IMG/VR virus record: IMGVR_UViG_3300035208_004923
Coordinates: 128,001 to 192,000 of that record
DNA: 64,000 bases
Strand: one strand, 5' to 3'
DNA from: a virus
Lineage: Duplodnaviria; Caudoviricetes
In this document: in pieces, positions 1 to 64,000 of the stretch
Position numbering within the stretch: the first letter of the stretch is position 1
Layout: each line of letters starts with the position of its first letter
Notes under the pieces: generated by a model
What the model saw: only the letters and a program-made list of their open reading frames with translations
Database searches by the model: none
Told to the model about the DNA's origin: nothing
Program-made: the position numbers and the translations under genes

Positions 1-252
1 TTTATTGCAAGATTCAACAAACGTTAGACTATCGTAAACTTTTAAAATTATAGGTGTATAACCGGACGTTTTTATCTTATTTATTATGTTCTGCTTTAAC
101 GCGTTTACACTTGTCGATTTAAACATGTGTGCAGTCATTCGCATTCCTTTACCTCTACCTACATAAAAAGGTTCATAATTAAAAATGATATCATCAAATG
201 TATAATTGCCAGGCTTCAACGGATTGAGATAAACATACACATAAAATTCCAT
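1..252 (-). CDS. GIY-YIG homing endonuclease-like protein (partial, runs off window; not in ORF track)
   Basis: Manual translation from ATG at 252: MEFYVYVYLNPLKPG...EPFYVGRGKGMRMTAH, matching the YVY...YVG..R..H GIY-YIG pattern. Confidence 0.7.
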   Translation of the reverse strand, partial: MEFYVYVYLNPLKPGNYTFDDIIFNYEPFYVGRGKGMRMTAHMFKSTSVNALKQNIINKIKTSGYTPIILKVYDSLTFVESCNK

Positions 253-316
253 ACTTGATATTTTTATTTATATATTCATATAAGATTACAAAATTTGTAA
301 TCTTATTAGCAAAACA

Positions 317-556
317 TTATTCTAACATTTTATTAAGTTCAATTTTAATTCTTTTCGCTGTTTCTCCGCGCCAATATTGTGCATTACCTAAAAAGTAACA
401 AATAATAGATCTTGCAGAATCAGCGTAATAATTATCATTTATTGATTGCAACGTTGACATTGCGTCAAGATATGGTTTTGCACCGTAACCGACGTTTTTC
501 CAATCGGAACGAATTTCATTTGCAATTTCTTTTAGTGGTCGATGATTTGTTTCCAT
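317..556 (-). CDS. hypothetical phage protein
   Basis: 79 aa ORF directly downstream of a class 1 promoter. Confidence 0.7.
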   Translation of the reverse strand: METNHRPLKEIANEIRSDWKNVGYGAKPYLDAMSTLQSINDNYYADSARSIICYFLGNAQYWRGETAKRIKIELNKMLE

Positions 557-576
557 TTTTATTTTATCAATTAATT

Positions 577-615
577 AAAATCAAATATACAACATTTATG
601 ATGTAATAGCAATAG
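577..615 (-). promoter_or_regulatory. class 1 (host-sigma, Bacteroidota-type) promoter
   Basis: Minus strand TTGCTA-ttacatcataaatgttg-TATATTTG = TTG-N20-TAnnTTTG; five conserved copies in window. Confidence 0.75.
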
Positions 616-617
616 TT

Positions 618-1409
618 TTACTGATTATTTTGCAATAAAATTAAATTAGAATTTGACATTAAAGCATCAACCTTATCATTATCTAAATTCAACAAGAAAT
701 TTGAAAGTTCATTTGATAACTTTATAAAATTTTGTTGAACTTTTTCAAAAAATTCTTCGCGTTCTTTTGTCCAAGCAATGATTGTGTATTCTCGTTCAAA
801 TATACCTGCGTTGTTATGCGAATGATGCAAAAACTCAGATGTTGTTTCACAGCCACCAGTATCAGTATGTGCAGTAGTTGCAGATGTAGGTGAATTTCTT
901 TTCCTCGAGTAATACGTTTTTATTTTTGGCGCATCTTCATCATTAAATAAATAACGATTTGTTTCTTTTACATAAGAAACAAAATATTGAAACGATATGT
1001 TTGTTTTTAATCCTGCATCAGCATGATTATAATCAGTTCTACATTTTAATGTTCCAGTCGAAAACTTAATACAAATTACCTTTGTTTCATTTGCAAGTTC
1101 AATTCGTTTACGTTCAATTGCGTATGTTGATGCTTCAGAAATAATTTTACGCAATTCACGTATGTCAGTAGAAACAATTTTTTGTTTATATGGCGGGTAG
1201 CAGCCTCTATCATTATATCCTTTATGACCTTCCTTCATAAACCACGGTGTGGTATCAACAATATAAGAATATAAATGTTTAGGTATTTTTGTTGTATAAG
1301 AAATACTTTGGATATCTTCTGTTATATCGGTCATTTCAATGTCAAGATTCTTCTTTTCCATTTTCAAAAAATCTTCCGATGCAATTTCAAATGATAAATT
1401 AATTTTCAT
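618..1409 (-). CDS. hypothetical protein
   Basis: ~263 aa ORF, ATG at 1409, downstream of a class 1 promoter. Confidence 0.7.
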   Translation of the reverse strand: MKINLSFEIASEDFLKMEKKNLDIEMTDITEDIQSISYTTKIPKHLYSYIVDTTPWFMKEGHKGYNDRGCYPPYKQKIVSTDIRELRKIISEASTYAIERKRIELANETKVICIKFSTGTLKCRTDYNHADAGLKTNISFQYFVSYVKETNRYLFNDEDAPKIKTYYSRKRNSPTSATTAHTDTGGCETTSEFLHHSHNNAGIFEREYTIIAWTKEREEFFEKVQQNFIKLSNELSNFLLNLDNDKVDALMSNSNLILLQNNQ

Positions 1410-1428
1410 ATTCAATTTTTATTAATGT

Positions 1429-1465
1429 AAAATCAAATATACAACATTTATGAAGCAATAGCAAA
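1429..1465 (-). promoter_or_regulatory. class 1 promoter
   Basis: TTTGCTA...aaatgttgTATATTTG copy. Confidence 0.75.
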
Positions 1466-1468
1466 TTA

Positions 1469-1717
1469 TTATGCATAAAATTTTTCCAAATGCGATTCTA
1501 AAATTCTTAAGAATTCTCTTTTTTCTTTTATTGAAAGTTCATCATCTTTCAAAAAAATTAATGATTCATCATCTGTTAAATTTTCGCATATATAATCATA
1601 TTCTTCATCATTTATTCTACATGCTGCTTTTATCATATTATCGAAAAGATCATTCACGCCCATTTTGCCACTGACGAACTTTATATCTTCTCGATGTTTT
1701 CTTTTTAATCTACTCAT
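1469..1717 (-). CDS. hypothetical protein
   Basis: 82 aa ORF overlapping the upstream stop by 4 nt. Confidence 0.65.
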   Translation of the reverse strand: MSRLKRKHREDIKFVSGKMGVNDLFDNMIKAACRINDEEYDYICENLTDDESLIFLKDDELSIKEKREFLRILESHLEKFYA

Positions 1718-2334
1718 AACTTATTAACCAATTTTAGTAATTCAGCTTTATATATGATTTCGCCAGGTGATGTTATACTAGATGCAACTAATAAGTAATC
1801 AACAATACCCACATACTGTTCGATATTTGAAAGTGATACACCAGATGCAATTGCCATTGGGTGTTCACCCAAGTATTCACGAATTGCTAGTACTTTATTT
1901 ATATCTGCTGCTTTACCTGTTCCTACGCCACTTGTTGTTGCGACATCTGTTGCAATTTTTGCGTCTTCACATGCTAATTTCAAATCTTTTGGCTGTGGTT
2001 GATATTTGAATGCTAATCCGCCGAAGAAAATGCCTTTAAAATTTCTAACCAATGATGCATCAAGTGATGAAACCGTGCCATCGCACCATAAGCCGTCAAC
2101 TGATAAATCGTTGTGCAGCGCCATTAATGTGCTGATGCCTAACATATTAACGCCTACCCACAATTCAGGATAATCTTTTTTAACACGTAATGCGCATTCT
2201 ATTAATTCATCTACGGTTACTTCATGGTTAATCAAAAATACTTTTTTGATACCGCATTCAATACAAGTTCTGACATTTGTTAAAACTTGATTTTGATTCA
2301 ACATATGAATCACTGGAATAATTTCTGTTTTCAT
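1714..2334 (-). CDS. BtpA/SgcQ-family TIM-barrel protein
   Basis: IIPVIH start, GVNML, FGGLAFKYQ, TTSGVGTG and IASGV...LVASSI phosphate-binding barrel motifs. Confidence 0.7.
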   Translation of the reverse strand: MKTEIIPVIHMLNQNQVLTNVRTCIECGIKKVFLINHEVTVDELIECALRVKKDYPELWVGVNMLGISTLMALHNDLSVDGLWCDGTVSSLDASLVRNFKGIFFGGLAFKYQPQPKDLKLACEDAKIATDVATTSGVGTGKAADINKVLAIREYLGEHPMAIASGVSLSNIEQYVGIVDYLLVASSITSPGEIIYKAELLKLVNKL

Positions 2335-2582
2335 TATTTTTTAAATTTGTTTACAACCAAAGAATCATTTTCACGTGTAAAGAAAACGGTATCGCCTGCG
2401 TGCATGCAATTGCATGTGTCTTTTACGTATAGATACTTATAATACTTTGGAAATGTTGCATGTTGCAATAAATACGAATAACCTATTGAATCCCAATCAG
2501 GTTGTTCATATCCTAATATGACATACGTTGGATGGCAAGAATACAAACAAATGGAAAGTAATAGTACGAACAAATATTTCAT
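2334..2582 (-). CDS. putative lipoprotein
   Basis: MKYLFVLLLSICLYSC lipobox-like signal. Confidence 0.5.
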   Translation of the reverse strand: MKYLFVLLLSICLYSCHPTYVILGYEQPDWDSIGYSYLLQHATFPKYYKYLYVKDTCNCMHAGDTVFFTRENDSLVVNKFKK

Positions 2583-2584
2583 AA

Positions 2585-2860
2585 TTAATTAATAGTTTTT
2601 AGCGTTTTAATAGATAAACCAACATATATGCTTGCACCGTATAATTCCGGGATTGTTTTATTTGCGTATAATTTTTCGATTGATTCTTGAAGTTTTAAAC
2701 TTTCATTAATTAAATTATCAACTTCTTTTTGCAACTCCGCTGGTGTCATTTTTGTTTCTTCTATGACTTCAGGTTTTTTAACCTTTACAGTATTCTTTTT
2801 AACAAATTTGGTACTTAACGTTTCAGCTACTTGTGTGAAATCTCCAGATAAATTATTCAT
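2585..2860 (-). CDS. hypothetical protein
   Basis: 91 aa ORF, first gene after a class 2 promoter. Confidence 0.6.
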   Translation of the reverse strand: MNNLSGDFTQVAETLSTKFVKKNTVKVKKPEVIEETKMTPAELQKEVDNLINESLKLQESIEKLYANKTIPELYGASIYVGLSIKTLKTIN

Positions 2861-2889
2861 ATACTTATGTTTAATATTAATTTTATTTT

Positions 2890-2913
2890 ATATACAGATC
2901 TTTGTAATAGTTT
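2890..2913 (-). promoter_or_regulatory. class 2 promoter-like motif AAACTA-N12-GTATAT
   Basis: One of 12 copies with invariant 12 nt spacing. Confidence 0.65.
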
Positions 2914-2942
2914 TAACAAAAAAGTATTATTAGATAGCATCC

Positions 2943-3003
2943 ATGATTCATTAGAACAAGTATATGAAACTTTATACAACTTTTTATATACAACTATACA
3001 AAA
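2943..3003 (-). repeat. dispersed ~60 bp element, copy 1
   Basis: Minus strand TTTGTATAGTTGTATAtaaAAAGTTgtatAAAGTT...TGAATCAT; related copies near 24500 and 60840. Confidence 0.55.
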
Positions 3004-3006
3004 AAT

Positions 3007-3043
3007 AAAAGGTTCTCTAACGATATGTTTTAGAGAACCTTTT
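3007..3043 (-). terminator. rho-independent terminator after portal gene
   Basis: AAAAGGTTCTCTAA...TTAGAGAACCTTTT inverted repeat with T-rich tail. Confidence 0.75.
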
Positions 3044-3047
3044 ACTA

Positions 3048-4703
3048 TTATAAACCTGGAATATCGACACCACCGCCAGAATCACCACCGCCAGAATCGC
3101 CTTCTTGTTTTTTCTTAGGTAATGGTTTACCGGTTCTTGGGTCCAATCCTAATTTTCTTCTGTTAATATATTTTTGATTTTGTTCCATATCAGATTGAGA
3201 CATTTTCAAATATTTTTCTGCTAAGAACATTGCATCGAAAAATGGTACTTGCGAATCCATTCCTGAATCATCTTTTTCATTTACCATTAATCCTAACATG
3301 TTTGTTACGAATTCTACACGTTTACTTTGAACGTCCATCATTTTCATTTCCTTGAACAAGTTTTCTTCTTCATAATCAAGTCCTAACGCAGATTTGAACA
3401 TGTCATCATTTTGAAGGAAAGGGTATTTCAATTGAACTTGAAGTATTACCGGCTTGATTATAATTTCTTGGAAAATAGAACGAAGACGAGTTATAAATTT
3501 AGAGAATCGAATTTCTTCACGACTCATACCGCCAGCATCCATTCCCCATGATCCACCGCCGCCTTCATTATCAAAACGTTCAAATGGAATTTTTGAATCT
3601 GATTTCAATTTATCGTAAAAATATCGAAGTGCTTCAGTATCAGATAAATCCGTTCCTGCTGTTTGCATTACATCAATTTCAGGTTGTTCACCTGCTTTAG
3701 AAGGAAACAAATAATTTTTATAGAATTGCATTGAAGGTCTACCGTTAACTGACAATTCACCAGAATCCATATCAAGATTAATATCTTCTTTATAAATTGC
3801 CATCATTTCAGCAAGTGATTCTTTTGCTTTTTGAGGAGATTTTGTACCGATTGGCACAATCATTTTAATACGGAATGATGCGTTCATTACGTTCCATATT
3901 GTTCTTGAATTTTCAAGAATACGTAATAAGTTAAATGAACGAATTAATCTTTCAACGTATGATGTACGGTTTGAAAAGTTTCCTTTTGCATAAGATATGT
4001 AAATAATCTGTGAATCATACAATTCTCTTTTCATTGTTGGAATATCTTCGTATTGAACCCAGATTTTTTGCAATTTTCCATTTTCATCTTTCGATATACC
4101 AGGACGAAGTGAACCTGCATCAAGTTCTTTAAAACCTACAATGTTTTTTGATTCGGGATCATAAATAATTTCAAATGCAAGAAATCCATCTATTAAGAAT
4201 TGTTTGAAAAAACTCCATGCATCTTGTCCTTCAACAAAGTGATGCGCATAATAAATTTTATTGAATGCACCCCAGATGTAATTGATAATTTCATCTTGAA
4301 CATCATCTTTTAGAATACGTCTTAAGTTTTGTAAATCTGGCTTACAGAAAAAGTTTCTATCATCATATACAATTGCTTCATCTGTAATTGTTTCAATCAT
4401 AAAGTCAATTTCGCCATTCATTGCAAAATTACGTAAGTAATCTCTTCGTTGAGGATATCCTTTGTCGAAGTATGCAATGAATTTCTTTTGTCCAATATCT
4501 GCTAATGCTAATGAATATAAAAAATCCTCAGGCATAAACCCTTGGTTGCCCATCATTGCTTCCGTAGCACCAACGGCTTTAGATTGTTGTATGATCATAT
4601 CCTCATAGTTCATCCCAAGACTTGCAAGTCTTTTGATTGATTTAGAAATTGACCATCCAGCAACAGTTGTTCCGTCTACTTGACGGTTAAGAAATCCTGC
4701 CAT
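3048..4703 (-). CDS. gp20: portal vertex protein (T4 gp20-like)
   Basis: 551 aa; FLIDGFLAFEII, NLLRILENSRTIW, YFYDKLK...KIPFERF, EEIRFSKFITRLRSIF; head-gene context. Confidence 0.9.
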   Translation of the reverse strand: MAGFLNRQVDGTTVAGWSISKSIKRLASLGMNYEDMIIQQSKAVGATEAMMGNQGFMPEDFLYSLALADIGQKKFIAYFDKGYPQRRDYLRNFAMNGEIDFMIETITDEAIVYDDRNFFCKPDLQNLRRILKDDVQDEIINYIWGAFNKIYYAHHFVEGQDAWSFFKQFLIDGFLAFEIIYDPESKNIVGFKELDAGSLRPGISKDENGKLQKIWVQYEDIPTMKRELYDSQIIYISYAKGNFSNRTSYVERLIRSFNLLRILENSRTIWNVMNASFRIKMIVPIGTKSPQKAKESLAEMMAIYKEDINLDMDSGELSVNGRPSMQFYKNYLFPSKAGEQPEIDVMQTAGTDLSDTEALRYFYDKLKSDSKIPFERFDNEGGGGSWGMDAGGMSREEIRFSKFITRLRSIFQEIIIKPVILQVQLKYPFLQNDDMFKSALGLDYEEENLFKEMKMMDVQSKRVEFVTNMLGLMVNEKDDSGMDSQVPFFDAMFLAEKYLKMSQSDMEQNQKYINRRKLGLDPRTGKPLPKKKQEGDSGGGDSGGGVDIPGL

Positions 4704-4720
4704 ATAATTTTGTTTTTTAT

Positions 4721-5380
4721 TTATTTATTTCCTTTTGAAATTGCGTAATATTCATTATAGATTTCATTCAGATCTTTACCCATAATGTCTTGTGCTTTAA
4801 TAAAAGGAATATCATTCCAATCATCATATTCAACAAGACTTGATAATTTTATTCTAGACCGAATATATTGTCTATATGCAAAACCGTAATGTATATTTGC
4901 ATGTTCAAAAATTTTAATAGTTTCCAACCAATTTCTTAACGCAGTTATTAATTTTGTTGCTAAGAAAATTGATTTTGTATTTGCTGCTTTTTCACCCGCA
5001 TTGATGTCTGCCGAAAACTTTTCGTAAAATAATTGCAACGTTCCTACTTTAACCTTTTCAGGCAAAAAGTTTAAATTTACGCCAACAACAATATCATTAC
5101 CTGTACCTTTTGCTCTGTATACATCATGACACAAAATAATAGGCCGCGTATCGTAATAATCTAAACGATCTTTATATAAAGGTGTGTATTGAAAAGTATA
5201 TATTTTACCAGGTATAAAAAAATTGCTTGACCCGTGTTTAAAATTGATACGTTCATTCAATTTGAATCCATCTGGGTCAGGTTGTCCCAATTGATACTTT
5301 TTAATAAAATTCTTATAAGCATTTGCGCGTAATTGAATATTACCTGCATTTTCTCTATAATATTGTTTTGGTGGTATCAT
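4721..5380 (-). CDS. gp2: DNA end protector protein (T4 gp2-like)
   Basis: PGKIYTFQY.P..KDRLDYYDTRP and GVNLNFLP motifs; next to gp4-like gene. Confidence 0.75.
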   Translation of the reverse strand: MIPPKQYYRENAGNIQLRANAYKNFIKKYQLGQPDPDGFKLNERINFKHGSSNFFIPGKIYTFQYTPLYKDRLDYYDTRPIILCHDVYRAKGTGNDIVVGVNLNFLPEKVKVGTLQLFYEKFSADINAGEKAANTKSIFLATKLITALRNWLETIKIFEHANIHYGFAYRQYIRSRIKLSSLVEYDDWNDIPFIKAQDIMGKDLNEIYNEYYAISKGNK

Positions 5381-5382
5381 AA

Positions 5383-5874
5383 TTATTGATTAAAAAGAAA
5401 GTCTTCGGTTACAACTAGAAACTTACAGCCTCTTTTTGCTGCGTGCATTTTTGCAGCTGCAAATTTTGCTGTATTGATAATGAAAGTTTTCAATTGTTCG
5501 TTGTAAACCATTAACATTTTATGCGTATTTTTCTTTGGCGGCAATGGTTTTAATAATTGCGCTTTAGGCTTAACTTCAACTAAGTATTCTTCAACCACGC
5601 CATTCGATTGTTCGATTTTGATATAGAAGTCCACAAAATATTCGTGGACTCTTTTATCAATTGGACTTATGTATTGAATTGCAAATGGTTCTGATGACCA
5701 TTTTAATACTTTTTGTGAACTGTCGCAAAATACACAAAATTTTCTTTCCCATGATGAACGATAAATTATCTTTGTGATATCACCAATGTATTTTACAGGA
5801 TTTCTAGCGACATACTTTCCAGTTATGTTTACGTTCCTAGATGGAACGATTGATTTAATATCAGTTTTTGCCAT
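5383..5874 (-). CDS. gp4: head completion nuclease (T4 gp4-like, TnsA-N fold)
   Basis: NPVKYIGD, IIYRSSWERKF, WSSEP, YFVDFY, LVEVKP. Confidence 0.88.
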   Translation of the reverse strand: MAKTDIKSIVPSRNVNITGKYVARNPVKYIGDITKIIYRSSWERKFCVFCDSSQKVLKWSSEPFAIQYISPIDKRVHEYFVDFYIKIEQSNGVVEEYLVEVKPKAQLLKPLPPKKNTHKMLMVYNEQLKTFIINTAKFAAAKMHAAKRGCKFLVVTEDFLFNQ

Positions 5875-6239
5875 TACATGTTGTGTATATTCTCGTGTGA
5901 TAACGATACTTTGTTGATTGTTTTAATTGGATGTAGTTTTTTCCATCCTTTTTTTAATCCGTTAAGAATCATTCTTGTGAAATAAGCAAATGCGTACTCT
6001 GAACGTTCAGGATCATAACCTTTCCAATATCTAAGAACATCTTCAATTGCAAATGCAACGCAATCTTCTTTATCCATTGGGTACTTATAACTATTAGTTC
6101 TTGAAATTTCATTACACATAAGAACCAACATATCAGTTGCATCTCTTGTTAATTCGCCTTTACTTTTAGATTCGATTATTGCATTTCTAAATTCTTCGGG
6201 ATCTACGTAGTATTTCTTGTTTGATTTTTTTCTTCCCAT
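5874..6239 (-). CDS. gp55: late-transcription sigma factor (T4 gp55-like, short form)
   Basis: YYVDPEEF, YKY..DKED, YDPERS..AFAYFTRMILN. Confidence 0.8.
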   Translation of the reverse strand: MGRKKSNKKYYVDPEEFRNAIIESKSKGELTRDATDMLVLMCNEISRTNSYKYPMDKEDCVAFAIEDVLRYWKGYDPERSEYAFAYFTRMILNGLKKGWKKLHPIKTINKVSLSHENIHNM

Positions 6240-6275
6240 GTTTTTTGGATTTTAAATTGTGAATACTTTATATGC

Positions 6276-6311
6276 AAAAAAGTTCTGTATAGAAATTATA
6301 TACAGAACTTT
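6276..6311 (-). terminator. terminator hairpin overlapping a class 2 promoter motif (6298-6321)
   Basis: AAAGTTCTGTATA...TATACAGAACTTT inverted repeat with a T run on the minus strand. Confidence 0.6.
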
Positions 6312-6332
6312 CCAATAGTTTTTATTTTGAAA

Positions 6333-8618
6333 TTACTCAGCTATCTTTATAAACTTTTTAAGTGTATATGATTTATGTTTCAATCCTTCACCGACACGTA
6401 TTTCAATTTTATCATTATCGCCTTTTGATGTATAATCTATAGCTTTTACAAGAATATCCCCAAGGTCACCTTCAAGTTCTTCGCCTTTTGAGCTTAACAT
6501 TTGTCCTTTAACAAAACCTTCTTCATTGTTTTCTTGTATCTGAACAGATTGAGAACCATCTTGTCCTGTTAGTTTTATTTCAGGGTTGTTTTCGTTAGAT
6601 TTTTTTTTTAATATTTCAACTTCATGTAAGAATTGTTGAGGAATTGAAACGCTTTTACCATCATTCATTGCAACGATTGTGTTATTATTTGTATCGTTAC
6701 CTTGAACTATTCCAATCATGCCATTTTTCAATTTTACTTGGTCTCCAGATTCAAGTGGGTTTGTAATATCTTCACCTTTTTTGATGTCATCGCTGACAGT
6801 CATTGCTGTGTTTTTTTTATCAAGTTTATTTACGCCATCAGGATCATTTGCTTCAAATGCTTTAGCATCATCAGTTTCAAAATATTCGCCTAGCGATTTA
6901 GCTTTAGTAATTGCGGATGCAGCATCTAAGTTTTCTTCAACAATTGTATAATCATTTGATTTATAATCAGATAATGTTTGTTTTCCTATAAAGAATTTTT
7001 TATTATCACCTTCTTGTGCAAAGTAGATAGTAGCATTTTTATTTGATTCATTTGTCCAAAAAGTTGCAACATCATCAGCTTGTTCAAAATCTTCATCATT
7101 GAATAAAGTATTTACTTTAGTTAATGAATTTATTTTATTATGAACTGCATTTTCATGTTCTTTTAAAGAATTGATTTCAGTATCAATTGCAGAAAGTAAT
7201 TCTTTAACTTCAGCATTTTCTCTTAAAATCGGATTAGATTGCGTTTGAGCAATAACAGAAGCTTTCTTATCAGATAAAAGTTGTATAGCTTCCATTAATT
7301 CACCTTTTTCTACTTCAAGGTTTTTTAACTTTTCAGTTTCAGCAGGTATTAAATCTTTTAGCGATTCAGATATGTCAAATCTTAAATGTTCAAGTATAAG
7401 TTGTTTTGTTTGAATGCCGTTTACATTTGTTATGAATTCATTAGATTTTTGAGATTCATTTACTTTAATTAAACAAATAGATTTTTCTGTTTTGTAAACA
7501 TCAGCCCATTGGCCTTTCATTGTTTTTGAAACTAAACGTTTACCGTAATCAATTTCGTAAACATTTCCGATGTTTTCATATAGAACAGCAATTTGTTTTA
7601 GTATTTCATTTTCATTTTGACGGAATATACCTTCATTCATAAAATATTTAGTGAATGTTTGGTATGGTAATTCTTTGCCATTTAAAACAATTTTTGTATT
7701 TTCGCCTTCGATGATTATGTCAACATTTTTATTACCTGACGGTGTAGATACTGAAATTTTATTTTCAAATACACGAACGTTAGGTTGCGACAAGAAAAAT
7801 GCAATACTTACAAAATCCTGTGGTAAAGTTTTGATTTCAGCTTCAGTTAATGATTTAATTTTATCGTTTTCTTTTACTAAGAATCGACCTGATGCGAAGA
7901 ATATTTCACTTTTCTCATTGATTAATACTGGAGAATAGATTTTCTCAATTGATACTTGTCCATTTGCTTCGATTTGTAATCCGCCTTCAGATAGAATAAG
8001 AATTCCATGAAGATGTTTCATACTAGCATCGAATAAATACGGATTTATTTTTTCAATAACTGCTTTTCTAGTTTCTGCTGTACGTTCAACAAAATACGTA
8101 TCAAGTTCTTGTTCAAACATTTTTGAAAGATACGAACCTGAACTATTTTTAAATTCATACATGAAATTTGCTAACTGAATATCTTCTTTATATTTTTCAA
8201 TACTTTCAGATATTTTTGCAATATCAGCTTTTAACTCTAAATTCCAACTGTATTGTTTTAACGAATCAACGTATCTTTGTGCAGTTACATACTCAGGTAA
8301 AGATTTAATGGTTTGTGCCATTGATTCAATAAGAGGTTTGATTGTTGGATAATGCATTAAATCACTATTCATTAATCTATTGTGCGATTCTCTTACACCT
8401 AAATTACTTATTTCGATAATACGATTTTCTCGCATTATAAAAGTAGCAACTTCTTTATCGTCGATATTTGCAAGGTCCTTCACAAGAGTTTCAGCAATAA
8501 CTGAATCCATGAAGCCATTAGATTTGCAAGCTTCCAATGCAGCGTTAGATAATTCTATCGCTTCTGTTGAACTTGTTCTCTTTTTTAATAACGCTATTCT
8601 ATCTTTTAGATTTAACAT
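6333..8618 (-). CDS. large hypothetical protein, probably virion-associated
   Basis: 761 aa, coiled coil, KOW-like segment (GDQVKLKNGMIGIV); preceded by class 3 motif. Confidence 0.6.
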   Translation of the reverse strand: MLNLKDRIALLKKRTSSTEAIELSNAALEACKSNGFMDSVIAETLVKDLANIDDKEVATFIMRENRIIEISNLGVRESHNRLMNSDLMHYPTIKPLIESMAQTIKSLPEYVTAQRYVDSLKQYSWNLELKADIAKISESIEKYKEDIQLANFMYEFKNSSGSYLSKMFEQELDTYFVERTAETRKAVIEKINPYLFDASMKHLHGILILSEGGLQIEANGQVSIEKIYSPVLINEKSEIFFASGRFLVKENDKIKSLTEAEIKTLPQDFVSIAFFLSQPNVRVFENKISVSTPSGNKNVDIIIEGENTKIVLNGKELPYQTFTKYFMNEGIFRQNENEILKQIAVLYENIGNVYEIDYGKRLVSKTMKGQWADVYKTEKSICLIKVNESQKSNEFITNVNGIQTKQLILEHLRFDISESLKDLIPAETEKLKNLEVEKGELMEAIQLLSDKKASVIAQTQSNPILRENAEVKELLSAIDTEINSLKEHENAVHNKINSLTKVNTLFNDEDFEQADDVATFWTNESNKNATIYFAQEGDNKKFFIGKQTLSDYKSNDYTIVEENLDAASAITKAKSLGEYFETDDAKAFEANDPDGVNKLDKKNTAMTVSDDIKKGEDITNPLESGDQVKLKNGMIGIVQGNDTNNNTIVAMNDGKSVSIPQQFLHEVEILKKKSNENNPEIKLTGQDGSQSVQIQENNEEGFVKGQMLSSKGEELEGDLGDILVKAIDYTSKGDNDKIEIRVGEGLKHKSYTLKKFIKIAE

Positions 8619-8679
8619 TGTGAAGATTTTTTTATTTTATTTTATTATATATTTATGTAAGCAAATGAATATTTTACAA

Positions 8680-10113
8680 CTATACTATCGTTATAAAGCC
8701 AATATCACCATTTTCGTCTAATAGAATTCCGTTGCCACGGCCTGTAGCATCAGAAACTTTAAACGTAATCTTAGTGTTTATAGTTGCAACGTATCCAGAA
8801 CCGCCTACTAATCGTTCTGAATCGTATCCTACGATTTTTCCATCTATAACTGATGGAATTATTGAAGCACCGCTTCCTGTTGATGATTCAATCTCTAACA
8901 TTGTTGTTTGGTCATAATTATTACCAGGTTCAACAATTATTATGTCAGAAATAGAGCCATCGATGTCAACAACTGCTTTCACAACAGCACCGCTTCCTTT
9001 TGCATTGGGCGTAATTACAAGAACATCTATTAAACCTATCATATTTGGTATAGTCCATGTATATTCTCCTATACTTGCATCAATAAGTGTTGCAATTTGT
9101 ACCCATTCTGTACCAGGATATAGTGCGTAATACAAATTGACTTTATGAATGAAATTTGCAAATGTCCATTTTATTGTTACGTCACTAGTTGCAACTCGTG
9201 ATTCGTTTGCAATAGGATTTATAATGTTAATTGTATTTCCGGAGCTATCATTGATTTGTTTAAAATCTCCAATCAATATAGCATCCATTTTATTTGAAGC
9301 AAGTCTTGCTGTTTTTCCATTTGCTGAACCATTATCTGTAATAGAATGAACTACTTGTCCTTTTTTAACATTAATTTTGTTTCTTCTACTTTCGCCGACA
9401 TAATATGATATGTCATTATTATTCATAGGTGTTCCAAGGTTCGAATCTTTGATTGCTTTTTTTGAACCTAGATTAGGTTCATCAAATATTGGAAAATACG
9501 TTTCCAAAGACAATGTAAATGTCATAGCAATTTTTGTTTCTGATGGATATGAAAATTCAAACGATTTTTCAATCGGATATGTTTCAGGAAAACCGACTTG
9601 ACATGGTATCATTAAACCTTTATATGCAACATTAAAAATTTGTACTTTATAAAAAACTTCAAGTATTGATTGATAAAGTTTAAACATATTTGTCATTGTA
9701 TCTGTATGAATTTCAACATCAAAATTCAAATCCAATGGCAAACTATTTATATATGCATTGTACACTTCCATTTGGCCGTCAACGATTCTTGTGTAATTTC
9801 CACGAATCCAACGTTGGGTCATGTTTCCTTTGTTTATTGTTGAATCATTAAGTTTAACAACACCTCTTGGCATTGGGTCAAAATTGCCATCCATGAATTT
9901 GGGATGGGCACACGAACGCCAATCTAAAAATGCGTCTTGAAGATATCTTTCATCACCTGTTGTCGAATAATAAAAAGGAACTTCTACAATTTCTTGTTCA
10001 TCATTAGACCATACATTCTCGAAAAAAACTTCCTGATTTAATAAATTGATTAATCCAATTATCACGGAACGTAAATGAATATCGTCTCTATTAAATTTTT
10101 CTAAATACGCCAT
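8680..10113 (-). CDS. tail sheath stabilizer/completion protein (gp15-like) with C-terminal beta-rich extension
   Basis: VEVPFYYS, MPRG, PLDLNFDVEI, QSILEVFY; C-terminal GSGA...PGNNY/GGSGY structural repeats. Confidence 0.6.
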   Translation of the reverse strand: MAYLEKFNRDDIHLRSVIIGLINLLNQEVFFENVWSNDEQEIVEVPFYYSTTGDERYLQDAFLDWRSCAHPKFMDGNFDPMPRGVVKLNDSTINKGNMTQRWIRGNYTRIVDGQMEVYNAYINSLPLDLNFDVEIHTDTMTNMFKLYQSILEVFYKVQIFNVAYKGLMIPCQVGFPETYPIEKSFEFSYPSETKIAMTFTLSLETYFPIFDEPNLGSKKAIKDSNLGTPMNNNDISYYVGESRRNKINVKKGQVVHSITDNGSANGKTARLASNKMDAILIGDFKQINDSSGNTINIINPIANESRVATSDVTIKWTFANFIHKVNLYYALYPGTEWVQIATLIDASIGEYTWTIPNMIGLIDVLVITPNAKGSGAVVKAVVDIDGSISDIIIVEPGNNYDQTTMLEIESSTGSGASIIPSVIDGKIVGYDSERLVGGSGYVATINTKITFKVSDATGRGNGILLDENGDIGFITIV

Positions 10114-10143
10114 TTTGTTATTTTATTTTATATATTCGCAATT

Positions 10144-11814
10144 TTAATCAATCTTCTGGATATCCATTTGCGAAAAATTATTAGGTTTAGATACAAAAAT
10201 CTTGTAATCAAAAACCTCAGCAGGAAGTGGCGCATGGTTTACAACAAAAATATTCATATTCATTGATTTTGTTGTGTCAGCTAATATTTTTAATATGTGG
10301 TGAATTCCATCTGAATCAATACTTGCGAATAATTCATCTAGAAATGTTATGTTAATGGATGGATATTTTATTTTCATTAGTCGAATTATCGCAATTAAAA
10401 CTGCAAAGTCAACTTTTTTCTTTTCACCAGTACTTAATTGTTGAATTGCAACTTCATGTCCAAGATGTGATATGTGTGCATCAAATGATTTATCAAAAAT
10501 AACCTTATAATCCATTCTTAATTCTGATAATACTAAACGTATTTCAGAATTTAATGCAGGCATAATTTTATTTATTGCAAGTTGTTTTACTCCATTATCT
10601 CCAAAGATTTCTTCAACAATTTTAAAGAAACTTATATGTTGTGAGCTTTTATCAGATTTTTTTATTATTGCTTTACGTCTTTCTTTATTGTCAGCAATAA
10701 TTTTTTCGATAGATTGTGTTTCCAGTGTTTTATCACCATCTTTCAGTTGTTCAAGTTGTTGTTTGTAACCTGATATGATAGTTGAGAATTCAATTTGCTT
10801 ATTGCTGTACGAATTTTTTGCAGTTAATATTTTTGCTTTTAATTCTCTGATACTTTTTATAGATTCCTGCAGTTTTTCGATATTTTCATTTACCTTTATT
10901 TCTTTGTTAATCAATTCATCTAAAATTGATTTATGATGTTCGGTAGTCAAATCGGCTTCACACATAGGACATTTTGAATTTTCATATAATGTTTTCTTTT
11001 CAGCAATATTTTTTGCTGTTACATTATTTTTATTCAAAAGTTCAATTAAGCCATTAAGTTTTTCATTTGATTGACCTAATTTCTCATCAACATTTGTTAA
11101 TTTTGTTCCTATGTCAGTTAATAGTGCATCATATTCTTTAATACTTTGTTGAATAGTATTTATTTTTGATTGCGCATTTAATTCAATTTTTTGTTTAAGT
11201 AATTCAAGTTCTGTTTCAGAATTTGCAATTGTTTGTGCAATTGTCTCAACTTGTTTAGTAAATGTTAATGCGTTATCTCTTAATGTTTTCAGTTCTTCTT
11301 TAACAAGCCATTTTGCATTGTTAATAATTTCTAAACTGAATATTTTGTCGATGATCATTCTTTTATCATGCGGAGACATATTCAAAAATGACTTAAAATC
11401 ATTAATTGATAAAGATATTATGTTATTAAAAACATAAAATGGCAAACCTATAATTTCATCTGCAATATAATCTTCGACATTTTGTTTTCCTGCTTGGTCA
11501 TATTCTTCGCCGTTTATAAACAGTCTTAAGAAATTTGGTCGTATTCCTCGTTCAATCGTTATCGTATTATTGTTTGCAACCATAATAACTTTAACGTATG
11601 TTTGCTGATTGAATCTGTTGGGAATATCGCTTAATCTTTTATTTCCAAGTTTTCCATAGATACCAAACTTTATAACATCAGACATTGTTGATTTGCCCGC
11701 GCCATTTTCTCCCATTACAAGATAAAACATACCGTCTGTTTCTGAAAAATCAATTTTTTGCAATTTGTTGCCGTAAGATGCAAAATTGCGAAATTCTATT
11801 GAAAGTATTCTCAT
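10144..11814 (-). CDS. gp46: recombination endonuclease ATPase subunit (gp46/SbcC/Rad50)
   Basis: GENGAGKS Walker A, CPMC zinc hook, LSTGEK signature, FLDE Walker B. Confidence 0.95.
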   Translation of the reverse strand: MRILSIEFRNFASYGNKLQKIDFSETDGMFYLVMGENGAGKSTMSDVIKFGIYGKLGNKRLSDIPNRFNQQTYVKVIMVANNNTITIERGIRPNFLRLFINGEEYDQAGKQNVEDYIADEIIGLPFYVFNNIISLSINDFKSFLNMSPHDKRMIIDKIFSLEIINNAKWLVKEELKTLRDNALTFTKQVETIAQTIANSETELELLKQKIELNAQSKINTIQQSIKEYDALLTDIGTKLTNVDEKLGQSNEKLNGLIELLNKNNVTAKNIAEKKTLYENSKCPMCEADLTTEHHKSILDELINKEIKVNENIEKLQESIKSIRELKAKILTAKNSYSNKQIEFSTIISGYKQQLEQLKDGDKTLETQSIEKIIADNKERRKAIIKKSDKSSQHISFFKIVEEIFGDNGVKQLAINKIMPALNSEIRLVLSELRMDYKVIFDKSFDAHISHLGHEVAIQQLSTGEKKKVDFAVLIAIIRLMKIKYPSINITFLDELFASIDSDGIHHILKILADTTKSMNMNIFVVNHAPLPAEVFDYKIFVSKPNNFSQMDIQKID

Positions 11815-12896
11815 ATTTCTTTTTCTTGTGATAATTTTAATGCCTTGCGGTATAATTTTAGCGAGACATCTAATAATTGTTCTTTTGTATTATCAGCGTA
11901 TGGCAATTCGTTACAATATAATGTAATTAAGTCAGCAATATCAATTTCCTCGCCATCATAATCTTCATCCTCAACGTCTTTTTGTAACGATGATAAAACA
12001 TAATTTAATTTTCGATGGCCTGTTAATGTATCAACAAGCAATGCAAATGGAAATTTTGAAACCCACTTGCCATCAATGATAAAGTCAACATAATTGTTTG
12101 TCACATGTTTTTGCAATTCATCAATAGTCAGATTTAAAATATCATCAATAGCAAACTTTTGAAATATTGGAGAATAGTTATTTTCATATCTAATTTCTTC
12201 ATCAGTTTCAAAATTTATGTTATAGACATATTTTTGATTATGCAAATCGCTTCTTGTTAATTGAAACGGACAGCCAATCATGCGAATATTTTTAATATGT
12301 TGTGAAAAATGTATATGCCCAGAATAAACTTTTTTGTAATGTTCAACAACTGAAGGATCTAAACCTGATTCGATTGCAATCTTTCTATTGTATTTCATAT
12401 TCAAGAAATCTGTATGACAAAACATATAATCAGCAGGGTGATTGCGAACAACATCAATTTCTGCATTTTTATCTTCAACCCAAGGCATCATAAATAACTT
12501 TGCATATTTTGTGTGCAAAATCTGCGGTTCAGTTAAGACAGTAATGTTATCAATTGTGTTAAACACAATGGAAGAATTAACGCTGTTTGTTTGTTTTCTA
12601 TAAATGTCGTGATTACCGACAATTATCAAAATTGGCATAATTTCAGAAAGCTTCGAGAAAATTTCGAAAGCTTTATTCATAACAAGAATATTAAGAGATT
12701 GACGAGATTCAAAGATATCACCAAGTACAAATAAACAGTCACCTTCTTTTTTATTGGCTTTTAATAACGGTATGAAAAAATTATTGAAATAATCTTCATG
12801 ACAGTCAAGCCATTCAAGTGAACTTGACCTAACACCGAAATGTATATCGGATATAAGCCAAGCTCTTTTGATTTCGGCAACATTTAATTTCATCAT
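11811..12896 (-). CDS. gp47: recombination endonuclease nuclease subunit (gp47/SbcD/Mre11)
   Basis: SDIHFG, LGDIF, GNHD and SGHIH metallophosphoesterase motifs; adjacent to gp46. Confidence 0.93.
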   Translation of the reverse strand: MMKLNVAEIKRAWLISDIHFGVRSSSLEWLDCHEDYFNNFFIPLLKANKKEGDCLFVLGDIFESRQSLNILVMNKAFEIFSKLSEIMPILIIVGNHDIYRKQTNSVNSSIVFNTIDNITVLTEPQILHTKYAKLFMMPWVEDKNAEIDVVRNHPADYMFCHTDFLNMKYNRKIAIESGLDPSVVEHYKKVYSGHIHFSQHIKNIRMIGCPFQLTRSDLHNQKYVYNINFETDEEIRYENNYSPIFQKFAIDDILNLTIDELQKHVTNNYVDFIIDGKWVSKFPFALLVDTLTGHRKLNYVLSSLQKDVEDEDYDGEEIDIADLITLYCNELPYADNTKEQLLDVSLKLYRKALKLSQEKEI

Positions 12897-12899
12897 GAC

Positions 12900-13409
12900 T
12901 TAAAATAAGTTATGCGCTTTTTTGTTTGAAATTATATGATATTTTTTGTTAAGTTCTTTAAGAATTGCCTCTTTGTGTATGATTGGCAATTCTCTATACA
13001 TTGTTTCAAAATTCATTTTCATGAAATTAACAATTGCAATGAACTTTTCAACTGTTGTGTATCTTTCAGCATTACTTATTCTATCTAAGAAATATAAGTA
13101 TACTTCAACCATTTCATGTTTCGATACTTTTTTATTTCCTTCATATTTTGCAGCAAATGGTGCGGCATTAAATAATTCATAAAGATTTTCTTCCAATGCA
13201 CGATATTCAAATTCTTCATGTGGATTTTGCGATTCGCGATTTGTTGACATTAACCAATCCTGGTCAATTGCAAATTTTCCAAATTGCTGAAATTCACCTG
13301 AGGAATCGTCATCAGTGCTAATAGTTTCTTCAACATCTGAATCTGTTGATTCATCTTGATTTTCAAAGTCAAGGAATTCATTTTCCTCATCAAATAGTTT
13401 TTTACTCAT
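12900..13409 (-). CDS. hypothetical protein, possible gp33-like late transcription co-activator
   Basis: Acidic N-terminus, helical core, C-terminal ...HNLF clamp-type tail. Confidence 0.4.
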   Translation of the reverse strand: MSKKLFDEENEFLDFENQDESTDSDVEETISTDDDSSGEFQQFGKFAIDQDWLMSTNRESQNPHEEFEYRALEENLYELFNAAPFAAKYEGNKKVSKHEMVEVYLYFLDRISNAERYTTVEKFIAIVNFMKMNFETMYRELPIIHKEAILKELNKKYHIISNKKAHNLF

Positions 13410-13887
13410 ATCTTAATTTTTTAATGTAGTCTTGAATTAAAATAACATTTCTTTCCATGTGTTCTTTCAATTCATCGGTTAGTACTTCTGGTAATATTTT
13501 TATAATTTCAACATCGGCAGTATTTACGTCTGTTACAAATTTTGGTAAAACAACAACTTTGAGTAATGTATCCTTTGCAAGATATTCTTCTCTGTTATTT
13601 AATCCTGCGTGTGCACATACTTCAGATAATTGTTCATACACACGTTGATTTGAACTTCCAGATCTTACAGGAATTTTATATACAAGATATGTTAATTGCT
13701 TTGAGTTTTGTAATTCTGGATGCTCGAAACATTCATCGCGTTTTGCAATTAATGTTTGTATTTCCGCGTATTTCTCATTGAGCATATCGTACTTTCTTCC
13801 ATTATTTTCGCTTTTTTCACCAGCTTCTTTTAATAGCTCATTCAAATCGTCGTTATTTGTTTTGTTTTGTCCTTTTAGTAAATCCAT
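13402..13887 (-). CDS. hypothetical protein
   Basis: 161 aa ORF in the helicase operon. Confidence 0.65.
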   Translation of the reverse strand: MDLLKGQNKTNNDDLNELLKEAGEKSENNGRKYDMLNEKYAEIQTLIAKRDECFEHPELQNSKQLTYLVYKIPVRSGSSNQRVYEQLSEVCAHAGLNNREEYLAKDTLLKVVVLPKFVTDVNTADVEIIKILPEVLTDELKEHMERNVILIQDYIKKLRYE

Positions 13888-13889
13888 GG

Positions 13890-15206
13890 TTATCCGTTTA
13901 TTGTGTCAAGTATAATTTGTGAGTTCATATCTTCAAGTATTCTCATGTGTGAATAGTCAATTGAGAATTTCTTTCGTGAATTTTTGTAACCTTCATTTCG
14001 ATTCAACATTGTTTGCAACATATATTCTTGATTTGCATACATTAATTCATCTTGAATAATACCGCCCATCCAGTCAACCGTGTGACCTAAACCTGATGAT
14101 TCAGCAATACTTGATAATGAAATTGAACCTGATGCGGCAAATCCTGAACGATTTAATTGGGTTACTGTAATAATTGCCCAGTTATTACGTGCACCCATTG
14201 CACGCATGTCTTCAGCAATTTGTTTGATTTTCAAATATGTGTTTTCAGAGTTTGGATTTCTCCAGTTCATTAAAATGTTAATGTAGTCAATGAAAACCGT
14301 TTTGAATTTTATTCCTTTTATTTGTTCCATTTGTAAGAGCCAACGTTCGCAATCTTTAATAGATGCAGATGATGTTGGGAATTCTTTAATGAACAATTTT
14401 CCAGGAATTTTTAAATCATCATATCCGATTGTTGATAATCGCTTTTTGATTAAATCTTGGTCCTCAGCAAGTTTTGCGTATTCAGACATTGTAATACCTA
14501 AAAGATTTGCGCCTAAACGTTTTACAACATGTCGGTCACGCATTTCAAGTGATATTACAGCAGAATTATATCCAAGTTTTACAGATTGTGCAGCAAGGTT
14601 TGCAAGCCAAATAGATTTACCTACTTTGTTTTCACCTGCAATTACGTAAAGTGCTTTTGTTGACCATCCGCCGCCAAGTACCTGGTCAAGATAATCATAT
14701 CCTGTTGAAAATGTATCAAGTGTTGGCTGTTTATGCGATTCAGGATTGAAAAAGTCAAGACCTTCATCAAATTTGAAATTGATGTTATTTCCTGTTACGA
14801 TAATATCTTTTGCAGTTTCAACAACTTGTTTTATATTGCCTGCATCAACTTTTGTTGTTTTTAAATATGTAACAAGATTTTCAACAGATTTGTCGAGATT
14901 TTTAAATTCGACCCATGCTTCGGAACTTTCATCTAGCCATTCAGGATCGTATTCTTCAAGATTAATATCATACAATGTATCAATGTAATCTCTATTTATT
15001 GTTTCGCCCCAACCATGAATTTTGATAACTTCAATGATTTGTTCTTTTGTTGGGACTTTGTTGTATTTGTCGATAAAACCTTTAGCCGCAGTGAATATCT
15101 TTGGATAATTCGGTGTCTCGAAAAAGTTTTCTTTTGTAAACTGTAAAAATTCCTTTTTTTGTAGAATATAATGATACAGTATTTTCTCTAAGTGATTTGG
15201 TAGCAT
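13890..15206 (-). CDS. gp41: replicative DnaB-like helicase (gp41)
   Basis: AGENKVGKS Walker A, ISLEM, FIDYIN, TVTQLNR. Confidence 0.93.
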   Translation of the reverse strand: MLPNHLEKILYHYILQKKEFLQFTKENFFETPNYPKIFTAAKGFIDKYNKVPTKEQIIEVIKIHGWGETINRDYIDTLYDINLEEYDPEWLDESSEAWVEFKNLDKSVENLVTYLKTTKVDAGNIKQVVETAKDIIVTGNNINFKFDEGLDFFNPESHKQPTLDTFSTGYDYLDQVLGGGWSTKALYVIAGENKVGKSIWLANLAAQSVKLGYNSAVISLEMRDRHVVKRLGANLLGITMSEYAKLAEDQDLIKKRLSTIGYDDLKIPGKLFIKEFPTSSASIKDCERWLLQMEQIKGIKFKTVFIDYINILMNWRNPNSENTYLKIKQIAEDMRAMGARNNWAIITVTQLNRSGFAASGSISLSSIAESSGLGHTVDWMGGIIQDELMYANQEYMLQTMLNRNEGYKNSRKKFSIDYSHMRILEDMNSQIILDTING

Positions 15207-15224
15207 AATTGGTTATTTAATTTA

Positions 15225-15248
15225 ATATACATCAAGTGCATATAGTTT
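15225..15248 (-). promoter_or_regulatory. class 2 promoter-like motif
   Basis: AAACTA-N12-GTATAT upstream of the helicase. Confidence 0.65.
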
Positions 15249-15893
15249 TTATTCATTCAATCTGTGAAGATTGCCATACGAACCCATAAATTTATTGTGA
15301 TACCCGGTTGTTCCCAACGGACGAGATTCATACGGAATTTCTCTTCTTGAAATAACAACGTCTTGTGTTTTACTTTTTTCTAAACAGTCCGCAATATATT
15401 TTGTATAATCTTTCTGTTGCTCTGGTGTACGTGTGTATGCATTATCAATATGTCCTCTTTTTTCGCCAGCAGGTGGTTCCCACATATTTTTATGATAATT
15501 AAGTTTTTCGATTTTATCTTTTACTTCATGCAATGGAAATTTTGTACTAACTTTTATATGAAAAAAGTTTTCATCATATGAAGGTACATTTAACATGTTA
15601 TCAGACATTTGTACAACGATTGCAATTTCAAATATGTCGCGTACACCTTGCGGTATAACTTCGGCTCTAGATATTTTGTAAATGTAATTATTGTCAATTC
15701 TACTTTTACCAACGCATTCACATTTTACAAGTTTCATGAATTGAGTTTTTGCATCGTCCATAGTTTTGATTTCCGCCTTTGCAACGTTAATATCTGTAAT
15801 TGGCGGGTGATGTTTGCATTCGTATTTAACAACATACGGATCTTCCACTTTTTTTGTATCAAATAATTGTTCTATGTATTTTAAAAAACCCAT
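15249..15893 (-). CDS. hypothetical protein
   Basis: 214 aa ORF. Confidence 0.65.
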   Translation of the reverse strand: MGFLKYIEQLFDTKKVEDPYVVKYECKHHPPITDINVAKAEIKTMDDAKTQFMKLVKCECVGKSRIDNNYIYKISRAEVIPQGVRDIFEIAIVVQMSDNMLNVPSYDENFFHIKVSTKFPLHEVKDKIEKLNYHKNMWEPPAGEKRGHIDNAYTRTPEQQKDYTKYIADCLEKSKTQDVVISRREIPYESRPLGTTGYHNKFMGSYGNLHRLNE

Positions 15894-15898
15894 GATTT

Positions 15899-16210
15899 TT
15901 ATGATTTATCGTATTGCCAATCGTGTTTTAGTAAACGATAACTTGAATATTTTGCTTTTGACGTTTCTTTAATGTAATTAAGTCGTTCCAATTCTTGCAA
16001 AAATTCAATATGTTTATCTTTTCCTACAGTGGTACAAATTTTATCTTTTGTCCATAATGCACCAAATTCATTTTCCAAAAAATCCGTTTCAACTAAAAGA
16101 TTAACTAATTCATACAAATAATCTTCTATTGAAGGATATCCAGGCGTTTCCGTCTGGATATCCAAGAAGTATTTGATTTTAAGTTTTCTTCTATCTAATC
16201 CAAGATTCAT
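15899..16210 (-). CDS. hypothetical protein
   Basis: 103 aa ORF in the uvsX operon. Confidence 0.6.
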   Translation of the reverse strand: MNLGLDRRKLKIKYFLDIQTETPGYPSIEDYLYELVNLLVETDFLENEFGALWTKDKICTTVGKDKHIEFLQELERLNYIKETSKAKYSSYRLLKHDWQYDKS

Positions 16211-16211
16211 A

Positions 16212-16415
16212 TTATCCAGCGATATTTTCTGATTCTTTCAATGTTTGGAACTCTGCTTTCATATCAAACTTTGCTTGTTTAATTGCTTGTTTGTTTGCTG
16301 AACGCCATTCTTGAAAAACTTCAGTTGTAAATTCGGCAGGTACTGTTGTACAAAATTCGTACCCGTCAAATACCATGATTACTCCATTGTTTAGATTTCT
16401 TCTTACTTGTGTCAT
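16212..16415 (-). CDS. hypothetical protein
   Basis: 67 aa ORF, tightly packed between neighbours. Confidence 0.55.
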   Translation of the reverse strand: MTQVRRNLNNGVIMVFDGYEFCTTVPAEFTTEVFQEWRSANKQAIKQAKFDMKAEFQTLKESENIAG

Positions 16416-16419
16416 TTTT

Positions 16420-17697
16420 TTAGTCTTTTAAAGTGTTTTCTAATGCATTTTCTGTTTCGCTGTTTTCATCAGTTGATAAGGCAAAATCCTCAGCGTAGCC
16501 TTCCATATCAAACATGTCACCAATTGATGGCAGTTGGAATGTTGGTTTAATTGTTGTTTCATCAAGTTCTTTAAGAACTTCTTGTGTAAGAACACGTGGC
16601 GTAAATAATTCTCCGGCAGGAACAGTATCATTTAAATGTTTAACGACAAAATTTCGAGCGGTTTCTTTCAATACGCAGAACATTAATTTTCCATTATGTT
16701 CCCATACTCTACCTTCTTTTCTTGCAGCTTCTTGTTCAGCAGGTGTCATTTTATTGAATGCCTTTTCATCACCGATGTTTCCTTTTGCAATACCGCATTG
16801 TTCCCATCCGATGAATTGTTCTAATCCAACATAAGGATTCATACCTTTGTAAAATGAAATGTGGAATCGAATTGTAATAGGACGTGCAAATCTGTTTTTG
16901 TGTGGAGCTGAACGAACAATGATTCCGGTTTTTGTTAAACCTACTTTATTTGCTTCAGCATTTGCAACTTTTAATCCTGATTTGTATAAGAATAAAATTA
17001 CAGATGCATTATATAACGGTCCACCACCACCGCTCATTACGTCCATTGGAATGAATGATCCAACCGATGCATATGTGTGTGCAGTCATGATAAATGGAAT
17101 TTTTGCACCTGCAAGGTCCATTGTAATTACACGGAATAATGAACGCATTTCTTGTGCTTTTGTCATGTCCTTTTTCTCTGAACCTGATACGGCATCAGCA
17201 CGTTCTTTAGTTGTTGCAAGGTTACCAAGTGAGTCAAGAACAAGCATAATTTTAGGAACAGCTTTACCAGTTTTTTTAGCATCATCGATGTATTTCAATA
17301 AATTTGAAACAAACTTCTTGAATTCCAATGGTGTACTTACTGGTTGGTAACGAATTTTGTCAGGGTCACAACCGAATTTTTTAAATGTGCCAGCATCGAC
17401 TGCTGCTTCTGAATCGCAATATACGATATGATAACCCATTGCTTGTGCGCAACGTACGCCATTTAAAGCAAGGAATGTTTTTCCCGTACCGGTTTCTCCG
17501 GCAAGAGCGATTGTTCTACAGTTTGGATATCCTCCAAAAAGTGAACCTGAAATTTGTGCATTCAGTAAATAATTACCAGTGTCGATGAATTCATCGATGT
17601 TTGAGAATGCGTTTGATGAGCTGATAGAACCTCTGTCATCGACATTTTTCGATAACATATTGTCAAGTTCTACGAATGAAAATTCTTTAATTGCCAT
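16420..17697 (-). CDS. uvsX: RecA-like recombinase UvsX
   Basis: IDTGNYLLN, AGETGTGKT, YCDSE, VLDSLGNL, MSGGGG.LYNAS. Confidence 0.93.
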   Translation of the reverse strand: MAIKEFSFVELDNMLSKNVDDRGSISSSNAFSNIDEFIDTGNYLLNAQISGSLFGGYPNCRTIALAGETGTGKTFLALNGVRCAQAMGYHIVYCDSEAAVDAGTFKKFGCDPDKIRYQPVSTPLEFKKFVSNLLKYIDDAKKTGKAVPKIMLVLDSLGNLATTKERADAVSGSEKKDMTKAQEMRSLFRVITMDLAGAKIPFIMTAHTYASVGSFIPMDVMSGGGGPLYNASVILFLYKSGLKVANAEANKVGLTKTGIIVRSAPHKNRFARPITIRFHISFYKGMNPYVGLEQFIGWEQCGIAKGNIGDEKAFNKMTPAEQEAARKEGRVWEHNGKLMFCVLKETARNFVVKHLNDTVPAGELFTPRVLTQEVLKELDETTIKPTFQLPSIGDMFDMEGYAEDFALSTDENSETENALENTLKD

Positions 17698-17712
17698 GTG
17701 TTTAGATTTATT

Positions 17713-18888
17713 TTAGAATAGTTGTTTGCTTGTAACTAAGTTACTTGAAAGTTCAGGAAATCCTAATGCTGAGATAAATCTATTCAATGGGTCAATAATT
17801 GTTTTAGCAAATTGCAATTCATAATCAACGGACGGTGCAATTTCGTATGGAAGATTTCCTGGTAAATATGCAAAAACAATATCTTTTCCGCTATCGTCTT
17901 TTGCATAATAAAATTTAACTTTATCGCCTGATTTAATAAGCGAGTATTTCTTTTTGTACTTTGGATTTTGATTAATCAAATAATTATGGTAACCTGCACC
18001 GCGTACGTGAATAGGACAATGTGGTAAAATTTCAAATTTTGATGTATCATTTGCGATTCCCTTTTCATAATCACCAATACTTGAGCCGAAAGCAATATTG
18101 CTAACGTCTTCGTTTTGGAATTGTGTTTTTAATGATTTAAGTTCATTTACAAATGCTTTAAGATTTAATTGTTTCTTTTCTTTGAAAAAATACTTTAACA
18201 TTTCCTTTAATTTTGTTCTTGCAAATGGTGGTGTAGATGATTGTACAATTTCAACACCTTTTGCTTTAATTTTTGCTTGCGCTTCAAATGATATACCGTC
18301 TTGCCACACCAAGTCAAGAACATATTTTTTCTTTGCTAACAATATTGCAGAAGCAGAAATTGTTTCCAATTCAAAATCTTGTATATTTTTTGTTCCCCAC
18401 TTTGTTGCGTATTGGTCAAATGCTTTTCCTAGGTAATCCTTGATTCTAAATTTATACATTTTAATAATCATTTCAACAGGATCTCCTTGATAGTCAGAAC
18501 CATTTACAGCTTCTTGAAAAGAACAATAAACAGAATCGGTATCTCCATAAATTGCAACATCTTGTACAACTGTTGGAATAACTGTTATTCCAAGATGGTC
18601 ATGCAATGCTTTATCGCTTTTCCAATATTTATGAAAGTACAAATTTAATACCTTAGATGAAAACTTGATAATATTTTGTCCTTGCAATGTAATTGCTTCA
18701 GCAAGTTGTGGATTATATGCAACAAAATAAGGCGATGCACACGCACCGTATATAGAGTTGATAAAGATCTTTATCGCTTGTTCCTCATTACCAAAATCAT
18801 TTTGTATTTTCGTTAATCTTTTTATTTCAGCTTCAATATCAGCAATTGTTGATTCTTGAGATACTTTTGCGTATTTATATTCGTACAT
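17713..18888 (-). CDS. family B DNA polymerase, C-terminal subunit (fingers/palm/thumb)
   Basis: QAIKIFINSIYG (motif B), YGDTDS (motif C), KKKY, KGVEIVQSSTP. Confidence 0.92.
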   Translation of the reverse strand: MYEYKYAKVSQESTIADIEAEIKRLTKIQNDFGNEEQAIKIFINSIYGACASPYFVAYNPQLAEAITLQGQNIIKFSSKVLNLYFHKYWKSDKALHDHLGITVIPTVVQDVAIYGDTDSVYCSFQEAVNGSDYQGDPVEMIIKMYKFRIKDYLGKAFDQYATKWGTKNIQDFELETISASAILLAKKKYVLDLVWQDGISFEAQAKIKAKGVEIVQSSTPPFARTKLKEMLKYFFKEKKQLNLKAFVNELKSLKTQFQNEDVSNIAFGSSIGDYEKGIANDTSKFEILPHCPIHVRGAGYHNYLINQNPKYKKKYSLIKSGDKVKFYYAKDDSGKDIVFAYLPGNLPYEIAPSVDYELQFAKTIIDPLNRFISALGFPELSSNLVTSKQLF

Positions 18889-18924
18889 GTTTATAGCCTT
18901 TATTTTTTTGACTTTATTTAAACT

Positions 18925-18977
18925 AAAAATGTCCCATCTGTCTTTTGCTGTTTAGCAAAAATAACAAATGGGACAAT
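18925..18977 (-). terminator. long hairpin/terminator between clamp and polymerase C-subunit genes
   Basis: TGTCCCAT...TTTTGCT-AAAC-AGCAAAA...ATGGGACA followed by a T run on the minus strand. Confidence 0.55.
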
Positions 18978-19020
18978 TAAAGTAATATGGTATGTATCAA
19001 TAGCGGTAATAGAGAAATAA

Positions 19021-19764
19021 TTATTCAGCCTCGCCGATAATCATTTTTGTGTCAGATTCATTTGAAACGAAAATTAATTTCTCGTCTGCAATATGAACGA
19101 TTGCATCTTCTCTATCAAGAAACGCATAGTGATGTTTGAATACTGAAAGATTTGCATTCGGTTTGTTTGCAACGTCAGTGTCAACAACTTGAAGTTTGAA
19201 GTTTTTACCTTCAGCAAGTACTTCATCACCTTTTTTATTGAAAGTGATTTTTGAGTGGTCAGAATCAATACCGAATAATGAAGAGATTTTTGCTTGTTGT
19301 TCTTTTGGAAGTAAGAAGTCAACTTTACTTGATGATGTATCTGTGATTTTGTTTAATACGTCATCAGTAATGTATGTAAATAATTTCAATGAAGCGCATT
19401 GAAATTCAATTGCTAATGAACTGTTTTTAAGAACGATGCCAGTTCCTGTATTATCTCCATTTACGTTTTCGTAATCCAAGATAAATTCAAATTCCGATTC
19501 GCCAAAGAATTTGAAAGAAGATGATAACTTGTCGATATTTAAAATACCAACTTTAACTGGTGCGCTAATGTCGCTGTACTCAGAAAATACTTCGTCAAGA
19601 GGAATTGCAGAATATTTTACAACCGATTTTTCTGGCGTGTAACTTTTTGCTTTAACGAAGCCATTGTCAATTTCTAATAAAAGTGAGTTATCAATACCTT
19701 GAAATCTTTTTAAGAAATTGATGAATTTTTGAAATTTTTCTACTTTGAGATTTAGTTTTTGCAT
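19021..19764 (-). CDS. gp45: putative sliding clamp (gp45-like)
   Basis: 247 aa, FLKRFQGIDNSLL N-terminus resembling gp45, GI.NIDKL; adjacent to polymerase. Confidence 0.7.
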   Translation of the reverse strand: MQKLNLKVEKFQKFINFLKRFQGIDNSLLLEIDNGFVKAKSYTPEKSVVKYSAIPLDEVFSEYSDISAPVKVGILNIDKLSSSFKFFGESEFEFILDYENVNGDNTGTGIVLKNSSLAIEFQCASLKLFTYITDDVLNKITDTSSSKVDFLLPKEQQAKISSLFGIDSDHSKITFNKKGDEVLAEGKNFKLQVVDTDVANKPNANLSVFKHHYAFLDREDAIVHIADEKLIFVSNESDTKMIIGEAE

Positions 19765-19791
19765 AATTTATTTATCTTTAATTTATTAATA

Positions 19792-19815
19792 ATATACATA
19801 TAAATGTAATAGTTT
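19792..19815 (-). promoter_or_regulatory. class 2 promoter-like motif
   Basis: AAACTA-N12-GTATAT. Confidence 0.65.
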
Positions 19816-19832
19816 CAATTTGTTACCTGGAC

Positions 19833-20462
19833 TTATAATATGATATCGTCAACTAAACCGTATTGTTTGCATTTTTTTGCATTAAGATACAAGTCGTGTT
19901 TTAAAATATCGTTTAACTGTTCCGTTGTGAATTTTGTATTCTTTTTGTAAAAACGTTTGATGTCAGCCATAAACGCATCAACATTTTGTTGGCTGTCTTT
20001 CAGTTGTTCGTAATTACCCCATGCTCCACCTGATAACTGATGTACTAGCATGTACGAATTTTCGCGAATTACTCTGTGTGAACCTATTGAAGATATAAAA
20101 GTTGCAGCTGATGCAGCAACACCTTCAACGACAGTAATAACAGGTACAGCACATTTGATTCGATTAATAGTATCGACCATTGACATTGCTGAAGTAATAA
20201 TTCCACCTGGCGAATTAATGTGAAGCCATATCGGCGATGGCGCAGATCTTTCAAACATACCGTTTACAGTATATTTTGTGTGTTCGTACGCAAGATCTGT
20301 AATAACTTGATTGAATTCTAATGCAGATTCATCATCAATTGCATCATAAAACCAAATATGATCGCGTGATATACGCATATTTGAGCTTCCGGGTTTAAAC
20401 CCACCGCTTTTTGCTTCGTCTGTTCTTGTTCGCTGTGCAGCTACTTGCATGATTTCATTCAT
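19833..20462 (-). CDS. clpP: ClpP-like serine protease
   Basis: HINSPGG, AASAA (catalytic Ser), MLVHQ (His), GLVD. Confidence 0.88.
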   Translation of the reverse strand: MNEIMQVAAQRTRTDEAKSGGFKPGSSNMRISRDHIWFYDAIDDESALEFNQVITDLAYEHTKYTVNGMFERSAPSPIWLHINSPGGIITSAMSMVDTINRIKCAVPVITVVEGVAASAATFISSIGSHRVIRENSYMLVHQLSGGAWGNYEQLKDSQQNVDAFMADIKRFYKKNTKFTTEQLNDILKHDLYLNAKKCKQYGLVDDIIL

Positions 20463-20488
20463 ACTTGATTTGATTTATGTGATTTATA

Positions 20489-20887
20489 TTAGTTTACGGT
20501 TTGGTCTTCGATAGCTGCAGGCGCAACTTCTTCATAAATATATTCTTTGCAGAATTTATCAACTGCTGCTTCAATATCGCAATATAAATTATAGGAAACT
20601 ATTTCATCGTCCACACAATCATAATTGCCATTTTTCTTTGCGTTGTAAATTGTTACTCTGGATGTGTAACCATGGAAAGGAGTGTATGCAGCGGCAAAAA
20701 ACTTATTATCAAATACAAAAATCCATCCATGAACGTTTGTGCTTGTTTTGATATTTGTAATATACGTATACGGTTTTTCTTCGGTAAATTCAGGATTTTC
20801 ATTTCTGTGTCTTACCTTCTCGAGAGTGGCTCCATACACAGTGCCTCCGACAAGATCTGTTGATTTGATAATTCTTTCAGTTGTCAT
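20489..20887 (-). CDS. hypothetical protein
   Basis: 132 aa ORF. Confidence 0.6.
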   Translation of the reverse strand: MTTERIIKSTDLVGGTVYGATLEKVRHRNENPEFTEEKPYTYITNIKTSTNVHGWIFVFDNKFFAAAYTPFHGYTSRVTIYNAKKNGNYDCVDDEIVSYNLYCDIEAAVDKFCKEYIYEEVAPAAIEDQTVN

Positions 20888-21012
20888 ATTATTTAAGTAT
20901 AAAAGTTACTTGTAGATAATGTGCGTATCATCACAATAGATACACTTTAATATGACGGTCAATGGATTTTATAGCAATTTATTTTAAGTTCATTAAAATT
21001 GCTCTAATGAAC

Positions 21013-22425
21013 TTAAATATAATCGGCAGGATTGAATGGCGCATTATCATCATCTTCATCGTCGGATTCGCCTTTGAAAACTTCAATGCCATCAATCATT
21101 TCAACTTCATCAAATAAATCTTTTGCTGCTTTATTTTTTACGCCACGTGTTAATGCAACGTCCTTCATTTTTGCAAATATTTTTTGAAGTTTTTCTGTTT
21201 CTTTTTGTGTTTCTTTTAATTCCTTTTCGATTTCTTTTATTTTTGCAACAGTTCTTTGTAATTCATCAGCACTTAAGTGTCGAAGTAATGTACTGTTTAA
21301 CCTATTAGAAATACGTTTGTCGAATTGCTCCAGAAATGTATCAATTTCTGCTTCAGTTCTTTTCTTAACCAACATGAATTCAAGATACAATTTTTTTGCT
21401 TTATTGAAAGCAAGTTCCATGTCAGTTTGTTCAAGATTATACTTTGAACGTTCAAGATTTAATTGTGCTTGACGATATTTAAAATCGTCAAGATAATCTT
21501 CAATCTTGTCATATTGAATTACAATATTATCTTTAACAAATACAGCAGTTTCAGTAACAAGAATTTTTGTTGCTTTTATAATTGCTGATTTGAATGTTGG
21601 CCAATCTTGAGCATAACCAGTGTAAACGAGTTTTAAGTTTACATTTGTTTTTGAGTTATTATCAACTTTACATTTGCCGTTATGTAATTCAATGATCTTA
21701 TCAATTTTTTCAGAAAAACTTGAAAATTTTATCAATGGCGGAATGTCTTTAATAAGAATTTCCTTTTTAACGTCGTTTGCAATTACATCACCTGAAATGA
21801 TATACGTTTTATCCATTCCTTGGAATCGTTCAACATTACCGGTGAAATTTGCAAAATATGGCATAACCTCTTTTATTTTGCCATCGTAATAATTTTGAAT
21901 ATCTTCAAGTTTTCTTGGAAGAATAGTTGTTTTATATCCAACCGCAATTCCTATGATATTGGTTACAAGACCGATAGGATATTGTAACCATAATGAATTC
22001 CAGCCACCTTCTTCATCTCGTGAATTTAATACAGCATTTTCCTTAATTATTTTTGCAAATTTAGGATTTAATTTTACTGATGTATAACGAGCAGCTGCAG
22101 CATCAGTTTTAATTGGCGAACCAAAAAATCCGTCACCTATTAATATTGATTCTGAACAACCGAAAGGTCGAGCAAGTTTATTTATTGCACCTGATAATGA
22201 TGCATCTCCATGATGGTAACCATCGCTGATACAAGATCCCGCAACAGTTAAAGTTTTTCCAAATGTTGTTCCGCTGTTTAATAAAATTAAACGTTGTACA
22301 TTTGTAAGACCGTCATACCAAGAAGGTATTCCGCGTTTCTCTAAAACGTATAATGCGTAATTTCTATAGTTAATGTCGATTTGACTCGATATCGGTAAAC
22401 GGATTATTTTTGTTCTTCTAGCCAT
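21013..22425 (-). CDS. gp52: type II topoisomerase, GyrA/ParC-like subunit (gp52)
   Basis: RGIPSWYDGL, YHHGDASL, AAARYT catalytic Tyr, GIAVGY. Confidence 0.93.
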   Translation of the reverse strand: MARRTKIIRLPISSQIDINYRNYALYVLEKRGIPSWYDGLTNVQRLILLNSGTTFGKTLTVAGSCISDGYHHGDASLSGAINKLARPFGCSESILIGDGFFGSPIKTDAAAARYTSVKLNPKFAKIIKENAVLNSRDEEGGWNSLWLQYPIGLVTNIIGIAVGYKTTILPRKLEDIQNYYDGKIKEVMPYFANFTGNVERFQGMDKTYIISGDVIANDVKKEILIKDIPPLIKFSSFSEKIDKIIELHNGKCKVDNNSKTNVNLKLVYTGYAQDWPTFKSAIIKATKILVTETAVFVKDNIVIQYDKIEDYLDDFKYRQAQLNLERSKYNLEQTDMELAFNKAKKLYLEFMLVKKRTEAEIDTFLEQFDKRISNRLNSTLLRHLSADELQRTVAKIKEIEKELKETQKETEKLQKIFAKMKDVALTRGVKNKAAKDLFDEVEMIDGIEVFKGESDDEDDDNAPFNPADYI

Positions 22426-22471
22426 ATTTTTATATTAATTTATATACACGAGATTAAATAAGTTTTATTTT

Positions 22472-22510
22472 AAAATCAAATATACAACATTTTTGCATCA
22501 ATAGCAATAG
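22472..22510 (-). promoter_or_regulatory. class 1 promoter (class 2 variant at 22442-22465)
   Basis: TTGCTA...aaatgttgTATATTTG copy. Confidence 0.75.
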
Positions 22511-22525
22511 TAATGTTGTATTTTT

Positions 22526-24367
22526 TTAAAATGTTCCTTCTAACCAACGTTTTCTGTATAATGATTTTGAATCGAATGCAACCCATAAGTATTTCGCAGC
22601 AGATCTGTCAGCATATACTCTCCATGCATCGCGATATTTCATGATGATTTCCCAATCCTCTAATGCCAATGAACCAAGTCCTTTTAAATATCGAACATTA
22701 TTGTACTTTTCAATTTTTGATTCAGCGTATTCCCCAAATTCTTTTGTTGAATAAAAGTATTTACGTTCTTTATTAACATCAACACTAACTAGTGGAGTTG
22801 ACATTAAAAATAATCGGTTTTGGTCAATTACATTAGGAAACCATTTAAAGAACAAATTCATAACAAGTGATGCAATATGGCCAACGCCGTCAGGGTCCCA
22901 GTCAGTTGCAATATAAATTTTGTCATATGAACAATTTTTATCCTCACCTGGTTTTATATCAAGAATATGCATTAGTTCAACGATTTCAAAATTACTTGTC
23001 AAATCGCGTGCAGACCTTGCATTTTTAATTTTTCCTTTAAGTGCGTAAACGCCATCAGTTTTTGCATTACGTTCTTGTAATAAAGAACCCATAGCAGAAC
23101 CTCCTTCAACAATAAATAAAGTACCTTTTCTTTCAGAAGGCGGGAAGTACTTATCAGAAACAACACGTTTCTTAACATTACGTAATTGTTTCTTTAATTC
23201 TCTACTGTCATCGGTTTTTTTGCGTTCATCAACAAGTTGTTGAATTTCTTTATAAAGTGATGTTTTCTTGAATTCCTTTGCAAAATTGCTTAAAAAATGT
23301 TTTTCAAGTATGGGTTGAATTTCCCAACGACCAGATGCAAGTTTTGTTTTATTTTGGTCACCGAAACGAACAAACTTTGGCGGAATATTGATAATCATTG
23401 CTGAACACCAAAATAACCAAGATCCTTTATAATCAAATAACTCACCCATGAATTCTTGAAGAATTGTTTGGTGCGGGCCTGTACATAATGCAGTATTTAC
23501 GAATGACGTTTGTTTGAAATAATCATCGGATGCCGCTTTCCAAATATGTAATGTTCCAATTTTTGAATTAAGTACAAATGATTCTTTAGGTAAAAATGGT
23601 TTATTAAGATCCATTGTAACACCATCCCAAGTAACAACAAATTTTAAATTTTGTGTAATTGGTTCTTGCGATTTGATGAATTCTCTAAAAATCATTTGCG
23701 CCTCAATGTATTCAAAATCCCATTTGCAATTTTTAAACATTGAAGTTAATGGTATAAAAGATATTGTGGTTCCGCATTTATCTTTTGGCGTTTTTTTGCG
23801 GATATCTTTTGTTACCGTTTTGAAGTCAACCCATTTCTGATAATAAACTTCAGAATCATTGATTGTTGTAACTTCAAATTCATTTGATAACATATTTACA
23901 ATTGACGCACCAACCCCATTTGTTCCAAGTATGGTTTCGTCAATTTCATTATTTTTGAAATTTGAACCTGCTCTTAACATTGTTAATGCAGTTTCAACAT
24001 TTGTCATTTTTGTTGTGTTAATTTTTGATGTGTTAATTTTTGAAGCATTGATAAAACCGCCTCCAGTATCTGTAACTGTTACACGATTCGTTTTAGAATC
24101 AAAATCAACTGAAATCATTGGCATTTTGCCATCTTGACGTTTAGCTTCATCGAAAGCATTATCAACGATTTCATTTAAAAGTTTGTAAAAGCCTATTGAA
24201 ATAACTTTTTTCTTACTGATTATAATACCGTCAGTAATAACCCTAACATCTTCCTCATTTTCTTCAACAGATCCGATGTACATTGTTGGTTTTAACCTAA
24301 CGTGTTCAACATCGGATAATGCAACAATTTCTTTATTGGGTTGGGTTTTTAAATTTTCTTTTGCCAT
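22526..24367 (-). CDS. type II topoisomerase, GyrB/ParE-like subunit (gp39+gp60 fused)
   Basis: EIVDNAFDE, GTNGVG, VEGGSA, LKGK, TDWDPDG TOPRIM, YLKGLGS. Confidence 0.93.
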   Translation of the reverse strand: MAKENLKTQPNKEIVALSDVEHVRLKPTMYIGSVEENEEDVRVITDGIIISKKKVISIGFYKLLNEIVDNAFDEAKRQDGKMPMISVDFDSKTNRVTVTDTGGGFINASKINTSKINTTKMTNVETALTMLRAGSNFKNNEIDETILGTNGVGASIVNMLSNEFEVTTINDSEVYYQKWVDFKTVTKDIRKKTPKDKCGTTISFIPLTSMFKNCKWDFEYIEAQMIFREFIKSQEPITQNLKFVVTWDGVTMDLNKPFLPKESFVLNSKIGTLHIWKAASDDYFKQTSFVNTALCTGPHQTILQEFMGELFDYKGSWLFWCSAMIINIPPKFVRFGDQNKTKLASGRWEIQPILEKHFLSNFAKEFKKTSLYKEIQQLVDERKKTDDSRELKKQLRNVKKRVVSDKYFPPSERKGTLFIVEGGSAMGSLLQERNAKTDGVYALKGKIKNARSARDLTSNFEIVELMHILDIKPGEDKNCSYDKIYIATDWDPDGVGHIASLVMNLFFKWFPNVIDQNRLFLMSTPLVSVDVNKERKYFYSTKEFGEYAESKIEKYNNVRYLKGLGSLALEDWEIIMKYRDAWRVYADRSAAKYLWVAFDSKSLYRKRWLEGTF

Positions 24368-24389
24368 GTAATATTTTTTTTATCAATTT

Positions 24390-24428
24390 AAAATCAAATA
24401 TACAACATTATTGCTTCAATAGCAATAG
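24390..24428 (-). promoter_or_regulatory. class 1 promoter (class 2 motif at 24460-24483)
   Basis: TTGCTA...aatgttgTATATTTG copy. Confidence 0.75.
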
Positions 24429-24499
24429 TTTTGTGCATTATTTTAAATTTGTTTGAATTATATTCATCAACAGAAATTAGTTTCATTAATGAACTTTTG

Positions 24500-24570
24500 T
24501 TTTGTATATAGTTGTATATACAAAGTTATAATAAGTTGACATAATGTCTTTAGAATGATATCTGAATCAT
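24500..24570 (+). repeat. dispersed ~60 bp element, copy 2
   Basis: TTTGTATATAGTTGTATATACAAAGTTATAATAAGTT...TGAATCAT. Confidence 0.55.
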
Positions 24571-24929
24571 TATTTTTGTTCTGTATTGCAACCGTGGATT
24601 TCGGCGTATCTTAAACCTGAAAGTAATCCATAAAAGTACGCATATATGTAACTTTTTGAAACATATCCTGAAATACTTGACCCGCCTTCAGTTGCAAAAT
24701 TTACAACTTGTACTTCGGGTAAATTAGAAGCAACGTACAAATCATATCGTACAACGTATTCATTTACACGTCTTAAACCTTTCCATACTTTGACCGGAAA
24801 CTTACGTTCGTTTAAATAATGACGGTTACCAAACTTTTGTCTGACTTCTTGAAATAATTCATTTAATTCTTCATCTTCAACAGATGCAAACTTTGTATAT
24901 TCGTATTCGTGTAAATATGTGCACATCAT
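24570..24929 (-). CDS. hypothetical protein
   Basis: 119 aa ORF. Confidence 0.6.
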   Translation of the reverse strand: MMCTYLHEYEYTKFASVEDEELNELFQEVRQKFGNRHYLNERKFPVKVWKGLRRVNEYVVRYDLYVASNLPEVQVVNFATEGGSSISGYVSKSYIYAYFYGLLSGLRYAEIHGCNTEQK

Positions 24930-25336
24930 ATATTATTCTGTTTTAAAAGTGTTTTTGTTTCGATTATATACGCATTGATTAATGCTTGATTTTCCCAACC
25001 TTTAAATTTTGGATTTCTTTCGATTTGAAACAAATAATCTAAACATTCTTTATTGCCTACTTGTAATTCTAATGATTTTAAAATTGTTGTCATACCGCTG
25101 TCTTCAAGTAATTTTTTTGCGGCTTCTCTTGCTTTCATAAATTCAACAGTAGGATCTCCAACATCGCCAGGATTTAAAATTGAACGTTGCACAAGAGCAT
25201 GCATCATCTCATTTGTGTATCCGTCTACGTATGCTTGTTTTTGACTATCTGGGATTGATTCTTGAGATTCCCAATTATATCGAACTGTTCCTATTGCATT
25301 CGGCAATAACATTAAAAATTCATTCATCATCACCAA
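24926..25336 (-). CDS. hypothetical protein
   Basis: ~134 aa ORF overlapping neighbours. Confidence 0.6.
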   Translation of the reverse strand: MVMMNEFLMLLPNAIGTVRYNWESQESIPDSQKQAYVDGYTNEMMHALVQRSILNPGDVGDPTVEFMKAREAAKKLLEDSGMTTILKSLELQVGNKECLDYLFQIERNPKFKGWENQALINAYIIETKTLLKQNNI

Positions 25337-25521
25337 TTAAACATTCCCATTTTTGATGCTTTAGCGTACTTAACCATAGCATCTAATAAAATATCAGCAG
25401 CAACATTATTATCTTTTTCTTGTTTTATTTGTTCAACTAATTTTAATCGTTGTTCTAATAAACTTTTTCTTTGTTTTTCCATTGCGTCTGCATGTGGATC
25501 ATCAGTTATCTTTTGCGACAT
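25330..25521 (-). CDS. hypothetical protein
   Basis: Likely start MSQKITDD at 25521. Confidence 0.55.
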   Translation of the reverse strand: MSQKITDDPHADAMEKQRKSLLEQRLKLVEQIKQEKDNNVAADILLDAMVKYAKASKMGMFNW

Positions 25522-25525
25522 TTTA

Positions 25526-25786
25526 TTATTTTTTTGCTTTTTGTAAACTGTCTTCGATTGTAAGCAGACGTGATAATTCAATAGATATCTTGCCTGTCGA
25601 ATCATACTTCAATTGATGCGTTTCATTTAAATACATAATTGCCGCTGTTCTGCCGTAGTTCTTTCCTTGCTCAACATATGTTATACTGTCGATATCTTTA
25701 AATTGTGTTGATGCATTCAATGAATCTTCCGAATTACAAGACAATAAAGAAATTCCTGCGAGTAATATTAAAGTAATTTTTTTCAT
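25526..25786 (-). CDS. putative lipoprotein
   Basis: MKKITLILLAGISLLSC lipobox followed by NSED. Confidence 0.6.
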   Translation of the reverse strand: MKKITLILLAGISLLSCNSEDSLNASTQFKDIDSITYVEQGKNYGRTAAIMYLNETHQLKYDSTGKISIELSRLLTIEDSLQKAKK

Positions 25787-25791
25787 ATCAA

Positions 25792-27789
25792 TTAAAATAA
25801 AGATTTAACATTTGATTTTGTAGCAATTTTTGCAGGTTTTACGTTAGGTGTAATTGCAACAACTTGTGGAGCAATTAATAAACCGTTTGGACGGTAACCG
25901 TTACAAAATTTATCAAGAAATTGTTCATACGATAAAACTTCAATTGAACCAGGATTTTTTGCATTTATTTTTGCAGCATTTGCCATTTTTCCAGTTGTAG
26001 AGTTTAAATCATCAGTAACAAGTACTTTTGAATTTGCAAGTTTTTCATGAATAAAACCGAATGTTTTTGCAATATCCATGAATGTATCTTTTGAATCAAA
26101 ACCAGCACCTTTAGGTGAACCGGTCATTTCAACACCGATTTTATTTGATAAATCTTCTGGCATTTTAATATCAATGAATTGCATTAATTCGCCGATAGCA
26201 TTATCAAGTTTTATACGTTTTGGTTGTCCTTTTTCAAAACCTTCAACAATCGTTTTTTGTAAACCTGAGAAATTGTAATCAACACCGGCAACAAGATTTG
26301 CAACTTGTTTCGATGTAGTTGTTCCCATACCTTGGTATCCTAACATTAAAATTAATTTTTGTAAAGGTAATTCCTTAGTATTTTCAATTTCTGAGAAAAG
26401 ATTATCAACGATTTTGCCGTCAGTAACAATTCCTTTAGAAATTAATGTTTGTTTGTTGAATTTTGTTGGATTTAATAAATCAATTGCTTCAGTAAAACCT
26501 GAGTTAAAAATATCTTCAATCATTGAACCCCCAACTCCAAATAAATCAAGCATTGCAACACCTTGAGAAAACATTGCCTTTTTGATTCCAGAGCAATCAG
26601 AGTTTTTACACATTAAATGTACATCTTCAATTACAAGTTTTGATTTGCAATGTGGGCAATGTGTTGGTGCATTAAATTTTGATTCATCACCAGGTGCGGT
26701 TACAGCAACAACTTGAGGAATAATATCTCCAGCTTTAACGATTGTACAAATTGCGCCAGGGAAAACTTTATTTTTAATTACGAATCCGTAATTGTAAAGT
26801 GAAGCACGTTTAACAATTGTACCGTCTAAATCGACAGGTTCAAATATACCGACTGGAATCATTTCCCCAGTTTTTCCGAAATTCCATTGCAATGTTTCAT
26901 TTGGAGTTGAGACGTCTTTTGGAGCAAATTTAATTGCAATCGCCCAGTTAGGATCGTGTGAGTTTTCGCCGAATTGTTCTCTATATTTTTCTGCAACTTT
27001 GATAACGAAACCGTCAAGTAAAAATGGAGCACGATTTTCGCGATAATCCTTCATTTTATAAAAAGATTTTTCAAAGTCAGAATAATGAACCCAATATTTT
27101 TCTAATGGATATTGTTTATTGAATCCCCAATCTGTTAAGCAATCAATATTCATATATTCAACAATACCGTCATCATGTTTTTTGATTTCAACCGCCATGA
27201 ATACGATATCTTTTAAACGAGATTTAGTTGCAGGTGTTACATCTTTTGCAAGAATTCCAGCAACAAGATTTCGCTCATTTGCAAATTCTGCAGCATATTT
27301 TTTATTGAATATTGCTCTTGGCATAACAATTTCGCCACGAATTTCAACAGTTGAAAGACAAGGAATGGTTTTTGGTAATTGGTCGAATAATTTATCAGTA
27401 ATATCACGACCTTTTGTTCCGTTTCCTCTGGAAAGAGCAAGATGAAGTTTTCCTTTTTTGTAAATGATATTACCGGCGTTCCCATCCAGTTTTGGAGTCC
27501 ATTCAAAGTGTTCCTGTTTACCGACGATATGTTGTTTCATCCAATCAATTGCATTTGCAATTGGTGGTTGCCCTGTTAATTTATCAGTCTGATATTTTGA
27601 TAACGATAACATCGGACTTATGTGTGGAAATTTTAAATTACGATCGTCAAAACCAACAATTTCAATAACATTTGAACCTTCATTTTTCAATTCAAGTTCA
27701 AGACGGTCAAATTCAGCATCAGTTAAAATTGGTTCACCTTGATAGTATTTTTCTTTTGCGTTTAAGTATAATTTTTCTTTAGTATTCAT
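25792..27789 (-). CDS. ligA: NAD-dependent DNA ligase
   Basis: YYQGEP..TDAEFD (domain Ia), PMLSL, PKLDG, SRGNG, EIRGE, CPHC zinc finger, BRCT-like tail. Confidence 0.95.
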   Translation of the reverse strand: MNTKEKLYLNAKEKYYQGEPILTDAEFDRLELELKNEGSNVIEIVGFDDRNLKFPHISPMLSLSKYQTDKLTGQPPIANAIDWMKQHIVGKQEHFEWTPKLDGNAGNIIYKKGKLHLALSRGNGTKGRDITDKLFDQLPKTIPCLSTVEIRGEIVMPRAIFNKKYAAEFANERNLVAGILAKDVTPATKSRLKDIVFMAVEIKKHDDGIVEYMNIDCLTDWGFNKQYPLEKYWVHYSDFEKSFYKMKDYRENRAPFLLDGFVIKVAEKYREQFGENSHDPNWAIAIKFAPKDVSTPNETLQWNFGKTGEMIPVGIFEPVDLDGTIVKRASLYNYGFVIKNKVFPGAICTIVKAGDIIPQVVAVTAPGDESKFNAPTHCPHCKSKLVIEDVHLMCKNSDCSGIKKAMFSQGVAMLDLFGVGGSMIEDIFNSGFTEAIDLLNPTKFNKQTLISKGIVTDGKIVDNLFSEIENTKELPLQKLILMLGYQGMGTTTSKQVANLVAGVDYNFSGLQKTIVEGFEKGQPKRIKLDNAIGELMQFIDIKMPEDLSNKIGVEMTGSPKGAGFDSKDTFMDIAKTFGFIHEKLANSKVLVTDDLNSTTGKMANAAKINAKNPGSIEVLSYEQFLDKFCNGYRPNGLLIAPQVVAITPNVKPAKIATKSNVKSLF

Positions 27790-27818
27790 ATGTTTAAATT
27801 TTAAATTATCAATTGTTA

Positions 27819-27857
27819 AAAATCAAATATACAACATTTTGTATGCAGTAGCAATGG
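27819..27857 (-). promoter_or_regulatory. class 1 promoter
   Basis: TTGCTA...aaatgttgTATATTTG copy upstream of ligase. Confidence 0.75.
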
Positions 27858-27866
27858 TTTTACATA

Positions 27867-28637
27867 TTATTTTTCATATATCTCAAAAATAAATTTAAAA
27901 CCTTGAATTAAACATGCATCCTCTTTTGCTATGTTTTTTTCTTTATGCAATTCATATGTGTATTTACTTTTAACTTCTACTATTGTATTTGTTGATTTGA
28001 TGTAAAAATCTGGAAAGTATCGTCTTTCCTTACCATTGTATTTGTAATAAATTTTAAATTCGATATCTTTTCCTATAATGATATCGTTTTCATCATAATC
28101 AAGTAATAACCTAGATAAAATTTGTGGTTCATAGCCTTGTAGTTTTACAATTCTACCAGATGGCATTTCAAAATCTTTATATGTAAAACATTGTTTTAGC
28201 CATAACTTTGAATATGAATCTGTTTTCCATTTTGCAATCATTAAATCTGACCGCCATTCTTTCATTTCTGTTGTGTTTAAACTTTCCTTTATTTTGATTG
28301 AAATTTCAACTTTTTTTACAGGGTCAGCCCACATTTTTATACTGTTTGCTGTTATTTTATTTCGTGTTTCATCTGATGAATTAAAAGTATTTTGCCACGA
28401 ATCAATAACTTTTTCTTTATGCCCAGGTTTACGCCATAATTCTTTTGTTGTTTCTGCACACTTATTTTTGTATTCGGCGGAATGCACAGTTGCGAAATAT
28501 GCATTTCGATACTCTTCGCTCTCCCATCTTTTTTTATTGCGTAAAATTGATGCGCATCTTCTAGAACAACATATTTGATTTCTTGTTTGCGTGAATATGC
28601 ATTTGCAGTATTCACATATTTTTTCTTTGTTATGCAT
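27867..28637 (-). CDS. putative free-standing homing endonuclease (PD-(D/E)xK)
   Basis: N-terminal CxxC...CCS..C, basic W-containing helical repeats, C-terminal YFPDFY...IVEVKS. Confidence 0.65.
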   Translation of the reverse strand: MHNKEKICEYCKCIFTQTRNQICCSRRCASILRNKKRWESEEYRNAYFATVHSAEYKNKCAETTKELWRKPGHKEKVIDSWQNTFNSSDETRNKITANSIKMWADPVKKVEISIKIKESLNTTEMKEWRSDLMIAKWKTDSYSKLWLKQCFTYKDFEMPSGRIVKLQGYEPQILSRLLLDYDENDIIIGKDIEFKIYYKYNGKERRYFPDFYIKSTNTIVEVKSKYTYELHKEKNIAKEDACLIQGFKFIFEIYEK

Positions 28638-28805
28638 ACTTTGTTTTAGATTATATATTTAAGTCTGCATTCAAAGATTAATCAAATATATGCAATGCAT
28701 TAGTTACAACATTTATGATGCATTAGCAATAGATTATGCATTTATTTTCAATTTCGGATATAATTTTATTTTTATTATATACACAAAATGACTTTAGTTT
28801 CACAT

Positions 28806-28833
28806 AAAAAAACCTGCAAATTAGCAGGTTTTG
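28806..28833 (-). terminator. rho-independent terminator
   Basis: AAAACCTGC-taattt-GCAGGTTTTTTT. Confidence 0.75.
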
Positions 28834-28836
28834 ATT

Positions 28837-29199
28837 TTAGTTATTATATTTTGCATTTACTTTTTTCAAATGTTCGTCCCGCATTGTAATCATATTGCTG
28901 TCCAGCGTAAATAATTTTTCCCATGCGTCTGATAGTTTTTCTCCAAGTTTGTTCATTTCATGGTCAGTAGAAGGATCGTTACCATCTGTTAAAAAAATTG
29001 CAGCAAGTTCTTTATTTGTATCGCTATTTGCCGCAAGCGCTGTTACTCTTCCCCATTGTTCTATTTCAAAAATACCGATATGATTATAATATTTTGATTT
29101 TCGAAAATCTTTCAAGATTTCTTTAATTGGTCGTACAGTTTTTATTTTGTTCGATGATTCATTTATAAAGTCATCTAGACTAGGTATTCTTTTTTCCAT
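28837..29199 (-). CDS. tagged putative internal head protein
   Basis: N-terminus MEKRIPSLDDFINE. Confidence 0.55.
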   Translation of the reverse strand: MEKRIPSLDDFINESSNKIKTVRPIKEILKDFRKSKYYNHIGIFEIEQWGRVTALAANSDTNKELAAIFLTDGNDPSTDHEMNKLGEKLSDAWEKLFTLDSNMITMRDEHLKKVNAKYNN

Positions 29200-29208
29200 T
29201 TAAGTATT

Positions 29209-30030
29209 TTATTTTATAGAGTACAATGTAAATCTAAATCTACCAGTTTGTTTTTGAAACGCGCGTACTGGTACTTCAGCACCTCGTCTACTTGAATATG
29301 CAACAAAATCTTTATACGTTGCAGGTATAAGAGCAACTATTTCAACTTCGTTAGTAATTAATTTATGCGTTTGGTCATCTACTATTTTGAATTTATCACC
29401 GACTTTAAATCCTTCTGCAGACCATAACATCATTGACCCACCGTTTGTTGCGCCAAGTACACCATTTGGATAGTCATATATTGACCAACCGTGGCCCGTC
29501 TTTCCAGTTGCTGGTGCAATTTCGCCGGCTTTTATCACGTATAGCGTTTGAAGTCCTTCTTTATCTTTAACAAATTTAGAAATTTGTTCTTCGTATGTTT
29601 TGAATAAGAAATTCAGTAATTCAATAAAACCTGCAACTTTATCATCAGCTTCTATGCAATACTGAAGTTGTTGTGATTTCTTAATATTAAAATACAATGT
29701 ATTCATATTTACAGAAGCAGACATATCAAATTTATTATCGTATGTTGAAATAGTAACTCTGGCGTCATGTGAGCCATTCACATTTAAAACTAGTTCTGCG
29801 TTATTTGTATTTGTGTTTTCGATAAATGTAAAAAATCTTGATACGTCACCCCAATATTCCATATCTTTGAACGTAAAATTTGCATCCTTTATTTTATACG
29901 ACCATGATTTTAATGCCTTCACGCTATTTGCATTTGCATTATACTGCTTAATGTTAGCAGGCGATAAATCTTTCTTTTCATTTATTGATTCAAATAAGAA
30001 TTCATCAAAATTAGGTATTCTGTTTTTCAT
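29209..30030 (-). CDS. tagged putative internal head protein
   Basis: N-terminus MKNRIPNFDEFLFESINE. Confidence 0.55.
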   Translation of the reverse strand: MKNRIPNFDEFLFESINEKKDLSPANIKQYNANANSVKALKSWSYKIKDANFTFKDMEYWGDVSRFFTFIENTNTNNAELVLNVNGSHDARVTISTYDNKFDMSASVNMNTLYFNIKKSQQLQYCIEADDKVAGFIELLNFLFKTYEEQISKFVKDKEGLQTLYVIKAGEIAPATGKTGHGWSIYDYPNGVLGATNGGSMMLWSAEGFKVGDKFKIVDDQTHKLITNEVEIVALIPATYKDFVAYSSRRGAEVPVRAFQKQTGRFRFTLYSIK

Positions 30031-30039
30031 TTTTGCCTT

Positions 30040-30474
30040 TTATTTTAAAAGTTTGTTTTTGTTTATTTTGTATCTTCCATCTTCGCCGTAAAAGAGCGCA
30101 GACACTAACACAAGAGGTGTTGATTCACCCCATTGCTCAAGAACATTTATAAATTCGTCAGGCTTCATGTTCATTGTATTACTACCTTCAGAAATACGTG
30201 CAAAATCATTTGCACTTGTACTTGGTACAGGCGCACCAATTCTAAAGTATGTTTCTAATTTAAACGTTCTGTTATCAGATGTTGTAATTTCCAAATTGTA
30301 CTCCTCTTCCGTATATACGCCGTTAACAGCAGTAACTGTTATCGCAGGTTTTATTTGAAATTTGTCTGCTGCTTTTGTAAATGAACCTGCCCACTTTAAA
30401 TTGTCAGGATCTTCTAATGAATATTTTGCCTCGTTAATCAAAAAATCATTTAATGATGGTATTCTTTGTATCAT
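30040..30474 (-). CDS. tagged putative internal head protein
   Basis: N-terminus MIQRIPSLNDFLINE. Confidence 0.55.
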   Translation of the reverse strand: MIQRIPSLNDFLINEAKYSLEDPDNLKWAGSFTKAADKFQIKPAITVTAVNGVYTEEEYNLEITTSDNRTFKLETYFRIGAPVPSTSANDFARISEGSNTMNMKPDEFINVLEQWGESTPLVLVSALFYGEDGRYKINKNKLLK

Positions 30475-30488
30475 GTTTACTTTATTTT

Positions 30489-31217
30489 TTATAAGTTTCT
30501 TGCGTTTCCGATAGCATCACCATATGCTTTTGTCATCGGTAATAATTTTTCAATAGGTAAGTCGATTTGTAATGCACCTACTATCATATTAGGGTCGATA
30601 ATACATGCACCTAAAAATCTATGGTGACCGTCGATGATATAATTATCGCTACTTGTTATGAAAAATGTTTTCTTGTAGAATTCTGCAGATTTGTCGGCGC
30701 CAAATTTTGCAATTCCTTCAATAGATTTATCGAAGTAAATTTGCTGTTGTATTGGTTTAAGATCACCAACTTTAACTTTTTTCATTTGAACTTTAATTTT
30801 GTCATCGCTTGCAGATCCATCATTCAAACCATTTTTAAGCCATTCATCTGCCATTTTACCTTGCAACCCTTCTGGAAATGCATCTTCTGCTGATGCGTTA
30901 TTTCCACGGAATGGTGCGTGAACGTCAACAAATCCTTTAGATAATCTGTATTGTAACATCTTAACATCTGCGTCAGTAATAACTGGCATATCTTTTCTTT
31001 GAGTAAAACCAAGTTTTGCTAAATCTTGAGCGTATTTATAATTTTTATCAAAATCTGGAATTTCTTTATATGGATCCCATCCAATTGAATTTGCATATGC
31101 TAATGCAGATTTAAGTGTGGTGTGTACAAGTTCAAGTTTTCCAGCTTCTTGACCACCAGCTTCAAACATTTGTTGTTCAAAAATGTATTCATCTAATGTT
31201 GGTATTCTTTGCGCCAT
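30489..31217 (-). CDS. ParB/sulfiredoxin-like domain protein with N-terminal tag
   Basis: LKPIQQQI...IIDGHHRF; N-terminus MAQRIPTLDEYIFE. Confidence 0.7.
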   Translation of the reverse strand: MAQRIPTLDEYIFEQQMFEAGGQEAGKLELVHTTLKSALAYANSIGWDPYKEIPDFDKNYKYAQDLAKLGFTQRKDMPVITDADVKMLQYRLSKGFVDVHAPFRGNNASAEDAFPEGLQGKMADEWLKNGLNDGSASDDKIKVQMKKVKVGDLKPIQQQIYFDKSIEGIAKFGADKSAEFYKKTFFITSSDNYIIDGHHRFLGACIIDPNMIVGALQIDLPIEKLLPMTKAYGDAIGNARNL

Positions 31218-31232
31218 TGTTGTGTTATTATT

Positions 31233-31979
31233 TTAAAATTTATATTTGCCGTCTTTTAACGAATATGTATATTTATGAGCATCGGCTCTGTTGATAAATT
31301 CGCATGTGTATTTGCCAAATCTGGATTGCGGCGTTTTCCAGCCTTCTCCATAAAAATATTGAATGTATTCTGTTGTGCTAGATGGAACTGGTACATCGAA
31401 TCCTTTGAACGATACTGTATTTATTTTATCAGCATGTTTTTGGTCATACGTCATAACTTCCCATCCTGGCCATCTTAAAATACGTTTGCCATCTTTAAAT
31501 GGATATGAAACCATTAAATCACCAAACATACCTACAGTTGCACCGCCTGGACTTTTGAATGTTATTTTATTTCCGTCTTTATCTAAATCTTCTAGCCAAA
31601 CATAAAGCAATTCATGATAATCATCGTTCTCGTCAAACAATTTTTTAAATGATTGTTTTGAAGATGGTACTGCATAAAATGTTTTGTCTAAATCATCAAA
31701 AAAATCTTTATTTAATGTTTCGCCGAAAATTTGTAAATCTGTATCGTTGCGTATTAAATCGCCATCTCTAATAATTCCAAGTAATGTACCAAAATCAGCC
31801 ATGCACTTTACGCCATGTTTTTTGCAAATTGCAAGTTGTTTTTCTAAAAACTTGTATTTTGCTTCATTATACTTTTTATGAGTTTCGTCGTCAAGCTGTT
31901 TGTTTTTCTTTAACGTTGCTTCATACAAACGATCATAATCATTGCTGAATGCAACCCATGTAGGTATTCTATTTAACAT
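31233..31979 (-). CDS. licD: LicD-family phosphotransferase with N-terminal tag variant
   Basis: DFGTLLGIIRDG..I.NDTDL (DxD) and VPVP....YIQYFYG.GWKTP; N-terminus MLNRIPTWVAF...LYE. Confidence 0.78.
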   Translation of the reverse strand: MLNRIPTWVAFSNDYDRLYEATLKKNKQLDDETHKKYNEAKYKFLEKQLAICKKHGVKCMADFGTLLGIIRDGDLIRNDTDLQIFGETLNKDFFDDLDKTFYAVPSSKQSFKKLFDENDDYHELLYVWLEDLDKDGNKITFKSPGGATVGMFGDLMVSYPFKDGKRILRWPGWEVMTYDQKHADKINTVSFKGFDVPVPSSTTEYIQYFYGEGWKTPQSRFGKYTCEFINRADAHKYTYSLKDGKYKF

Positions 31980-32478
31980 TTATAAACCTTTTTTTAAATT
32001 CTTCTAAAGTCGGCAGTGTCCAATTCCAATCCCATATACAAATTGGGAAATGCTTATCGAAATTGTAGTATTCTTTATATCTTCGTATTTTCGATATATC
32101 TTTTCCAATTGGATATACATGAAAATGCCCAAATATGTTATATTCACAATTTGGGTAATCTTTTAAATCTATAGGTGTATGCGAATATGCAATGCCATCT
32201 AGTGTGTATGTTGTGTTATAAACTTCGTCAAATACTTCAAGATACTTTTCATTTTTTGCTGAATCGTGATTTCCTTTAACTAAAATCTTATATCCAGGTA
32301 ATGATTTAATTGTTTCTTTAACGTTGTCGAATTTACCTGCATGAACATCACCACAATGAATAACGATATCATTATTTGTTACTGAAGATTGCCATCCACT
32401 TATCTGTAAATTTGAATAATTTTCAGTTAAATATGCTGTTCCATTAAAGTGTGTGTCTGATGTTACGAATACGCTCAT
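31969..32478 (-). CDS. calcineurin-like metallophosphoesterase
   Basis: SDTHF, HCGD, KGNHD, SH.P, FGHFH; likely start MSVFV at 32478. Confidence 0.85.
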   Translation of the reverse strand: MSVFVTSDTHFNGTAYLTENYSNLQISGWQSSVTNNDIVIHCGDVHAGKFDNVKETIKSLPGYKILVKGNHDSAKNEKYLEVFDEVYNTTYTLDGIAYSHTPIDLKDYPNCEYNIFGHFHVYPIGKDISKIRRYKEYYNFDKHFPICIWDWNWTLPTLEEFKKRFINVK

Positions 32479-32530
32479 ATTAAATATATTTACAGTTATT
32501 GTAATATATATTCGTAACATTTATATGATT

Positions 32531-32875
32531 TTACATGCAATGTGCTCTATATTCTTCTATTATAATTTGACCATGGCAATAGTACTTGCCGCTTGTTGGA
32601 TTTTTCGGCATGCACCAGCATCCTAAAACTTTTCCTTCTAGTGTATGTAATTGTGATAAAAGGTATTCGTTAGACAATAAGTATTCTCTATATTTTTCAA
32701 TTGCTTCATCAACATTAGCAACTTTATATTTTGCTAATGTCCCTTCTTTATGCGAATACGGATTTCCCCATATTCCAACATCTCCGCATTTCAAACAACG
32801 GCCTCTTCCGATGTATACATCATAATCCGAATACCGTAAATTTATTACAGTTGGTTCGCTATTCTTGAACAGCAT
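32531..32875 (-). CDS. DUF4326-like protein
   Basis: YDVYIGR, WGNPY, LEGKVLGCWC.P, CHG. Confidence 0.8.
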   Translation of the reverse strand: MLFKNSEPTVINLRYSDYDVYIGRGRCLKCGDVGIWGNPYSHKEGTLAKYKVANVDEAIEKYREYLLSNEYLLSQLHTLEGKVLGCWCMPKNPTSGKYYCHGQIIIEEYRAHCM

Positions 32876-33614
32876 TATTAATTTCTTCTTGAGAAACATC
32901 TTTGATTTTTTTTGTAATATCGCGAATCACTGCGCATTTTTCGTAATCTTCCAATTCAGAAAAATATGTCATCATGTCAGATAATGTTTTTTTGACTTTA
33001 CCTGGCATAAATTTTATTACAACATCGCTATCTTCAAATAAAACAAGTTTGTTTATATCAATTCTTTTTCTATCCTTAATAGCATCAAACGCTCTTGTAT
33101 AAAACGTTGTTATGAACTCTGCTTCATTATCATCAATATCGCCTTCTTTATCTGGGTCAAACTGATATACAGTTTTTTCAGATTTAGTTGATTTGATTTT
33201 TTCTTTTAATTTATTCGATACTTTTTCAAATTCTTCTTGCGCATCAACATCATCATTCATAACTTGTTTATATAAGTATAATGCATTTTTTATTGACTTT
33301 ATTATACCTGCCTCCAGTTCTGGAATATCATATTTTCCATTTTCCGCAGTTGCAATTGGTGAGCCTTCGGGTAATTCACGGGCAGACATAATCAAAATGT
33401 TTCCGAAAACAGCAAATCTGAAGTACAAACTTCCAACAGAATTTAATTCACGTTCTTTTGACATATCAGTTGCAATAATAAAAGTGCCCATGTCAGCAAA
33501 CTTAATCGAATCTTCATCAGTTTCAAGTGAATTGGCAACACCTTTTATTGTGTACCGTTCGTTGTGCGGGTGCTCAACATTAAGATATCCATCTACCGTT
33601 ATTTTTACAGCCAT
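32859..33614 (-). CDS. hypothetical protein with C-terminal UVR-like motif
   Basis: EDYEKCAVIRD; class 2 motif at 33636-33659 upstream. Confidence 0.6.
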   Translation of the reverse strand: MAVKITVDGYLNVEHPHNERYTIKGVANSLETDEDSIKFADMGTFIIATDMSKERELNSVGSLYFRFAVFGNILIMSARELPEGSPIATAENGKYDIPELEAGIIKSIKNALYLYKQVMNDDVDAQEEFEKVSNKLKEKIKSTKSEKTVYQFDPDKEGDIDDNEAEFITTFYTRAFDAIKDRKRIDINKLVLFEDSDVVIKFMPGKVKKTLSDMMTYFSELEDYEKCAVIRDITKKIKDVSQEEINNAVQE

Positions 33615-33648
33615 ATATTATTTTTGTTTATTTTTATATTCAGAAGTA

Positions 33649-34740
33649 TTATTTAGTTTCTAAGTATAAAATGTAATTATTGAATTCATATAAGAATTTT
33701 GCAATATCTTCAATTGTTAAAGTTCCGATGTTAGAAATTCTAAATGTATTTGTATTCGATACTTTTCCTGGATATATTGTAATGCCTCTTTCCTTTAAAA
33801 AGTCATGCATATCATCAAATGAATATTTTGGATGTTCCAAATCAAAAAAACTTGTTATGATAACAGACGAATGCTCTTCTGGCGTATATTGTTTAACGCC
33901 AGCAACTTTCATGCCGTTAATCAACAACGTTCTATTATTTTTATAACGATTATGTCTACCGCCAACAGTTTCACTTGTTAATTCCTTTATTGCTTGATAA
34001 AAAGCATATATTGTTTGAACAGGTGGTGTAAATCTTAATTGCAAATTTTTCTGCATGTAATCCCATTGGTCGTATACATCAAAATAACAAGTTCTTGCTT
34101 GACCTTTTAGTTCCATTAATTTTTCTCGTCTAGCAATTATAAATCCAATGCCTGCAAATCCTTGTATGCATTTATTTGAACTTCCTATTAAAAAATCAAC
34201 ATTACTTTTTGTCATTTCTATTTCATATGCACCAACAGTACTCATTGCATCAATAATAAATGTCTTGTTATTTTCTTTACATAAATTTCCTATAAAGTCA
34301 ATATCATTTAGTATTCCTGTTGTCGTTTCGCAATGAACTGTATACACATGTGTTATATCCGGATTCGTTTCAATTAATTTAGATATCATTTCATAATTTA
34401 AAACTTTATCGCCACAGTCAATTTCAAACAAACGTATAGCGTATCTTTTTGCAATTTCTGCTGCTCGTCTACCGTATGCACCGTTTGTAATAACTAGTAG
34501 AAATGAATCTTTCGGCAAAGATGATATCATCGCTTCTATTGCACCGGTACCTGATGAACCAAATAAAATTGATTCATATCGTAAATGGTCAGTTGCAACA
34601 AATGTTGGCAAATGTACCATTATTGCATTCATGATACCACCAAATTCACGTTCTCGTGGACAAATATCGTCAACAATTTGTGCTTGCTTTACGCTTTCTG
34701 ACGTATTTGCAGGCCCAGGATTTAAAAGAATTTGTTTCAT
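33649..34740 (-). CDS. aepZ: 2-aminoethylphosphonate transaminase (AepZ/PhnW family, PLP)
   Basis: LLNPGP, SGTGAIE, NGAYG, HCETTTG, DAMS, SSNKC (PLP Lys), RFTPP, IYPGK. Confidence 0.92.
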   Translation of the reverse strand: MKQILLNPGPANTSESVKQAQIVDDICPREREFGGIMNAIMVHLPTFVATDHLRYESILFGSSGTGAIEAMISSLPKDSFLLVITNGAYGRRAAEIAKRYAIRLFEIDCGDKVLNYEMISKLIETNPDITHVYTVHCETTTGILNDIDFIGNLCKENNKTFIIDAMSTVGAYEIEMTKSNVDFLIGSSNKCIQGFAGIGFIIARREKLMELKGQARTCYFDVYDQWDYMQKNLQLRFTPPVQTIYAFYQAIKELTSETVGGRHNRYKNNRTLLINGMKVAGVKQYTPEEHSSVIITSFFDLEHPKYSFDDMHDFLKERGITIYPGKVSNTNTFRISNIGTLTIEDIAKFLYEFNNYILYLETK

Positions 34741-35462
34741 TATAAGATATTGTATAAAAGTGGGAATACTCTATTAACTGCTTTATAGTAATGAATAAGA
34801 TCATCGATTTCACACCATACATAATCAGTTTTCTCTAAATTGAATTGTACGCCATATTTTTTAGTTGCTTTAACTAAAACATGTTCATATTCAATTCTTG
34901 GATTATTTTTTAAGATATCTTCAGCGAATGGTAACAATACATTATTAACAGTATTTGCTGAAATGTGAGAAATTCCTAAAAATGAATGCTCGTGATTTTC
35001 CAAATCAGATGTTAATTTCGATACATTACTCATGCAATTGTTGAAAGATTCAACATAAACTTCATCATGATCTTTTGTTATGAATGATGTTACAATAATG
35101 TCTTTGTCGTTACCTATATGGTCAAGAATCTTTGCATCATATAAAATATCACTTTCAACAATCGTACATGCACCTTTCACTTCTTTCAAACCTACATACA
35201 AAGAATATCCGCTTCCACTGTCAACGTAATTGCCATTATGAATTGTTGACACTTCTTTATATCCTTTGGCAAATTTTTCGTAGTATTCAGATTTATGTCC
35301 TGTTACAATTAATATCTTTTCATAACCTTTTTTCAATAAATTTTCAACGGACATTTCAATCAATGATTTTCCGCAGATTCTTAAAAAGCCTTTTGGCATA
35401 GTTTCAGTTAGTAAACCGACCCTGCTTCCAAGACCTGCTGCTAGTATGATTGCTGTTTTCAT
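34740..35462 (-). CDS. phosphonate/phosphocholine cytidylyltransferase (PntC/LicC-like)
   Basis: ILAAGLGSR, MPK, GSGYSL, ESDILY, WCEIDD; located in AEP cluster. Confidence 0.85.
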   Translation of the reverse strand: MKTAIILAAGLGSRVGLLTETMPKGFLRICGKSLIEMSVENLLKKGYEKILIVTGHKSEYYEKFAKGYKEVSTIHNGNYVDSGSGYSLYVGLKEVKGACTIVESDILYDAKILDHIGNDKDIIVTSFITKDHDEVYVESFNNCMSNVSKLTSDLENHEHSFLGISHISANTVNNVLLPFAEDILKNNPRIEYEHVLVKATKKYGVQFNLEKTDYVWCEIDDLIHYYKAVNRVFPLLYNIL

Positions 35463-35467
35463 TATTT

Positions 35468-36601
35468 TTATTTTTTTAAAAATTTCATTAATCGTTTCTT
35501 AACTTGTACTGGTGTAACTGCTGGTCGACCTAAAGGATCTTTTGAACCAGGAACTGTTGGCACAACAATTAGCTTCAATGTTCTTTCTTTATCTTTTTTC
35601 CAATTAGTTAATGCATTTTCTAATTGGCCGTATGATCTAACAATAGCATTTTGGTAATTCATAGAAGACGCTAGTTTATTCCATGATACGTTATTCGATA
35701 ATGTAGCTTGTCCGCCTGTTGTGTCGTGAACATTATTATCAAGTAATATATGTAGCATGTTTGATGGCGCATATTCTGCAATCAATGGAAGAACACTTAA
35801 ACGCATTAATGCAGCACCGTCTCCATCAATGACATATACTTTTTTATCTGTATTCAACGCAACACCTAAGCCAATTGCACCAGCGCAACCCATCGAACCG
35901 ACCATATACAAGTTATTTTTCTTATCTTTTATATCATACAATTCTCTGCCTGTCATTCCTGTTGTTGCGATATAAACAGCATCTTTGTCAATTGTTGAAA
36001 TTGATTTAAGTACCTCATATCGAGTCATGTCCATAACTTCTTGATTCAATGTATTTGCAAAGCCAATTGGCGCAACATCTTTTAATGTTTTTTGCTTTGG
36101 AATTAACTTAACAGAATTAAAAGTATCTTTTTCAACAAGAATAAAATATGGCATATTAGTTTTTGCCATTATTGCTTTTGCTTCTGCTATCTGTTGTTTT
36201 GCAATTTCATCATCTTTCGATAAAACAACGGATTTCATTTTCATTGTTTTTATCAATTTTGCAGTAATCACGCCCATTAATTCATGTTGAGGTTCAGTGT
36301 CAGAACCGGTTCGCATACTAACAAAAACCAATGATGGAATTTTGAATATGTAATTTAATGAAGTAAGTGGGGAAACTGCATTTCCGAATCCGGAATTTTG
36401 CATCATGACAACTGTATTTCGACCTGCTATGTGTGCGCCTGCAGCTATTGCAATTGCATCACCTTCATTTGCTGCATTGTAATATTCACAATCATTTTGC
36501 GCATAATTAATTAAACTTTTCATCCAAGAGCAAGGAACTCCTGTAAAAAAATCAAATCCTTCTTGTTTTAAAAAATCTCCAAATTTTTGTGTGTCTACCA
36601 T
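35468..36601 (-). CDS. ppd: phosphonopyruvate decarboxylase
   Basis: GVPCS, ANEGDA, MQNSGFGNAVSPL, EPQHELMG, GSMG, DGDGA...NN (TPP binding), TGGQ. Confidence 0.93.
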   Translation of the reverse strand: MVDTQKFGDFLKQEGFDFFTGVPCSWMKSLINYAQNDCEYYNAANEGDAIAIAAGAHIAGRNTVVMMQNSGFGNAVSPLTSLNYIFKIPSLVFVSMRTGSDTEPQHELMGVITAKLIKTMKMKSVVLSKDDEIAKQQIAEAKAIMAKTNMPYFILVEKDTFNSVKLIPKQKTLKDVAPIGFANTLNQEVMDMTRYEVLKSISTIDKDAVYIATTGMTGRELYDIKDKKNNLYMVGSMGCAGAIGLGVALNTDKKVYVIDGDGAALMRLSVLPLIAEYAPSNMLHILLDNNVHDTTGGQATLSNNVSWNKLASSMNYQNAIVRSYGQLENALTNWKKDKERTLKLIVVPTVPGSKDPLGRPAVTPVQVKKRLMKFLKK

Positions 36602-36615
36602 ATTATGTATTTTAA

Positions 36616-37911
36616 TTATTTTGTTCCTGGTATTAATTCAAGTATATCATTTATACTCATGCATAATGTTTTATCAACATTTTCTGATTTGCCGTCTAAA
36701 AGAATTCCTTTTGCTGTTTTTAGCATTGCTGGATATGCAGAACGTAATAAATGATTTGCATAAATCACTATATTAGCACCAGCTTTTTCAAATTCATCAA
36801 TATGAATTTTATTGAAACTAGAAGGAACTACAACGATAGGTGTTTGTTTATCGAATTCTCTAAATCTTTTAATAAATTCAAATATTTCTACACCGTCTTT
36901 ATTTCTTGAATGTATCATGATAGCATCAGCACCTGCGTTAACATAAGCAAACGAACGTTCTAGTGCATCTTCTAATCCTTTTTCTAAAATTAAACTTTCG
37001 CATCTAGCAATGATCATAAAGTTTTTTGTTATCTGCGCAGCTTTACCCATTTTTATTTTATGACAGAAGTCACAAATACAATCCTGCGACTGGTCAACAT
37101 CATTTCCAAATAATGAATTTTTCTTCAAACCAGTTTTATCTTCAATTATTGCAGCAGATACGCCAACACGTTCTAAACTTCGAACTGTAAATTGAAAATG
37201 TTCAGGTTTACCGCCTGTATCGGCATCATATATCATCGGTTTTGTTGTTACCTCAAATATTTCATTTATTGTTGTAAGACGAGCAGTTGTATCAACAGCT
37301 TCAATATCAGGTTTGCCTTTCGATGTAGAATCGGTCAAAGAACTTGACCACATGCCATCAAACTGCGTGTTATCAATTTTTGTGTGTTCGACAATTAATC
37401 CGCTTAAAGCATTATGAACTTCAAGTATTCTTAGAATTTTCTTTTCACGCAATAATCTTCGCAATGAATTACTTCTAACTGTTGATGTTATACCTAATGC
37501 AGTTACTTGTTCTTTTATATTGATACTGTTGATTTCTTTTGAATATTCTGGCTCAATTAATTCGCCATGAATTTCTAATATGTAATCTAATACTTCATCT
37601 CTATATTTCTTCAGGTGATTTGTTTTCCAATCAGTTCCATGAACAACTATAGTAGCACCAATTTTTTTTAAATTTGGTAGGCATGATGCAGATTCTTGTG
37701 GAATAATTTCAGACACGCACCCAATTGCGGCAATTGCAATTCTTCTATTTTCATATGATAAATAAGGAACGTCGTTTATTTCCCTACATGCATCTTCAGT
37801 TAGTAATCCTACAATTACTTTGCCATGTTTACTTGCTTCTGTTAAAATTGATACATGACCTGCGTGTATCAAATCAGCAATCATGCTAACATAAACTATT
37901 GTTTCATTCAT
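36616..37911 (-). CDS. pepM: phosphoenolpyruvate mutase with N-terminal cytidylyltransferase domain
   Basis: Diagnostic EDKTGLKKNS (EDKxxxxxNS), DADTG, IARCES; N-terminal DLIHAGH. Confidence 0.95.
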   Translation of the reverse strand: MNETIVYVSMIADLIHAGHVSILTEASKHGKVIVGLLTEDACREINDVPYLSYENRRIAIAAIGCVSEIIPQESASCLPNLKKIGATIVVHGTDWKTNHLKKYRDEVLDYILEIHGELIEPEYSKEINSINIKEQVTALGITSTVRSNSLRRLLREKKILRILEVHNALSGLIVEHTKIDNTQFDGMWSSSLTDSTSKGKPDIEAVDTTARLTTINEIFEVTTKPMIYDADTGGKPEHFQFTVRSLERVGVSAAIIEDKTGLKKNSLFGNDVDQSQDCICDFCHKIKMGKAAQITKNFMIIARCESLILEKGLEDALERSFAYVNAGADAIMIHSRNKDGVEIFEFIKRFREFDKQTPIVVVPSSFNKIHIDEFEKAGANIVIYANHLLRSAYPAMLKTAKGILLDGKSENVDKTLCMSINDILELIPGTK

Positions 37912-37934
37912 TTGTTTTTGTATAAAGTGTAAAT

Positions 37935-37981
37935 AAAAATTAGCATAATTTTTTAGATTATGCTAATTTTATTATATATTC
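37935..37981 (-). promoter_or_regulatory. hairpin plus class 3 motif GAATATATAA upstream of the phosphonate operon
   Basis: AAAATTAGCATAAT/ATTATGCTAATTTT inverted repeat; motif at 37972-37981. Confidence 0.5.
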
Positions 37982-39844
37982 TTATTTTAATTCGCATCCG
38001 CCAGATCCGCATGCCAATTCTCCAGATAAATCTGTTTCATCAGTGCCTTCGTGAATTTGCGTAACGTCAACAAATTTCAAATGTTGAATTCTTCTGTTAT
38101 ATTCTTCTTCTGTAATTTCTTCAAACGGTGCTTGAATGTATGTTCCTCCGTCATACGGAAGTACTGATAAACCATTATAGTATTTTCTGTTTTCCCACAT
38201 CCATTCGCCTACTGCTTCCCATTCGTTTTCTTTTATGAAAACTGTTGCAGATACGTTGTTGTAATTTTCACCTTTTCGGTGACCGCCATATACCCATTTA
38301 GTATTGAACTTTTTGATTCGATTTAAGAATGCAAATATTGATTCATCACGAGTTATTGCATCAGAAGGCGATTTTTGTGGCACTTCAATAATTCCAGTGT
38401 CATGTGGTCTGAAGTAATCATCAACCACAAGTTCAGGATGATTTGCTGCTAAGAATTTGTAAAGTGTTTCGTTTTTACCAATTCGCATTCTTCGAATGTA
38501 ATATTTTGCAAACCAAGCGTGAATACCTGATGATGTACCAAGAACAAGCGAACTAGTACCTGCAGGTTTTACGGTTGTTGTTCTTGCCGCTTTACTAATT
38601 TTCAATAAATCAGCAGCACGTGCGTTTTCTTCTTTAACCGCTTTTGCAGCATCTTTCATATCGAGATTCAATATTCCTTGTGAAGCAATACCTGTCATAC
38701 CTACACCAACAAGTGCATCTTTTTCAGTTGTTCGTTGCCAAATTGAACGTAAGTAATGGAATTCTGTATAACTTGCTTGTAACGTTCCAATGAAAGATGC
38801 AGCTCTACAACGTGCATTCAATTCTTCTTGGTCATATACATTTGATACGTTTACTTCTGTTAGATTGCAAAATTGAAATGGCTTTAATGCAATTTCACCG
38901 CAAGGATTTGTTCCCCAATCTTTATCATTTGAAAAAATAAATCCTGGTTCGCCAGCACCCGATGCTTGAATTTTTTTGAACAAATCAACAAAGAATTCTT
39001 TGCTAATTTTATGTCTCATTAGTAATGCTGAATTGTTTGCTCGTCCTCTTTGTGGGTTACGTTCCCACCAATCTCCAAATTTACAAGTTAACATTGTTTC
39101 ATCATCAGCAGAGAATAAAGAAATTAATGCAGCTCTACGAATACCGCCTGCCAATACGGCATCAGCAATGTAACAAACAATGTCATGAACTTCTAATGTT
39201 GTTAATGAATCGCCTGTATTTTTTTGGTCAAAAATCCCCTTTACTTTAATGATACATTCCTTCAAAGGTTGTGGTCCTGGTGCTTTTCCACCTGATGTTA
39301 CAAGTTGTGCACCTTTTTGTCGAATATCTGCAAAGTCAAAATTGATTGTTGAACCGCCAAAGAAATATGATTTCATTAAAACTTTTATTGCATCAGCCCA
39401 TCCTTCAATTGAATCACCGATTAAGTATCGTCTGTTTCTGTCAGGATTTGGTTTATTTATGAGCGGCAATTTTTCAACGTGATGACGTTGTACTGAATAA
39501 CCAATGCCCGTGCCTCCTAATAAAAGAAACATAATTTCGGAAAATGCACGCCAATCATCAATAGGTAAATAACCGCAGTTATAAATTCTATTAGGCGATA
39601 TTTCAATAGGTTTACCGCTAAATTGCATACTTCTCATTGACGGCAATACTTTCTTATCGTACACGTATTTATACGCAGCATTAATGTCTGCTTTTAGGTG
39701 TGGATATTTTTTGATATGCATTGCCTTGTTTCTTGTAACAAGTTCATCCCATGTTTCTCTTCTACCAAGATCCTTGTCAAATCTTGCGTATTTTGTAAAA
39801 ATTGTTAAGTCGCTTAACGTTTTAATGTCTAAATTTTCTTCCAT
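37982..39844 (-). CDS. nrdJ: class II (adenosylcobalamin-dependent) ribonucleotide reductase
   Basis: KYAR, RETW, PSMR, YNC, GGIRRAA, TNPCGEI, VKPAGTSS, C-terminal ACGSGGCE. Confidence 0.92.
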   Translation of the reverse strand: MEENLDIKTLSDLTIFTKYARFDKDLGRRETWDELVTRNKAMHIKKYPHLKADINAAYKYVYDKKVLPSMRSMQFSGKPIEISPNRIYNCGYLPIDDWRAFSEIMFLLLGGTGIGYSVQRHHVEKLPLINKPNPDRNRRYLIGDSIEGWADAIKVLMKSYFFGGSTINFDFADIRQKGAQLVTSGGKAPGPQPLKECIIKVKGIFDQKNTGDSLTTLEVHDIVCYIADAVLAGGIRRAALISLFSADDETMLTCKFGDWWERNPQRGRANNSALLMRHKISKEFFVDLFKKIQASGAGEPGFIFSNDKDWGTNPCGEIALKPFQFCNLTEVNVSNVYDQEELNARCRAASFIGTLQASYTEFHYLRSIWQRTTEKDALVGVGMTGIASQGILNLDMKDAAKAVKEENARAADLLKISKAARTTTVKPAGTSSLVLGTSSGIHAWFAKYYIRRMRIGKNETLYKFLAANHPELVVDDYFRPHDTGIIEVPQKSPSDAITRDESIFAFLNRIKKFNTKWVYGGHRKGENYNNVSATVFIKENEWEAVGEWMWENRKYYNGLSVLPYDGGTYIQAPFEEITEEEYNRRIQHLKFVDVTQIHEGTDETDLSGELACGSGGCELK

Positions 39845-40007
39845 TTTCAAATTATGTTAAAATTAAAAAGCGGAATACACAAGGTTCCTTGCCAAAGAAC
39901 ATTATGTATCCGCTTGTGTTATTTTGTGTATGTAAAATTCATATTTAATGATTGATATTAATATATATTCATTACGAATAATGTTTTTATTAAAAAAAAG
40001 CTTATTT

Positions 40008-41399
40008 TTATATTTTTTCTAACTCAGCTTTCAATTTCTTAAGTTCCTGTATTTCATTTTGAACAGCAAACATTTGTTTCTTTGCGGATTTTCTTTGTCC
40101 ATAAAAATCAGTTAAAATTGTTCTAAATACAGAATCTTCGGCATCATTAAAATACGCGCCAGATGCAGTGTATGTAATGTTTTCAATATCTGGTTTCTTT
40201 GCTTCTTTACCCATGAATGCTTCAGGTGACATATTCCATTGTCGCATAATAGATGGGTACAGTGATGCAAAGTCAAAAGAAGCAACCCAATCGTATATTC
40301 CTTTTACGGGTGGAAATACAAAGGCACCTTCGTAACCTGTTTTATTTACGTTTCGGTTTTTGATTGTTGGGAATATTCGATTTCTGCCGTAGAATTCACG
40401 AGTCATCACAGATTCAGCCATTGCGATTGGTGAGAATGCTCTATTTGCTTCAACCTTTGTAATGTTACCCAATTTTAAATATGTTGACATTGTTGATAAC
40501 TTTGCATCAATCAATTTTACAAGAATTGAATCGACGCCATTATAGTAAACATATTGTTCAAAATCAGATTCATATAAATCCTGAAGTGTTCCGTTGTACG
40601 GAATTTTACCCATACCCAATGCTGCAGTTGCAACATATTGTAGCGTATTGTTATCTTTGAAGATTACTCTATCCCATTTTTTATAAAGTTCCATGTAATC
40701 GACAACAACTCTGTGCATCGGTAATTCTTCACGACCTACAAGTTTGCCATTTACTGCTGCAACAGATGGGTCAATTGATAAATTACGACAACGATTTACA
40801 AGATACGCCCAGTCAAAGTTTATAAAGTTCCATCCGGTAATCAATGGCATTTTTTGTATTGCCTTATTGAAAAATGAATATAACAAATCATATTCTGTTT
40901 TGAAATAAACATATGAAAACTTAATTTCTGGATAATTATGATCTGTTAAGTACTTGTTTATTTTGATTTCGATATTTCTTATCTGAACGGGAAGCAATGG
41001 TTTTGTTCCTAATACAGCAAGCATATTATCGTGCGCAAATGATATTGCGGTTACCTTATGTCTTGCAACAGATGGTTTTGGCCATTCATCATCAACTTCA
41101 GTTTCAATATCCACAAAGAATTTCTTTGGGTCATTTTTTGAATAAATCTTTTCTTTAATGTAATCTGGCTGTTTCATGAGAATTTCCTCAATTCTCCATT
41201 TGTTCAAAAAGAAAGCTTTTTTCTTTTGAACTAATTTGCCATCCCAACTTTTGAATGAAGGTTCCGCTTTTCCTACGGTATATGGAACCCATTCAAAAAA
41301 ATCCTCTTGTTCTATAGGAATTATTTGGAAAGCAACATCTCCATTTTCATCGAAGTAAGATACCTTAAGGTTTTTCTCTACTTGTTCGACGTTAATCAT
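40008..41399 (-). CDS. family B DNA polymerase, N-terminal subunit (3'-5' exonuclease + motif A)
   Basis: DIET (ExoI), GWN...FD..YL (ExoII), YNGVD (ExoIII), YEGAFV, SFDFASLYPSIM, RKSAK. Confidence 0.92.
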   Translation of the reverse strand: MINVEQVEKNLKVSYFDENGDVAFQIIPIEQEDFFEWVPYTVGKAEPSFKSWDGKLVQKKKAFFLNKWRIEEILMKQPDYIKEKIYSKNDPKKFFVDIETEVDDEWPKPSVARHKVTAISFAHDNMLAVLGTKPLLPVQIRNIEIKINKYLTDHNYPEIKFSYVYFKTEYDLLYSFFNKAIQKMPLITGWNFINFDWAYLVNRCRNLSIDPSVAAVNGKLVGREELPMHRVVVDYMELYKKWDRVIFKDNNTLQYVATAALGMGKIPYNGTLQDLYESDFEQYVYYNGVDSILVKLIDAKLSTMSTYLKLGNITKVEANRAFSPIAMAESVMTREFYGRNRIFPTIKNRNVNKTGYEGAFVFPPVKGIYDWVASFDFASLYPSIMRQWNMSPEAFMGKEAKKPDIENITYTASGAYFNDAEDSVFRTILTDFYGQRKSAKKQMFAVQNEIQELKKLKAELEKI

Positions 41400-41400
41400 A

Positions 41401-41679
41401 TTATTTGCTTAAATCTGTTGATACTTTGTTTTGTTTTACTTTTGGAATGAATTCTTCATTCACATGGCCACATTTTGTGCATTGTAATACAGGAATCGGA
41501 AATACTTGGTCTTTATCTGCACCTAGCATAAATTTCGATACTTTTTTTATCATTACCACTTCATTAAAAAATGGATTTTGACATTCATTACAAACAATGT
41601 CTATCGCCTGCGATAAATCAATTTGAGGTTGTTGCATAATATTACTGTTTATTTGTTGAACCGAATCCGCCAGTTCCAC
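41401..41679 (-). CDS. small zinc-ribbon protein
   Basis: CNEC...CTKCGH. Confidence 0.65.
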   Translation of the reverse strand: MELADSVQQINSNIMQQPQIDLSQAIDIVCNECQNPFFNEVVMIKKVSKFMLGADKDQVFPIPVLQCTKCGHVNEEFIPKVKQNKVSTDLSK

Positions 41680-42181
41680 GCTCTGTTATTTCTGTAAAAA
41701 GATCTTGTTCTGTTGTTTCTTCAATGTCTGAATAATCAACATGCACTTCAAGGAATTGAATTAATTTCTCATTCTCGCAAATTTCAACAATGAAGTTTGA
41801 TGTATTTACGATACTTAAGTGCATTTCGCCTTGGTAATCTTCATCAATTACTTCAGCTAATCTGTCAAGACCTTTCTTTACGCCAATGCCTGATTTGTTA
41901 TGAGCGTTTAATGCGATTTGTTCGTGACCGCGGATTTTGATTCCTGATGGTATCATCAGTCTTTCGTGTGGGGCAAGCAATATTTTTTTTGCTTGTTCGT
42001 CAATGTAGTAGGAATAATTTCCAGGACGGAGTTGGGAGTAATTTGGATTTTTGGCAATAAGGTCGAATAAGAATTGGTCATTAAACTCTGGCATGAAAAA
42101 ATCAATTCCTGCTGAACGAGATGTGCCTCTTTCTGGTTGTTTTACAGCACGTGTTCTTGCGTAGAATAATTTTTTTTGCAT
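41642..42181 (-). CDS. dut: trimeric dUTPase
   Basis: SAGIDF, KSG, VIDEDYQGE, ERGTGGFGST. Confidence 0.93.
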   Translation of the reverse strand: MQKKLFYARTRAVKQPERGTSRSAGIDFFMPEFNDQFLFDLIAKNPNYSQLRPGNYSYYIDEQAKKILLAPHERLMIPSGIKIRGHEQIALNAHNKSGIGVKKGLDRLAEVIDEDYQGEMHLSIVNTSNFIVEICENEKLIQFLEVHVDYSDIEETTEQDLFTEITERGTGGFGSTNKQ

Positions 42182-42225
42182 ATTAGAATTTTGTGTTTTA
42201 GTTACTTGTTTGTTAATTTAAAATT

Positions 42226-42249
42226 ATATACATTAAAGTTCCATAGTTT
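42226..42249 (-). promoter_or_regulatory. class 2 promoter-like motif
   Basis: AAACTA-N12-GTATAT upstream of the dut-polymerase operon. Confidence 0.65.
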
Positions 42250-42301
42250 TAAATAACCAAAGGTTGCTTGGGACAACCTTTAGTATATTTTAATGGGTTT
42301 T

Positions 42302-43183
42302 TTATAAACGTGTTCCGCAGTTAGAACAGAATTTTGCAGTTGCTTTTGAAGATTTTGTTCCACATTCTGTACAATAAACTCGATGATTTACATCAGAAGA
42401 ATCACTATGTTTTTGGCTTTCAGGTAACAATTGTAAAGAAATTGCATGTATGCAAATATCAGAAAATTCTTTATCAACATACACTAAATTTTGACTTGAC
42501 GCAGAACCTTTTTCAACTCTTCCTGTTTCAATATCTAGTGATTTTTTAGAACGAATACGTTGTCCATTATCTGTACTACCTTTGAATGATTTTGTGTTGC
42601 TTTCATCAGAAAATTCCATATTAAAGTCATGCATAGATGTGTATGACATTGATGCAGCAGAATTACTTGTTAATGTCGTATTGCATGTAGAACCTGATGA
42701 AATAGTAGTTGTACCGAATGATGGTGCGCCAGTGTTTTGTGAATAGTAAATTCCTGGGTTAAAAATTGTTGGTGAACCTACGTACGTTGGCTGATTTATA
42801 GTTCGCCAAATTTCAGGCTGAAGTTTTTCTTCGTAGAACTTAATATCAACATTGCCATTTTTCATAATTGCATTTGCAACTTCAGCAGAATTACCTGAAA
42901 CATTATATGTGCTAAATAAAAATTTTCGATTTTCATTTAAATAACGTTCAAGAAAAACACGTTCGCCTGGTCTAAGAATTAATCCACCACCTTGTAAAGT
43001 AGTTCCATTAATACTGATAATTGATAAAATGTTTTTTTGTGTCGGGTTGAATAACTCGATTTGGAATGTTTGTCTATCCTTAAGATAAACTTTGTTATCG
43101 TAAGATTTTAAACGATTTTTGTTTACTGCAATGTATGCAGACGGTTTGCTAGGCGTGTGAGCCCATTGATTTGAATGTAACAT
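42302..43183 (-). CDS. hypothetical protein with C-terminal double zinc ribbon
   Basis: CTECG...FCSNCG at the C-terminus. Confidence 0.7.
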   Translation of the reverse strand: MLHSNQWAHTPSKPSAYIAVNKNRLKSYDNKVYLKDRQTFQIELFNPTQKNILSIISINGTTLQGGGLILRPGERVFLERYLNENRKFLFSTYNVSGNSAEVANAIMKNGNVDIKFYEEKLQPEIWRTINQPTYVGSPTIFNPGIYYSQNTGAPSFGTTTISSGSTCNTTLTSNSAASMSYTSMHDFNMEFSDESNTKSFKGSTDNGQRIRSKKSLDIETGRVEKGSASSQNLVYVDKEFSDICIHAISLQLLPESQKHSDSSDVNHRVYCTECGTKSSKATAKFCSNCGTRL

Positions 43184-43206
43184 AAATATAACTTTATTTT
43201 ATGCAG

Positions 43207-43267
43207 TTACTAATCATTTCGTTACCCCAAGAATAACTCAAATGCCACAAGGACACATGACCAATAA
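43207..43267 (-). ncRNA. candidate structured leader RNA (three-way junction)
   Basis: 11 bp closing stem plus two hairpins, with several G-U pairs that form only on the minus strand. Confidence 0.4.
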
Positions 43268-43371
43268 ACAGCTGTTTGTTTTAACGTATCAATAAAGTTA
43301 ATTACCTTAATAGGTTATTCAATTGTATTATATATTCAGAACTATTAAATAGTTTCAGATTTCTTATCTTT

Positions 43372-43746
43372 TTACATCAAATTACTTGTTCCGCCTTGAT
43401 ATGTTCCAGTGCTTACACGTATTAATGTATCAATATGTAATTCTTTGTAATAATCGCTATACCCTAAATTTGCATCAGTATTTTTGTAACGTTCAATAAT
43501 TGGAACAAATGCAAATATTCTGTTACTGCTGAGTCCTAAACCAATAAAATATCTGCCGTATTCTTGCCATACTGTAATTTCTCTAGTTTTCCAGCCAAGT
43601 CCTTGTATAAATTGAATTTCTTCTACAAGAGCAGGCGGTAAATCTTTTAATTTCAAATCTTTCTTTGTGCTTTCATCTCTTAATTGCAAAACAAGTTTGC
43701 TTTCGTTCAACGAAAATTCTTCTAATGTTGGTATTCTTTGTTTCAT
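43372..43746 (-). CDS. tagged putative internal head protein
   Basis: Likely start MKQRIPTLEEFSLNE at 43746. Confidence 0.55.
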   Translation of the reverse strand: MKQRIPTLEEFSLNESKLVLQLRDESTKKDLKLKDLPPALVEEIQFIQGLGWKTREITVWQEYGRYFIGLGLSSNRIFAFVPIIERYKNTDANLGYSDYYKELHIDTLIRVSTGTYQGGTSNLM

Positions 43747-43753
43747 ACTTAAT

Positions 43754-44116
43754 TTAATTTTTTCCAAATTTATTTGCGCCGATGAATTTTGCGTGAAAGT
43801 CAAGACTGCTTATTGCATTATCCAATTTTGATTGTACGCCTGGGTTATCTTTGACATGAATGATTGCTCTTGTCATTGAACCAGTTTCACCAAATTCTTG
43901 TTCAACTCTACAGTCAGTATCATTATCATCTGTGAATGCTGTATCTAATGCTTGTTGCAATTTTATAAAATTGCCATTACCAACAGCAACAGGAAATTCT
44001 AATGTTATAACAATTTCGGTAAAAGTCTTTTGCGAGCCAGCCGACGGTGTCGGTATGGCTTTCGCAAGTACTTCTTGTTCTATGTATTCGTTAAGTGTTA
44101 GTAAACGCTTTTGCAT
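43754..44116 (-). CDS. tagged putative internal head protein
   Basis: Likely start MQKRLLTLNEYIEQE at 44116. Confidence 0.55.
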   Translation of the reverse strand: MQKRLLTLNEYIEQEVLAKAIPTPSAGSQKTFTEIVITLEFPVAVGNGNFIKLQQALDTAFTDDNDTDCRVEQEFGETGSMTRAIIHVKDNPGVQSKLDNAISSLDFHAKFIGANKFGKN

Positions 44117-44117
44117 A

Positions 44118-46511
44118 TTACGATTCTTGTAAACTATTTTTGATGAAATCATCTAAAGTATATAAACGTTTCATATTGAAACGACTAGCACCAGATCTGT
44201 TTAAACCTGCGTTTGCTGGTAATTGGTCGTCATCAAATTTATCACCTGAACCTGTTAAACCTGGGCCTGGTAAATATACATTGCCCATTCCTGGTACATT
44301 CGACACAGTTGATGCATCAGTTTCATTTATTTTTGTTTCGATTTTAATAGTAGATACGCCAGTTTCAAATTCAACCAAATATGCGCCTTCAGATACCGAT
44401 AAAATAGTTCCTATTCCATTAGGAAATTTGTATTTTTCGCCAAGTTCCATAATGTCTGACATCTCAGCAACAGATTCATTTGATTTATCACCGTCACCTT
44501 TTTCTCCTTCTTTCTCAACAGATAATAATTCGATATATGATTTAAGGTCGTCAAAACTGATTTCCCATTCTTTTGATAATCTTGTTATTTCTTCATCACC
44601 AATGGTAACAGCTCCAGCATCAGCAATTAATTGTTTTAATTCTGCTTTTTGTTCGTCAGTTAATAACTTTTTATCATCGTCTTCCTTAGGTTCTTCCTTA
44701 GGTTCTTCCTTAGGTTCTTCCTTAGGTTCTTCCTTAGGTTCTTCCTTAGGTTCTTCCTTAGGTTCTTCCTTAGGTTCTTCCTTAGGTTCTTCAACTTTTG
44801 GTGCGTCAGCAGTTGGCGTTGGTTTAACTTCTTCATCTTTAACTGTTGATTCTGCTGGTTTTGCAGGTTCTTCAACAGGTTTTGCAGGTTCAGCTGCAGG
44901 TTTAGCTTTAGGTTCAACACCTAACAATTCTTTTGCAAGTTTTATTGCATCTTCTTCATCAGATAAACCGTCAGCAACTAATTTTGAATAATATTTAGGA
45001 TCTTCCCATAAATGATCTCGTGCAATTTCTGCAGCTTTCTTAATGTCATCAGTATGTTCGATTTCAACTTTTTTACCTACTTCTAATTCTTTGAATATGC
45101 CATCTTCTGAAACGCTATGTTTGTTTGCAATATCGGCAATTGATTTTCTATCAGATACACCGCCTGGGATTTGGTCAGGTTCACCTGTTTTTGGTTTTGC
45201 AACATCTGCATTGGCAGGATCTGTATCATCAACTTTAACATCAGGTGCTTTAGTCCCAGTGTCATCAGTATTTATTGGTTCTACAGATTTATCAGCTTTA
45301 GTTTCGTCATCAGTTTTAGGAACAGTTTTGTCGTCAGCATCAGGCGCAGGTGCTTTATCAGCATCAGTTCCTTCAACATCGGTATTTGTATCGACCGGTT
45401 TTTCAGCGGCAGGTTCACCATCTACAGGTTTTTCTGTTGACGTATCACCTGTATTATCAGTAGCAGTTTGGTCAGAACCAGCAGGATCTAAACCAGGCAC
45501 TTTAATATCTGATGTTGTTTCTCCATCTGTACCAGCAGCAGGTTGTTCAGCTGTTGTATCAATTGATGTAGGTTCAGATTCAGCAGCTGCTTTGAAAAAT
45601 TCAGCACCCCAGTTATCAGGTTTAGCTTTTGTATAAAATTCTGAATCTCGTTTTAAATTTCCAATAACAATTCTTAATGTTTGAATAGGGTCGTTGCCAG
45701 TAACATCGGCATCTTCGCCTGCAGCAGAACCATTTGCAAGTAATACAACTTCCATACCAATTTTTAATTGGTCCATGTTATATGCAGCAACATCAATTCC
45801 TTGTTGTTTTGCAATTGCTTTAATTAACGAATCTGAATAATCTTCTAATAAAATTTCTTCTAATGAAACATTTTCATTAATTGTTGTTCTGTTTAATACG
45901 CGTACCCCAAAAGCAGATAATTCAAAGAATTTTTGTTTTGTTTCTTTGTCTTCTGTTACTTTGAATAAATGCGCGTTTTGTCGAACCCAAGCAAAAGTTG
46001 TTTTTCTGCCAGATTCTTCATTCATTTGTTTTATATATGCTATAAAAGCAGATCTTTCAATTTTACCAGATTCTGCGATATGCGCTAATACTTTATTTCT
46101 AACAGGTGTTGCAATTTGTGCAGTTTTTGCAGGATGCAAGTCTGTGTATTTTCTTTTTACTGTTGCTAATGCACCTTCTCCAATAATGTCGATATATACA
46201 TCCTCTGTTGCTGAAGATTCTGCAAGAACTTTATTACCAAGTTCATTTAAAGATACAAAGTAATTTTGTCCATTTTTTGTACGTTGGAAATATTTGCTAT
46301 TTTCGTAAACCCAACCCAATGGAGTATTCGTTGTTGTTTCGCTCAAGCCATTAATGAATATTGATAATGTACTTTCAGCAATACTTCCGCATTTTTTTAC
46401 GTATGCAAGAATTGCGTTGGCATTCGATGTAATCAATTCCGATGGTCGAGTAAATTCTTTTCTCTCTACGTCAACTGATTCATTTAAACGTGATGTCTTT
46501 TTAAAGTTCAT
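44118..46511 (-). CDS. large acidic modular protein with DUF5661-like domains and EEPK repeat
   Basis: ELEVGKKVEIEHTDD...IARDHL.EDPKYYSKL plus a degenerate second copy; low-complexity linker. Confidence 0.65.
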   Translation of the reverse strand: MNFKKTSRLNESVDVERKEFTRPSELITSNANAILAYVKKCGSIAESTLSIFINGLSETTTNTPLGWVYENSKYFQRTKNGQNYFVSLNELGNKVLAESSATEDVYIDIIGEGALATVKRKYTDLHPAKTAQIATPVRNKVLAHIAESGKIERSAFIAYIKQMNEESGRKTTFAWVRQNAHLFKVTEDKETKQKFFELSAFGVRVLNRTTINENVSLEEILLEDYSDSLIKAIAKQQGIDVAAYNMDQLKIGMEVVLLANGSAAGEDADVTGNDPIQTLRIVIGNLKRDSEFYTKAKPDNWGAEFFKAAAESEPTSIDTTAEQPAAGTDGETTSDIKVPGLDPAGSDQTATDNTGDTSTEKPVDGEPAAEKPVDTNTDVEGTDADKAPAPDADDKTVPKTDDETKADKSVEPINTDDTGTKAPDVKVDDTDPANADVAKPKTGEPDQIPGGVSDRKSIADIANKHSVSEDGIFKELEVGKKVEIEHTDDIKKAAEIARDHLWEDPKYYSKLVADGLSDEEDAIKLAKELLGVEPKAKPAAEPAKPVEEPAKPAESTVKDEEVKPTPTADAPKVEEPKEEPKEEPKEEPKEEPKEEPKEEPKEEPKEEPKEDDDKKLLTDEQKAELKQLIADAGAVTIGDEEITRLSKEWEISFDDLKSYIELLSVEKEGEKGDGDKSNESVAEMSDIMELGEKYKFPNGIGTILSVSEGAYLVEFETGVSTIKIETKINETDASTVSNVPGMGNVYLPGPGLTGSGDKFDDDQLPANAGLNRSGASRFNMKRLYTLDDFIKNSLQES
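44681..44792. repeat. 12 bp tandem repeat (CTTCCTTAGGTT) x9, encoding (EEPK)9
   Basis: Nine perfect copies plus 4 nt, counted directly. Confidence 0.95.
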
Positions 46512-46547
46512 GTGTATAATCTTATTTTTGTATTTATTTATATATTC

Positions 46548-47645
46548 TTATTTATTTCTAAACTTTGTAAATTGATTAAAGTCAAAAATGTTATCTTTTG
46601 TAAGAATATAGTCTTGTATTTGTTTTACTAACTTATTATGTTTTTCGATAAACTCTGCATTTAACAATCCTCGTTCAAAAAGAGGCTTATTAAATATCGT
46701 TAAAAATATTCTTAAAAGATATTCATATCTTTCATCTTTCAAATATTTTTTAGTTTTTTGATTCGATATGTATCGTATCCCAAGCGAACCTGTTGAACTT
46801 ATGAATGCTGGTGGATTAATTAGCATTGTTTCAATTGAATCACCAGATTCTTCTATAAAACGATTAAATGCTTCGCATATAAAATTTGCAAATTTCATAT
46901 CTTTGTTTTTTGCGTCAACGTGTATGTCTGTAAAATCTAATTGCGATACAAAATCCGATAGTTCCATTATAAGCATTTCATAACCAGATGTATTTACCTT
47001 TGGAAATACCTTACGTTCAAATCTGTTGTCTTCTAATTTATAAAGTTTATCATTTATTTTGAAAATGTATCCTTCTATTAAATCGGATTTATTTAATGAC
47101 ATACTTGTTGCGTTATCACCAAATAAATTGTGCATTATCTCAGGTAGAATGCCTCCATTCTCAATGTAATTGACAATATCTTTAATGTGTTTTCGTTTCA
47201 TTAGCTTGCCTTCAAATACCACTGGCTGACATGCTACATTCAATTGTTTCGCAACAACTTCCAATGAATCATTTACCTTTGTTTTTGATTTCGGAAAACT
47301 CATATCTGTTAGCAATAACATACTTTCAGGTTTCTTTGTGTATATTACATCTAAATCATGGCCTACAAAATAAAAATTGAACGTTCCTTGTGGAATGTTT
47401 TCTTTGTTTGCAATTAAATGCGTTATGAAATCTTCATACAGGTCAGATAATATTCTGTCGTATGTTTTGATGGGTTCAGACTTTTTCTTTGCATAAAATT
47501 CAACGTTGTTAAGTCTGTCTTTTAAAATAGATACACGATGTGCATTTATTTTTTCTGTTATACTTACTTTACTTTCTGTAAGTAATTCAATTAATTTTTC
47601 TTTGCCATTTTGTTGCAAATAATCGGATAGTGTTTCTACGCCCAT
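46548..47645 (-). CDS. RNA-ligase-like nucleotidyltransferase-fold protein
   Basis: ITEKINA (motif I-like), P.VFEG, IEGYIFK (motif IV-like). Confidence 0.5.
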   Translation of the reverse strand: MGVETLSDYLQQNGKEKLIELLTESKVSITEKINAHRVSILKDRLNNVEFYAKKKSEPIKTYDRILSDLYEDFITHLIANKENIPQGTFNFYFVGHDLDVIYTKKPESMLLLTDMSFPKSKTKVNDSLEVVAKQLNVACQPVVFEGKLMKRKHIKDIVNYIENGGILPEIMHNLFGDNATSMSLNKSDLIEGYIFKINDKLYKLEDNRFERKVFPKVNTSGYEMLIMELSDFVSQLDFTDIHVDAKNKDMKFANFICEAFNRFIEESGDSIETMLINPPAFISSTGSLGIRYISNQKTKKYLKDERYEYLLRIFLTIFNKPLFERGLLNAEFIEKHNKLVKQIQDYILTKDNIFDFNQFTKFRNK

Positions 47646-47668
47646 AATGTTTGTTCTCTGTTTAAAAT

Positions 47669-47688
47669 AAATATATAATTATATATTC
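47669..47688. promoter_or_regulatory. palindromic pair of class 3 motifs between divergent genes
   Basis: AATATATAA|TTATATATT perfect palindrome, one motif per strand. Confidence 0.55.
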
Positions 47689-47697
47689 TAATAAAAA

Positions 47698-48042
47698 ATG
47701 AGCGAAATAAGCATTAAAGATTGGGCAAATTACAAAGAAGGTAGTGATGCGGAAGCAAACTACTATTTGTTATTAGCAGTATTAAAAAAAGTTAGTACTG
47801 TTTCTGTTGAAAATAAATCGTTAGGAATTTCGATTTTAAAAGATATGATGGGTGATTTAGAAATGGCACATCTTGAATATTTTGAAGATCCCAATAGATT
47901 AAAACATTTGCTTTTAGGCAAATATGTTGTAAGCTTATTTTATATGAATCTTAAGCACAAGGATAAAATTTTGCCACTTGATGTAATGGCACAAAAGAAA
48001 ATATGGAAGAAAATAAAAATAGAAAGCACCACTGCCGTCTAA
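47698..48042 (+). CDS. hypothetical protein (only credible plus-strand gene)
   Basis: 114 aa ORF filling a gap between minus-strand genes, with its own motif and a downstream hairpin. Confidence 0.65.
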   Translation: MSEISIKDWANYKEGSDAEANYYLLLAVLKKVSTVSVENKSLGISILKDMMGDLEMAHLEYFEDPNRLKHLLLGKYVVSLFYMNLKHKDKILPLDVMAQKKIWKKIKIESTTAV

Positions 48043-48076
48043 TCCCACCCTGTTGTTCGTGTCCAGCGTAATAGAC

Positions 48077-48103
48077 AAAAGCCCTCTTAAACAGTGGGCT
48101 TTC
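48077..48103. terminator. terminator between convergent genes
   Basis: AAAGCCC...GGGCTTT inverted repeat. Confidence 0.55.
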
Positions 48104-48109
48104 TTACTT

Positions 48110-48445
48110 TTATCTTGTTTTTCCTTTTTGAATAACATCTGCAAAAACAGAATCTTCAGTTTTGAACAAATTCTTCAAATTATAAGTTTTTCGTAATTTT
48201 TCGATATCATCGAATGACGTTATCTTATGTGCAGTTACAATGTGCGGTCCGCTACTTGTACGTGCATCTTTATTTGCATCATCTTTATCTTCCCATACGT
48301 ATGCGTATTTTCTGTCTTGGTCATTCGTATAGTAATGCATAGTTATATAAATTGGATAATGCGGTTCAGTTTTTATGCCAAGAGTGTATTCATATATTGA
48401 ATTTTCTTTTATATAGTCGTCTAGACTAGGTATTCTTCGGTTCAT
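48110..48445 (-). CDS. tagged putative internal head protein
   Basis: N-terminus MNRRIPSLDDYIKE. Confidence 0.55.
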   Translation of the reverse strand: MNRRIPSLDDYIKENSIYEYTLGIKTEPHYPIYITMHYYTNDQDRKYAYVWEDKDDANKDARTSSGPHIVTAHKITSFDDIEKLRKTYNLKNLFKTEDSVFADVIQKGKTR

Positions 48446-48451
48446 AATAAT

Positions 48452-50410
48452 TTAAAATTTTAATGCAGAAATTATTTGGTGTATAGGTGCAAATGCGCCT
48501 GTTAATTTGAACAATCTTCCACCATAATTGAAACAAATGCCTTCAGATGGAAATATTGCATCGATGCCACCTGCATTTTCCAATGATTGTAAATGAATTT
48601 TCAATTTTGCTAAAGCGCCTTCATCGCCTGATTTATTTATATCGTCTATTGCTTTATTAAAGTCAGCTTTTAATTGATTAAGTGATGCATCAGGATTTGG
48701 CGCAAGTATTGTTTGTAAACTTTTAATTATTGCAACACCTACTTGTACAAAAATTGTTCCAACGATTCTTTTTATTTCGCCACCTATTTTTGCGGCGTCC
48801 TTTGCTTCAAAATCTTTGGCCCATGCTAATGTTTTTTCATCAGGAATGTTATCTTTGTTTATTCTAAATGATTTGTCATCAGTTAGCCATCGGCCAATCA
48901 AACCTGCCAATTGAACATCTGTTAATGAATAACCCATTTTTAATATTCTATCTTTCCATTCAGCAGTATAAAAATCTAAGAACGTGTTATTATCTTTAAA
49001 ATTCCATTTTGCTTTTATTTCATCAACCTTTGCATTGAAATACGTTTTTTCTTTATCAAAATTTACGCCATCTTTTAATTTAACATAAGGCGAGCCTTGT
49101 ATTTTAAATGTTTTTTCGATATCTTTATTAATATCTGCTATCATTTTTGCAAGCTTATCTGCCGCTGCACGATCTTGTGATAATGGATTGCCGGCTGTAT
49201 CATATTCAGTCACGTTATGAAATACCATTAAGTTTGTATTGTACGGTACCGTAATCATTGCAGGCGAATAGATTACTTCAAGATGCATGAAGCATTTTCC
49301 ATTTTTAAATATACTTTCAAGATCTTTTTTGTTAAGATCTTTTATTGCATCTTCAAGATCATCGAATGCAAGGTTATATGCATCAGCAATAGGTCCTCTA
49401 CCTGCAAATTTTGCCATTAACGCATTTTTATCAACTGCGTTTTCACCAAAATTCTTATATTCACCTTTATTTCTTGCTGTAACAATTTTTCCATCTTTGT
49501 AACTAATTGCAATTGTAACGCCATCAGTTTTTTCAACGGTATTCTCTAATTTGCCTGAAAGTCCAAGATTTATAATTTCTTTCATTTGTCCAAATGTAAT
49601 TGTCAAATCATCATAAACATGTTCAAGATGACCGAATGCGCCGCCTTCATCAATTCCTGCAAAACCTTTAAATGCATTTGGACCCATAAACATTCCATCC
49701 AAGTCTTTCCATCCATTCGGATAATATTCCGCGTAATCTTTACAAACGGCAGGATGCGTTTCATTAGATTCTTTTATTGAATTTAATTTAGTATTCAATA
49801 AATTAAAAATGCCTGCATCTAGTTTCTTGTATATTTTTTTAAAGAAATTTTCTTTATCTTTTATTGCGTGGCTATTATCTCTGAAATAGTTGCGTACTTC
49901 TGTTGCACTCATGTTAACAGATGGCGAATTTTCTTGTACATAGATATATCCTTTTGTTTCATATCCATCAAGTTCAACATTGTCATTGTATATGTCAAAG
50001 TATTTTCCTCTTGTTAATCGTTCAGCATCTTTACCACCAAGAACAGTAATCAATGCAGTATCTTTTGTAAACATTGTAAGCAATTCGGTAGGTGCATAAG
50101 TATTTTTTACTTTAACAATTTTTGATGGCGGTATTTTAAACATTTTTGTCATTATCAATTTTTTCTCATCAAAAGACAAGAAATGATTATCGTCATACGC
50201 TGCCTTGCCTACTTCAGATTGATTAAGATCTCCGGTTGTTATGTATACATTTTCTTTGCCAAATTTTGCAACTAATTGTTCATATATATCGAAATGCCCG
50301 ATATGAAAAGGCTGAAATTTGCCACTGTAACTAACAACAAAATTTCCATTTTTATTTGTTTCATTAATAAATTGTTCCAGCGTTTTAAGTTTGCTTATTT
50401 CTATTTTCAT
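48452..50410 (-). CDS. HIGH-family nucleotidyltransferase fused to a ligase-like (DUF6267-like) domain
   Basis: SGKFQPFHIGH and MSATEVR in the N-domain; GHLEH, EKTDG and SEGICF in the C-domain; tag-like KLKTLEQFINE. Confidence 0.7.
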   Translation of the reverse strand: MKIEISKLKTLEQFINETNKNGNFVVSYSGKFQPFHIGHFDIYEQLVAKFGKENVYITTGDLNQSEVGKAAYDDNHFLSFDEKKLIMTKMFKIPPSKIVKVKNTYAPTELLTMFTKDTALITVLGGKDAERLTRGKYFDIYNDNVELDGYETKGYIYVQENSPSVNMSATEVRNYFRDNSHAIKDKENFFKKIYKKLDAGIFNLLNTKLNSIKESNETHPAVCKDYAEYYPNGWKDLDGMFMGPNAFKGFAGIDEGGAFGHLEHVYDDLTITFGQMKEIINLGLSGKLENTVEKTDGVTIAISYKDGKIVTARNKGEYKNFGENAVDKNALMAKFAGRGPIADAYNLAFDDLEDAIKDLNKKDLESIFKNGKCFMHLEVIYSPAMITVPYNTNLMVFHNVTEYDTAGNPLSQDRAAADKLAKMIADINKDIEKTFKIQGSPYVKLKDGVNFDKEKTYFNAKVDEIKAKWNFKDNNTFLDFYTAEWKDRILKMGYSLTDVQLAGLIGRWLTDDKSFRINKDNIPDEKTLAWAKDFEAKDAAKIGGEIKRIVGTIFVQVGVAIIKSLQTILAPNPDASLNQLKADFNKAIDDINKSGDEGALAKLKIHLQSLENAGGIDAIFPSEGICFNYGGRLFKLTGAFAPIHQIISALKF

Positions 50411-50482
50411 TTTATTGAATTATATTATGTGGATAATTAGATTCTGACATACTTGAAAATCTTCTAATTCTCATATTTTCTA

Positions 50483-51286
50483 TTAGTAACGGCCGTATGC
50501 AGATTGATTTTCAAAAGAACCTGCTATGAATTCTTTGCCATCAACTTTAACAGTAACAACCGATGACCATCTTTGTGTATCTATTTGAACAAAACCGATA
50601 GAGTTATGAATAGTGTCACTACTAATGCTTGTGTTATTTTTATCAATTTCAATTTTTGATGTAGGTGTAACTTTTACTTTATTTTTCTTAAGTCCGTCTA
50701 GCGTCATTGTTAATACTTTAGTAAAATCTGAACCAGCATAGGCAGAATAACTTGTCTTTCTTGCTACAGCTACTGCTACATTTAATAACGATGCAGCTGC
50801 ATCAGATGTCCATGATTTTAATACATTTATAATATTTGTTAATGCATCTCTCATTGCAGGTAAATCTTTATTTGCTGCTTTAAATTCAGGTTCTATTCTT
50901 TTTATTGCATCTGACAAAGGACCTTGCGATCTTCCGCCTGGCGCAGCATCAGTGTATAAAAATGCAACAAATTCAATAATAGGTGCAGATGCAACACCTG
51001 TTTTTAAATATGTAGTTGCAGATTTAATAACTTCTTTAAATTTTTCAACTGGTGCTTCATCTCCAAAGTATGTATATCGCAATCCTGCTGTTGGCCATCC
51101 TGCTTCATAATGAAACAATGAACATACTGTTCTTATTTCACCTTTTAAATAAGTTTTAAATGTAGTTGTTTTTTCAAGACCGTGACGAGTTGCAAACTCA
51201 AGTCCTGATTCCTCAATTGCTTCATTAATTGCATTCGATTTTTCTATGAATATAAATTCATTCAATGATGGTATTCTATTTTTCAT
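50483..51286 (-). CDS. tagged putative internal head protein
   Basis: N-terminus MKNRIPSLNEFIFIE...INE. Confidence 0.55.
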   Translation of the reverse strand: MKNRIPSLNEFIFIEKSNAINEAIEESGLEFATRHGLEKTTTFKTYLKGEIRTVCSLFHYEAGWPTAGLRYTYFGDEAPVEKFKEVIKSATTYLKTGVASAPIIEFVAFLYTDAAPGGRSQGPLSDAIKRIEPEFKAANKDLPAMRDALTNIINVLKSWTSDAAASLLNVAVAVARKTSYSAYAGSDFTKVLTMTLDGLKKNKVKVTPTSKIEIDKNNTSISSDTIHNSIGFVQIDTQRWSSVVTVKVDGKEFIAGSFENQSAYGRY

Positions 51287-51306
51287 AATATGTTTTTATT
51301 TATTTT

Positions 51307-52467
51307 TTACTTGATTATGTTATGAGGATAATTAAATTCTCTATTTTGGAACTTTAATATTTTTTCGTTACGAATATTGCCACTGCAAATATCTATTGCG
51401 TTCATTATCGTACAATCATTTGACCATGATTCTTCGCCAATCATTAGCGTTTCTATGTATGGAATTAAACTTAAAGAAATTTCTCGTGTTGCTGAATTCC
51501 ATAAATAAGATGGCGAATGGTCAACTGAATAGTATGTTATATTTTTTCCTACTTTAAATGTAGGATCATCGAATGATGTTGGTTTTGCAAAATAAAATCC
51601 CATGTTCTCATCACAACTTATATCAATTATTGATGTAAATTGTTTTAGAGAATTTGCTTGTTTTATATTAGATATAAACATCATTGGGTTGGTGACATCT
51701 TGCAATACGCCATTAACTATGATATCACTACTTCGAAGTTCTTCGATAAGATGTGATATTTTTCCTTCTGTTGAAATAACTGAAAGGTAATCAGTTTCAG
51801 GAAAGTTAATCATTTGGTTATAATATACGTCTGGGTTTTTATCTGCTATTAAATGAACAGGGCGTTTTGTGAATACATGAATGTTATTAAATCCCCGTCC
51901 TTGTAATGCATAAATTGCACCTTTACTGACAGAGCCGTATCCTAAAATAGATACTTTTTTTCTAGGTCCGTACATTCCGTCTAAACCTTGTAATCCTAAA
52001 TAATGAATAACACCTGCATATCCTGCAAGTTCATTGTTTCGATAAAATATGTGCAATGATTTTTCTCCATTATTCCATGTATGCATTTCTTCCCATGCAA
52101 TTAAAGTCAATTTTTTTGCAATTGCAATCTCAGCGATTTCAAATTGTTGAATTGCATGAGACCAACCGCAAAGAATTTGGCCGTCTTTCATTTGTTTTAA
52201 ATCGTCAATTACAGGTTTTGGCAATATGATCATATCACACATTTCAAATAAAGAATCACGAGATACAATATTGTAACCTGCTTTTATAAAATCTTCATCA
52301 GGAATTCCGAAATTTGTTCCGTAATTTTCTTCTAGATAAATTGAAGATATTAAATTATAACTTATCAATGATAATAAGTGTTGCGGATGAATCGGCAATC
52401 GTTTTTCGTTTTCCTTTTTAGATGTTTTAAAAAGGCCAGTCTTTAAATATTTATTTGCCGTATTCAT
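51307..52467 (-). CDS. N5-(carboxyethyl)ornithine synthase-like / AlaDh-PNT family NAD(P)H oxidoreductase
   Basis: SKKENEKRLPIHP, NNELAGYAGV, GYGSVSKG, IIDISCD, YSVDHSPS. Confidence 0.8.
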   Translation of the reverse strand: MNTANKYLKTGLFKTSKKENEKRLPIHPQHLLSLISYNLISSIYLEENYGTNFGIPDEDFIKAGYNIVSRDSLFEMCDMIILPKPVIDDLKQMKDGQILCGWSHAIQQFEIAEIAIAKKLTLIAWEEMHTWNNGEKSLHIFYRNNELAGYAGVIHYLGLQGLDGMYGPRKKVSILGYGSVSKGAIYALQGRGFNNIHVFTKRPVHLIADKNPDVYYNQMINFPETDYLSVISTEGKISHLIEELRSSDIIVNGVLQDVTNPMMFISNIKQANSLKQFTSIIDISCDENMGFYFAKPTSFDDPTFKVGKNITYYSVDHSPSYLWNSATREISLSLIPYIETLMIGEESWSNDCTIMNAIDICSGNIRNEKILKFQNREFNYPHNIIK

Positions 52468-53554
52468 CTATGATTGGATATTTTGCTAATATTCCTTCAT
52501 AATCCATTGGCCATTTTGAAGATAATATTTCTTCTTTGTATTCAGGCCAATAAATTGAATGACCTTGTGACATATATTTTCTCCAAAGTTCTTCTTTGAA
52601 CGAATCTGGCAATTCTCTTCGGTAAAAATCTTTATAAACTTCCATGTATACTTCACAAAGTTTTACACTTCCTAATCCTGTTGCACTATTCGTTTCAAGT
52701 ACCCATATTTTACCTTGTTTATCAACAACCACATCCAAAGACCAAAGGCCAAGTTCAATTTCTTTTCGTACTTCACCAGATATTCGATAAATCTCATTCA
52801 TGAAATCATCAGGAATTTTATTCATATCTTGATATGCATATATGAATTTTACCTTTTCATCAACTTTTTTTGTTCGTATTGATTGGTCTTCTTTTATTGT
52901 TGGTACACGTTCATTTATAATAAAACATTTATCATTTAAAAATACGCATCGGTATTCTCTATCAAAATCAATGAATTGAGAATATAAATCAAATGATTTT
53001 TCTTCTCCTCTTAATTCAAATGTTTCAGGCTCTTTTTTAAGATCTGCTGCTGTATCAATTTTTTTTATGCCTAATCCCGAATGTCCTTTTGCTATTTTTG
53101 CGATAACAGGAAATCCCACAGCACCTTCGATTGCTTCTTCTCGTTTAAAAACTGTTTTTGGAAGCCAATCGCAATTTGCAAATATTTTCGAGAATTGTAC
53201 TTTATCGCCTGATTTTAACATTGGTTCAGGAAGATTATACATTCTTTTTGGATTTACATTAAATTTATTAATAAATTGTAAAGATTCCTTTGAATTACCG
53301 CCATAATAAATAACTGGCAGATTTCTAGGTATAATGATATCATCACGTTTTACATCTGTTGCTGTGTAATATGATATGTACAATTGGTCAATTGCTGCTT
53401 TATTGATTGCTGCTTCTCTTTCTGATGTATCTCCTGATAATGCTGCAAGATCTGCTCCTTGTCTGATGAAAATAATTTTCTTGTCGAATTGGTCACTTAA
53501 ACCTAATGTAATGAATTCTTCAAGCGTTTTTAGTTTGCCTAATTGTATTGCCAT
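52451..53554 (-). CDS. RimK-like ATP-grasp ligase
   Basis: DK..F, LPKT, FPVIAK..GHSGLG, QFID..REYR, LD...VLETNS; tag-like KLKTLEEFI. Confidence 0.8.
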   Translation of the reverse strand: MAIQLGKLKTLEEFITLGLSDQFDKKIIFIRQGADLAALSGDTSEREAAINKAAIDQLYISYYTATDVKRDDIIIPRNLPVIYYGGNSKESLQFINKFNVNPKRMYNLPEPMLKSGDKVQFSKIFANCDWLPKTVFKREEAIEGAVGFPVIAKIAKGHSGLGIKKIDTAADLKKEPETFELRGEEKSFDLYSQFIDFDREYRCVFLNDKCFIINERVPTIKEDQSIRTKKVDEKVKFIYAYQDMNKIPDDFMNEIYRISGEVRKEIELGLWSLDVVVDKQGKIWVLETNSATGLGSVKLCEVYMEVYKDFYRRELPDSFKEELWRKYMSQGHSIYWPEYKEEILSSKWPMDYEGILAKYPIIDEYGK

Positions 53555-53600
53555 GCTGCTTTTTTGATTATTTTATTATATATTCAGAATAATAAAATGA

Positions 53601-53630
53601 AAAAAGCAGTACTCTCTCGAATACTGCTTT
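53601..53630 (-). terminator. rho-independent terminator
   Basis: AAAGCAGTA...TACTGCTTTTTT. Confidence 0.7.
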
Positions 53631-53647
53631 AATATGTTTAATGCTAA

Positions 53648-53908
53648 TTATTTATTTAGCATACCGATGATTGCTCCATAGTCTAAACCATCGTCTGATT
53701 TTTTCTTTAACAAACCTGTGATAACTTCATCAGCTTTTGCTTGGTCATATGAATCGCCATGCATTTTTTTCAATTTTTCTTCAGCCCAAGATTTGAATTC
53801 TTCATCAGAATTAATAGTGCCTTCTAAAATTGCTTGTTCTTCAGCTAATTTATCTGCTTGTAATTGTTCATTTACGAACTCGTCGATTGATAAGATTCTT
53901 CTTTTCAT
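53648..53908 (-). CDS. tagged small putative head protein (paralog of the C-terminus of 53926..54576)
   Basis: MKRRILSIDEFVNE; shared EEFKSWAEEKLKKMHGD domain. Confidence 0.6.
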   Translation of the reverse strand: MKRRILSIDEFVNEQLQADKLAEEQAILEGTINSDEEFKSWAEEKLKKMHGDSYDQAKADEVITGLLKKKSDDGLDYGAIIGMLNK

Positions 53909-53925
53909 TGTATGATATTTATTTT

Positions 53926-54576
53926 TTATTTATTTAACATTCCAATGATTGAACCGTAGTCTAAATCATCGTCTGATTTTTTCTTTAATAATCCAGTGAT
54001 AGTTTCGTCAGCTTTTGCTTGGTCGTATTTATCACCGTGCATTTTTTTCAATTTTTCTTCAGCCCAAGATTTGAATTCTTCGTCTGTTTTTATATCAGCT
54101 TCAAGAATTGCTGATTCTCTTAAAGATAATGGACCTTTATATTTTTTGATTTGTTTATCTAACTCATCAAGTTCTTTTTGTAAATCTGCTGGTGTTTTTT
54201 GTTTTAATGCTTCTTCTTCAAGAGCTTTTTGCATTGCTTGTAATTTATCAGCAGTTTCTTTTTTCTTTGCAATTGCTGCTAAATATTTATTATCATCAAT
54301 AGTTTCATCTTCCTCATCAATAGTATTAGCTGCATTTTTTGGTCCAACACCTTTAACCCAGCCTTCTTTAATTTTTGCAAAAAATTCACTGCGTTTTGTG
54401 TGATGCAATTGAGACATATGCGAAACACCAAAAGAATCTAAAGTTGAATGCCAATGTTTTTTGTATTGGTCCTTTAGACTTTCTGCTTCTTCTAAAAGTT
54501 CCAATTCAGAAACTTCAGATTCAAACATTTTTTCTTTTTGAACGTATTCGTCAATAGATAATATTTTTCTTTTCAT
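53926..54576 (-). CDS. tagged putative head protein
   Basis: MKRKILSIDEYVQKE; C-terminal domain duplicated in the downstream gene. Confidence 0.6.
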   Translation of the reverse strand: MKRKILSIDEYVQKEKMFESEVSELELLEEAESLKDQYKKHWHSTLDSFGVSHMSQLHHTKRSEFFAKIKEGWVKGVGPKNAANTIDEEDETIDDNKYLAAIAKKKETADKLQAMQKALEEEALKQKTPADLQKELDELDKQIKKYKGPLSLRESAILEADIKTDEEFKSWAEEKLKKMHGDKYDQAKADETITGLLKKKSDDDLDYGSIIGMLNK

Positions 54577-54607
54577 ATTATATAAATTTTTATTATATAT
54601 TCACGAA

Positions 54608-54796
54608 TTATTTGCAAATTTGTGATAATGTCGCAACGTATTCGTTAACAGACATATTTACACGTTTTGCTTCGTCAGTTAATACAGATAGCGTTTTTAA
54701 CATGCTTTCTTTTACATCGTTATTGTATTTTTCAAGTATAAAGAATTGTTGATTATCTTCTCTTACTTTTTCAACTACTGCTGATATTTTTTTCAT
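54608..54796 (-). CDS. hypothetical protein
   Basis: 62 aa ORF filling a gap. Confidence 0.5.
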   Translation of the reverse strand: MKKISAVVEKVREDNQQFFILEKYNNDVKESMLKTLSVLTDEAKRVNMSVNEYVATLSQICK

Positions 54797-54817
54797 TGCT
54801 GTTTATTTTATTTTAAT

Positions 54818-55696
54818 TTAATTTTCTCCTGAAGTGTCAGCTACTATTACAGTTTGCCATTTATCTAAACCGAATAAATCTTTAACTTTAAACGTTAAAT
54901 CTTTATCACCTAATTTAACTGCTGTTGTTAAATCTTTTGTTGTAAATGCAATAACTTCTGTATCGCCATTTTTTGGGTGAACATAATATGTAATACCTTT
55001 AAAAATAACTTCATATACATTTTTTTCAATCATATCACCTAATGCAGGTTTGACATCTTCGCCTTCGTTAATTAGTGTATGTTTTGTTATTTTTGTTTCT
55101 TCTTCAACTTTAGGTTTTTCGTTTTTCTTAACAACGTCTGTCATTTTAAAATCGTCAAGTATTTCTAACATGATATGTTTTTCATTAGATATTTTTCCGC
55201 CTCTTACAAGATCCATGAATTTTCTCCATCGTTTCTTAAAATCAGCCAATACTTCTGTATCATCAATTCGATTGCAAACTTCTTTATAAACTTTTGTTAA
55301 TTTATCTTCTTCATCAACATGTTTAGTGTCAATTTTTCTTACAGCATAATCATCAACTACGCCATAAACAAAAACAAATTTTTTCTCTTTGCTTTCTTTA
55401 GCCCAAACAATTACAAAAGTTACATCTTTATCATCTTTGTACTTTTTGATTTGTTCCCAATCGTCAACAGTATCAGCAACAGAAAAATCTTTTGTTACTT
55501 CGCATACTTCGTAACGATTACCATATCTATCCTCTACGATATTGCCTTTTTTCAATTCAGGAAGATTTGTTTTTGGTTTTATTACTTCCTCTTCCTCTAT
55601 ATGCGTGGGTTTTGTTTGCTCTCCTGTTGGCGATTCATTATCAGCCTTCATTTTAGCAACAAATTCATCTATAGAAAGAATTCTTTTGTTATTCAT
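54818..55696 (-). CDS. tagged putative head protein
   Basis: MNNKRILSIDEFV; class 3 motif upstream. Confidence 0.55.
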   Translation of the reverse strand: MNNKRILSIDEFVAKMKADNESPTGEQTKPTHIEEEEVIKPKTNLPELKKGNIVEDRYGNRYEVCEVTKDFSVADTVDDWEQIKKYKDDKDVTFVIVWAKESKEKKFVFVYGVVDDYAVRKIDTKHVDEEDKLTKVYKEVCNRIDDTEVLADFKKRWRKFMDLVRGGKISNEKHIMLEILDDFKMTDVVKKNEKPKVEEETKITKHTLINEGEDVKPALGDMIEKNVYEVIFKGITYYVHPKNGDTEVIAFTTKDLTTAVKLGDKDLTFKVKDLFGLDKWQTVIVADTSGEN

Positions 55697-55719
55697 ACAA
55701 GATATTTTATTTTATATAT

Positions 55720-57249
55720 TTAAAATGTAACCTTGTATATTTTATGTGGGAAACCTTGAGCAATATAAGTACGTATTCTTTCTTTACCATGTTTCAACAA
55801 ATAGTTTTCATCGCCTAATGTAAAATCATCAACAAAATCCCAAATTGTTACTCTTTCCTTTTCAGCATGCAATCGCATTCCACGGCCGATTGTTTGTCTA
55901 ATGATTCTATCAGACTTATAACTTTCTAACATGAAAATGTTAAATATGTTATTGATTGAGATACCTGTACTTAATGTACCAAATGAAGCAACAAGAATAA
56001 TGTTGTCGTTATTCTTCATTTTTTCAAAATAGTTTTCTCTAAGATGTATAGCAGTTCCACCATCTACATAATAAACTTCTTTATCAGTATTGTTTCTTAA
56101 CCAATCATAAACTTTACGTCCATAACCGTATTTGATGTCAGAAAATAATACCAATGAATTTCGTGTTGATTTTGCAACAAATCCACAAACGTAATTGAAT
56201 CTTCTTCTGCTTTCAATTACTACTTTCTTTTCGATATTTAATAGTTCTGAACCTTCGAATTCTGAACGACGTTCACGCAAATCTTTTAACTTTTGTCTTA
56301 ATTCGATTTCAAGGTATTTCATTTGAATAACTTTAACAGCAACTTTTGTTGCATATGAATTATCAATTAAGAATTTTGCAGATACGTCATTTACAAACGG
56401 ACCAAGATATGCTTGTAATGTAAAATGGTCTGCACTATCTTCTTCTTTTTTAAGTGTTCCTGATAGACCAAAACTGTATCTCAAATCTTTACATTTTGAA
56501 ATTACAGTTTTAACTGATGCGCTATTTGTGTAATGCGCTTCATCGACACAAACAACGTCAACGCCATCAAACCAATCAGCGTCACGTTTAACCAAAGATT
56601 GAAACGTTCCTATTACACATGCAGCATCAGATTTTCTTTTATCTGTCCCGCCATGTATTGGTTGAATTGTAAATTTAAGTTTTCCATTATTGTATTCTTC
56701 AAAATCTTCCATTGTTTGAATGATTAATGAAGTATTAGGTACAACAATCATGTATCTGCTTGCTTTTTTAGAATCAAGCAAATAAGCAAACATCATGAAT
56801 ATCATTAATGTTTTACCAGCAGACGTTGCAATTTCTGAACTTGAACGTTTAAATTTTAAAATGTTGTAAACTGAACTTATTTGGTAATCTCTAATTTCTT
56901 TAGGACCGCCTTTGCAATGTTTAGGATGATCTTTGAAAAAATCCCATACCCATGCTTCAAATATTTCGGGTGTTAACTCTGGGTCAACAATTGAATCGAA
57001 TCCTTCTATGTCAAGTTCAAATTCAAACTTTTTGCAACATACGTTAAGTTCATTCCATAAACCGATAGGTATTCGATTATATTTATCTATAAATGCGATA
57101 TATCCATCCCATATTTTCTTTTTAACGAGTGGGTGGAATCTCCAATTTTGTATTCTTCTTTTAAATGAAAATCTTATTTGGTCTATTTCTTGTTTCGTAT
57201 ATTCAGTAAGTTGTATAAAGTTTCCATCTTCGGTTACTTGAGCTTTCAT
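55720..57249 (-). CDS. uvsW: UvsW-like SF2 DNA helicase
   Basis: WDGYI, RDYQ, ATSAGKT, VDEAH, GLSGT, QTIGRGMR. Confidence 0.93.
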   Translation of the reverse strand: MKAQVTEDGNFIQLTEYTKQEIDQIRFSFKRRIQNWRFHPLVKKKIWDGYIAFIDKYNRIPIGLWNELNVCCKKFEFELDIEGFDSIVDPELTPEIFEAWVWDFFKDHPKHCKGGPKEIRDYQISSVYNILKFKRSSSEIATSAGKTLMIFMMFAYLLDSKKASRYMIVVPNTSLIIQTMEDFEEYNNGKLKFTIQPIHGGTDKRKSDAACVIGTFQSLVKRDADWFDGVDVVCVDEAHYTNSASVKTVISKCKDLRYSFGLSGTLKKEEDSADHFTLQAYLGPFVNDVSAKFLIDNSYATKVAVKVIQMKYLEIELRQKLKDLRERRSEFEGSELLNIEKKVVIESRRRFNYVCGFVAKSTRNSLVLFSDIKYGYGRKVYDWLRNNTDKEVYYVDGGTAIHLRENYFEKMKNNDNIILVASFGTLSTGISINNIFNIFMLESYKSDRIIRQTIGRGMRLHAEKERVTIWDFVDDFTLGDENYLLKHGKERIRTYIAQGFPHKIYKVTF

Positions 57250-57268
57250 CAGATTAATTTAGTTTATT

Positions 57269-57481
57269 TTAGTAAAACCGCAATTCTTCGGCTTTGTTTT
57301 GGTATTGAATTTTGCGTAAAAAACGTATAACTTCTTCATAATCTTTTCTATCAACAATTACATGCTCATCATCGACTGATAGCATTCGTTGTGTTGATGG
57401 GTGTGTATGCAGATAATCAAGTCCTATTCGTTTTCCTTCCAAAATATCTTTTTCTTTTGTTGTTTCGTTTTCTGTTGTCAT
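57269..57481 (-). CDS. hypothetical protein
   Basis: 70 aa ORF. Confidence 0.55.
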   Translation of the reverse strand: MTTENETTKEKDILEGKRIGLDYLHTHPSTQRMLSVDDEHVIVDRKDYEEVIRFLRKIQYQNKAEELRFY

Positions 57482-57485
57482 AATC

Positions 57486-57956
57486 TTAATGTTGTTTTCT
57501 TCTATATTGTTCTAATTCAATTCGCCATTTTATACCGTAATACATATGATCTAGCGAATCAACAGTTCCTCTCATATATGATAAATGCGTTGAAAATGTT
57601 TCAAGTGTTTTCACATGTTTTTCCAAATCAACATCAATAAACATATTTCTAGGTTCTTTGTCTAATCGGTAATCGCTTTCTTGCGTATAGTAAATAAAAC
57701 GTTCTTTTTTTAATTTTTTCAATTTTGCATTAATGCCTGTTATTAATTGCATTAATGTATGCGTGTATTCAAGAGCAACCTGCCGTTGTGATAAAACATC
57801 AACCAACACATCTGATACTTGTCCCATATCATACATACGTTGTGTTAAGCCCGCTATTTTTTCTTGCCATTCACGACGTTCTCTATCAAATCTTGCAGTA
57901 ATTGATTCTTTATCTTTTTCAGAAGAGTTTTCCTGATTTTTGTTTATTTCTTCCAT
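57486..57956 (-). CDS. uvsY: UvsY-like recombination mediator
   Basis: Helical protein with YY, FIDVD and YGIKWRIE C-terminal pattern; near uvsW. Confidence 0.65.
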   Translation of the reverse strand: MEEINKNQENSSEKDKESITARFDRERREWQEKIAGLTQRMYDMGQVSDVLVDVLSQRQVALEYTHTLMQLITGINAKLKKLKKERFIYYTQESDYRLDKEPRNMFIDVDLEKHVKTLETFSTHLSYMRGTVDSLDHMYYGIKWRIELEQYRRKQH

Positions 57957-58182
57957 ATGTTATTTCTATTACTTCGACTTTCTTCTTCAATTTAATTTCG
58001 CCTGCCGTGTATTTAATTTCAGGTACTTCTTCTTCTATTTTTTGTGCAACATCAACGCCCATAAGATAATGTCTTGGTTTTAAGTATTCATCAAGTTCAT
58101 TTTCAAAATCTTCTTCTGTATGTTGAGTAACAGGTTCTTGTTTTGTTTTTTTAGTTATCATATGCCAAATTTGTTGAAACAT
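57919..58182 (-). CDS. hypothetical protein
   Basis: 87 aa ORF ending in KLF. Confidence 0.55.
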   Translation of the reverse strand: MFQQIWHMITKKTKQEPVTQHTEEDFENELDEYLKPRHYLMGVDVAQKIEEEVPEIKYTAGEIKLKKKVEVIEITYGRNKQKSGKLF

Positions 58183-58194
58183 ATTTTATTTATT

Positions 58195-59289
58195 TTAAAT
58201 ATAGAAAGCATCATATTTGCTATCAGAGAAAAACCCATTTATTGGCAATAGATTTATCTTTGTTGATTTTGCTATAGTTACAACATCAGTGTAATCTAAT
58301 TTGTTTTTGTATATATTTATGCCAATATCAGCTATATATTTCTTCCATAAGAAAACAGATTCGCCTTCTTTGATTTTTTCAAGTGCTTTACTTGTTCCTG
58401 CTGAATCATAATCATACATATAACGTTTGTTTGAAATATCAAATGGGAATTCATTTTCCAAACCGCATGCACTCATTGCATTTCTGATAAGGAATGAATC
58501 CAAAGGTCCCTCGGTTATTGTAATCATTTCAGAAAAATCGGTTGTTGAAATTCCAAATATGAAAGATAACTTTGAAGATTCTTCAAATAATTTATCAGTA
58601 GGAATTGCAATTTCCATTTTCTTATAAATCATTTCCAATGTATGCGTAACATATTTAGGTTCTGTTTTAAAATTTCTAACTTGAAACCCTAATACTTTAC
58701 CTTCTAATGTTAAATTGAATATAAATAGACGTGTTAATTTTTTGTCCCAACCAAATACATTATTATTTGTTTGGTGTCTATCTTTTAAATATTTTCTAAT
58801 CCATCCATTTTCTGGTGCATCAATTTCTGTTAGATTCCAATGTTTAAATATTGCAGCCTTTGGTATTGCATATTTTTCTAAAATTGTGGGATCTATGAAA
58901 TATGAAATATCAACAGATTTTTCTGATGTAACAAATTTTGAAACTGATTCAGAATGGACATTTCTTGCATATATAGTTTCTGACGAATCGAGAGCTTTGC
59001 CAAAGTCAGATAAAAATTTTTCTATTGAAGTGTGTGTTTTGCAATTGTAACAATGAAAGCCATATCCTTTATAGTATATGTTTGCACGTTTTTTAGTTGC
59101 ATCTTTTGATGAGTCTCCGCAATATGGGCAGGCGAAGTTATATCGTTCTTCTCGAGGATATGGTTTTTGTTTTTCGTGTTCGCTATGTCGTTCTCTGAGT
59201 ATTTCATCTACTAGACCTGTTATTTTTTTGCGAAATTGTGTATCGTCGACTTCTTTATTGAAATCTGTAGGTGTTAAGTTAAGTGTCAT
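58195..59289 (-). CDS. gp61: DNA primase (gp61-like)
   Basis: CPYCGDS...HCYNC zinc finger, TEGPLDS, YDYD TOPRIM. Confidence 0.92.
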   Translation of the reverse strand: MTLNLTPTDFNKEVDDTQFRKKITGLVDEILRERHSEHEKQKPYPREERYNFACPYCGDSSKDATKKRANIYYKGYGFHCYNCKTHTSIEKFLSDFGKALDSSETIYARNVHSESVSKFVTSEKSVDISYFIDPTILEKYAIPKAAIFKHWNLTEIDAPENGWIRKYLKDRHQTNNNVFGWDKKLTRLFIFNLTLEGKVLGFQVRNFKTEPKYVTHTLEMIYKKMEIAIPTDKLFEESSKLSFIFGISTTDFSEMITITEGPLDSFLIRNAMSACGLENEFPFDISNKRYMYDYDSAGTSKALEKIKEGESVFLWKKYIADIGINIYKNKLDYTDVVTIAKSTKINLLPINGFFSDSKYDAFYI

Positions 59290-59314
59290 GTTAGAGAATT
59301 TAAGAGTTTATAAG

Positions 59315-59352
59315 AAAAAACGGCCAGAACATTGTGTTGTCTGGCCGTTTTT
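59315..59352 (-). terminator. rho-independent terminator after SSB
   Basis: AAAAACGGCCAGA...TCTGGCCGTTTTTT. Confidence 0.75.
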
Positions 59353-59368
59353 GAATTGTTAGATACGA

Positions 59369-60367
59369 TTATAATTTATCGTATAAATCTTCATCTGCCA
59401 TGTTGTCATCGAAGTTAATATCATCGATATTAAAATCTTCAGTTTCATTTACATCAGGAATTGAAGGAGCAGGAGCAGGAGCAGGTGTTGCTTTAGGAGC
59501 AGCAGGTGCAGCAACAGTTTTTGGTTCACCTATTGAAATGTTTGATTTTCCAGCAGGTGCATTACTTGCAGCTTTTGCATTTCCAGTTTGAAGACCTTCG
59601 ATTATTTTACCTTTAGGTACAGTGTTTTTGATAACTGTGTTAACGAATTCGATTGTTTCTTCGTCCCATTCACGGAAATCATATTTACCTAAATCAGGTG
59701 TGTTTTCTTTCAAGTATTCAACAATTTTTTGTAAATTGGCAGGTGTTTTTTCCATTGATTCACCATTGATTGAGAATGGCAATTTTTCGTCAAGGAAAGT
59801 ACAATTGTCATAATTGTTGTAGCCAGAAATTAACGAGATGCTGATTAAGAAAGGACGACCTTCAAATAAATCGAATGGAATATGTGGTTTTCCAAATTCT
59901 GGTTTAATTTGCGCCATGATTTTGTTGTGAATTTTTATTCCGTATGGGAATACTAAAATTTTCCCAACAAGGTCAGGTTGATTATCATCTTTGATGATTT
60001 GTACTAAAGAAGCAAAAGTTTGACGTCTTGAAAAAGATTTTGCAAGTTCTTGTTCTGCAACTGATTCTGATTTGCGTAATTTCCAATAGATGTCTTGTAG
60101 TAAAGATTTTTTACCTACAGTTGAAGGACAATCAACATATTTACCGTCGCCTGAAATAGGATCCACTAGCCATGCTGTCCATTTTGACATGATTGATTTT
60201 TTTGGGTCTGCGTGCCAAGGTAAGAATCTTACCACTGATTTATACACGTTGTCTTTGCCTGATTTGGCATCTGGTTTGTAGCGTTCGATTTCGCCTTTGC
60301 CTGATTTTGTTGGTTCTGCGAAGTCGCTTGCTCCGAGATTGAAGAGGTCTGAATAGTTTTCTTCCAT
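59369..60367 (-). CDS. gp32: single-stranded DNA-binding protein (gp32-like)
   Basis: VVRFLP, CPST, VQIIKD..P...GKI..F.YG.KI, YNNYD, acidic C-terminal tail. Confidence 0.88.
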   Translation of the reverse strand: MEENYSDLFNLGASDFAEPTKSGKGEIERYKPDAKSGKDNVYKSVVRFLPWHADPKKSIMSKWTAWLVDPISGDGKYVDCPSTVGKKSLLQDIYWKLRKSESVAEQELAKSFSRRQTFASLVQIIKDDNQPDLVGKILVFPYGIKIHNKIMAQIKPEFGKPHIPFDLFEGRPFLISISLISGYNNYDNCTFLDEKLPFSINGESMEKTPANLQKIVEYLKENTPDLGKYDFREWDEETIEFVNTVIKNTVPKGKIIEGLQTGNAKAASNAPAGKSNISIGEPKTVAAPAAPKATPAPAPAPSIPDVNETEDFNIDDINFDDNMADEDLYDKL

Positions 60368-60522
60368 TGTCTTAGTTTTTTTTAGTTATAATTTAGATTA
60401 GTTAGTAGAGAACTAACAATGTATTATAAGACAATGAATTTAAAGGAGGGCAATTTTGTTAAGTATTATTTTATTCTCTAATATTTGTATACACAAGAAA
60501 TAAATAGTTTCATTTTTTGTGA

Positions 60523-60789
60523 TTATTTCTTTAGCTTTTCGATTTCAGATAATATAAAGTTTCCAACATGCTTACTTATTTCAGGTATTTCGATACCTGT
60601 TTCTTTAGATATCTTGTGCATCCATTCAACTTCTGATGTACGAATCTGTTCAACTTTTTCTGACAACTGCTGTTGAACAGTTGAAAGGTTATTTAATTTT
60701 TCTTGATTTGCATCAATTTCTTTTTGCAATTCAACAAATGATGTAAATATTTCAAGTGCTCGTGTTTTTTGTTCTTCTGTAAGTGTCAT
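60523..60789 (-). CDS. hypothetical coiled-coil protein
   Basis: 88 aa ORF flanked by class 2 motifs (60487-60510 and 60814-60837). Confidence 0.6.
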   Translation of the reverse strand: MTLTEEQKTRALEIFTSFVELQKEIDANQEKLNNLSTVQQQLSEKVEQIRTSEVEWMHKISKETGIEIPEISKHVGNFILSEIEKLKK

Positions 60790-60839
60790 TTTATATTTAG
60801 TTTTATAGAATTTATATACAAGATAATGAATTAGTTTTA

Positions 60840-60898
60840 TTTGTATAGTTGTATACTTAAAGTTATTAAAAGTTCATCCATGATCGTTGTATGATCAT
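60840..60898 (+). repeat. dispersed ~60 bp element, copy 3
   Basis: TTTGTATAGTTGTATACTTAAAGTTATTAAAAGTT...TGATCAT. Confidence 0.55.
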
Positions 60899-60913
60899 TT
60901 ACAAATAGAATAG

Positions 60914-61588
60914 TTATTTAGTTTCTTTTGTCTTTTTTTCTTTATCATTTTGTATTTTATCGTATAAACATTTAGCAACCCATAAAGAATCGACAATATC
61001 ATCAATAGGTTTTGCCCAATGTTTTGCTTTTGGCGATTGAAATAATTCTACATGTGAAATTAAATGTTGTTGTAACTTCATTTCCGCAAAAAACTCTGAA
61101 CGTATGTATGCTTCTATCATTTCAGGTTTTTTATAATTGCCTTTACCTGCTGTTTTCTTAACAGTACCTGGCGAAAAGATATGGATATCTTCGTATTTAA
61201 TACCTAATGTTTTTACTAAAACATATCGCAAAACAAAATGATATCCTGCATATGTCAATATTGAAGATCCTGTACTTGCAAACGATAATCCTTCTAATCC
61301 TATATGTATTTTTTGTCCATTTGCAATTTTTCCAATTGCTTTACAAATATTATCAGCTAATAGTTCGGCATCATAACTATATGAACACTCCATATTATCC
61401 AAATTTGTAAATGCATCAGTATGTTCCATTATTTCAACTGTTACTTCTGCAGATTCAAATGTTTCAACATATTTATCTTTAATATTGCCACGTCGAGGAA
61501 ACGCATATGACTTAATGCCAGAATCGCTTATAACTGTCATTGCGCTTGATGTTCTTGAATAGTCAAGTCCTATAAAAATTTCATTCAT
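60914..61588 (-). CDS. RuvC-like Holliday junction resolvase
   Basis: IGLDYS, LEGLSF, SPGTVKK.AGKGN..K, DDIVDS. Confidence 0.8.
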   Translation of the reverse strand: MNEIFIGLDYSRTSSAMTVISDSGIKSYAFPRRGNIKDKYVETFESAEVTVEIMEHTDAFTNLDNMECSYSYDAELLADNICKAIGKIANGQKIHIGLEGLSFASTGSSILTYAGYHFVLRYVLVKTLGIKYEDIHIFSPGTVKKTAGKGNYKKPEMIEAYIRSEFFAEMKLQQHLISHVELFQSPKAKHWAKPIDDIVDSLWVAKCLYDKIQNDKEKKTKETK

Positions 61589-61622
61589 ATTTAATTTGTT
61601 TTGCACAATATGTGCGTGAATA

Positions 61623-61946
61623 CTATCGGCCGCCTATCGCAGCACCTAATGCAGTTGTAACAAGACGAGATGTTAATGTATCATACAAAATTCCTTGTGT
61701 TATACCTAATGCATGACAAATTGCTTTTCCAATTGCAGGACCTGCAACTGCACCGGCAATACCGCCAACAATTGAACCAAAAAGTCCTTCGTCCATATTA
61801 TCTAATGTTCCACCATTTTCAAGATGTTCTAATAACTTAACATAAACTATTTCAGCTTCTTTTAATTCTATTGGCGTTAAACCTTGTACCATTTCGCCTT
61901 CTAATAATGGCTTATCTTCTGCTACTATTTCTTTAAAATCTTTCAT
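61623..61946 (-). CDS. putative virion protein with glycine zipper
   Basis: MKDFKEIVAE N-terminus; GLFGSIVGGIAGAVAG. Confidence 0.55.
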   Translation of the reverse strand: MKDFKEIVAEDKPLLEGEMVQGLTPIELKEAEIVYVKLLEHLENGGTLDNMDEGLFGSIVGGIAGAVAGPAIGKAICHALGITQGILYDTLTSRLVTTALGAAIGGR

Positions 61947-61947
61947 T

Positions 61948-62493
61948 TTAATCTAATCTTTTTATTATGTGTGGGTAATTGTATGCAAAGTCGCATGTAA
62001 ATGTTTTAAATTCAGGTGTGTTACTAGAAAATGATAAATCTAAAGCAGAAATGCCTGTGAATATTATCTTTTCAAATTTGAATGCAATTAATTCAAATCC
62101 CGTGTTATCTAAAAATTGTAATACGAAATCATTTAACATATAATTTGTTTGGTCGTATGAATAAAACTTTTGAAGTTGTTCAAACATAATCCAGTAATTT
62201 ATATATCCCTCATATAATTTGAATGTTATCGAAAATTCTCTAGTTAGCCATCTTTCTAATTTACCTCGACCTCTCCATTTAATAGGATCTTCAAATGACG
62301 TTTGGTCAACAGTAGGTCCAGCAGCAGCGGGAAACGAAACTCCTTGTATACTTGCATTTACAAAATCTGGAATATTATCGTACGGAACTGGAAGTCGATT
62401 CAAATAAAATTCATACTTTTCAGTTACATCTTTATAAAAAAATTCCTTTGGAATTTCTAATCTAAAATTATTGTTCTTTGCATTTAAAATCAT
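61948..62493 (-). CDS. tail tube/terminator-fold protein (gp19/gp3-like)
   Basis: IQGVSFP, FSITFKL.E..NYW, LDLSFS...FTCDFAYN. Confidence 0.55.
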   Translation of the reverse strand: MILNAKNNNFRLEIPKEFFYKDVTEKYEFYLNRLPVPYDNIPDFVNASIQGVSFPAAAGPTVDQTSFEDPIKWRGRGKLERWLTREFSITFKLYEGYINYWIMFEQLQKFYSYDQTNYMLNDFVLQFLDNTGFELIAFKFEKIIFTGISALDLSFSSNTPEFKTFTCDFAYNYPHIIKRLD

Positions 62494-62503
62494 ATTGTTC
62501 TAC

Positions 62504-64000
62504 TTATTTTCCGCAACCTGTTGAACTATCAGTTGCTGTTCCATTCGTTGTTGCATTTGCACCTGATGTACCGATATTACTACCGTTATCATTATTACCC
62601 GTGTTATTACCGCCTGGTGGTACAATTGTCTTATTAATTTTATTCGTATCGTCAACAACTGTTTGATTTGCCGATGAACTTGAACCATTACCTGTTCCAC
62701 CTGTTATAATTGCGGGATCTTTAGATATTGCAATACCGTTAGTTAATGTACTAGTACTTACTTGTGCAATTGTTGATGGTAATGCATTTTTAATTGCTTG
62801 TTGTTGTGAAGCAGACAATAAAGATATCGCATTAAGAATAGCAGTTAATTGTTTTTGCAATTCAGCTGACTGTTTTGCCAACATAAATCTATCTTGTTCT
62901 AATTTTGAATATTCTGAAGCCAATAAAAGTTTCATTGCATTTAAACGTGCTTCCCATTCTTTCATAAAATCAATAAATGGCTGATTTGCATCTAACGGAT
63001 TATATTCATTAGAATCTTTAAATTTGCCATGATATATAAGTGTTTCCAATGATGAACTATCAGCAACTGATACAATGTAAAAAGATTTTTCTTTTATTTG
63101 TTTTAATATTTTTTGAGAATCTTCACGTTTTATTAAAGCTTTGCATTCGCCATTTTGTCCATTCGTTTTCTCCATAGGAAAACTTAATACTTGTCCATTA
63201 TCTAAAATTATATTAAGAAATAAATTTAGATTAGTAATATTTTTTGGTATGTAACTGCCATTTACTAAAGATACTATTGCAAACTGTATAACATTATCGA
63301 ATTTGCTGATGTAAATAGTAACCTCACCTTGACCATAAAATATTTTTGTATCTTTTACCTCAGATGTTTCAACATTTAATGCAACATTATATCTGTCAGT
63401 ATACACATCAACGTATTTTGTCGATACCGGCATTGGTTTACTTACAGCAGCAGTTGTTCCTTGTAATCGTTTAAGATTGATGACTTTATTATATACTTTT
63501 AACGGTTTTATTGAAACATCAATATTTATTTTCATCAATCCTTTTCCATATTTCGATGGTTCGAGTGATGTTAAACTTGCAGTTCTAATAATTTGTTCGG
63601 AAGTTGCTCTGTTAAAGAATTTCATTACATAATAAATTGTAAATGAAAATGCAGTAGCAGCATTCTTTATTATTGGTCTAAAATAATTAGGTGTATCATA
63701 ATTTTCATTTTGCACTTGAGTTATTTGTGCTGTTTGATTTACATCAACACCAACTTGTTCAAGAACCCTAATTTCGTTAACTACTGTCCAATCATTATTT
63801 CCTGTTGAGTTAAGATTATTTATGTAATTGTCAATAAATGTTCCTTGCCATGTTGGATAGTATTCAAAGTAATCACCATCGGCACCTTCTTTAACAACAC
63901 ATTGTAAATTTGAAAAATTATCAGTGCATAAAACTGATGCAGTTACTTGATTTCTAACATCGAAATAATCTACATCATTTATTGTTTCAACATTCACCAA
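62504..64000 (-). CDS. large hypothetical, probably structural, protein (partial; start lies beyond the window)
   Basis: Open frame to the window edge; coiled coil and G/N/T/S-rich C-terminus. Confidence 0.65.
   Translation of the reverse strand: MVNVETINDVDYFDVRNQVTASVLCTDNFSNLQCVVKEGADGDYFEYYPTWQGTFIDNYINNLNSTGNNDWTVVNEIRVLEQVGVDVNQTAQITQVQNENYDTPNYFRPIIKNAATAFSFTIYYVMKFFNRATSEQIIRTASLTSLEPSKYGKGLMKINIDVSIKPLKVYNKVINLKRLQGTTAAVSKPMPVSTKYVDVYTDRYNVALNVETSEVKDTKIFYGQGEVTIYISKFDNVIQFAIVSLVNGSYIPKNITNLNLFLNIILDNGQVLSFPMEKTNGQNGECKALIKREDSQKILKQIKEKSFYIVSVADSSSLETLIYHGKFKDSNEYNPLDANQPFIDFMKEWEARLNAMKLLLASEYSKLEQDRFMLAKQSAELQKQLTAILNAISLLSASQQQAIKNALPSTIAQVSTSTLTNGIAISKDPAIITGGTGNGSSSSANQTVVDDTNKINKTIVPPGGNNTGNNDNGSNIGTSGANATTNGTATDSSTGCGK

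Follow-up and report, generated by a model that had tools for sequence, protein, structure and literature searches.

More than 60 proteins of an uncultured T4-like megaphage share a 14-residue N-terminal leader, which is likely to be an expanded form of the capsid-loading and processing leader of T4. The window analysed here is a 64,000-nt stretch (IMGVR_UViG_3300035208_004923:128001-192000) of a 425,361-bp contig that represents the complete phage, with a unit length of approximately 420.8 kb (421 kb in round figures). The canonical leader follows the pattern M-x-x-R-I-P-[TS]-[LFI]-[DEN]-[DE]-[FY]-[ILV]-x-E. The sequence-only reading of the window had proposed a shared tag on about 15 proteins; all 15 N-termini were found on the minus strand at the positions given for them (Table 1), and the multiplicity of the tag is real, but its scale was understated, with 62 to approximately 68 tagged ORFs across the genome. 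Eleven of the 15 are canonical, eight at ORF starts 29199, 30030, 30474, 31217, 43746, 48445, 51286 and 53908 and three with slight shifts or residue changes (54576, 55696 and 44116). Three more are variants that keep the core (50410, 53554 and 31979), and the proposed weak leader MGVETLSDYL at 47645 falls below the core threshold and is unsupported.

Several observations show that the leader is not a product of chance. Searched with a degenerate DNA pattern encoding RIP[ST]L[DN][DE][FY], the genome gives 26 matches in the forward direction versus 0 when the pattern is reversed. Scores of a 16-residue PSSM, applied to all 18,790 ATG starts of the contig, are bimodally distributed, with 64 starts above 16 bits and the next best at 4 bits, and a regular-expression search retrieved 62 ORFs with the leader, each open for at least 70 aa; the median size of tagged proteins is 146 aa. 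None of the 77 bacterial contigs binned together with the phage contig carries the leader.

Table 1 Features of the window; arrows mark cleavage-type sites.
Feature	Coordinates	Strand	Details
Leader-tagged ORF, 120 aa	28837..29199	-	MEKRIPSLDDFINE↓SS; PSSM 48.4 bits
Leader-tagged ORF, 273 aa	29209..30030	-	MKNRIPNFDEFLFE↓SINE↓K; PSSM 37.0 bits
Leader-tagged ORF, 144 aa	30040..30474	-	MIQRIPSLNDFLINE↓A; PSSM 38.1 bits
Leader-tagged ParB/sulfiredoxin-like ORF, 242 aa	30489..31217	-	MAQRIPTLDEYIFE↓QQMFE↓AGGQ; body motif IIDGHHR
Degenerate-leader ORF, 248 aa	31233..31979	-	MLNRIPTWVAF...RLYE↓A; PSSM 4.2 bits
Leader-tagged ORF, 124 aa from ATG 43746	43372..43746	-	MKQRIPTLEEFSLNE↓S; PSSM 45.2 bits
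Variant-leader ORF, 120 aa from ATG 44116	43754..44116	-	MQKRLLTLNEYIEQE↓V; full PSSM 3.5 bits, core kept
ORF with unsupported leader, 365 aa	46548..47645	-	MGVETLSDYL...LLTE↓S; below core threshold
Leader-tagged ORF, 111 aa	48110..48445	-	MNRRIPSLDDYIKE↓N; PSSM 43.6 bits
Variant-leader ORF, 652 aa	48452..50410	-	MKIEISKLKTLEQFINE↓T; TLEQFINE, core PSSM 19.7 bits
Leader-tagged ORF, 267 aa	50483..51286	-	MKNRIPSLNEFIFIE↓KSNAINE↓A; PSSM 39.5 bits
ATP-grasp enzyme, 367 aa	52451..53554	-	core KLKTLEEFITL, 11.0 bits; Dala_Dala_lig_C 6e-6
Leader-tagged ORF, 86 aa	53648..53908	-	MKRRILSIDEFVNE↓Q; PSSM 32.7 bits
Leader-tagged ORF, 216 aa	53926..54576	-	MKRKILSIDEYVQKE↓K; PSSM 16.2 bits
Leader-tagged ORF, 292 aa	54818..55696	-	MNNKRILSIDEFVAKMKADNE↓S; core 11.4 bits, leader shifted by 1 residue
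GAATATATAA box, T4-late-promoter-like	54593..54602	-	26 nt upstream of ATG 54576
GAATATATAA box	53576..53585	-	heads operon ATP-grasp / AlaDH-like / 267-aa / 652-aa / 111-aa
GAATATATAA box	46538..46547	-	heads 797-aa ORF and following tagged ORFs 44116, 43746
GAATATATAA box	37972..37981	-	heads phosphonate operon
gp55-like late sigma factor, 121 aa	5874..6239	-	phrog_234, E 2.2e-11

The bodies behind the leader had been described as unrelated, and an all-vs-all BLASTP comparison of the 62 ORFs from residue 19 onward, which gave 61 components, upholds this apart from one pair, the only one in the window: over 63 aa, the body of the 86-aa ORF (53908) is 86% identical to a segment of the ORF next upstream (54576). 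Searches assigned no family to the body of the 29199 ORF (Pfam, above the cut-off) or the 47645 ORF, and the protein atlas was uninformative on that of the 30030 ORF, which carries two [ILV]xE sites in succession. A cytidylyltransferase-like domain begins at residue 28 of the 652-aa ORF (50410; CTP_transf_like, 9.4e-6). The 31979 ORF retains only MLNRIPT, with RLYE↓A further along, and gives a weak LicD-like match under the cut-off (E = 7e-4); its membership in the leader family is doubtful. ATG 43746 lies 5 nt past the stop of the upstream ORF, and translation from the TTG at 43803, which would give a longer product, is improbable, while the 44116 ORF is tightly coupled to an upstream 797-aa ORF. 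Replication genes do lack the tag, as had been claimed: the portal, gp2-like, gp4-like, gp55-like, gp46/47-like, primase and gp32-like genes are leaderless, and so are the UvsW-like, PolB, RNR and dUTPase genes and the phosphonate operon.

In T4, the prohead protease gp21 strips a capsid-targeting sequence (CTS) from the internal proteins IPI, IPII and IPIII (Mullaney and Black 1996, reviewed in PMC9026906 and PMC9958956), with positions 4 and 7 acting in targeting and positions 8 and 10 in processing (PMC9026906). IPII and IPIII begin MKTYQEFIAE↓A and IPI begins MKTFKEFT...ITE↓A (read from NC_000866). Our leader aligns to the CTS as T-[LFI]-D-E-[FY]-[ILV]-x-E↓S, placing hydrophobic or aromatic residues at the targeting positions and [ILV] and Glu at the processing positions. 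Both elements stand straight after Met on otherwise unrelated proteins, both place a hydrophobic or aromatic side chain at i, i+3 and i+4, with Glu following at i+6 (Y4, F7, I8 and E10 in T4; L8, F11, I12 and E14 here), and both terminate in an [I/L]-x-E site followed by a small residue. The leader is a putative T4-type CTS lengthened by four residues, with M-x-x-R-I-P before a T4-like core. It differs from the T4 CTS in having 14 residues rather than 10, in its often doubled predicted cleavage sites and in its carriers, which include enzymes and number more than 60 as against three (plus Alt, with a different propeptide). The conserved R-I-P has no T4 counterpart and the nearest relative does not keep Pro6; the T4 model therefore does not account for all of the leader, a point against it.

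Information content across the leader is highest at Arg4 (4.9 bits) and Pro6 (4.3 bits), remains high up to Glu14 (2.7 bits), and falls to 1.15 bits at residue 15 and below 0.7 bits beyond. An [ILVM]xE site ends at residues 13-17 in 55 of 62 leaders, with small residues at P1′ (S26, A8, N6, G5); the other 7, in which an obvious cleavage site is absent, count against the CTS reading, as does the window's ATP-grasp (53554), which has lost the Glu at the cleavage position. In the 30474 leader, an extra residue stands between targeting core and cleavage site.

Like T4, the phage encodes a gp21-family protease and a gp23-family capsid protein (MCP) with a homologous cleavage site. The protease (Peptidase_S77, E = 4.7e-12; PDB 5JBL match) has GELDHPE and ISSRA motifs that align with the catalytic His85 and Ser140 of T4 gp21, and its LLTE↓K corresponds in the alignment to LIE-9, where the T4 enzyme cuts itself (PMC9958956). 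Unlike in T4, it is fused to a site-rich scaffold in one 683-aa ORF, an arrangement with repeated L-A-E units that is kept in 27 related loci (26 IMG/VR loci and LR756500). This ORF contains 8.8 [ILV]NE sites per 1000 residues versus a background of 1.34, and 51 [ILVM]xE sites versus 18. The MCP sequence ALNE↓SS aligns (MAFFT) with FLTE↓AE of T4 gp23 (65 residues removed) and LLRE↓S of gp24 (10 removed) (PMC9958956); its LNE↓S, the same as in the leader, occupies the position homologous to the gp23 E65 cleavage.

By analogy with T4, leader residues 7-14 would form an amphipathic helix, and the face formed by L8, F11 and I12 would dock the protein onto the scaffolding core during prohead assembly, with the protease's own C-terminal extension, long and rich in repeats, presumably serving as the scaffold here. 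On completion of the shell, the gp21-family serine protease would cut after Glu14 ([ILV]-x-E↓S/A/N/G), and often again a few residues beyond, at sites predicted from sequence; it would also cut the capsid protein at ALNE↓SS and shred its own scaffold part. Mature cargo would then remain in the head with the DNA and enter the host on infection.

Transcription of the tagged genes would be late, together with the head genes, from T4-late-like boxes that are likely read by the gp55-like sigma factor. Tagged genes lie a median of 1.4 kb downstream of a same-strand GAATATATAA box, versus 8.4 kb for untagged genes (p = 1e-17), and the 216-aa tagged ORF (54576) directly follows one. The same box also stands ahead of the protease-MCP operon and of genes for terminase and tail-fibre-like proteins. 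Immediately behind the MCP gene come nine tagged genes, and a further one lies upstream of the protease gene. For the first tagged cluster (28837-31979), no late-type box occurs within 6.7 kb, the closest upstream on the same strand being that at 37972, which counts against the capsid-loading reading. The 47645 ORF stands behind a late-type box despite its unsupported leader.

A new finding is that, in four cargo families of the window (the ParB-like protein, the 267-aa protein, the nucleotidyltransferase and the ATP-grasp), homologues from other uncultured T4-like phages begin with a classical short T4-type CTS, so the leader is exchangeable on homologous cargo. In the widespread ParB-like family (approximately 238 aa), 80 of 119 homologues have a T4-spaced leader, for example MKTFKEYITE↓AGGE, and only the four closest have the RIP form; in the ATP-grasp family the count is 50 of 75, with the nearest subclade lacking the Glu. 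As a control, 34 of 1164 bacterial N-termini and 0-1% of internal positions match. Homologues of the 267-aa protein have lineage-specific leaders and retain the second site, and a nucleotidyltransferase homologue (L087:2542-6237; 39-41% identical to the 652-aa ORF) starts MSELAKFLVE↓S. Across 64 loci of other T4-like phages, a short CTS-like leader is present at 117 of 1310 ORF starts, versus 11 of 1164 in bacterial contigs. The closest relative (MCP 66% identical), uncultured like all relatives of the phage, has at least 20 tagged ORFs in 218 kb, with its own leader dialect. The earlier proposal of T4-type capsid targeting with a gp21 site thus agrees with the CTS alignment, the protease, the MCP site and the short-CTS homologues.

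It is possible, but improbable, that the leader docks on the core and is cut while most tagged proteins are assembly parts that are degraded or expelled, like T4 gp67, gp68 and gp22, and not injected cargo. The head genes are flanked by tagged genes, many tagged proteins are small and of no known family, and several T4 core proteins are degraded to peptides (PMC9958956). However, extra [ILV]NE sites are enriched just behind the leader only (residues 15-34; 17/62 tagged versus 17/643 untagged ORFs, odds ratio 13.9, p = 1e-10); deeper in the bodies they occur at background frequency, unlike in the scaffold, so the bodies do not look built for shredding. Folded bodies also argue against disposable parts: in the AlphaFold2 model of the 242-aa ParB-like protein (pLDDT 86.5; Foldseek top matches ParB N-domain and Srx, E = 0.07), the leader is a helix of its own (residues 8-19), which a Gly linker joins to a folded body, and the ATP-grasp, nucleotidyltransferase, M16 peptidase and Acb1-like 2H phosphoesterase are further examples. 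Turnover of the set is fast, with 5 of 62 bodies common to the phage and its nearest relative, which fits accessory cargo better.

We give little credence to a removable inhibitory propeptide that keeps harmful enzymes inactive until the head protease acts, with capsid targeting secondary or absent. Such a role would suit the frequent, often doubled site at the end of the leader and the presence of hydrolases or nucleotide-handling enzymes among the cargo, but a 14-residue helix on a flexible linker is unlikely to inhibit 60 unrelated folds, the ATP-grasp subclade retains the targeting core without the cleavage Glu, and the conserved positions match T4 targeting positions 4 and 7, beyond the processing ones (PMC9026906). 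Equally far-fetched is an address other than the capsid, be it a phage-built compartment, a chaperone, a secretion route or a degradation signal. The strong conservation of Arg4-Ile5-Pro6 and the leader's presence on metabolic enzymes could be read in this way; however, direct reading shows a charged, amphipathic peptide rather than a Sec, Tat or lipoprotein signal, the C-terminal half of the leader matches not only the T4 CTS but also the cleavage site in the capsid protein of the phage itself, cargo homologues elsewhere carry near-T4 leaders, and tagged genes cluster near head genes and behind late-type boxes.

Selection on the leader acts at the peptide level, not on DNA, because synonymous codons are free at Pro6 (four codons used), Thr/Ser7 (three codon families), Leu8, Asp9, Phe11 and Ile12 (split evenly over three codons), and similarity at synonymous sites is no higher between leaders of neighbouring genes than between distant leaders (0.69 versus 0.70). 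This codon analysis largely refutes the least plausible explanation, a DNA or RNA element such as a translation-initiation enhancer or gene-spreading recombination cassette with no peptide role: Arg4 is AGA in 57/62 and Ile5 is ATA in 52/62, possibly a nucleotide preference near the start codon, but conservative replacements are seen (L/F/I, F/Y, I/L/V) and distant phages repeat the peptide logic with different codons and residues.

The favoured capsid-loading leader resembles encapsulin cargo-loading and microcompartment encapsulation peptides, which are short, portable and linker-separated and send unrelated proteins into a protein shell, that of encapsulins having the HK97 fold. Unlike the leader, these peptides bind the shell itself and those of encapsulins are usually C-terminal; they are not known to be removed by a protease or to have a role in delivery to another cell. 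In phiKZ-like giants (phiKZ gp175, 201phi2-1, SPN3US gp245), a gp21-related protease cuts the inner-body or ejection propeptides of many head-internal proteins after Glu, with redundant sites within propeptides, and the large virions hold tens of different internal proteins; unlike here, the propeptides mostly exceed 100 residues, share neither one common short motif nor a recognisable address tag, and are cut at S/A/G-x-E or A-x-E rather than [ILV]-x-E (PMC5694885, PMC7411985). Phage P1 likewise packages unrelated antirestriction proteins (DarA, DarB, Hdf and others) in a myovirus head and injects them against host defence, but loads them through an ordered hierarchy of specific proteins, and the P1 literature cited reports no common short leader of this kind (PMC9024508, PMC12810830).

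Two further points count against the capsid-loading reading. Metabolic-looking tagged enzymes (ATP-grasp, nucleotidyltransferase and LicD-like) share an operon with an untagged AlaDH-like enzyme, which is odd if the enzymes must act together in the capsid or after injection; and tested cases fall far short of more than 60 cargo species, not all of which may be loaded. The T4 CTS has already been used as a protein-delivery tool (PMC9026906, PMC10229621). In this megaphage, the lengthened leader would load effectors, enzymes included, for injection, and the phage probably carries, alongside its DNA, an unusually large set of preformed proteins.

The N-terminal leader (14 residues, consensus M-x-x-R-I-P-[TS]-[LFI]-[DEN]-[DE]-[FY]-[ILV]-x-E) recurs throughout C1, the 425,361-bp phage contig of 31% G+C to which the window belongs. 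The sequence-only reading had placed an address tag on about 15 proteins of the interval 28837–55696; all 15 N-termini occur at the starts it listed, and every gene of the interval lies on the minus strand. Searched with a degenerate DNA pattern encoding R-I-P-[ST]-L-[DN]-[DE]-[FY], the genome gives 26 matches, and none when the pattern is reversed. A 16-position PSSM run over all 18,790 ATG starts of C1 gives a bimodal distribution, with 64 starts at 16–54 bits and the next best at 4 bits. A regular expression recovers 62 ORFs, each open for 70–387 aa, and the leader sits at the initiator Met in 62/62. A core-only PSSM adds offset variants, including window 50410 (TLEQFINE, 19.7 bits) and 53554 (TLEEFITL, 11.0 bits); 47645 (MGVETLSDYL), proposed as a weak member, scored too low on this matrix and was dropped. 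C1 had been filed among 78 contigs, and no leader was found on ORFs of the other 77, which form a bacterial bin; the assembly is thus a phage–bacterium chimaera in which the phage contig appears to have been binned by composition.

Leaders, boxes and other features, in window numbering unless C1 is given; single numbers are ORF starts.
Feature	Coordinates	Strand	Remark
Canonical leaders (n = 11)	29199, 30030, 30474, 31217, 43746, 44116, 48445, 51286, 53908, 54576, 55696	minus	
Variant or degenerate leaders (n = 3)	31979, 50410, 53554	minus	
Boxes	268–277, 10128–10137, 37972–37981, 43328–43337, 46538–46547, 47679–47688, 53576–53585, 54593–54602	minus	box motif
Box-headed unit			54576/53908 pair
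Box-headed unit			ATP-grasp, AlaDH-like, 267-aa, 652-aa, 111-aa operon
Box-headed unit			797-aa, 44116, 43746
Box-headed unit	33649–37911	minus	phosphonate operon
gp55-like late sigma factor	5874–6239		
ParB-like protein	30489–31217	minus	242 aa
PolB ORF	40008–41399	minus	463 aa
Acidic protein	44118–46511	minus	797 aa
Nucleotidyltransferase	48452–50410	minus	652 aa
267-aa protein	50483–51286	minus	
ATP-grasp protein	52451–53554	minus	
Duplicated tagged ORFs	53648–53908, 53926–54576	minus	86 aa, 216 aa
Protease ORF	C1 280540–282591		683 aa
LDEHINE clusters	C1 341214–343000, C1 408335–411608		seven ORFs in total
Tandem repeat array	C1 338–635		15-nt unit

The proteins behind the leader are almost all unrelated to each other, as the sequence-only reading had supposed: from residue 19 onward, the 62 bodies fall into 61 BLASTP components. 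The claim does not hold for one window pair, 53908 and 54576, the only one there with a common body (86% over 63 aa). The two are products of a partial duplication in place, the 86-aa ORF matching part of the adjoining 216-aa ORF, and both copies have the leader. Only about 8 of 65 tagged ORFs belong to any Pfam or PHROGs family (M16 peptidase, 2H/Acb1-like phosphoesterase, UPF0227, ATP-grasp, cytidylyltransferase, and weakly LicD and ParB-like), and an ESM Atlas query with the 273-aa cargo starting at 30030 gave scores below 0.9 and a poor model. A sub-dialect with His at the aromatic position (LDEHINE) is confined to two clusters of C1. The 62 tagged proteins sum to 10,336 residues, or about 1.15 MDa at one copy each, so that tens of copies of every protein would still weigh little compared with the 421-kb DNA.

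Codon use indicates that the leader is a peptide signal. All four codons of Pro6 are in use, position 7 is encoded by ACA, AGT, TCA and ACG, Leu8 by TTA, CTT, CTA and TTG, and Ile12 is evenly split among ATA, ATT and ATC; a preference is confined to Arg4 (AGA, 57/62) and Ile5 (ATA, 52/62). Recent local copying of DNA would make leaders of neighbouring genes more alike at synonymous sites than those of distant genes, but identity there is 0.69 for neighbours versus 0.70 for distant pairs, and copying therefore does not explain the conservation. Information is high at M1, R4, I5, P6, [LFI]8, D9, E10, [FYH]11 and E14, and falls from 2.7 bits at position 14 to 1.15 at 15 and below 0.7 further on. 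Counts among the 62 leaders are L35/F19/I8 at position 8, F45/Y10/H7 at position 11, I35/L9/V9 at position 12 and E50 at position 14.

The end of the leader resembles a protease site. A motif [ILVM]-x-E ends at residues 13–17 in 55/62 leaders and is absent in seven, and the following (P1′) residue is S (26), A (8), N (6) or G (5) in 45 of the 55. Some leaders have one additional residue between the aromatic position and [IL]-N-E (FLINE, FSLNE and FIFIE in the window), so the two halves behave as separable modules. Within residues 15–34, a further [ILV]NE is present in 17/62 tagged versus 17/643 untagged proteins (odds ratio 13.9, p = 1e-10), and further inside the tagged bodies the motif occurs at exactly background frequency. 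Redundant cleavage sites are also found in propeptides of phiKZ-like phages (PMC9026906, PMC5694885). AlphaFold2 models the leader of the 242-aa window protein (pLDDT 86.5) as a separate helix (residues 8–19, lower confidence) joined by a Gly-rich linker to a folded body.

The capsid targeting sequence (CTS) of phage T4 internal proteins, which prohead protease gp21 removes, is established, as is the loading of foreign proteins by it. The parallel drawn from the sequence with a CTS of the type MKTYQEFIAE is borne out by the T4 genes in NC_000866, which give MKTYQEFIAE↓A for IPII and IPIII (the arrow marks the known or predicted cleavage point) and MKTFKEFT...ITE↓A at the start of IPI. In T4, residues 4 and 7 of the CTS serve targeting and residues 8 and 10 processing, and changing Glu10 to Asp blocks processing and not targeting (PMC9026906). 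When the E-F-I-x-E cores are aligned, L8, F11, I12 and E14 of our leader fall exactly on T4 positions 4, 7, 8 and 10. The two signals are alike in standing at the extreme N terminus of otherwise unrelated proteins, in conserving the targeting and processing positions and in ending in the gp21 consensus (I/L-x-E followed by a small residue). They differ in that ours is longer by four residues at the N terminus, with an invariant Arg and a near-invariant Ile-Pro that have no T4 counterpart; the T4 comparison does not account for this R-I-P part.

C1 also encodes a candidate processing enzyme. The protease ORF matches Peptidase_S77 (PF03420, E = 4.7e-12) and PDB 5JBL; its motifs GELDHPE and ISSRA align with His85 and Ser140 of T4 gp21, and its LLTE↓K aligns with the T4 self-cleavage site LIE-9 (PMC9958956). 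The C-terminal ~450 residues of this ORF form a repeat-rich helical extension built from I-A-E-D-H-N units with a protease-type site in each, and site density per 1000 residues there is 8.8 versus a background of 1.34 for [ILV]NE, and 51 versus 18 for [ILVM]xE. In 27 related loci (26 from IMG/VR and LR756500), the gene immediately upstream of that for the capsid protein encodes the same fusion, with repeated Y-S-E-Y-L-A-E-N-L-D units. We read the extension as the scaffold, and the ORF looks like a protease–scaffold fusion. In a MAFFT alignment, ALNE↓SS of the capsid protein (Glu43, counted from the ATG) aligns with FLTE↓AE of T4 gp23 and LLRE↓S of gp24, at which the first 65 and first 10 residues, respectively, are removed (PMC9958956), so that the capsid protein has, at the predicted maturation site homologous to these, the same L/I-N-E↓S in which leaders end. 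A complex prediction for the protease–scaffold protein with the first 40 residues of one tagged protein scored 0.00 and gave no answer.

Homologues of the cargo in other phages connect the long leader with the T4 form. Four window families (ParB-like, 267-aa, nucleotidyltransferase and ATP-grasp) have members with a T4-like leader, which shows at the sequence level that the leader is portable, exchanged on homologous cargo. The 242-aa window protein belongs to a widespread family of ~238 aa, for which a search to E = 1e-3 gives 668 homologues; the protein contains an IIDGHHR motif of ParB/sulfiredoxin type, and its top Foldseek matches, ParB N-domains and sulfiredoxin, are weak (E = 0.07). Conservation in this family starts exactly at E↓AGGQ, upstream of which most members have a short near-T4 leader such as MKSFKEYLNE, MKTFKEYITE or MKTYNQFINE; the long R-[IVFL]-P-T-L-D-E form is confined to the four closest homologues, of which one (P0005) has instead a shorter R-L-P-T-L-D-E variant. 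A T4-spaced core is present in the first 24 residues of 80/119 ParB-like homologues, versus 0/119 at an internal position and 34/1164 bacterial N-termini. Across 64 IMG/VR loci around the ParB-like gene, T4-like by their neighbours, a short CTS-like leader occurs on 117/1310 ORFs versus 11/1164 in bacterial contigs; several such ORFs adjoin, with unrelated bodies.

The other three families repeat this pattern. The 267-aa protein has nine homologues, with MKNIPTFENFINE↓S, MKKLHTFEEFVNE↓S and MTKIFESFRDFSFE↓K among their leaders, and six of the nine have a short T4-like CTS. A second site, [IL]-x-E↓A, is retained eight residues further along, just ahead of the conserved body. A homologue of the nucleotidyltransferase in another phage starts MSELAKFLVE↓S, which has L4, F7, L8 and E10. 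T4-type leaders occur in 50/75 ATP-grasp homologues, for example MKYVKLFEEFIYE↓E and MKHVHTFESFINE↓A, and the subclade nearest this phage retains the targeting core and has lost the Glu.

The exact degenerate DNA pattern of the canonical leader has no match in IMG/VR; relatives, found through the capsid protein, carry other dialects, that is, lineage-specific leader forms. The nearest, a 218-kb IMG/VR contig with a 66% identical capsid protein, has at least 20 tagged ORFs of the form MKQRI-[SLQG]-x-[LF]-E-x-[FY]-I-x-E, in which the conserved Pro is missing. In relatives further off, leaders such as MLNRIKKLNEFPLLE↓G and MKHIKLFESFINE↓A stand on a few genes that lie downstream of the capsid gene. 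The nearest relative has homologues of only 5/62 cargo bodies, versus 88/297 of its ORFs shared overall, which makes the cargo set a fast-turning accessory compartment, reminiscent of T-even internal-protein loci. In Prevotella phage Lak-A1 (MK250016.1), four ORFs start MNK-x-IK-x-L-x-E-[SN]-LF (reversed control, 0); these may be a Lak dialect of a shared leader, or a paralogous family.

Most tagged genes lie near late-type boxes. A T4-late-promoter-like decamer, [GT]AATATATAA / GAATATATAA(A/T), occurs in 64 copies on C1, nearly always 20–35 nt upstream of a start codon and usually followed by an A/T-rich ATAAA; many copies contain the T4 late consensus TATAAATA. This box heads the protease–capsid operon, the terminase gene, tail-fibre-like and homing-endonuclease genes and about a dozen tag clusters, and is probably a late promoter read by the gp55-like factor encoded in the window. 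The median distance downstream of a same-strand box is 1.4 kb for tagged versus 8.4 kb for untagged genes (p = 1e-17), and 90% of tagged versus 35% of untagged genes lie within 5 kb of one. The cluster 31979–28837 has its nearest box 6.8–8.8 kb upstream, which makes its late expression less certain. Elsewhere on C1 there are nine tagged genes behind the capsid gene and one ahead of the protease gene. When window proteins were compared by BLASTP with the genes that lie up to 10 kb from the capsid gene in 42 related loci (41 from IMG/VR and LR756500), nothing matched, so the window cargo does not belong to a conserved head module.

Two box-headed regions of the window hold further genes of note. 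The phosphonate operon comprises four genes of 2-aminoethylphosphonate type (a PEP mutase–cytidylyltransferase fusion, a TPP decarboxylase, an NTP transferase and a class-V aminotransferase) and is followed by DUF4326, a metallophosphoesterase and then a LicD-like ORF with a degenerate leader. The 797-aa acidic protein (pI 4.5, with a DUF5661 segment) has no leader; its N terminus, MNFKKTSRLNE↓S, has a protease-type site at residues 9–11, and it could be one more head protein that undergoes processing.

At its end, C1 repeats with 99.5% identity its initial 4,593 nt, in which the tandem repeat array lies, leaving a unit of ~420,768 bp, so C1 is a complete genome, circularly permuted or terminally redundant. 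It encodes the T4-like core set of gp23-type capsid protein, gp20 portal, gp21 protease, gp17 terminase and gp55 late sigma factor, the replication and recombination genes of that set (gp46/47, gp32 and UvsW-type), and gp2-like, gp4-like, primase, PolB, class II RNR and dUTPase genes. The PolB ORF spans only the exonuclease domain and the first third of the polymerase domain; either the gene is split or the remainder lies at another locus, and both whole (818 aa) and split forms occur in related loci. Ranked by capsid protein identity, the nearest database records are an uncultured 462-kb phage (47%), then the Prevotella-infecting Lak megaphages (40%) and jumbo phages of Tenacibaculum and Flavobacterium (~31–33%); among cultured phages, a megablast search with 24 kb of the window gave no match. 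Start codons have A-rich leaders only, without Shine–Dalgarno sequences, which fits a Bacteroidota-type host.

By analogy with T4, the leader would dock a tagged protein on the scaffold core, cleavage would follow Glu14, and the mature cargo would be retained in the filled head and ejected into the host. We give an even chance to the full proposal: that a single portable leader loads into the capsid, and the head protease then releases, the products of about one-tenth of the genes of this 421-kb phage, folded enzymes included (ParB-like, ATP-grasp, nucleotidyltransferase, M16 peptidase and Acb1-like phosphodiesterase), as a pre-made 'infection kit' an order of magnitude beyond any described; and that T4-spaced leaders mark many cargo families across uncultured T4-like phages. 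Metabolic-looking tagged enzymes that adjoin an untagged pathway partner speak against a full fit. We found no description in the literature searched of a leader repertoire this large, of the long R-I-P form, or of CTS-bearing ATP-grasp, ParB-like or nucleotidyltransferase families. Use of the tag for protein delivery, also raised from the sequence, is not new, because CTS fusion is already in use with T4.

Which proteins enter the cell with phage DNA decides how the first minutes of infection go and, as part of this, whether restriction, CBASS-type and other defences are evaded; to our knowledge the injected sets have been established for only a few cultured phages. If the proposal is true, the leader would be a sequence-only handle on injected proteins in metagenomes, many of them probably anti-defence, and sizeable enzymes could be capsid cargo. 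CTS recognition is, as far as we know, still unresolved even in T4, and the dialects offer a natural series, presumably matched to different scaffolds, that would be useful for understanding it. Should the leader work as the T4 CTS does, N termini would predict which proteins are injected across an entire clade of uncultured giant phages and, through the short form, by many ordinary T4-like phages.

Follow-up and report, generated by a model that had tools for sequence, protein, structure and literature searches.

A tailed megaphage carries an apparently intact pathway to CMP-2-aminoethylphosphonate and a candidate LicD-type transferase

We found that a tailed megaphage contains four genes that look catalytically intact and correspond to the known route from phosphoenolpyruvate (PEP) to CMP-2-aminoethylphosphonate (CMP-AEP), together with a LicD/FKRP-type phosphotransferase as the candidate AEP transferase. 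The cassette occupies positions 33649-37911 on the minus strand of the window, which here means the whole 64,000-nucleotide stretch of DNA analysed. It comprises four tightly packed, co-oriented open reading frames spaced, in gene order, by 14 nt, 5 nt and a 1-nt overlap between the transaminase start and the PntC stop, and these coordinates agree exactly with the layout given in an earlier note on this DNA. Our data suggest that the phage would use a complete copy of a bacterial phosphonyl-tailoring (Pnt) pathway in the infected cell. We found no paper on such a pathway in a tailed phage, in keeping with the earlier note, which knew of no characterized phage phosphonylation pathway.

We applied the NCBIfam equivalog cut-offs to the cassette and three of the four genes passed (TIGR02320, TIGR03297 and TIGR03301), while PntC matched the Treponema denticola enzyme (PDB 6PD1), so that the identities proposed earlier for all four genes are borne out. 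The first gene (36616-37911, minus strand; 431 aa) encodes a CyTase-PepM fusion whose mutase domain would form the C-P bond by converting PEP to phosphonopyruvate. It scores 401.8 bits against TIGR02320 (cut-off 319.55) and contains the Pfam domains CTP_transf_like and PEP_mutase (PF01467 and PF13714), with a Fom1-type cytidylyltransferase at approximately residues 1-135 (HAGH motif; E 2e-24 to the Fom1 cytidylyltransferase domain 5X3D) and the PEP mutase at approximately residues 145-431 (EDKTGLKKNS motif; all catalytic residues of the Mytilus PEP mutase, 1M1B, kept). Phosphonopyruvate decarboxylase (Ppd; 35468-36601, minus strand; 377 aa) would then drive the unfavourable equilibrium on to phosphonoacetaldehyde; it matches TIGR03297 over its full length (368.5 against a cut-off of 312.5) and contains the thiamine-diphosphate motif GDG...NN. 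A biosynthetic, AepZ-type transaminase (AEPT; 33649-34740, minus strand; 363 aa) would yield AEP. Its score against TIGR03301 is 399.9 (cut-off 360.8), and the catabolic model TIGR02326 falls under its own cut-off; of the PDB entries, T. denticola 6PD1 matches best, through its aminotransferase half (E 2e-83), and the PLP lysine lies in an SSNKC motif. Finally, a PntC-type CTP:2-aminoethylphosphonate cytidylyltransferase (34740-35462, minus strand; 240 aa) would join AEP and CTP into CMP-AEP. This protein contains a LAAGLGSR motif and aligns full-length (residues 2-236, E 2.5e-43) with the nucleotidyltransferase half of T. denticola PntC and more distantly with LicC (1JYK; E 9e-14), and its Glu103 and Glu193 align with Glu104 and Glu196 of Tde-PntC, such that both glutamates contacting the AEP amine are kept. 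Given these family scores and conserved catalytic residues, we are confident that PepM, Ppd, the transaminase and PntC would together carry PEP to CMP-AEP. The fused Fom1-type domain would represent a second activating enzyme.

The contig that contains the window is a terminally overlapping, Lak-like megaphage genome of approximately 421 kb (425,361 bp as assembled, with a terminal overlap of approximately 4.6 kb, hence approximately 420.8 kb) that encodes 53 tRNAs and has 94% of its genes on one strand. The cassette lies approximately 160 kb inside it amid co-oriented phage genes, and portal, UvsX, split PolB, topoisomerase II, SbcC-like and DnaB-like proteins are encoded on its two sides. 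Independent assemblies, including a 379-kb contig, show identical gene order, and since they preserve this linkage a misassembled host island is ruled out and the earlier claim that the cassette is phage-borne holds. The contig was binned in a metagenome-assembled genome (MAG) whose other contigs are archaeal, which is a mis-binning; Shine-Dalgarno-like sequences precede 3% of its genes compared to 18-27% in five other contigs of the same bin. The phage was found in landfill, groundwater and wastewater.

We found the full cassette in at least five phage genotypes (the window's phage and relatives L003, L108, L109 and L002) with 54-75% identity, and in all five the reading frames and catalytic motifs are intact. 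Phage PepM proteins form one clade (SH-aLRT 100) on a long stem. A close relative, L021, keeps nrdJ and the genes for a 251-aa protein, a DUF4326 protein and a 242-aa protein, while PepM to AEPT, a phosphoesterase and LicD are all absent from it; the cassette is thus accessory within the phage lineage. LicD follows the same pattern as PepM, being present in L003, L108, L109 and L002 and absent from L021. A methyltransferase is found in L003 and L002 and also in the unclassified bacterium L030.

Three genes separate AEPT from LicD. The 251-aa protein (32859-33614, minus strand), a phage backbone protein whose gene adjoins nrdJ in L021, is probably outside the AEP pathway; it has no Pfam match, its family has 43 representatives, and its AF2 model (pLDDT 88) has no fold match in the PDB (Foldseek E of 5e-3 or above, VIA Z of 5.3 or below). 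The DUF4326 protein (32531-32899, minus strand; PF14216, E 1e-16) is likewise encoded by a backbone gene. The third gene encodes a small calcineurin-like metallophosphoesterase (31969-32520, minus strand; PF00149 and PF12850), precedes LicD in L003, L108 and L110, and is gained and lost together with it.

The candidate AEP transferase itself (31233-31979, minus strand) matches PF04991 at 20.1 bits (E 7e-4, hmmscan); in the genome search it scored 19.9 bits alone and 25.3 bits with neighbouring matches (cut-off 22.6), and PF04991 was found in all six of its close orthologues. Conserved motifs are GTLLG-x2-R, DxD and a C-terminal YG-W-TP. The family profile matches human FKRP (6KAJ; E 6e-11), and Foldseek hits 1-13 of the AF2 model (pLDDT 83; residues 1-25 disordered) are all FKRP chains. 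Family membership and gene linkage make it reasonably probable that this enzyme would move the aminoethylphosphonyl group from CMP-AEP to a glycan hydroxyl. Since the gene is three genes away from AEPT and heads a run of four small genes with the same N-terminal leader, it could instead belong to that run.

This leader, M-x-x-R-I-P, was found by a leader search on 49 of 525 phage open reading frames compared to 0.6 expected, and the LicD-type transferase is the only pathway enzyme that contains it. The four small genes (28837-31217, minus strand; 242, 144, 273 and 120 aa) carry the canonical form, M-x-x-R-I-P-x-L-D-E-F-I-N-E; none matches a Pfam family above cut-off, and the 242-aa protein belongs to a virus-only family. 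In T4, capsid-targeting sequences are found on internal proteins and Alt (PMC9026906). Like the leader described here, they are short N-terminal propeptides on otherwise unrelated proteins and end in (I/L)-x-E, and a gp21-type prohead protease is encoded both by T4 and on our contig. The leader differs from the T4 sequence and is found on 49 proteins. On the strength of the resemblance, the transferase probably enters the capsid and reaches the cell together with the phage DNA.

Directly upstream of the cassette, as noted earlier, is nrdJ (37982-39850, minus strand), a backbone gene for a class II (B12-dependent) ribonucleotide reductase (RNR). It scores 260 bits against TIGR02505, under the cut-off, and contains the Pfam RNR barrel and RNR-II insertion domain; its identity to related phages is 78-80%, whether the cassette is present or absent. 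Right after the nrdJ stop is a phage-specific, promoter-like motif, GAATATATAA (37972-37981, minus strand), which has eight coding-strand copies in the window compared to 0.61 expected. Across the whole contig there are 49 coding-strand copies, of which 45 fall between genes and 35 have an ATG at a distance of 10-29 nt. Tail-fibre-like and head-decoration-like genes are preceded by it, and in this respect the earlier claim that the cassette shares a motif with virion-type genes stands. At pepM, however, 60 nt separate the motif from the ATG, with a terminator-like 14-bp hairpin followed by a U-run in between (37927-37970, minus strand; MFE -12.2 kcal/mol, z -5.08; none of 200 shuffles folded equally well). 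Among the relatives, exact copies of GAATATATAA lead both the LicD and PepM units in L002, and in L003 one is found 14 nt before the phosphoesterase, heading a phosphoesterase-LicD pair, while the order at L003 pepM is hairpin, motif-like box, pepM. In L108 and L109, pepM starts 5-6 nt after the upstream gene without GAATATATAA and appears to be co-transcribed with non-structural genes. The late-infection timing that had been proposed therefore loses ground; its one pointer is GAATATATAA, which supports it weakly. In RNA libraries from wastewater there are contigs that span the four genes and the three junctions between them, mostly at 95-100% identity to the window; they are a weak hint of expression, since they come from a single study and may derive from DNA.

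We questioned where the aminoethylphosphonyl group would be placed. The explanation that we favour overall, if tentatively, combines the phage pathway and a capsid-loaded transferase with a host-made cell-envelope glycan precursor as acceptor, as in the Campylobacterales-type clusters from which the cassette would stem. The transferase would enter the capsid by means of its leader and be delivered with the phage DNA, and the surface of the infected cell would gain a phosphatase-resistant, zwitterionic group. If the envelope is labelled in this way, the outcome could be, for example, a block to superinfection or re-adsorption. The same pathway may instead act on the virion, placing AEP on glycosylated proteins of the capsid, the tail or the encapsidated cargo, which we regard as possible but rather unlikely. 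Capsid loading of the transferase is at least as compatible with a target inside the virion as with one in the host envelope, given a leader common to 49 phage proteins and the T4-type protease, and the GAATATATAA motif of tail-fibre-like and head-decoration-like genes also heads cassette units in L002 and L003. Furthermore, an unrelated 48-kb phage contig, L011, contains PepM accompanied by Ppd, a GT-A-like protein and LicD between the portal gene and cement and capsid genes, in a head-morphogenesis module, and L002 carries additional GT25 and Gly_transf_sug glycosyltransferases; both observations point to a phage-made glycan. Against a virion acceptor, no glycosyltransferase gene adjoins the cassette in the window's phage, pepM of L108 and L109 keeps apparently non-structural company, and the role of the leader is one that we infer.

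We consider it quite improbable that AEP is placed on phage DNA, for example on 5-hydroxymethylcytosine or a sugar thereon, as a new hypermodification. The cassette does lie within a nucleotide-metabolism and replication block (dUTPase, PolB, nrdJ, ligase), and one phage protein, homologous to thymidylate synthase, matches T4 dCMP hydroxymethylase best among PDB entries and has Asp at the D179 specificity position. In addition, a divergent pair of PepM-like and Ppd-like genes flanks the RNR genes of Vibrio phage Va2, and an AEPT-like aminotransferase follows an RNR gene in L022. However, adjacency to RNR genes may merely mark a region that tolerates insertions, the gene order of the cassette is that of bacterial cell-surface clusters, and neither a DNA glycosyltransferase nor a 5-hydroxymethyl-pyrimidine kinase was identified. 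To our knowledge, no LicD/FKRP enzyme has been reported to act on nucleic acid.

CMP-AEP is the phosphonolipid donor in organisms that make phosphonolipids, and the distance of LicD from AEPT, at the head of a leader-gene run, would suit a pathway to which LicD is unrelated, with CMP-AEP supplying lipid head groups or AEP serving as a soluble metabolite or phosphorus store. We hold this to be very improbable: the cassette lacks a CDP-alcohol phosphatidyltransferase, LicD comes and goes with PepM, and LicD directly follows AEPT in the bacterial template. Least credible of all is a passenger cassette, whether recently captured from a host, created by a binning or assembly error, or decaying and without a role in infection, as the archaeal bin and the reported absence of Ppm from other huge phages are set against phage flanks in a terminally overlapping contig, one gene order in independent assemblies, five diverged genotypes with intact genes, the long PepM stem, phage-type motifs at the head of cassette units and a phage-specific leader that the transferase has acquired.

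Phosphonate genes have been reported in other viral and mobile genomes. Ppm was absent from 364 huge-phage genomes and RefSeq viruses, and one NCLDV MAG contained phosphonate genes (Li and Horsman 2022, PMC8942020); a PepM-CyTase fusion is known from a Borg (PMC12660748). In both, PepM lies beside glycan genes in a large viral or mobile genome, but the first is a eukaryotic giant virus and the second an archaeal extrachromosomal element, whereas ours is a tailed phage. A survey of pepM in viral contigs, suggested in the earlier note, recovered PepM with the true motif (EDKX5NS) in 24 IMG/VR contigs (L111-L134) that also carry TerL or gp23; among them are a T4-like contig and a genome of 189 kb with terminal repeats. 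Their PepM is 46-55% identical to that of the window (37-48% in three partial matches). These PepM-Ppd contigs are unrelated to the megaphage clade and most of them have no detectable PntC, AEPT or LicD homologues; in one, L125, a TagF-like transferase and an Fe-alcohol dehydrogenase suggest a hydroxyethylphosphonate type. The earlier note had not picked up PepM in other viral contigs, the LicD-type transferase, its leader or the accessory status of the cassette.

The closest known counterparts are bacterial. Rice et al. 2019 (PMC6697681) described AEP clusters with LicD-like phosphotransferases and showed that PntC forms CMP-AEP. The T. denticola Pnt pathway (Tde1413-1415; PDB 6PD1/6PD2) shares both its chemistry and its enzyme families (Ppm, Ppd, AEPT and PntC) with the phage pathway, and LicD-like phosphotransferases are near in clusters of this type as in the phage. 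Phage PntC and AEPT correspond to the two halves of Tde1415, although they are separate genes with a 1-nt overlap rather than a fusion. The phage further differs in the three backbone or accessory genes between AEPT and LicD, in the additional, leader-bearing N-terminus of approximately 45 residues on LicD, and in that the pathway is borne by a tailed megaphage. The nearest cellular PepM proteins (63-65% identity) are those of Campylobacterales MAGs (L024, L025 and L029) and the unclassified bacterium L030, and the nearest LicD is also from Campylobacterales, which shifts the comparison away from the Bacteroides named in the earlier note. The order PepM, Ppd, PntC/AEPT, LicD is common to the Campylobacterales clusters and the phage; in L029 it reads CyTase-PepM, Ppd, a PntC::AEPT fusion and, directly after AEPT, a LicD that is 50% identical to the phage protein over the best tblastn segment. 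The Campylobacterales LicD is leaderless and 202 aa long, unlike the leader-bearing phage LicD, and the clusters lie in cellular genomes, together with TagD-like and further glycopolymer genes. Fom1 of Streptomyces wedmorensis (5X3D) shares the two-domain CyTase-PepM architecture and the HxGH motif, but it cytidylylates hydroxyethylphosphonate toward fosfomycin, whereas the phage cassette has an aminotransferase and a separate PntC instead and contains no fosfomycin tailoring genes. The Lic pathway of S. pneumoniae and H. influenzae (LicC/LicD) similarly passes a CMP- or CDP-activated head group to a glycan hydroxyl by means of a LicD-fold enzyme, and human FKRP resembles phage LicD in its DxD and GTLLG motifs, profile and fold; the donor in these systems is CDP-choline or CDP-ribitol, while in the phage we propose that it is CMP-AEP.

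Our data indicate that four minus-strand genes of this megaphage very probably encode a route from PEP to CMP-2-aminoethylphosphonate (CMP-AEP), a prediction that rests on equivalog scores, conserved catalytic residues, and a characterized homologue. The genes encode a CyTase-PepM fusion (36616-37911), phosphonopyruvate decarboxylase (Ppd, 35468-36601), PntC (34740-35462), and AEP transaminase (AEPT, 33649-34740), spaced by 14 nt, 5 nt, and a 1-nt overlap. This operon layout and these four identities had been claimed in an earlier note, and both were borne out in every particular by ORFs, spacing, HMMs, and motifs; PepM, Ppd, and AEPT pass the cut-offs of TIGR02320, TIGR03297, and TIGR03301, respectively, and PntC was matched to the structure 6PD1. 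The fusion protein contains CTP_transf_like and PEP_mutase domains and scores 401.8 bits against the PEP mutase equivalog (cut-off 319.55). It carries HAGH and EDKTGLKKNS, the latter invariant among 23 aligned PepM sequences, and EDKX5NS is the criterion that sets Ppm apart from other members of the isocitrate-lyase superfamily. Every catalytic and gating residue of Mytilus PEP mutase (1M1B) is identical in the phage protein (D58, D85, D87, E114, K120, N122, S123, R159, and H190). The domain fused N-terminally to Ppm, with HxGH present as HAGH, matches PF01467 (E 1.4e-8) and the Fom1 cytidylyltransferase domain (5X3D, E 2e-24). Ppd covers model positions 1-360 of 360 with a score of 368.5 bits (cut-off 312.5) and has the thiamine-diphosphate motif GDG...NN.

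The third gene was called PntC on whole-domain homology to a characterized PntC, GxGxR, and Glu rather than Asp at both amine contacts, all of which were found. It aligns at full length (residues 2-236, E 2.5e-43) with the nucleotidyltransferase half of Treponema denticola PntC (6PD1), a match far stronger than that to LicC, and its Glu103 and Glu193 align with Glu104 and Glu196 of 6PD1, both of which contact the AEP amine in that structure. For the fourth gene, the match is to the other, aminotransferase half of this T. denticola protein (E 2e-83), with SSNKC aligned to the PLP lysine motif there. It scores 399.9 bits against the biosynthetic model TIGR03301 (cut-off 360.8) and 345.6 against the catabolic PhnW model TIGR02326, below the cut-off of 400.8. 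Since PepM and Ppd are present and the transaminase fits the biosynthetic rather than the catabolic model, we ruled out a role in AEP degradation.

We found that the cassette is truly phage-borne. The contig, of which the window is bases 128001-192000, is 425,361 bp long and its last ~4.6 kb repeats its start, and the genome is therefore ~420.8 kb and circular or terminally redundant. A portal, T4-type replication and morphogenesis genes, and a closed contig unlike the rest of its bin mark it as a tailed T4-/Lak-like megaphage. The window encodes the portal, UvsX, a split family-B polymerase, topoisomerase II, gp46/SbcC-like and DnaB-like proteins, and an NAD ligase. The portal, a phrog_213 match, shares 44% identity with that of LR756500, an uncultured huge phage of 462 kb, and 37% with those of Lak megaphages. 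The exonuclease/N-terminal (40008-41399) and C-terminal (17713-18888) polymerase genes lie ~21 kb apart. Among the 53 tRNAs of the contig are two of suppressor type with anticodons TCA and CTA (contig positions 8783-8856 and 125640-125713), a hint that stop codons may be reassigned in some part of the genome; ORFs of the window read cleanly under code 11. The exact PepM protein occurs with the same neighbours (dUTPase and PolB through nrdJ to ligase) in independent assemblies, one a 379-kb contig, and this identical linkage excludes a misassembled host island. In another assembly of the same phage, an nrdJ fragment (L008:406-1443) gave a weak intein-splicing hit, and some strains may have an nrdJ intein. 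DNA sequencing runs that hold the stretch come from landfill, groundwater, and wastewater.

The contig was binned into a 1.6-Mb MAG that has an archaeal rRNA operon and a divergent, unsplit archaeal RpoB. Genes of the phage contig lie on one strand in 94% of cases, and SD-like sequences precede 3% of them compared to 18-27% in the five other bin contigs checked. Since strand bias and SD usage set the contig apart from its bin, we read its placement as a composition artefact; this is probably mis-binning that inflates the MAG. An archaeal host or element was set aside on these differences together with the NAD-dependent ligase, the T4-type genes, and a phage tRNA-Met with a C1xA72 end. Such an end is typical of bacterial initiator tRNAs.

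Downstream of AEPT lie, in order, genes for a 251-aa protein, a DUF4326 protein, a small metallophosphoesterase, and a 248-aa LicD-like protein (31233-31979). Against PF04991 (cut-off 22.6) the 248-aa protein scores 20.1 bits with hmmscan, and 19.9 alone or 25.3 with in-frame neighbouring matches in a genome search; PF04991 is present in all six of its six close orthologues. GTLLG-x2-R and the DxD metal site are invariant in the family alignment and the C-terminal YG-W-TP is kept. The family profile matches human FKRP (E 6e-11), and FKRP chains are the top 13 Foldseek matches of the AF2 model (pLDDT 83, E 3e-6), at a TM score of only ~0.4. Enzymes of the LicD/FKRP type take a phospho-head group from a donor activated with CDP or CMP and attach it to a glycan hydroxyl. 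Because of its family membership and its co-occurrence with PepM in five megaphage genotypes, an unrelated 48-kb phage contig, and the bacterial template, the LicD-like enzyme is predicted, with somewhat better than even confidence, to perform the transfer step from CMP-AEP. From the linkage with PepM in phages and bacteria, we infer that it uses an activated head group and a glycan acceptor. The 251-aa gene was dropped as a candidate pathway enzyme, since its product has no Pfam match, its confident AF2 model gave no fold match with Foldseek and VIA-align, and the gene occurs in a relative that lacks the cassette. Because it is found there together with the DUF4326 gene, it is probably a phage backbone gene.

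That relative (L021, nrdJ 78% identical) has the order nrdJ, 251-aa gene, DUF4326, and 242-aa gene, and PepM to AEPT, the phosphoesterase, and LicD were all absent from it. The cassette is therefore accessory, and in two pieces. Database cluster look-ups of the 242-aa gene and a 273-aa gene returned only virus-specific clusters and weak ParB-like leads. On a more distant contig (L022:2-4367), an RNR gene is followed by an aminotransferase 36% identical to AEPT and then by a homologue of the 251-aa protein, with no PepM between them, which suggests a recurrent aminotransferase-unknown module beside RNR. PepM proteins of related phages are 71-75% identical to that of the window. Two of the related loci (L003 and L108) share the synteny of the window from dUTPase, PolB, nrdJ, and PepM onward to LicD, and in two others (L109 and L002) the cassette lies in other contexts. 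L002 encodes two LicD proteins, GT25 and Gly_transf_sug glycosyltransferases, an Exo_endo_phos protein, and the phage proteins Acb1 and PhoH. A SAM-dependent methyltransferase gene lies between Ppd and PntC in L003 (9741-10436), L002 (5921-6595), and a locus of an unclassified bacterium (L030), and these variants may yield a methylated AEP head group.

The seven phage proteins group as a single clade (SH-aLRT 100, stem 0.58) in a tree built from 87 PepM sequences, and the set that encloses this clade, which also contains Campylobacterales MAGs, SAR86, and two other bacteria, is fully supported. Bacteroidota PepM sequences sit in the other half of the tree from the phage clade. One Campylobacterales locus (L029) has the gene order of the phage, namely CyTase-PepM, Ppd, a PntC::AEPT fusion, and LicD, and its LicD is 50% identical to the phage LicD-like protein over the best tblastn segment. 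Based on the tree placement and this common gene order, the phage cassette looks like a captured bacterial Pnt (phosphonyl-tailoring) cluster that would have diverged later within the megaphage clade while keeping every motif.

The cassette is integrated into phage regulation. We found that GAATATATAA occurs far more often than expected on the coding strand, in most cases 10-29 nt ahead of a start codon, and that the genes it leads include those with tail-fibre, tail-collar, and head-decoration similarity. In the window, the nrdJ stop is followed by the motif, a 14-bp hairpin with a U-run, and pepM, with the motif 60 nt from the pepM ATG. In L002, the exact motif stands 17 nt ahead of the LicD-PepM operon and 13 nt ahead of the second LicD gene; in L003, it stands 14 nt ahead of the phosphoesterase-LicD pair. 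L003 also has a one-mismatch copy 24 nt before pepM, downstream of a hairpin, the reverse of the order in the window. No motif precedes pepM in L108 and L109, where pepM starts 6 and 5 nt after the preceding gene. The claim of late expression was thus not established, given the distance and intervening hairpin in the window and the absence of the motif in L108 and L109; the motif is present in L002 and, in motif-like form, in L003. Overall, the observation in the earlier note was confirmed and its interpretation partly supported. When scanned for sigma-70 and terminator consensus sequences, the DNA had fewer promoter-like sites than its shuffled counterparts, and the AT-rich hairpin was not picked up. 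One wastewater study provides contigs from four RNA libraries, mostly 95-100% identical to the window, that span every junction between the four genes and reach all four of them. Within the 8.6-kb stretch several bins have no coverage, and DNA carry-over is possible; we regard these contigs as a weak hint of cassette expression.

The LicD-like protein also carries an N-terminal leader. Of the 525 contig ORFs, 49 start with M-x(1-4)-R-[IL]-P compared to 0.6 expected from shuffled N-termini, and the leader usually continues as -x-L-D-E-F-I-N-E, with an end of the form [ILF]-x-E in most carriers. Leader-bearing ORFs (M-x-x-R-I-P-x-L-D-E-F-I-N-E) are found at 28837-31979, 43372-43746, 48110-48445, and 50483-51286 of the window and at 41 further ORFs on the contig. 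The N-terminus of the LicD-like protein is a degenerate form ending in L-Y-E, with clearer forms in phage orthologues, and all four genes after the LicD-like gene have the canonical leader. Inspection of the N-termini of PepM, Ppd, PntC, and AEPT found no leader. Bacterial LicD (L029) is 202 aa long with no such N-terminal extension, the AF2 model of the phage protein is disordered over residues 1-25, and the contig encodes a T4 gp21-type prohead protease (contig positions 280540-282591). In T4, a 10-residue N-terminal capsid-targeting sequence with an (I/L)-x-E site at its end directs unrelated proteins into the head, from which they are ejected (PMC9026906). Taken together, the leader, the leaderless bacterial LicD, the disordered N-terminus, the gp21-type protease, and the T4 precedent make it reasonable that the LicD-like enzyme may be encapsidated.

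We tentatively prefer a host-made envelope glycan precursor as the acceptor of the aminoethylphosphonyl group, because a cell-surface cluster is the source of the cassette and no glycosyltransferase adjoins it in this phage. A virion component is a somewhat less probable acceptor, to which the leader on the transferase, the shared motif, the glycosyltransferases in L002, and the head-module location of the cluster in the unrelated 48-kb phage contig all point. It is doubtful, though conceivable, that the leader-tagged LicD-type enzyme is loaded into the capsid and phosphonylates the virion contents, or leaves the capsid along with the DNA and acts on targets in the newly infected cell; the virion contents modified would be ejected cargo proteins or the DNA, which probably contains hydroxymethylcytosine. 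Phage DNA as the acceptor is improbable, the points in its favour being the position of the cassette among nucleotide-metabolism genes and a phage dCMP-hydroxymethylase-like enzyme with the Asp specificity residue. This thymidylate-synthase homologue (L105:1366-2214, contig ~242.6-243.4 kb) has T4 dCMP hydroxymethylase (1B49) as its best PDB match (E 4e-19) and Asp at the D179 specificity position, and phage DNA probably contains 5-hydroxymethylcytosine. Elsewhere in the window, a possible second modification cluster (48452-53554) encodes a 652-aa protein with an N-terminal cytidylyltransferase-like domain, a leader-bearing 267-aa protein, an alanine-dehydrogenase-like protein, and an ATP-grasp ligase, whose gene is led by the GAATATATAA motif.

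The survey of pepM in viral contigs proposed in the earlier note was positive. Scans of IMG/VR gave nothing with a single-protein query and one locus with a first alignment; a more diverse alignment was needed, and with it and a broader pattern scan we found true-motif PepM in at least 24 contigs, a lower bound since the scans depend on patterns. Among them are a 189-kb genome with terminal repeats and two contigs with TerL, one of which also has T4 gp23. The majority look like hydroxyethylphosphonate-type clusters without PntC, AEPT, and LicD homologues, and the full cassette (AEP, CMP-AEP, and leader-tagged LicD) is specific to this megaphage clade. A search of five IMG/VR records for NCLDV capsid proteins had no match even in controls and is uninformative. 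In the 189-kb complete viral genome (L125, IMGVR_UViG_3300007511_000001), PepM-Ppd adjoin a TagF-like glycerophosphotransferase, GDP-mannose dehydratase, DegT aminotransferase, and Fe-alcohol dehydrogenase in what looks like a hydroxyethylphosphonate glycan island. The unrelated 48-kb contig (L011/L128, IMGVR_UViG_3300031552_000007) has CyTase-PepM, Ppd, GT-A-like, and LicD genes, with no AEPT, between terminase/portal and cement/capsid genes, and would represent a second phage phosphonate cluster, independent of the first and located within a head module. Only five INPHARED records match, none a complete phage with a true PepM. One is the cultured Vibrio phage Va2 (L010, MW073017), which has a divergent PepM-like gene (EDKX6NS, 89 bits); this and a Ppd-like gene (152 bits) flank RNR alpha/beta beside a GalE-like epimerase at 104.8-112.7 kb, and Va2 may have a divergent phosphonate pathway that is testable in culture. 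Two small faecal contigs, viral by their label ("Bacteriophage sp.") only, carry PepM at 47-48% identity.

A scan of RefSeq viruses and 364 huge phages found Ppm in one NCLDV MAG only (Li and Horsman 2022, PMC8942020), and a PepM-CyTase fusion was reported in a Borg (PMC12660748, 2025). The phage AMG surveys consulted list phosphonate catabolism genes and not pepM, and our full-text literature searches found no description of a phosphonate pathway in tailed phages, in keeping with the earlier note, which knew of no characterized phage phosphonylation pathway. Since database scans were positive and literature searches negative, viral PepM is present in public data yet undescribed as far as the literature was searched.

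Cell-surface phosphonate decoration is common in bacteria and poorly understood, and surface phosphonates have been proposed to defend against phages and grazers. A phage lineage with the whole pathway and a leader-bearing transferase inverts this idea, since the virus itself would install the phosphatase-resistant group. If so, the cassette would be a new class of auxiliary metabolic genes, for C-P bond formation, where the literature searched gave only viral phosphonate catabolism genes, and a compact set of four to six genes with which the effect of AEP tailoring might be tested. It would also matter for where environmental phosphonates come from, since true-motif PepM occurs in the 24 IMG/VR contigs as well, a T4-like one included. 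If the transferase is loaded into the capsid, whether it acts there or after ejection, the phage would deliver a carbon-phosphorus modification system, a modification of virion or host of a kind not described before. Through its leader, the transferase also provides a concrete way to test whether Lak-like megaphages have a large cargo-loading system.

The leader resembles the T4 capsid-targeting sequence in that it is N-terminal and common to unrelated proteins. The cassette itself has a bacterial counterpart: AEP genes, PntC, and LicD-like phosphotransferases constitute the bacterial phosphonyl-tailoring pathway (Rice et al., PMC6697681), and the arrangement described there is the same as that of the phage.
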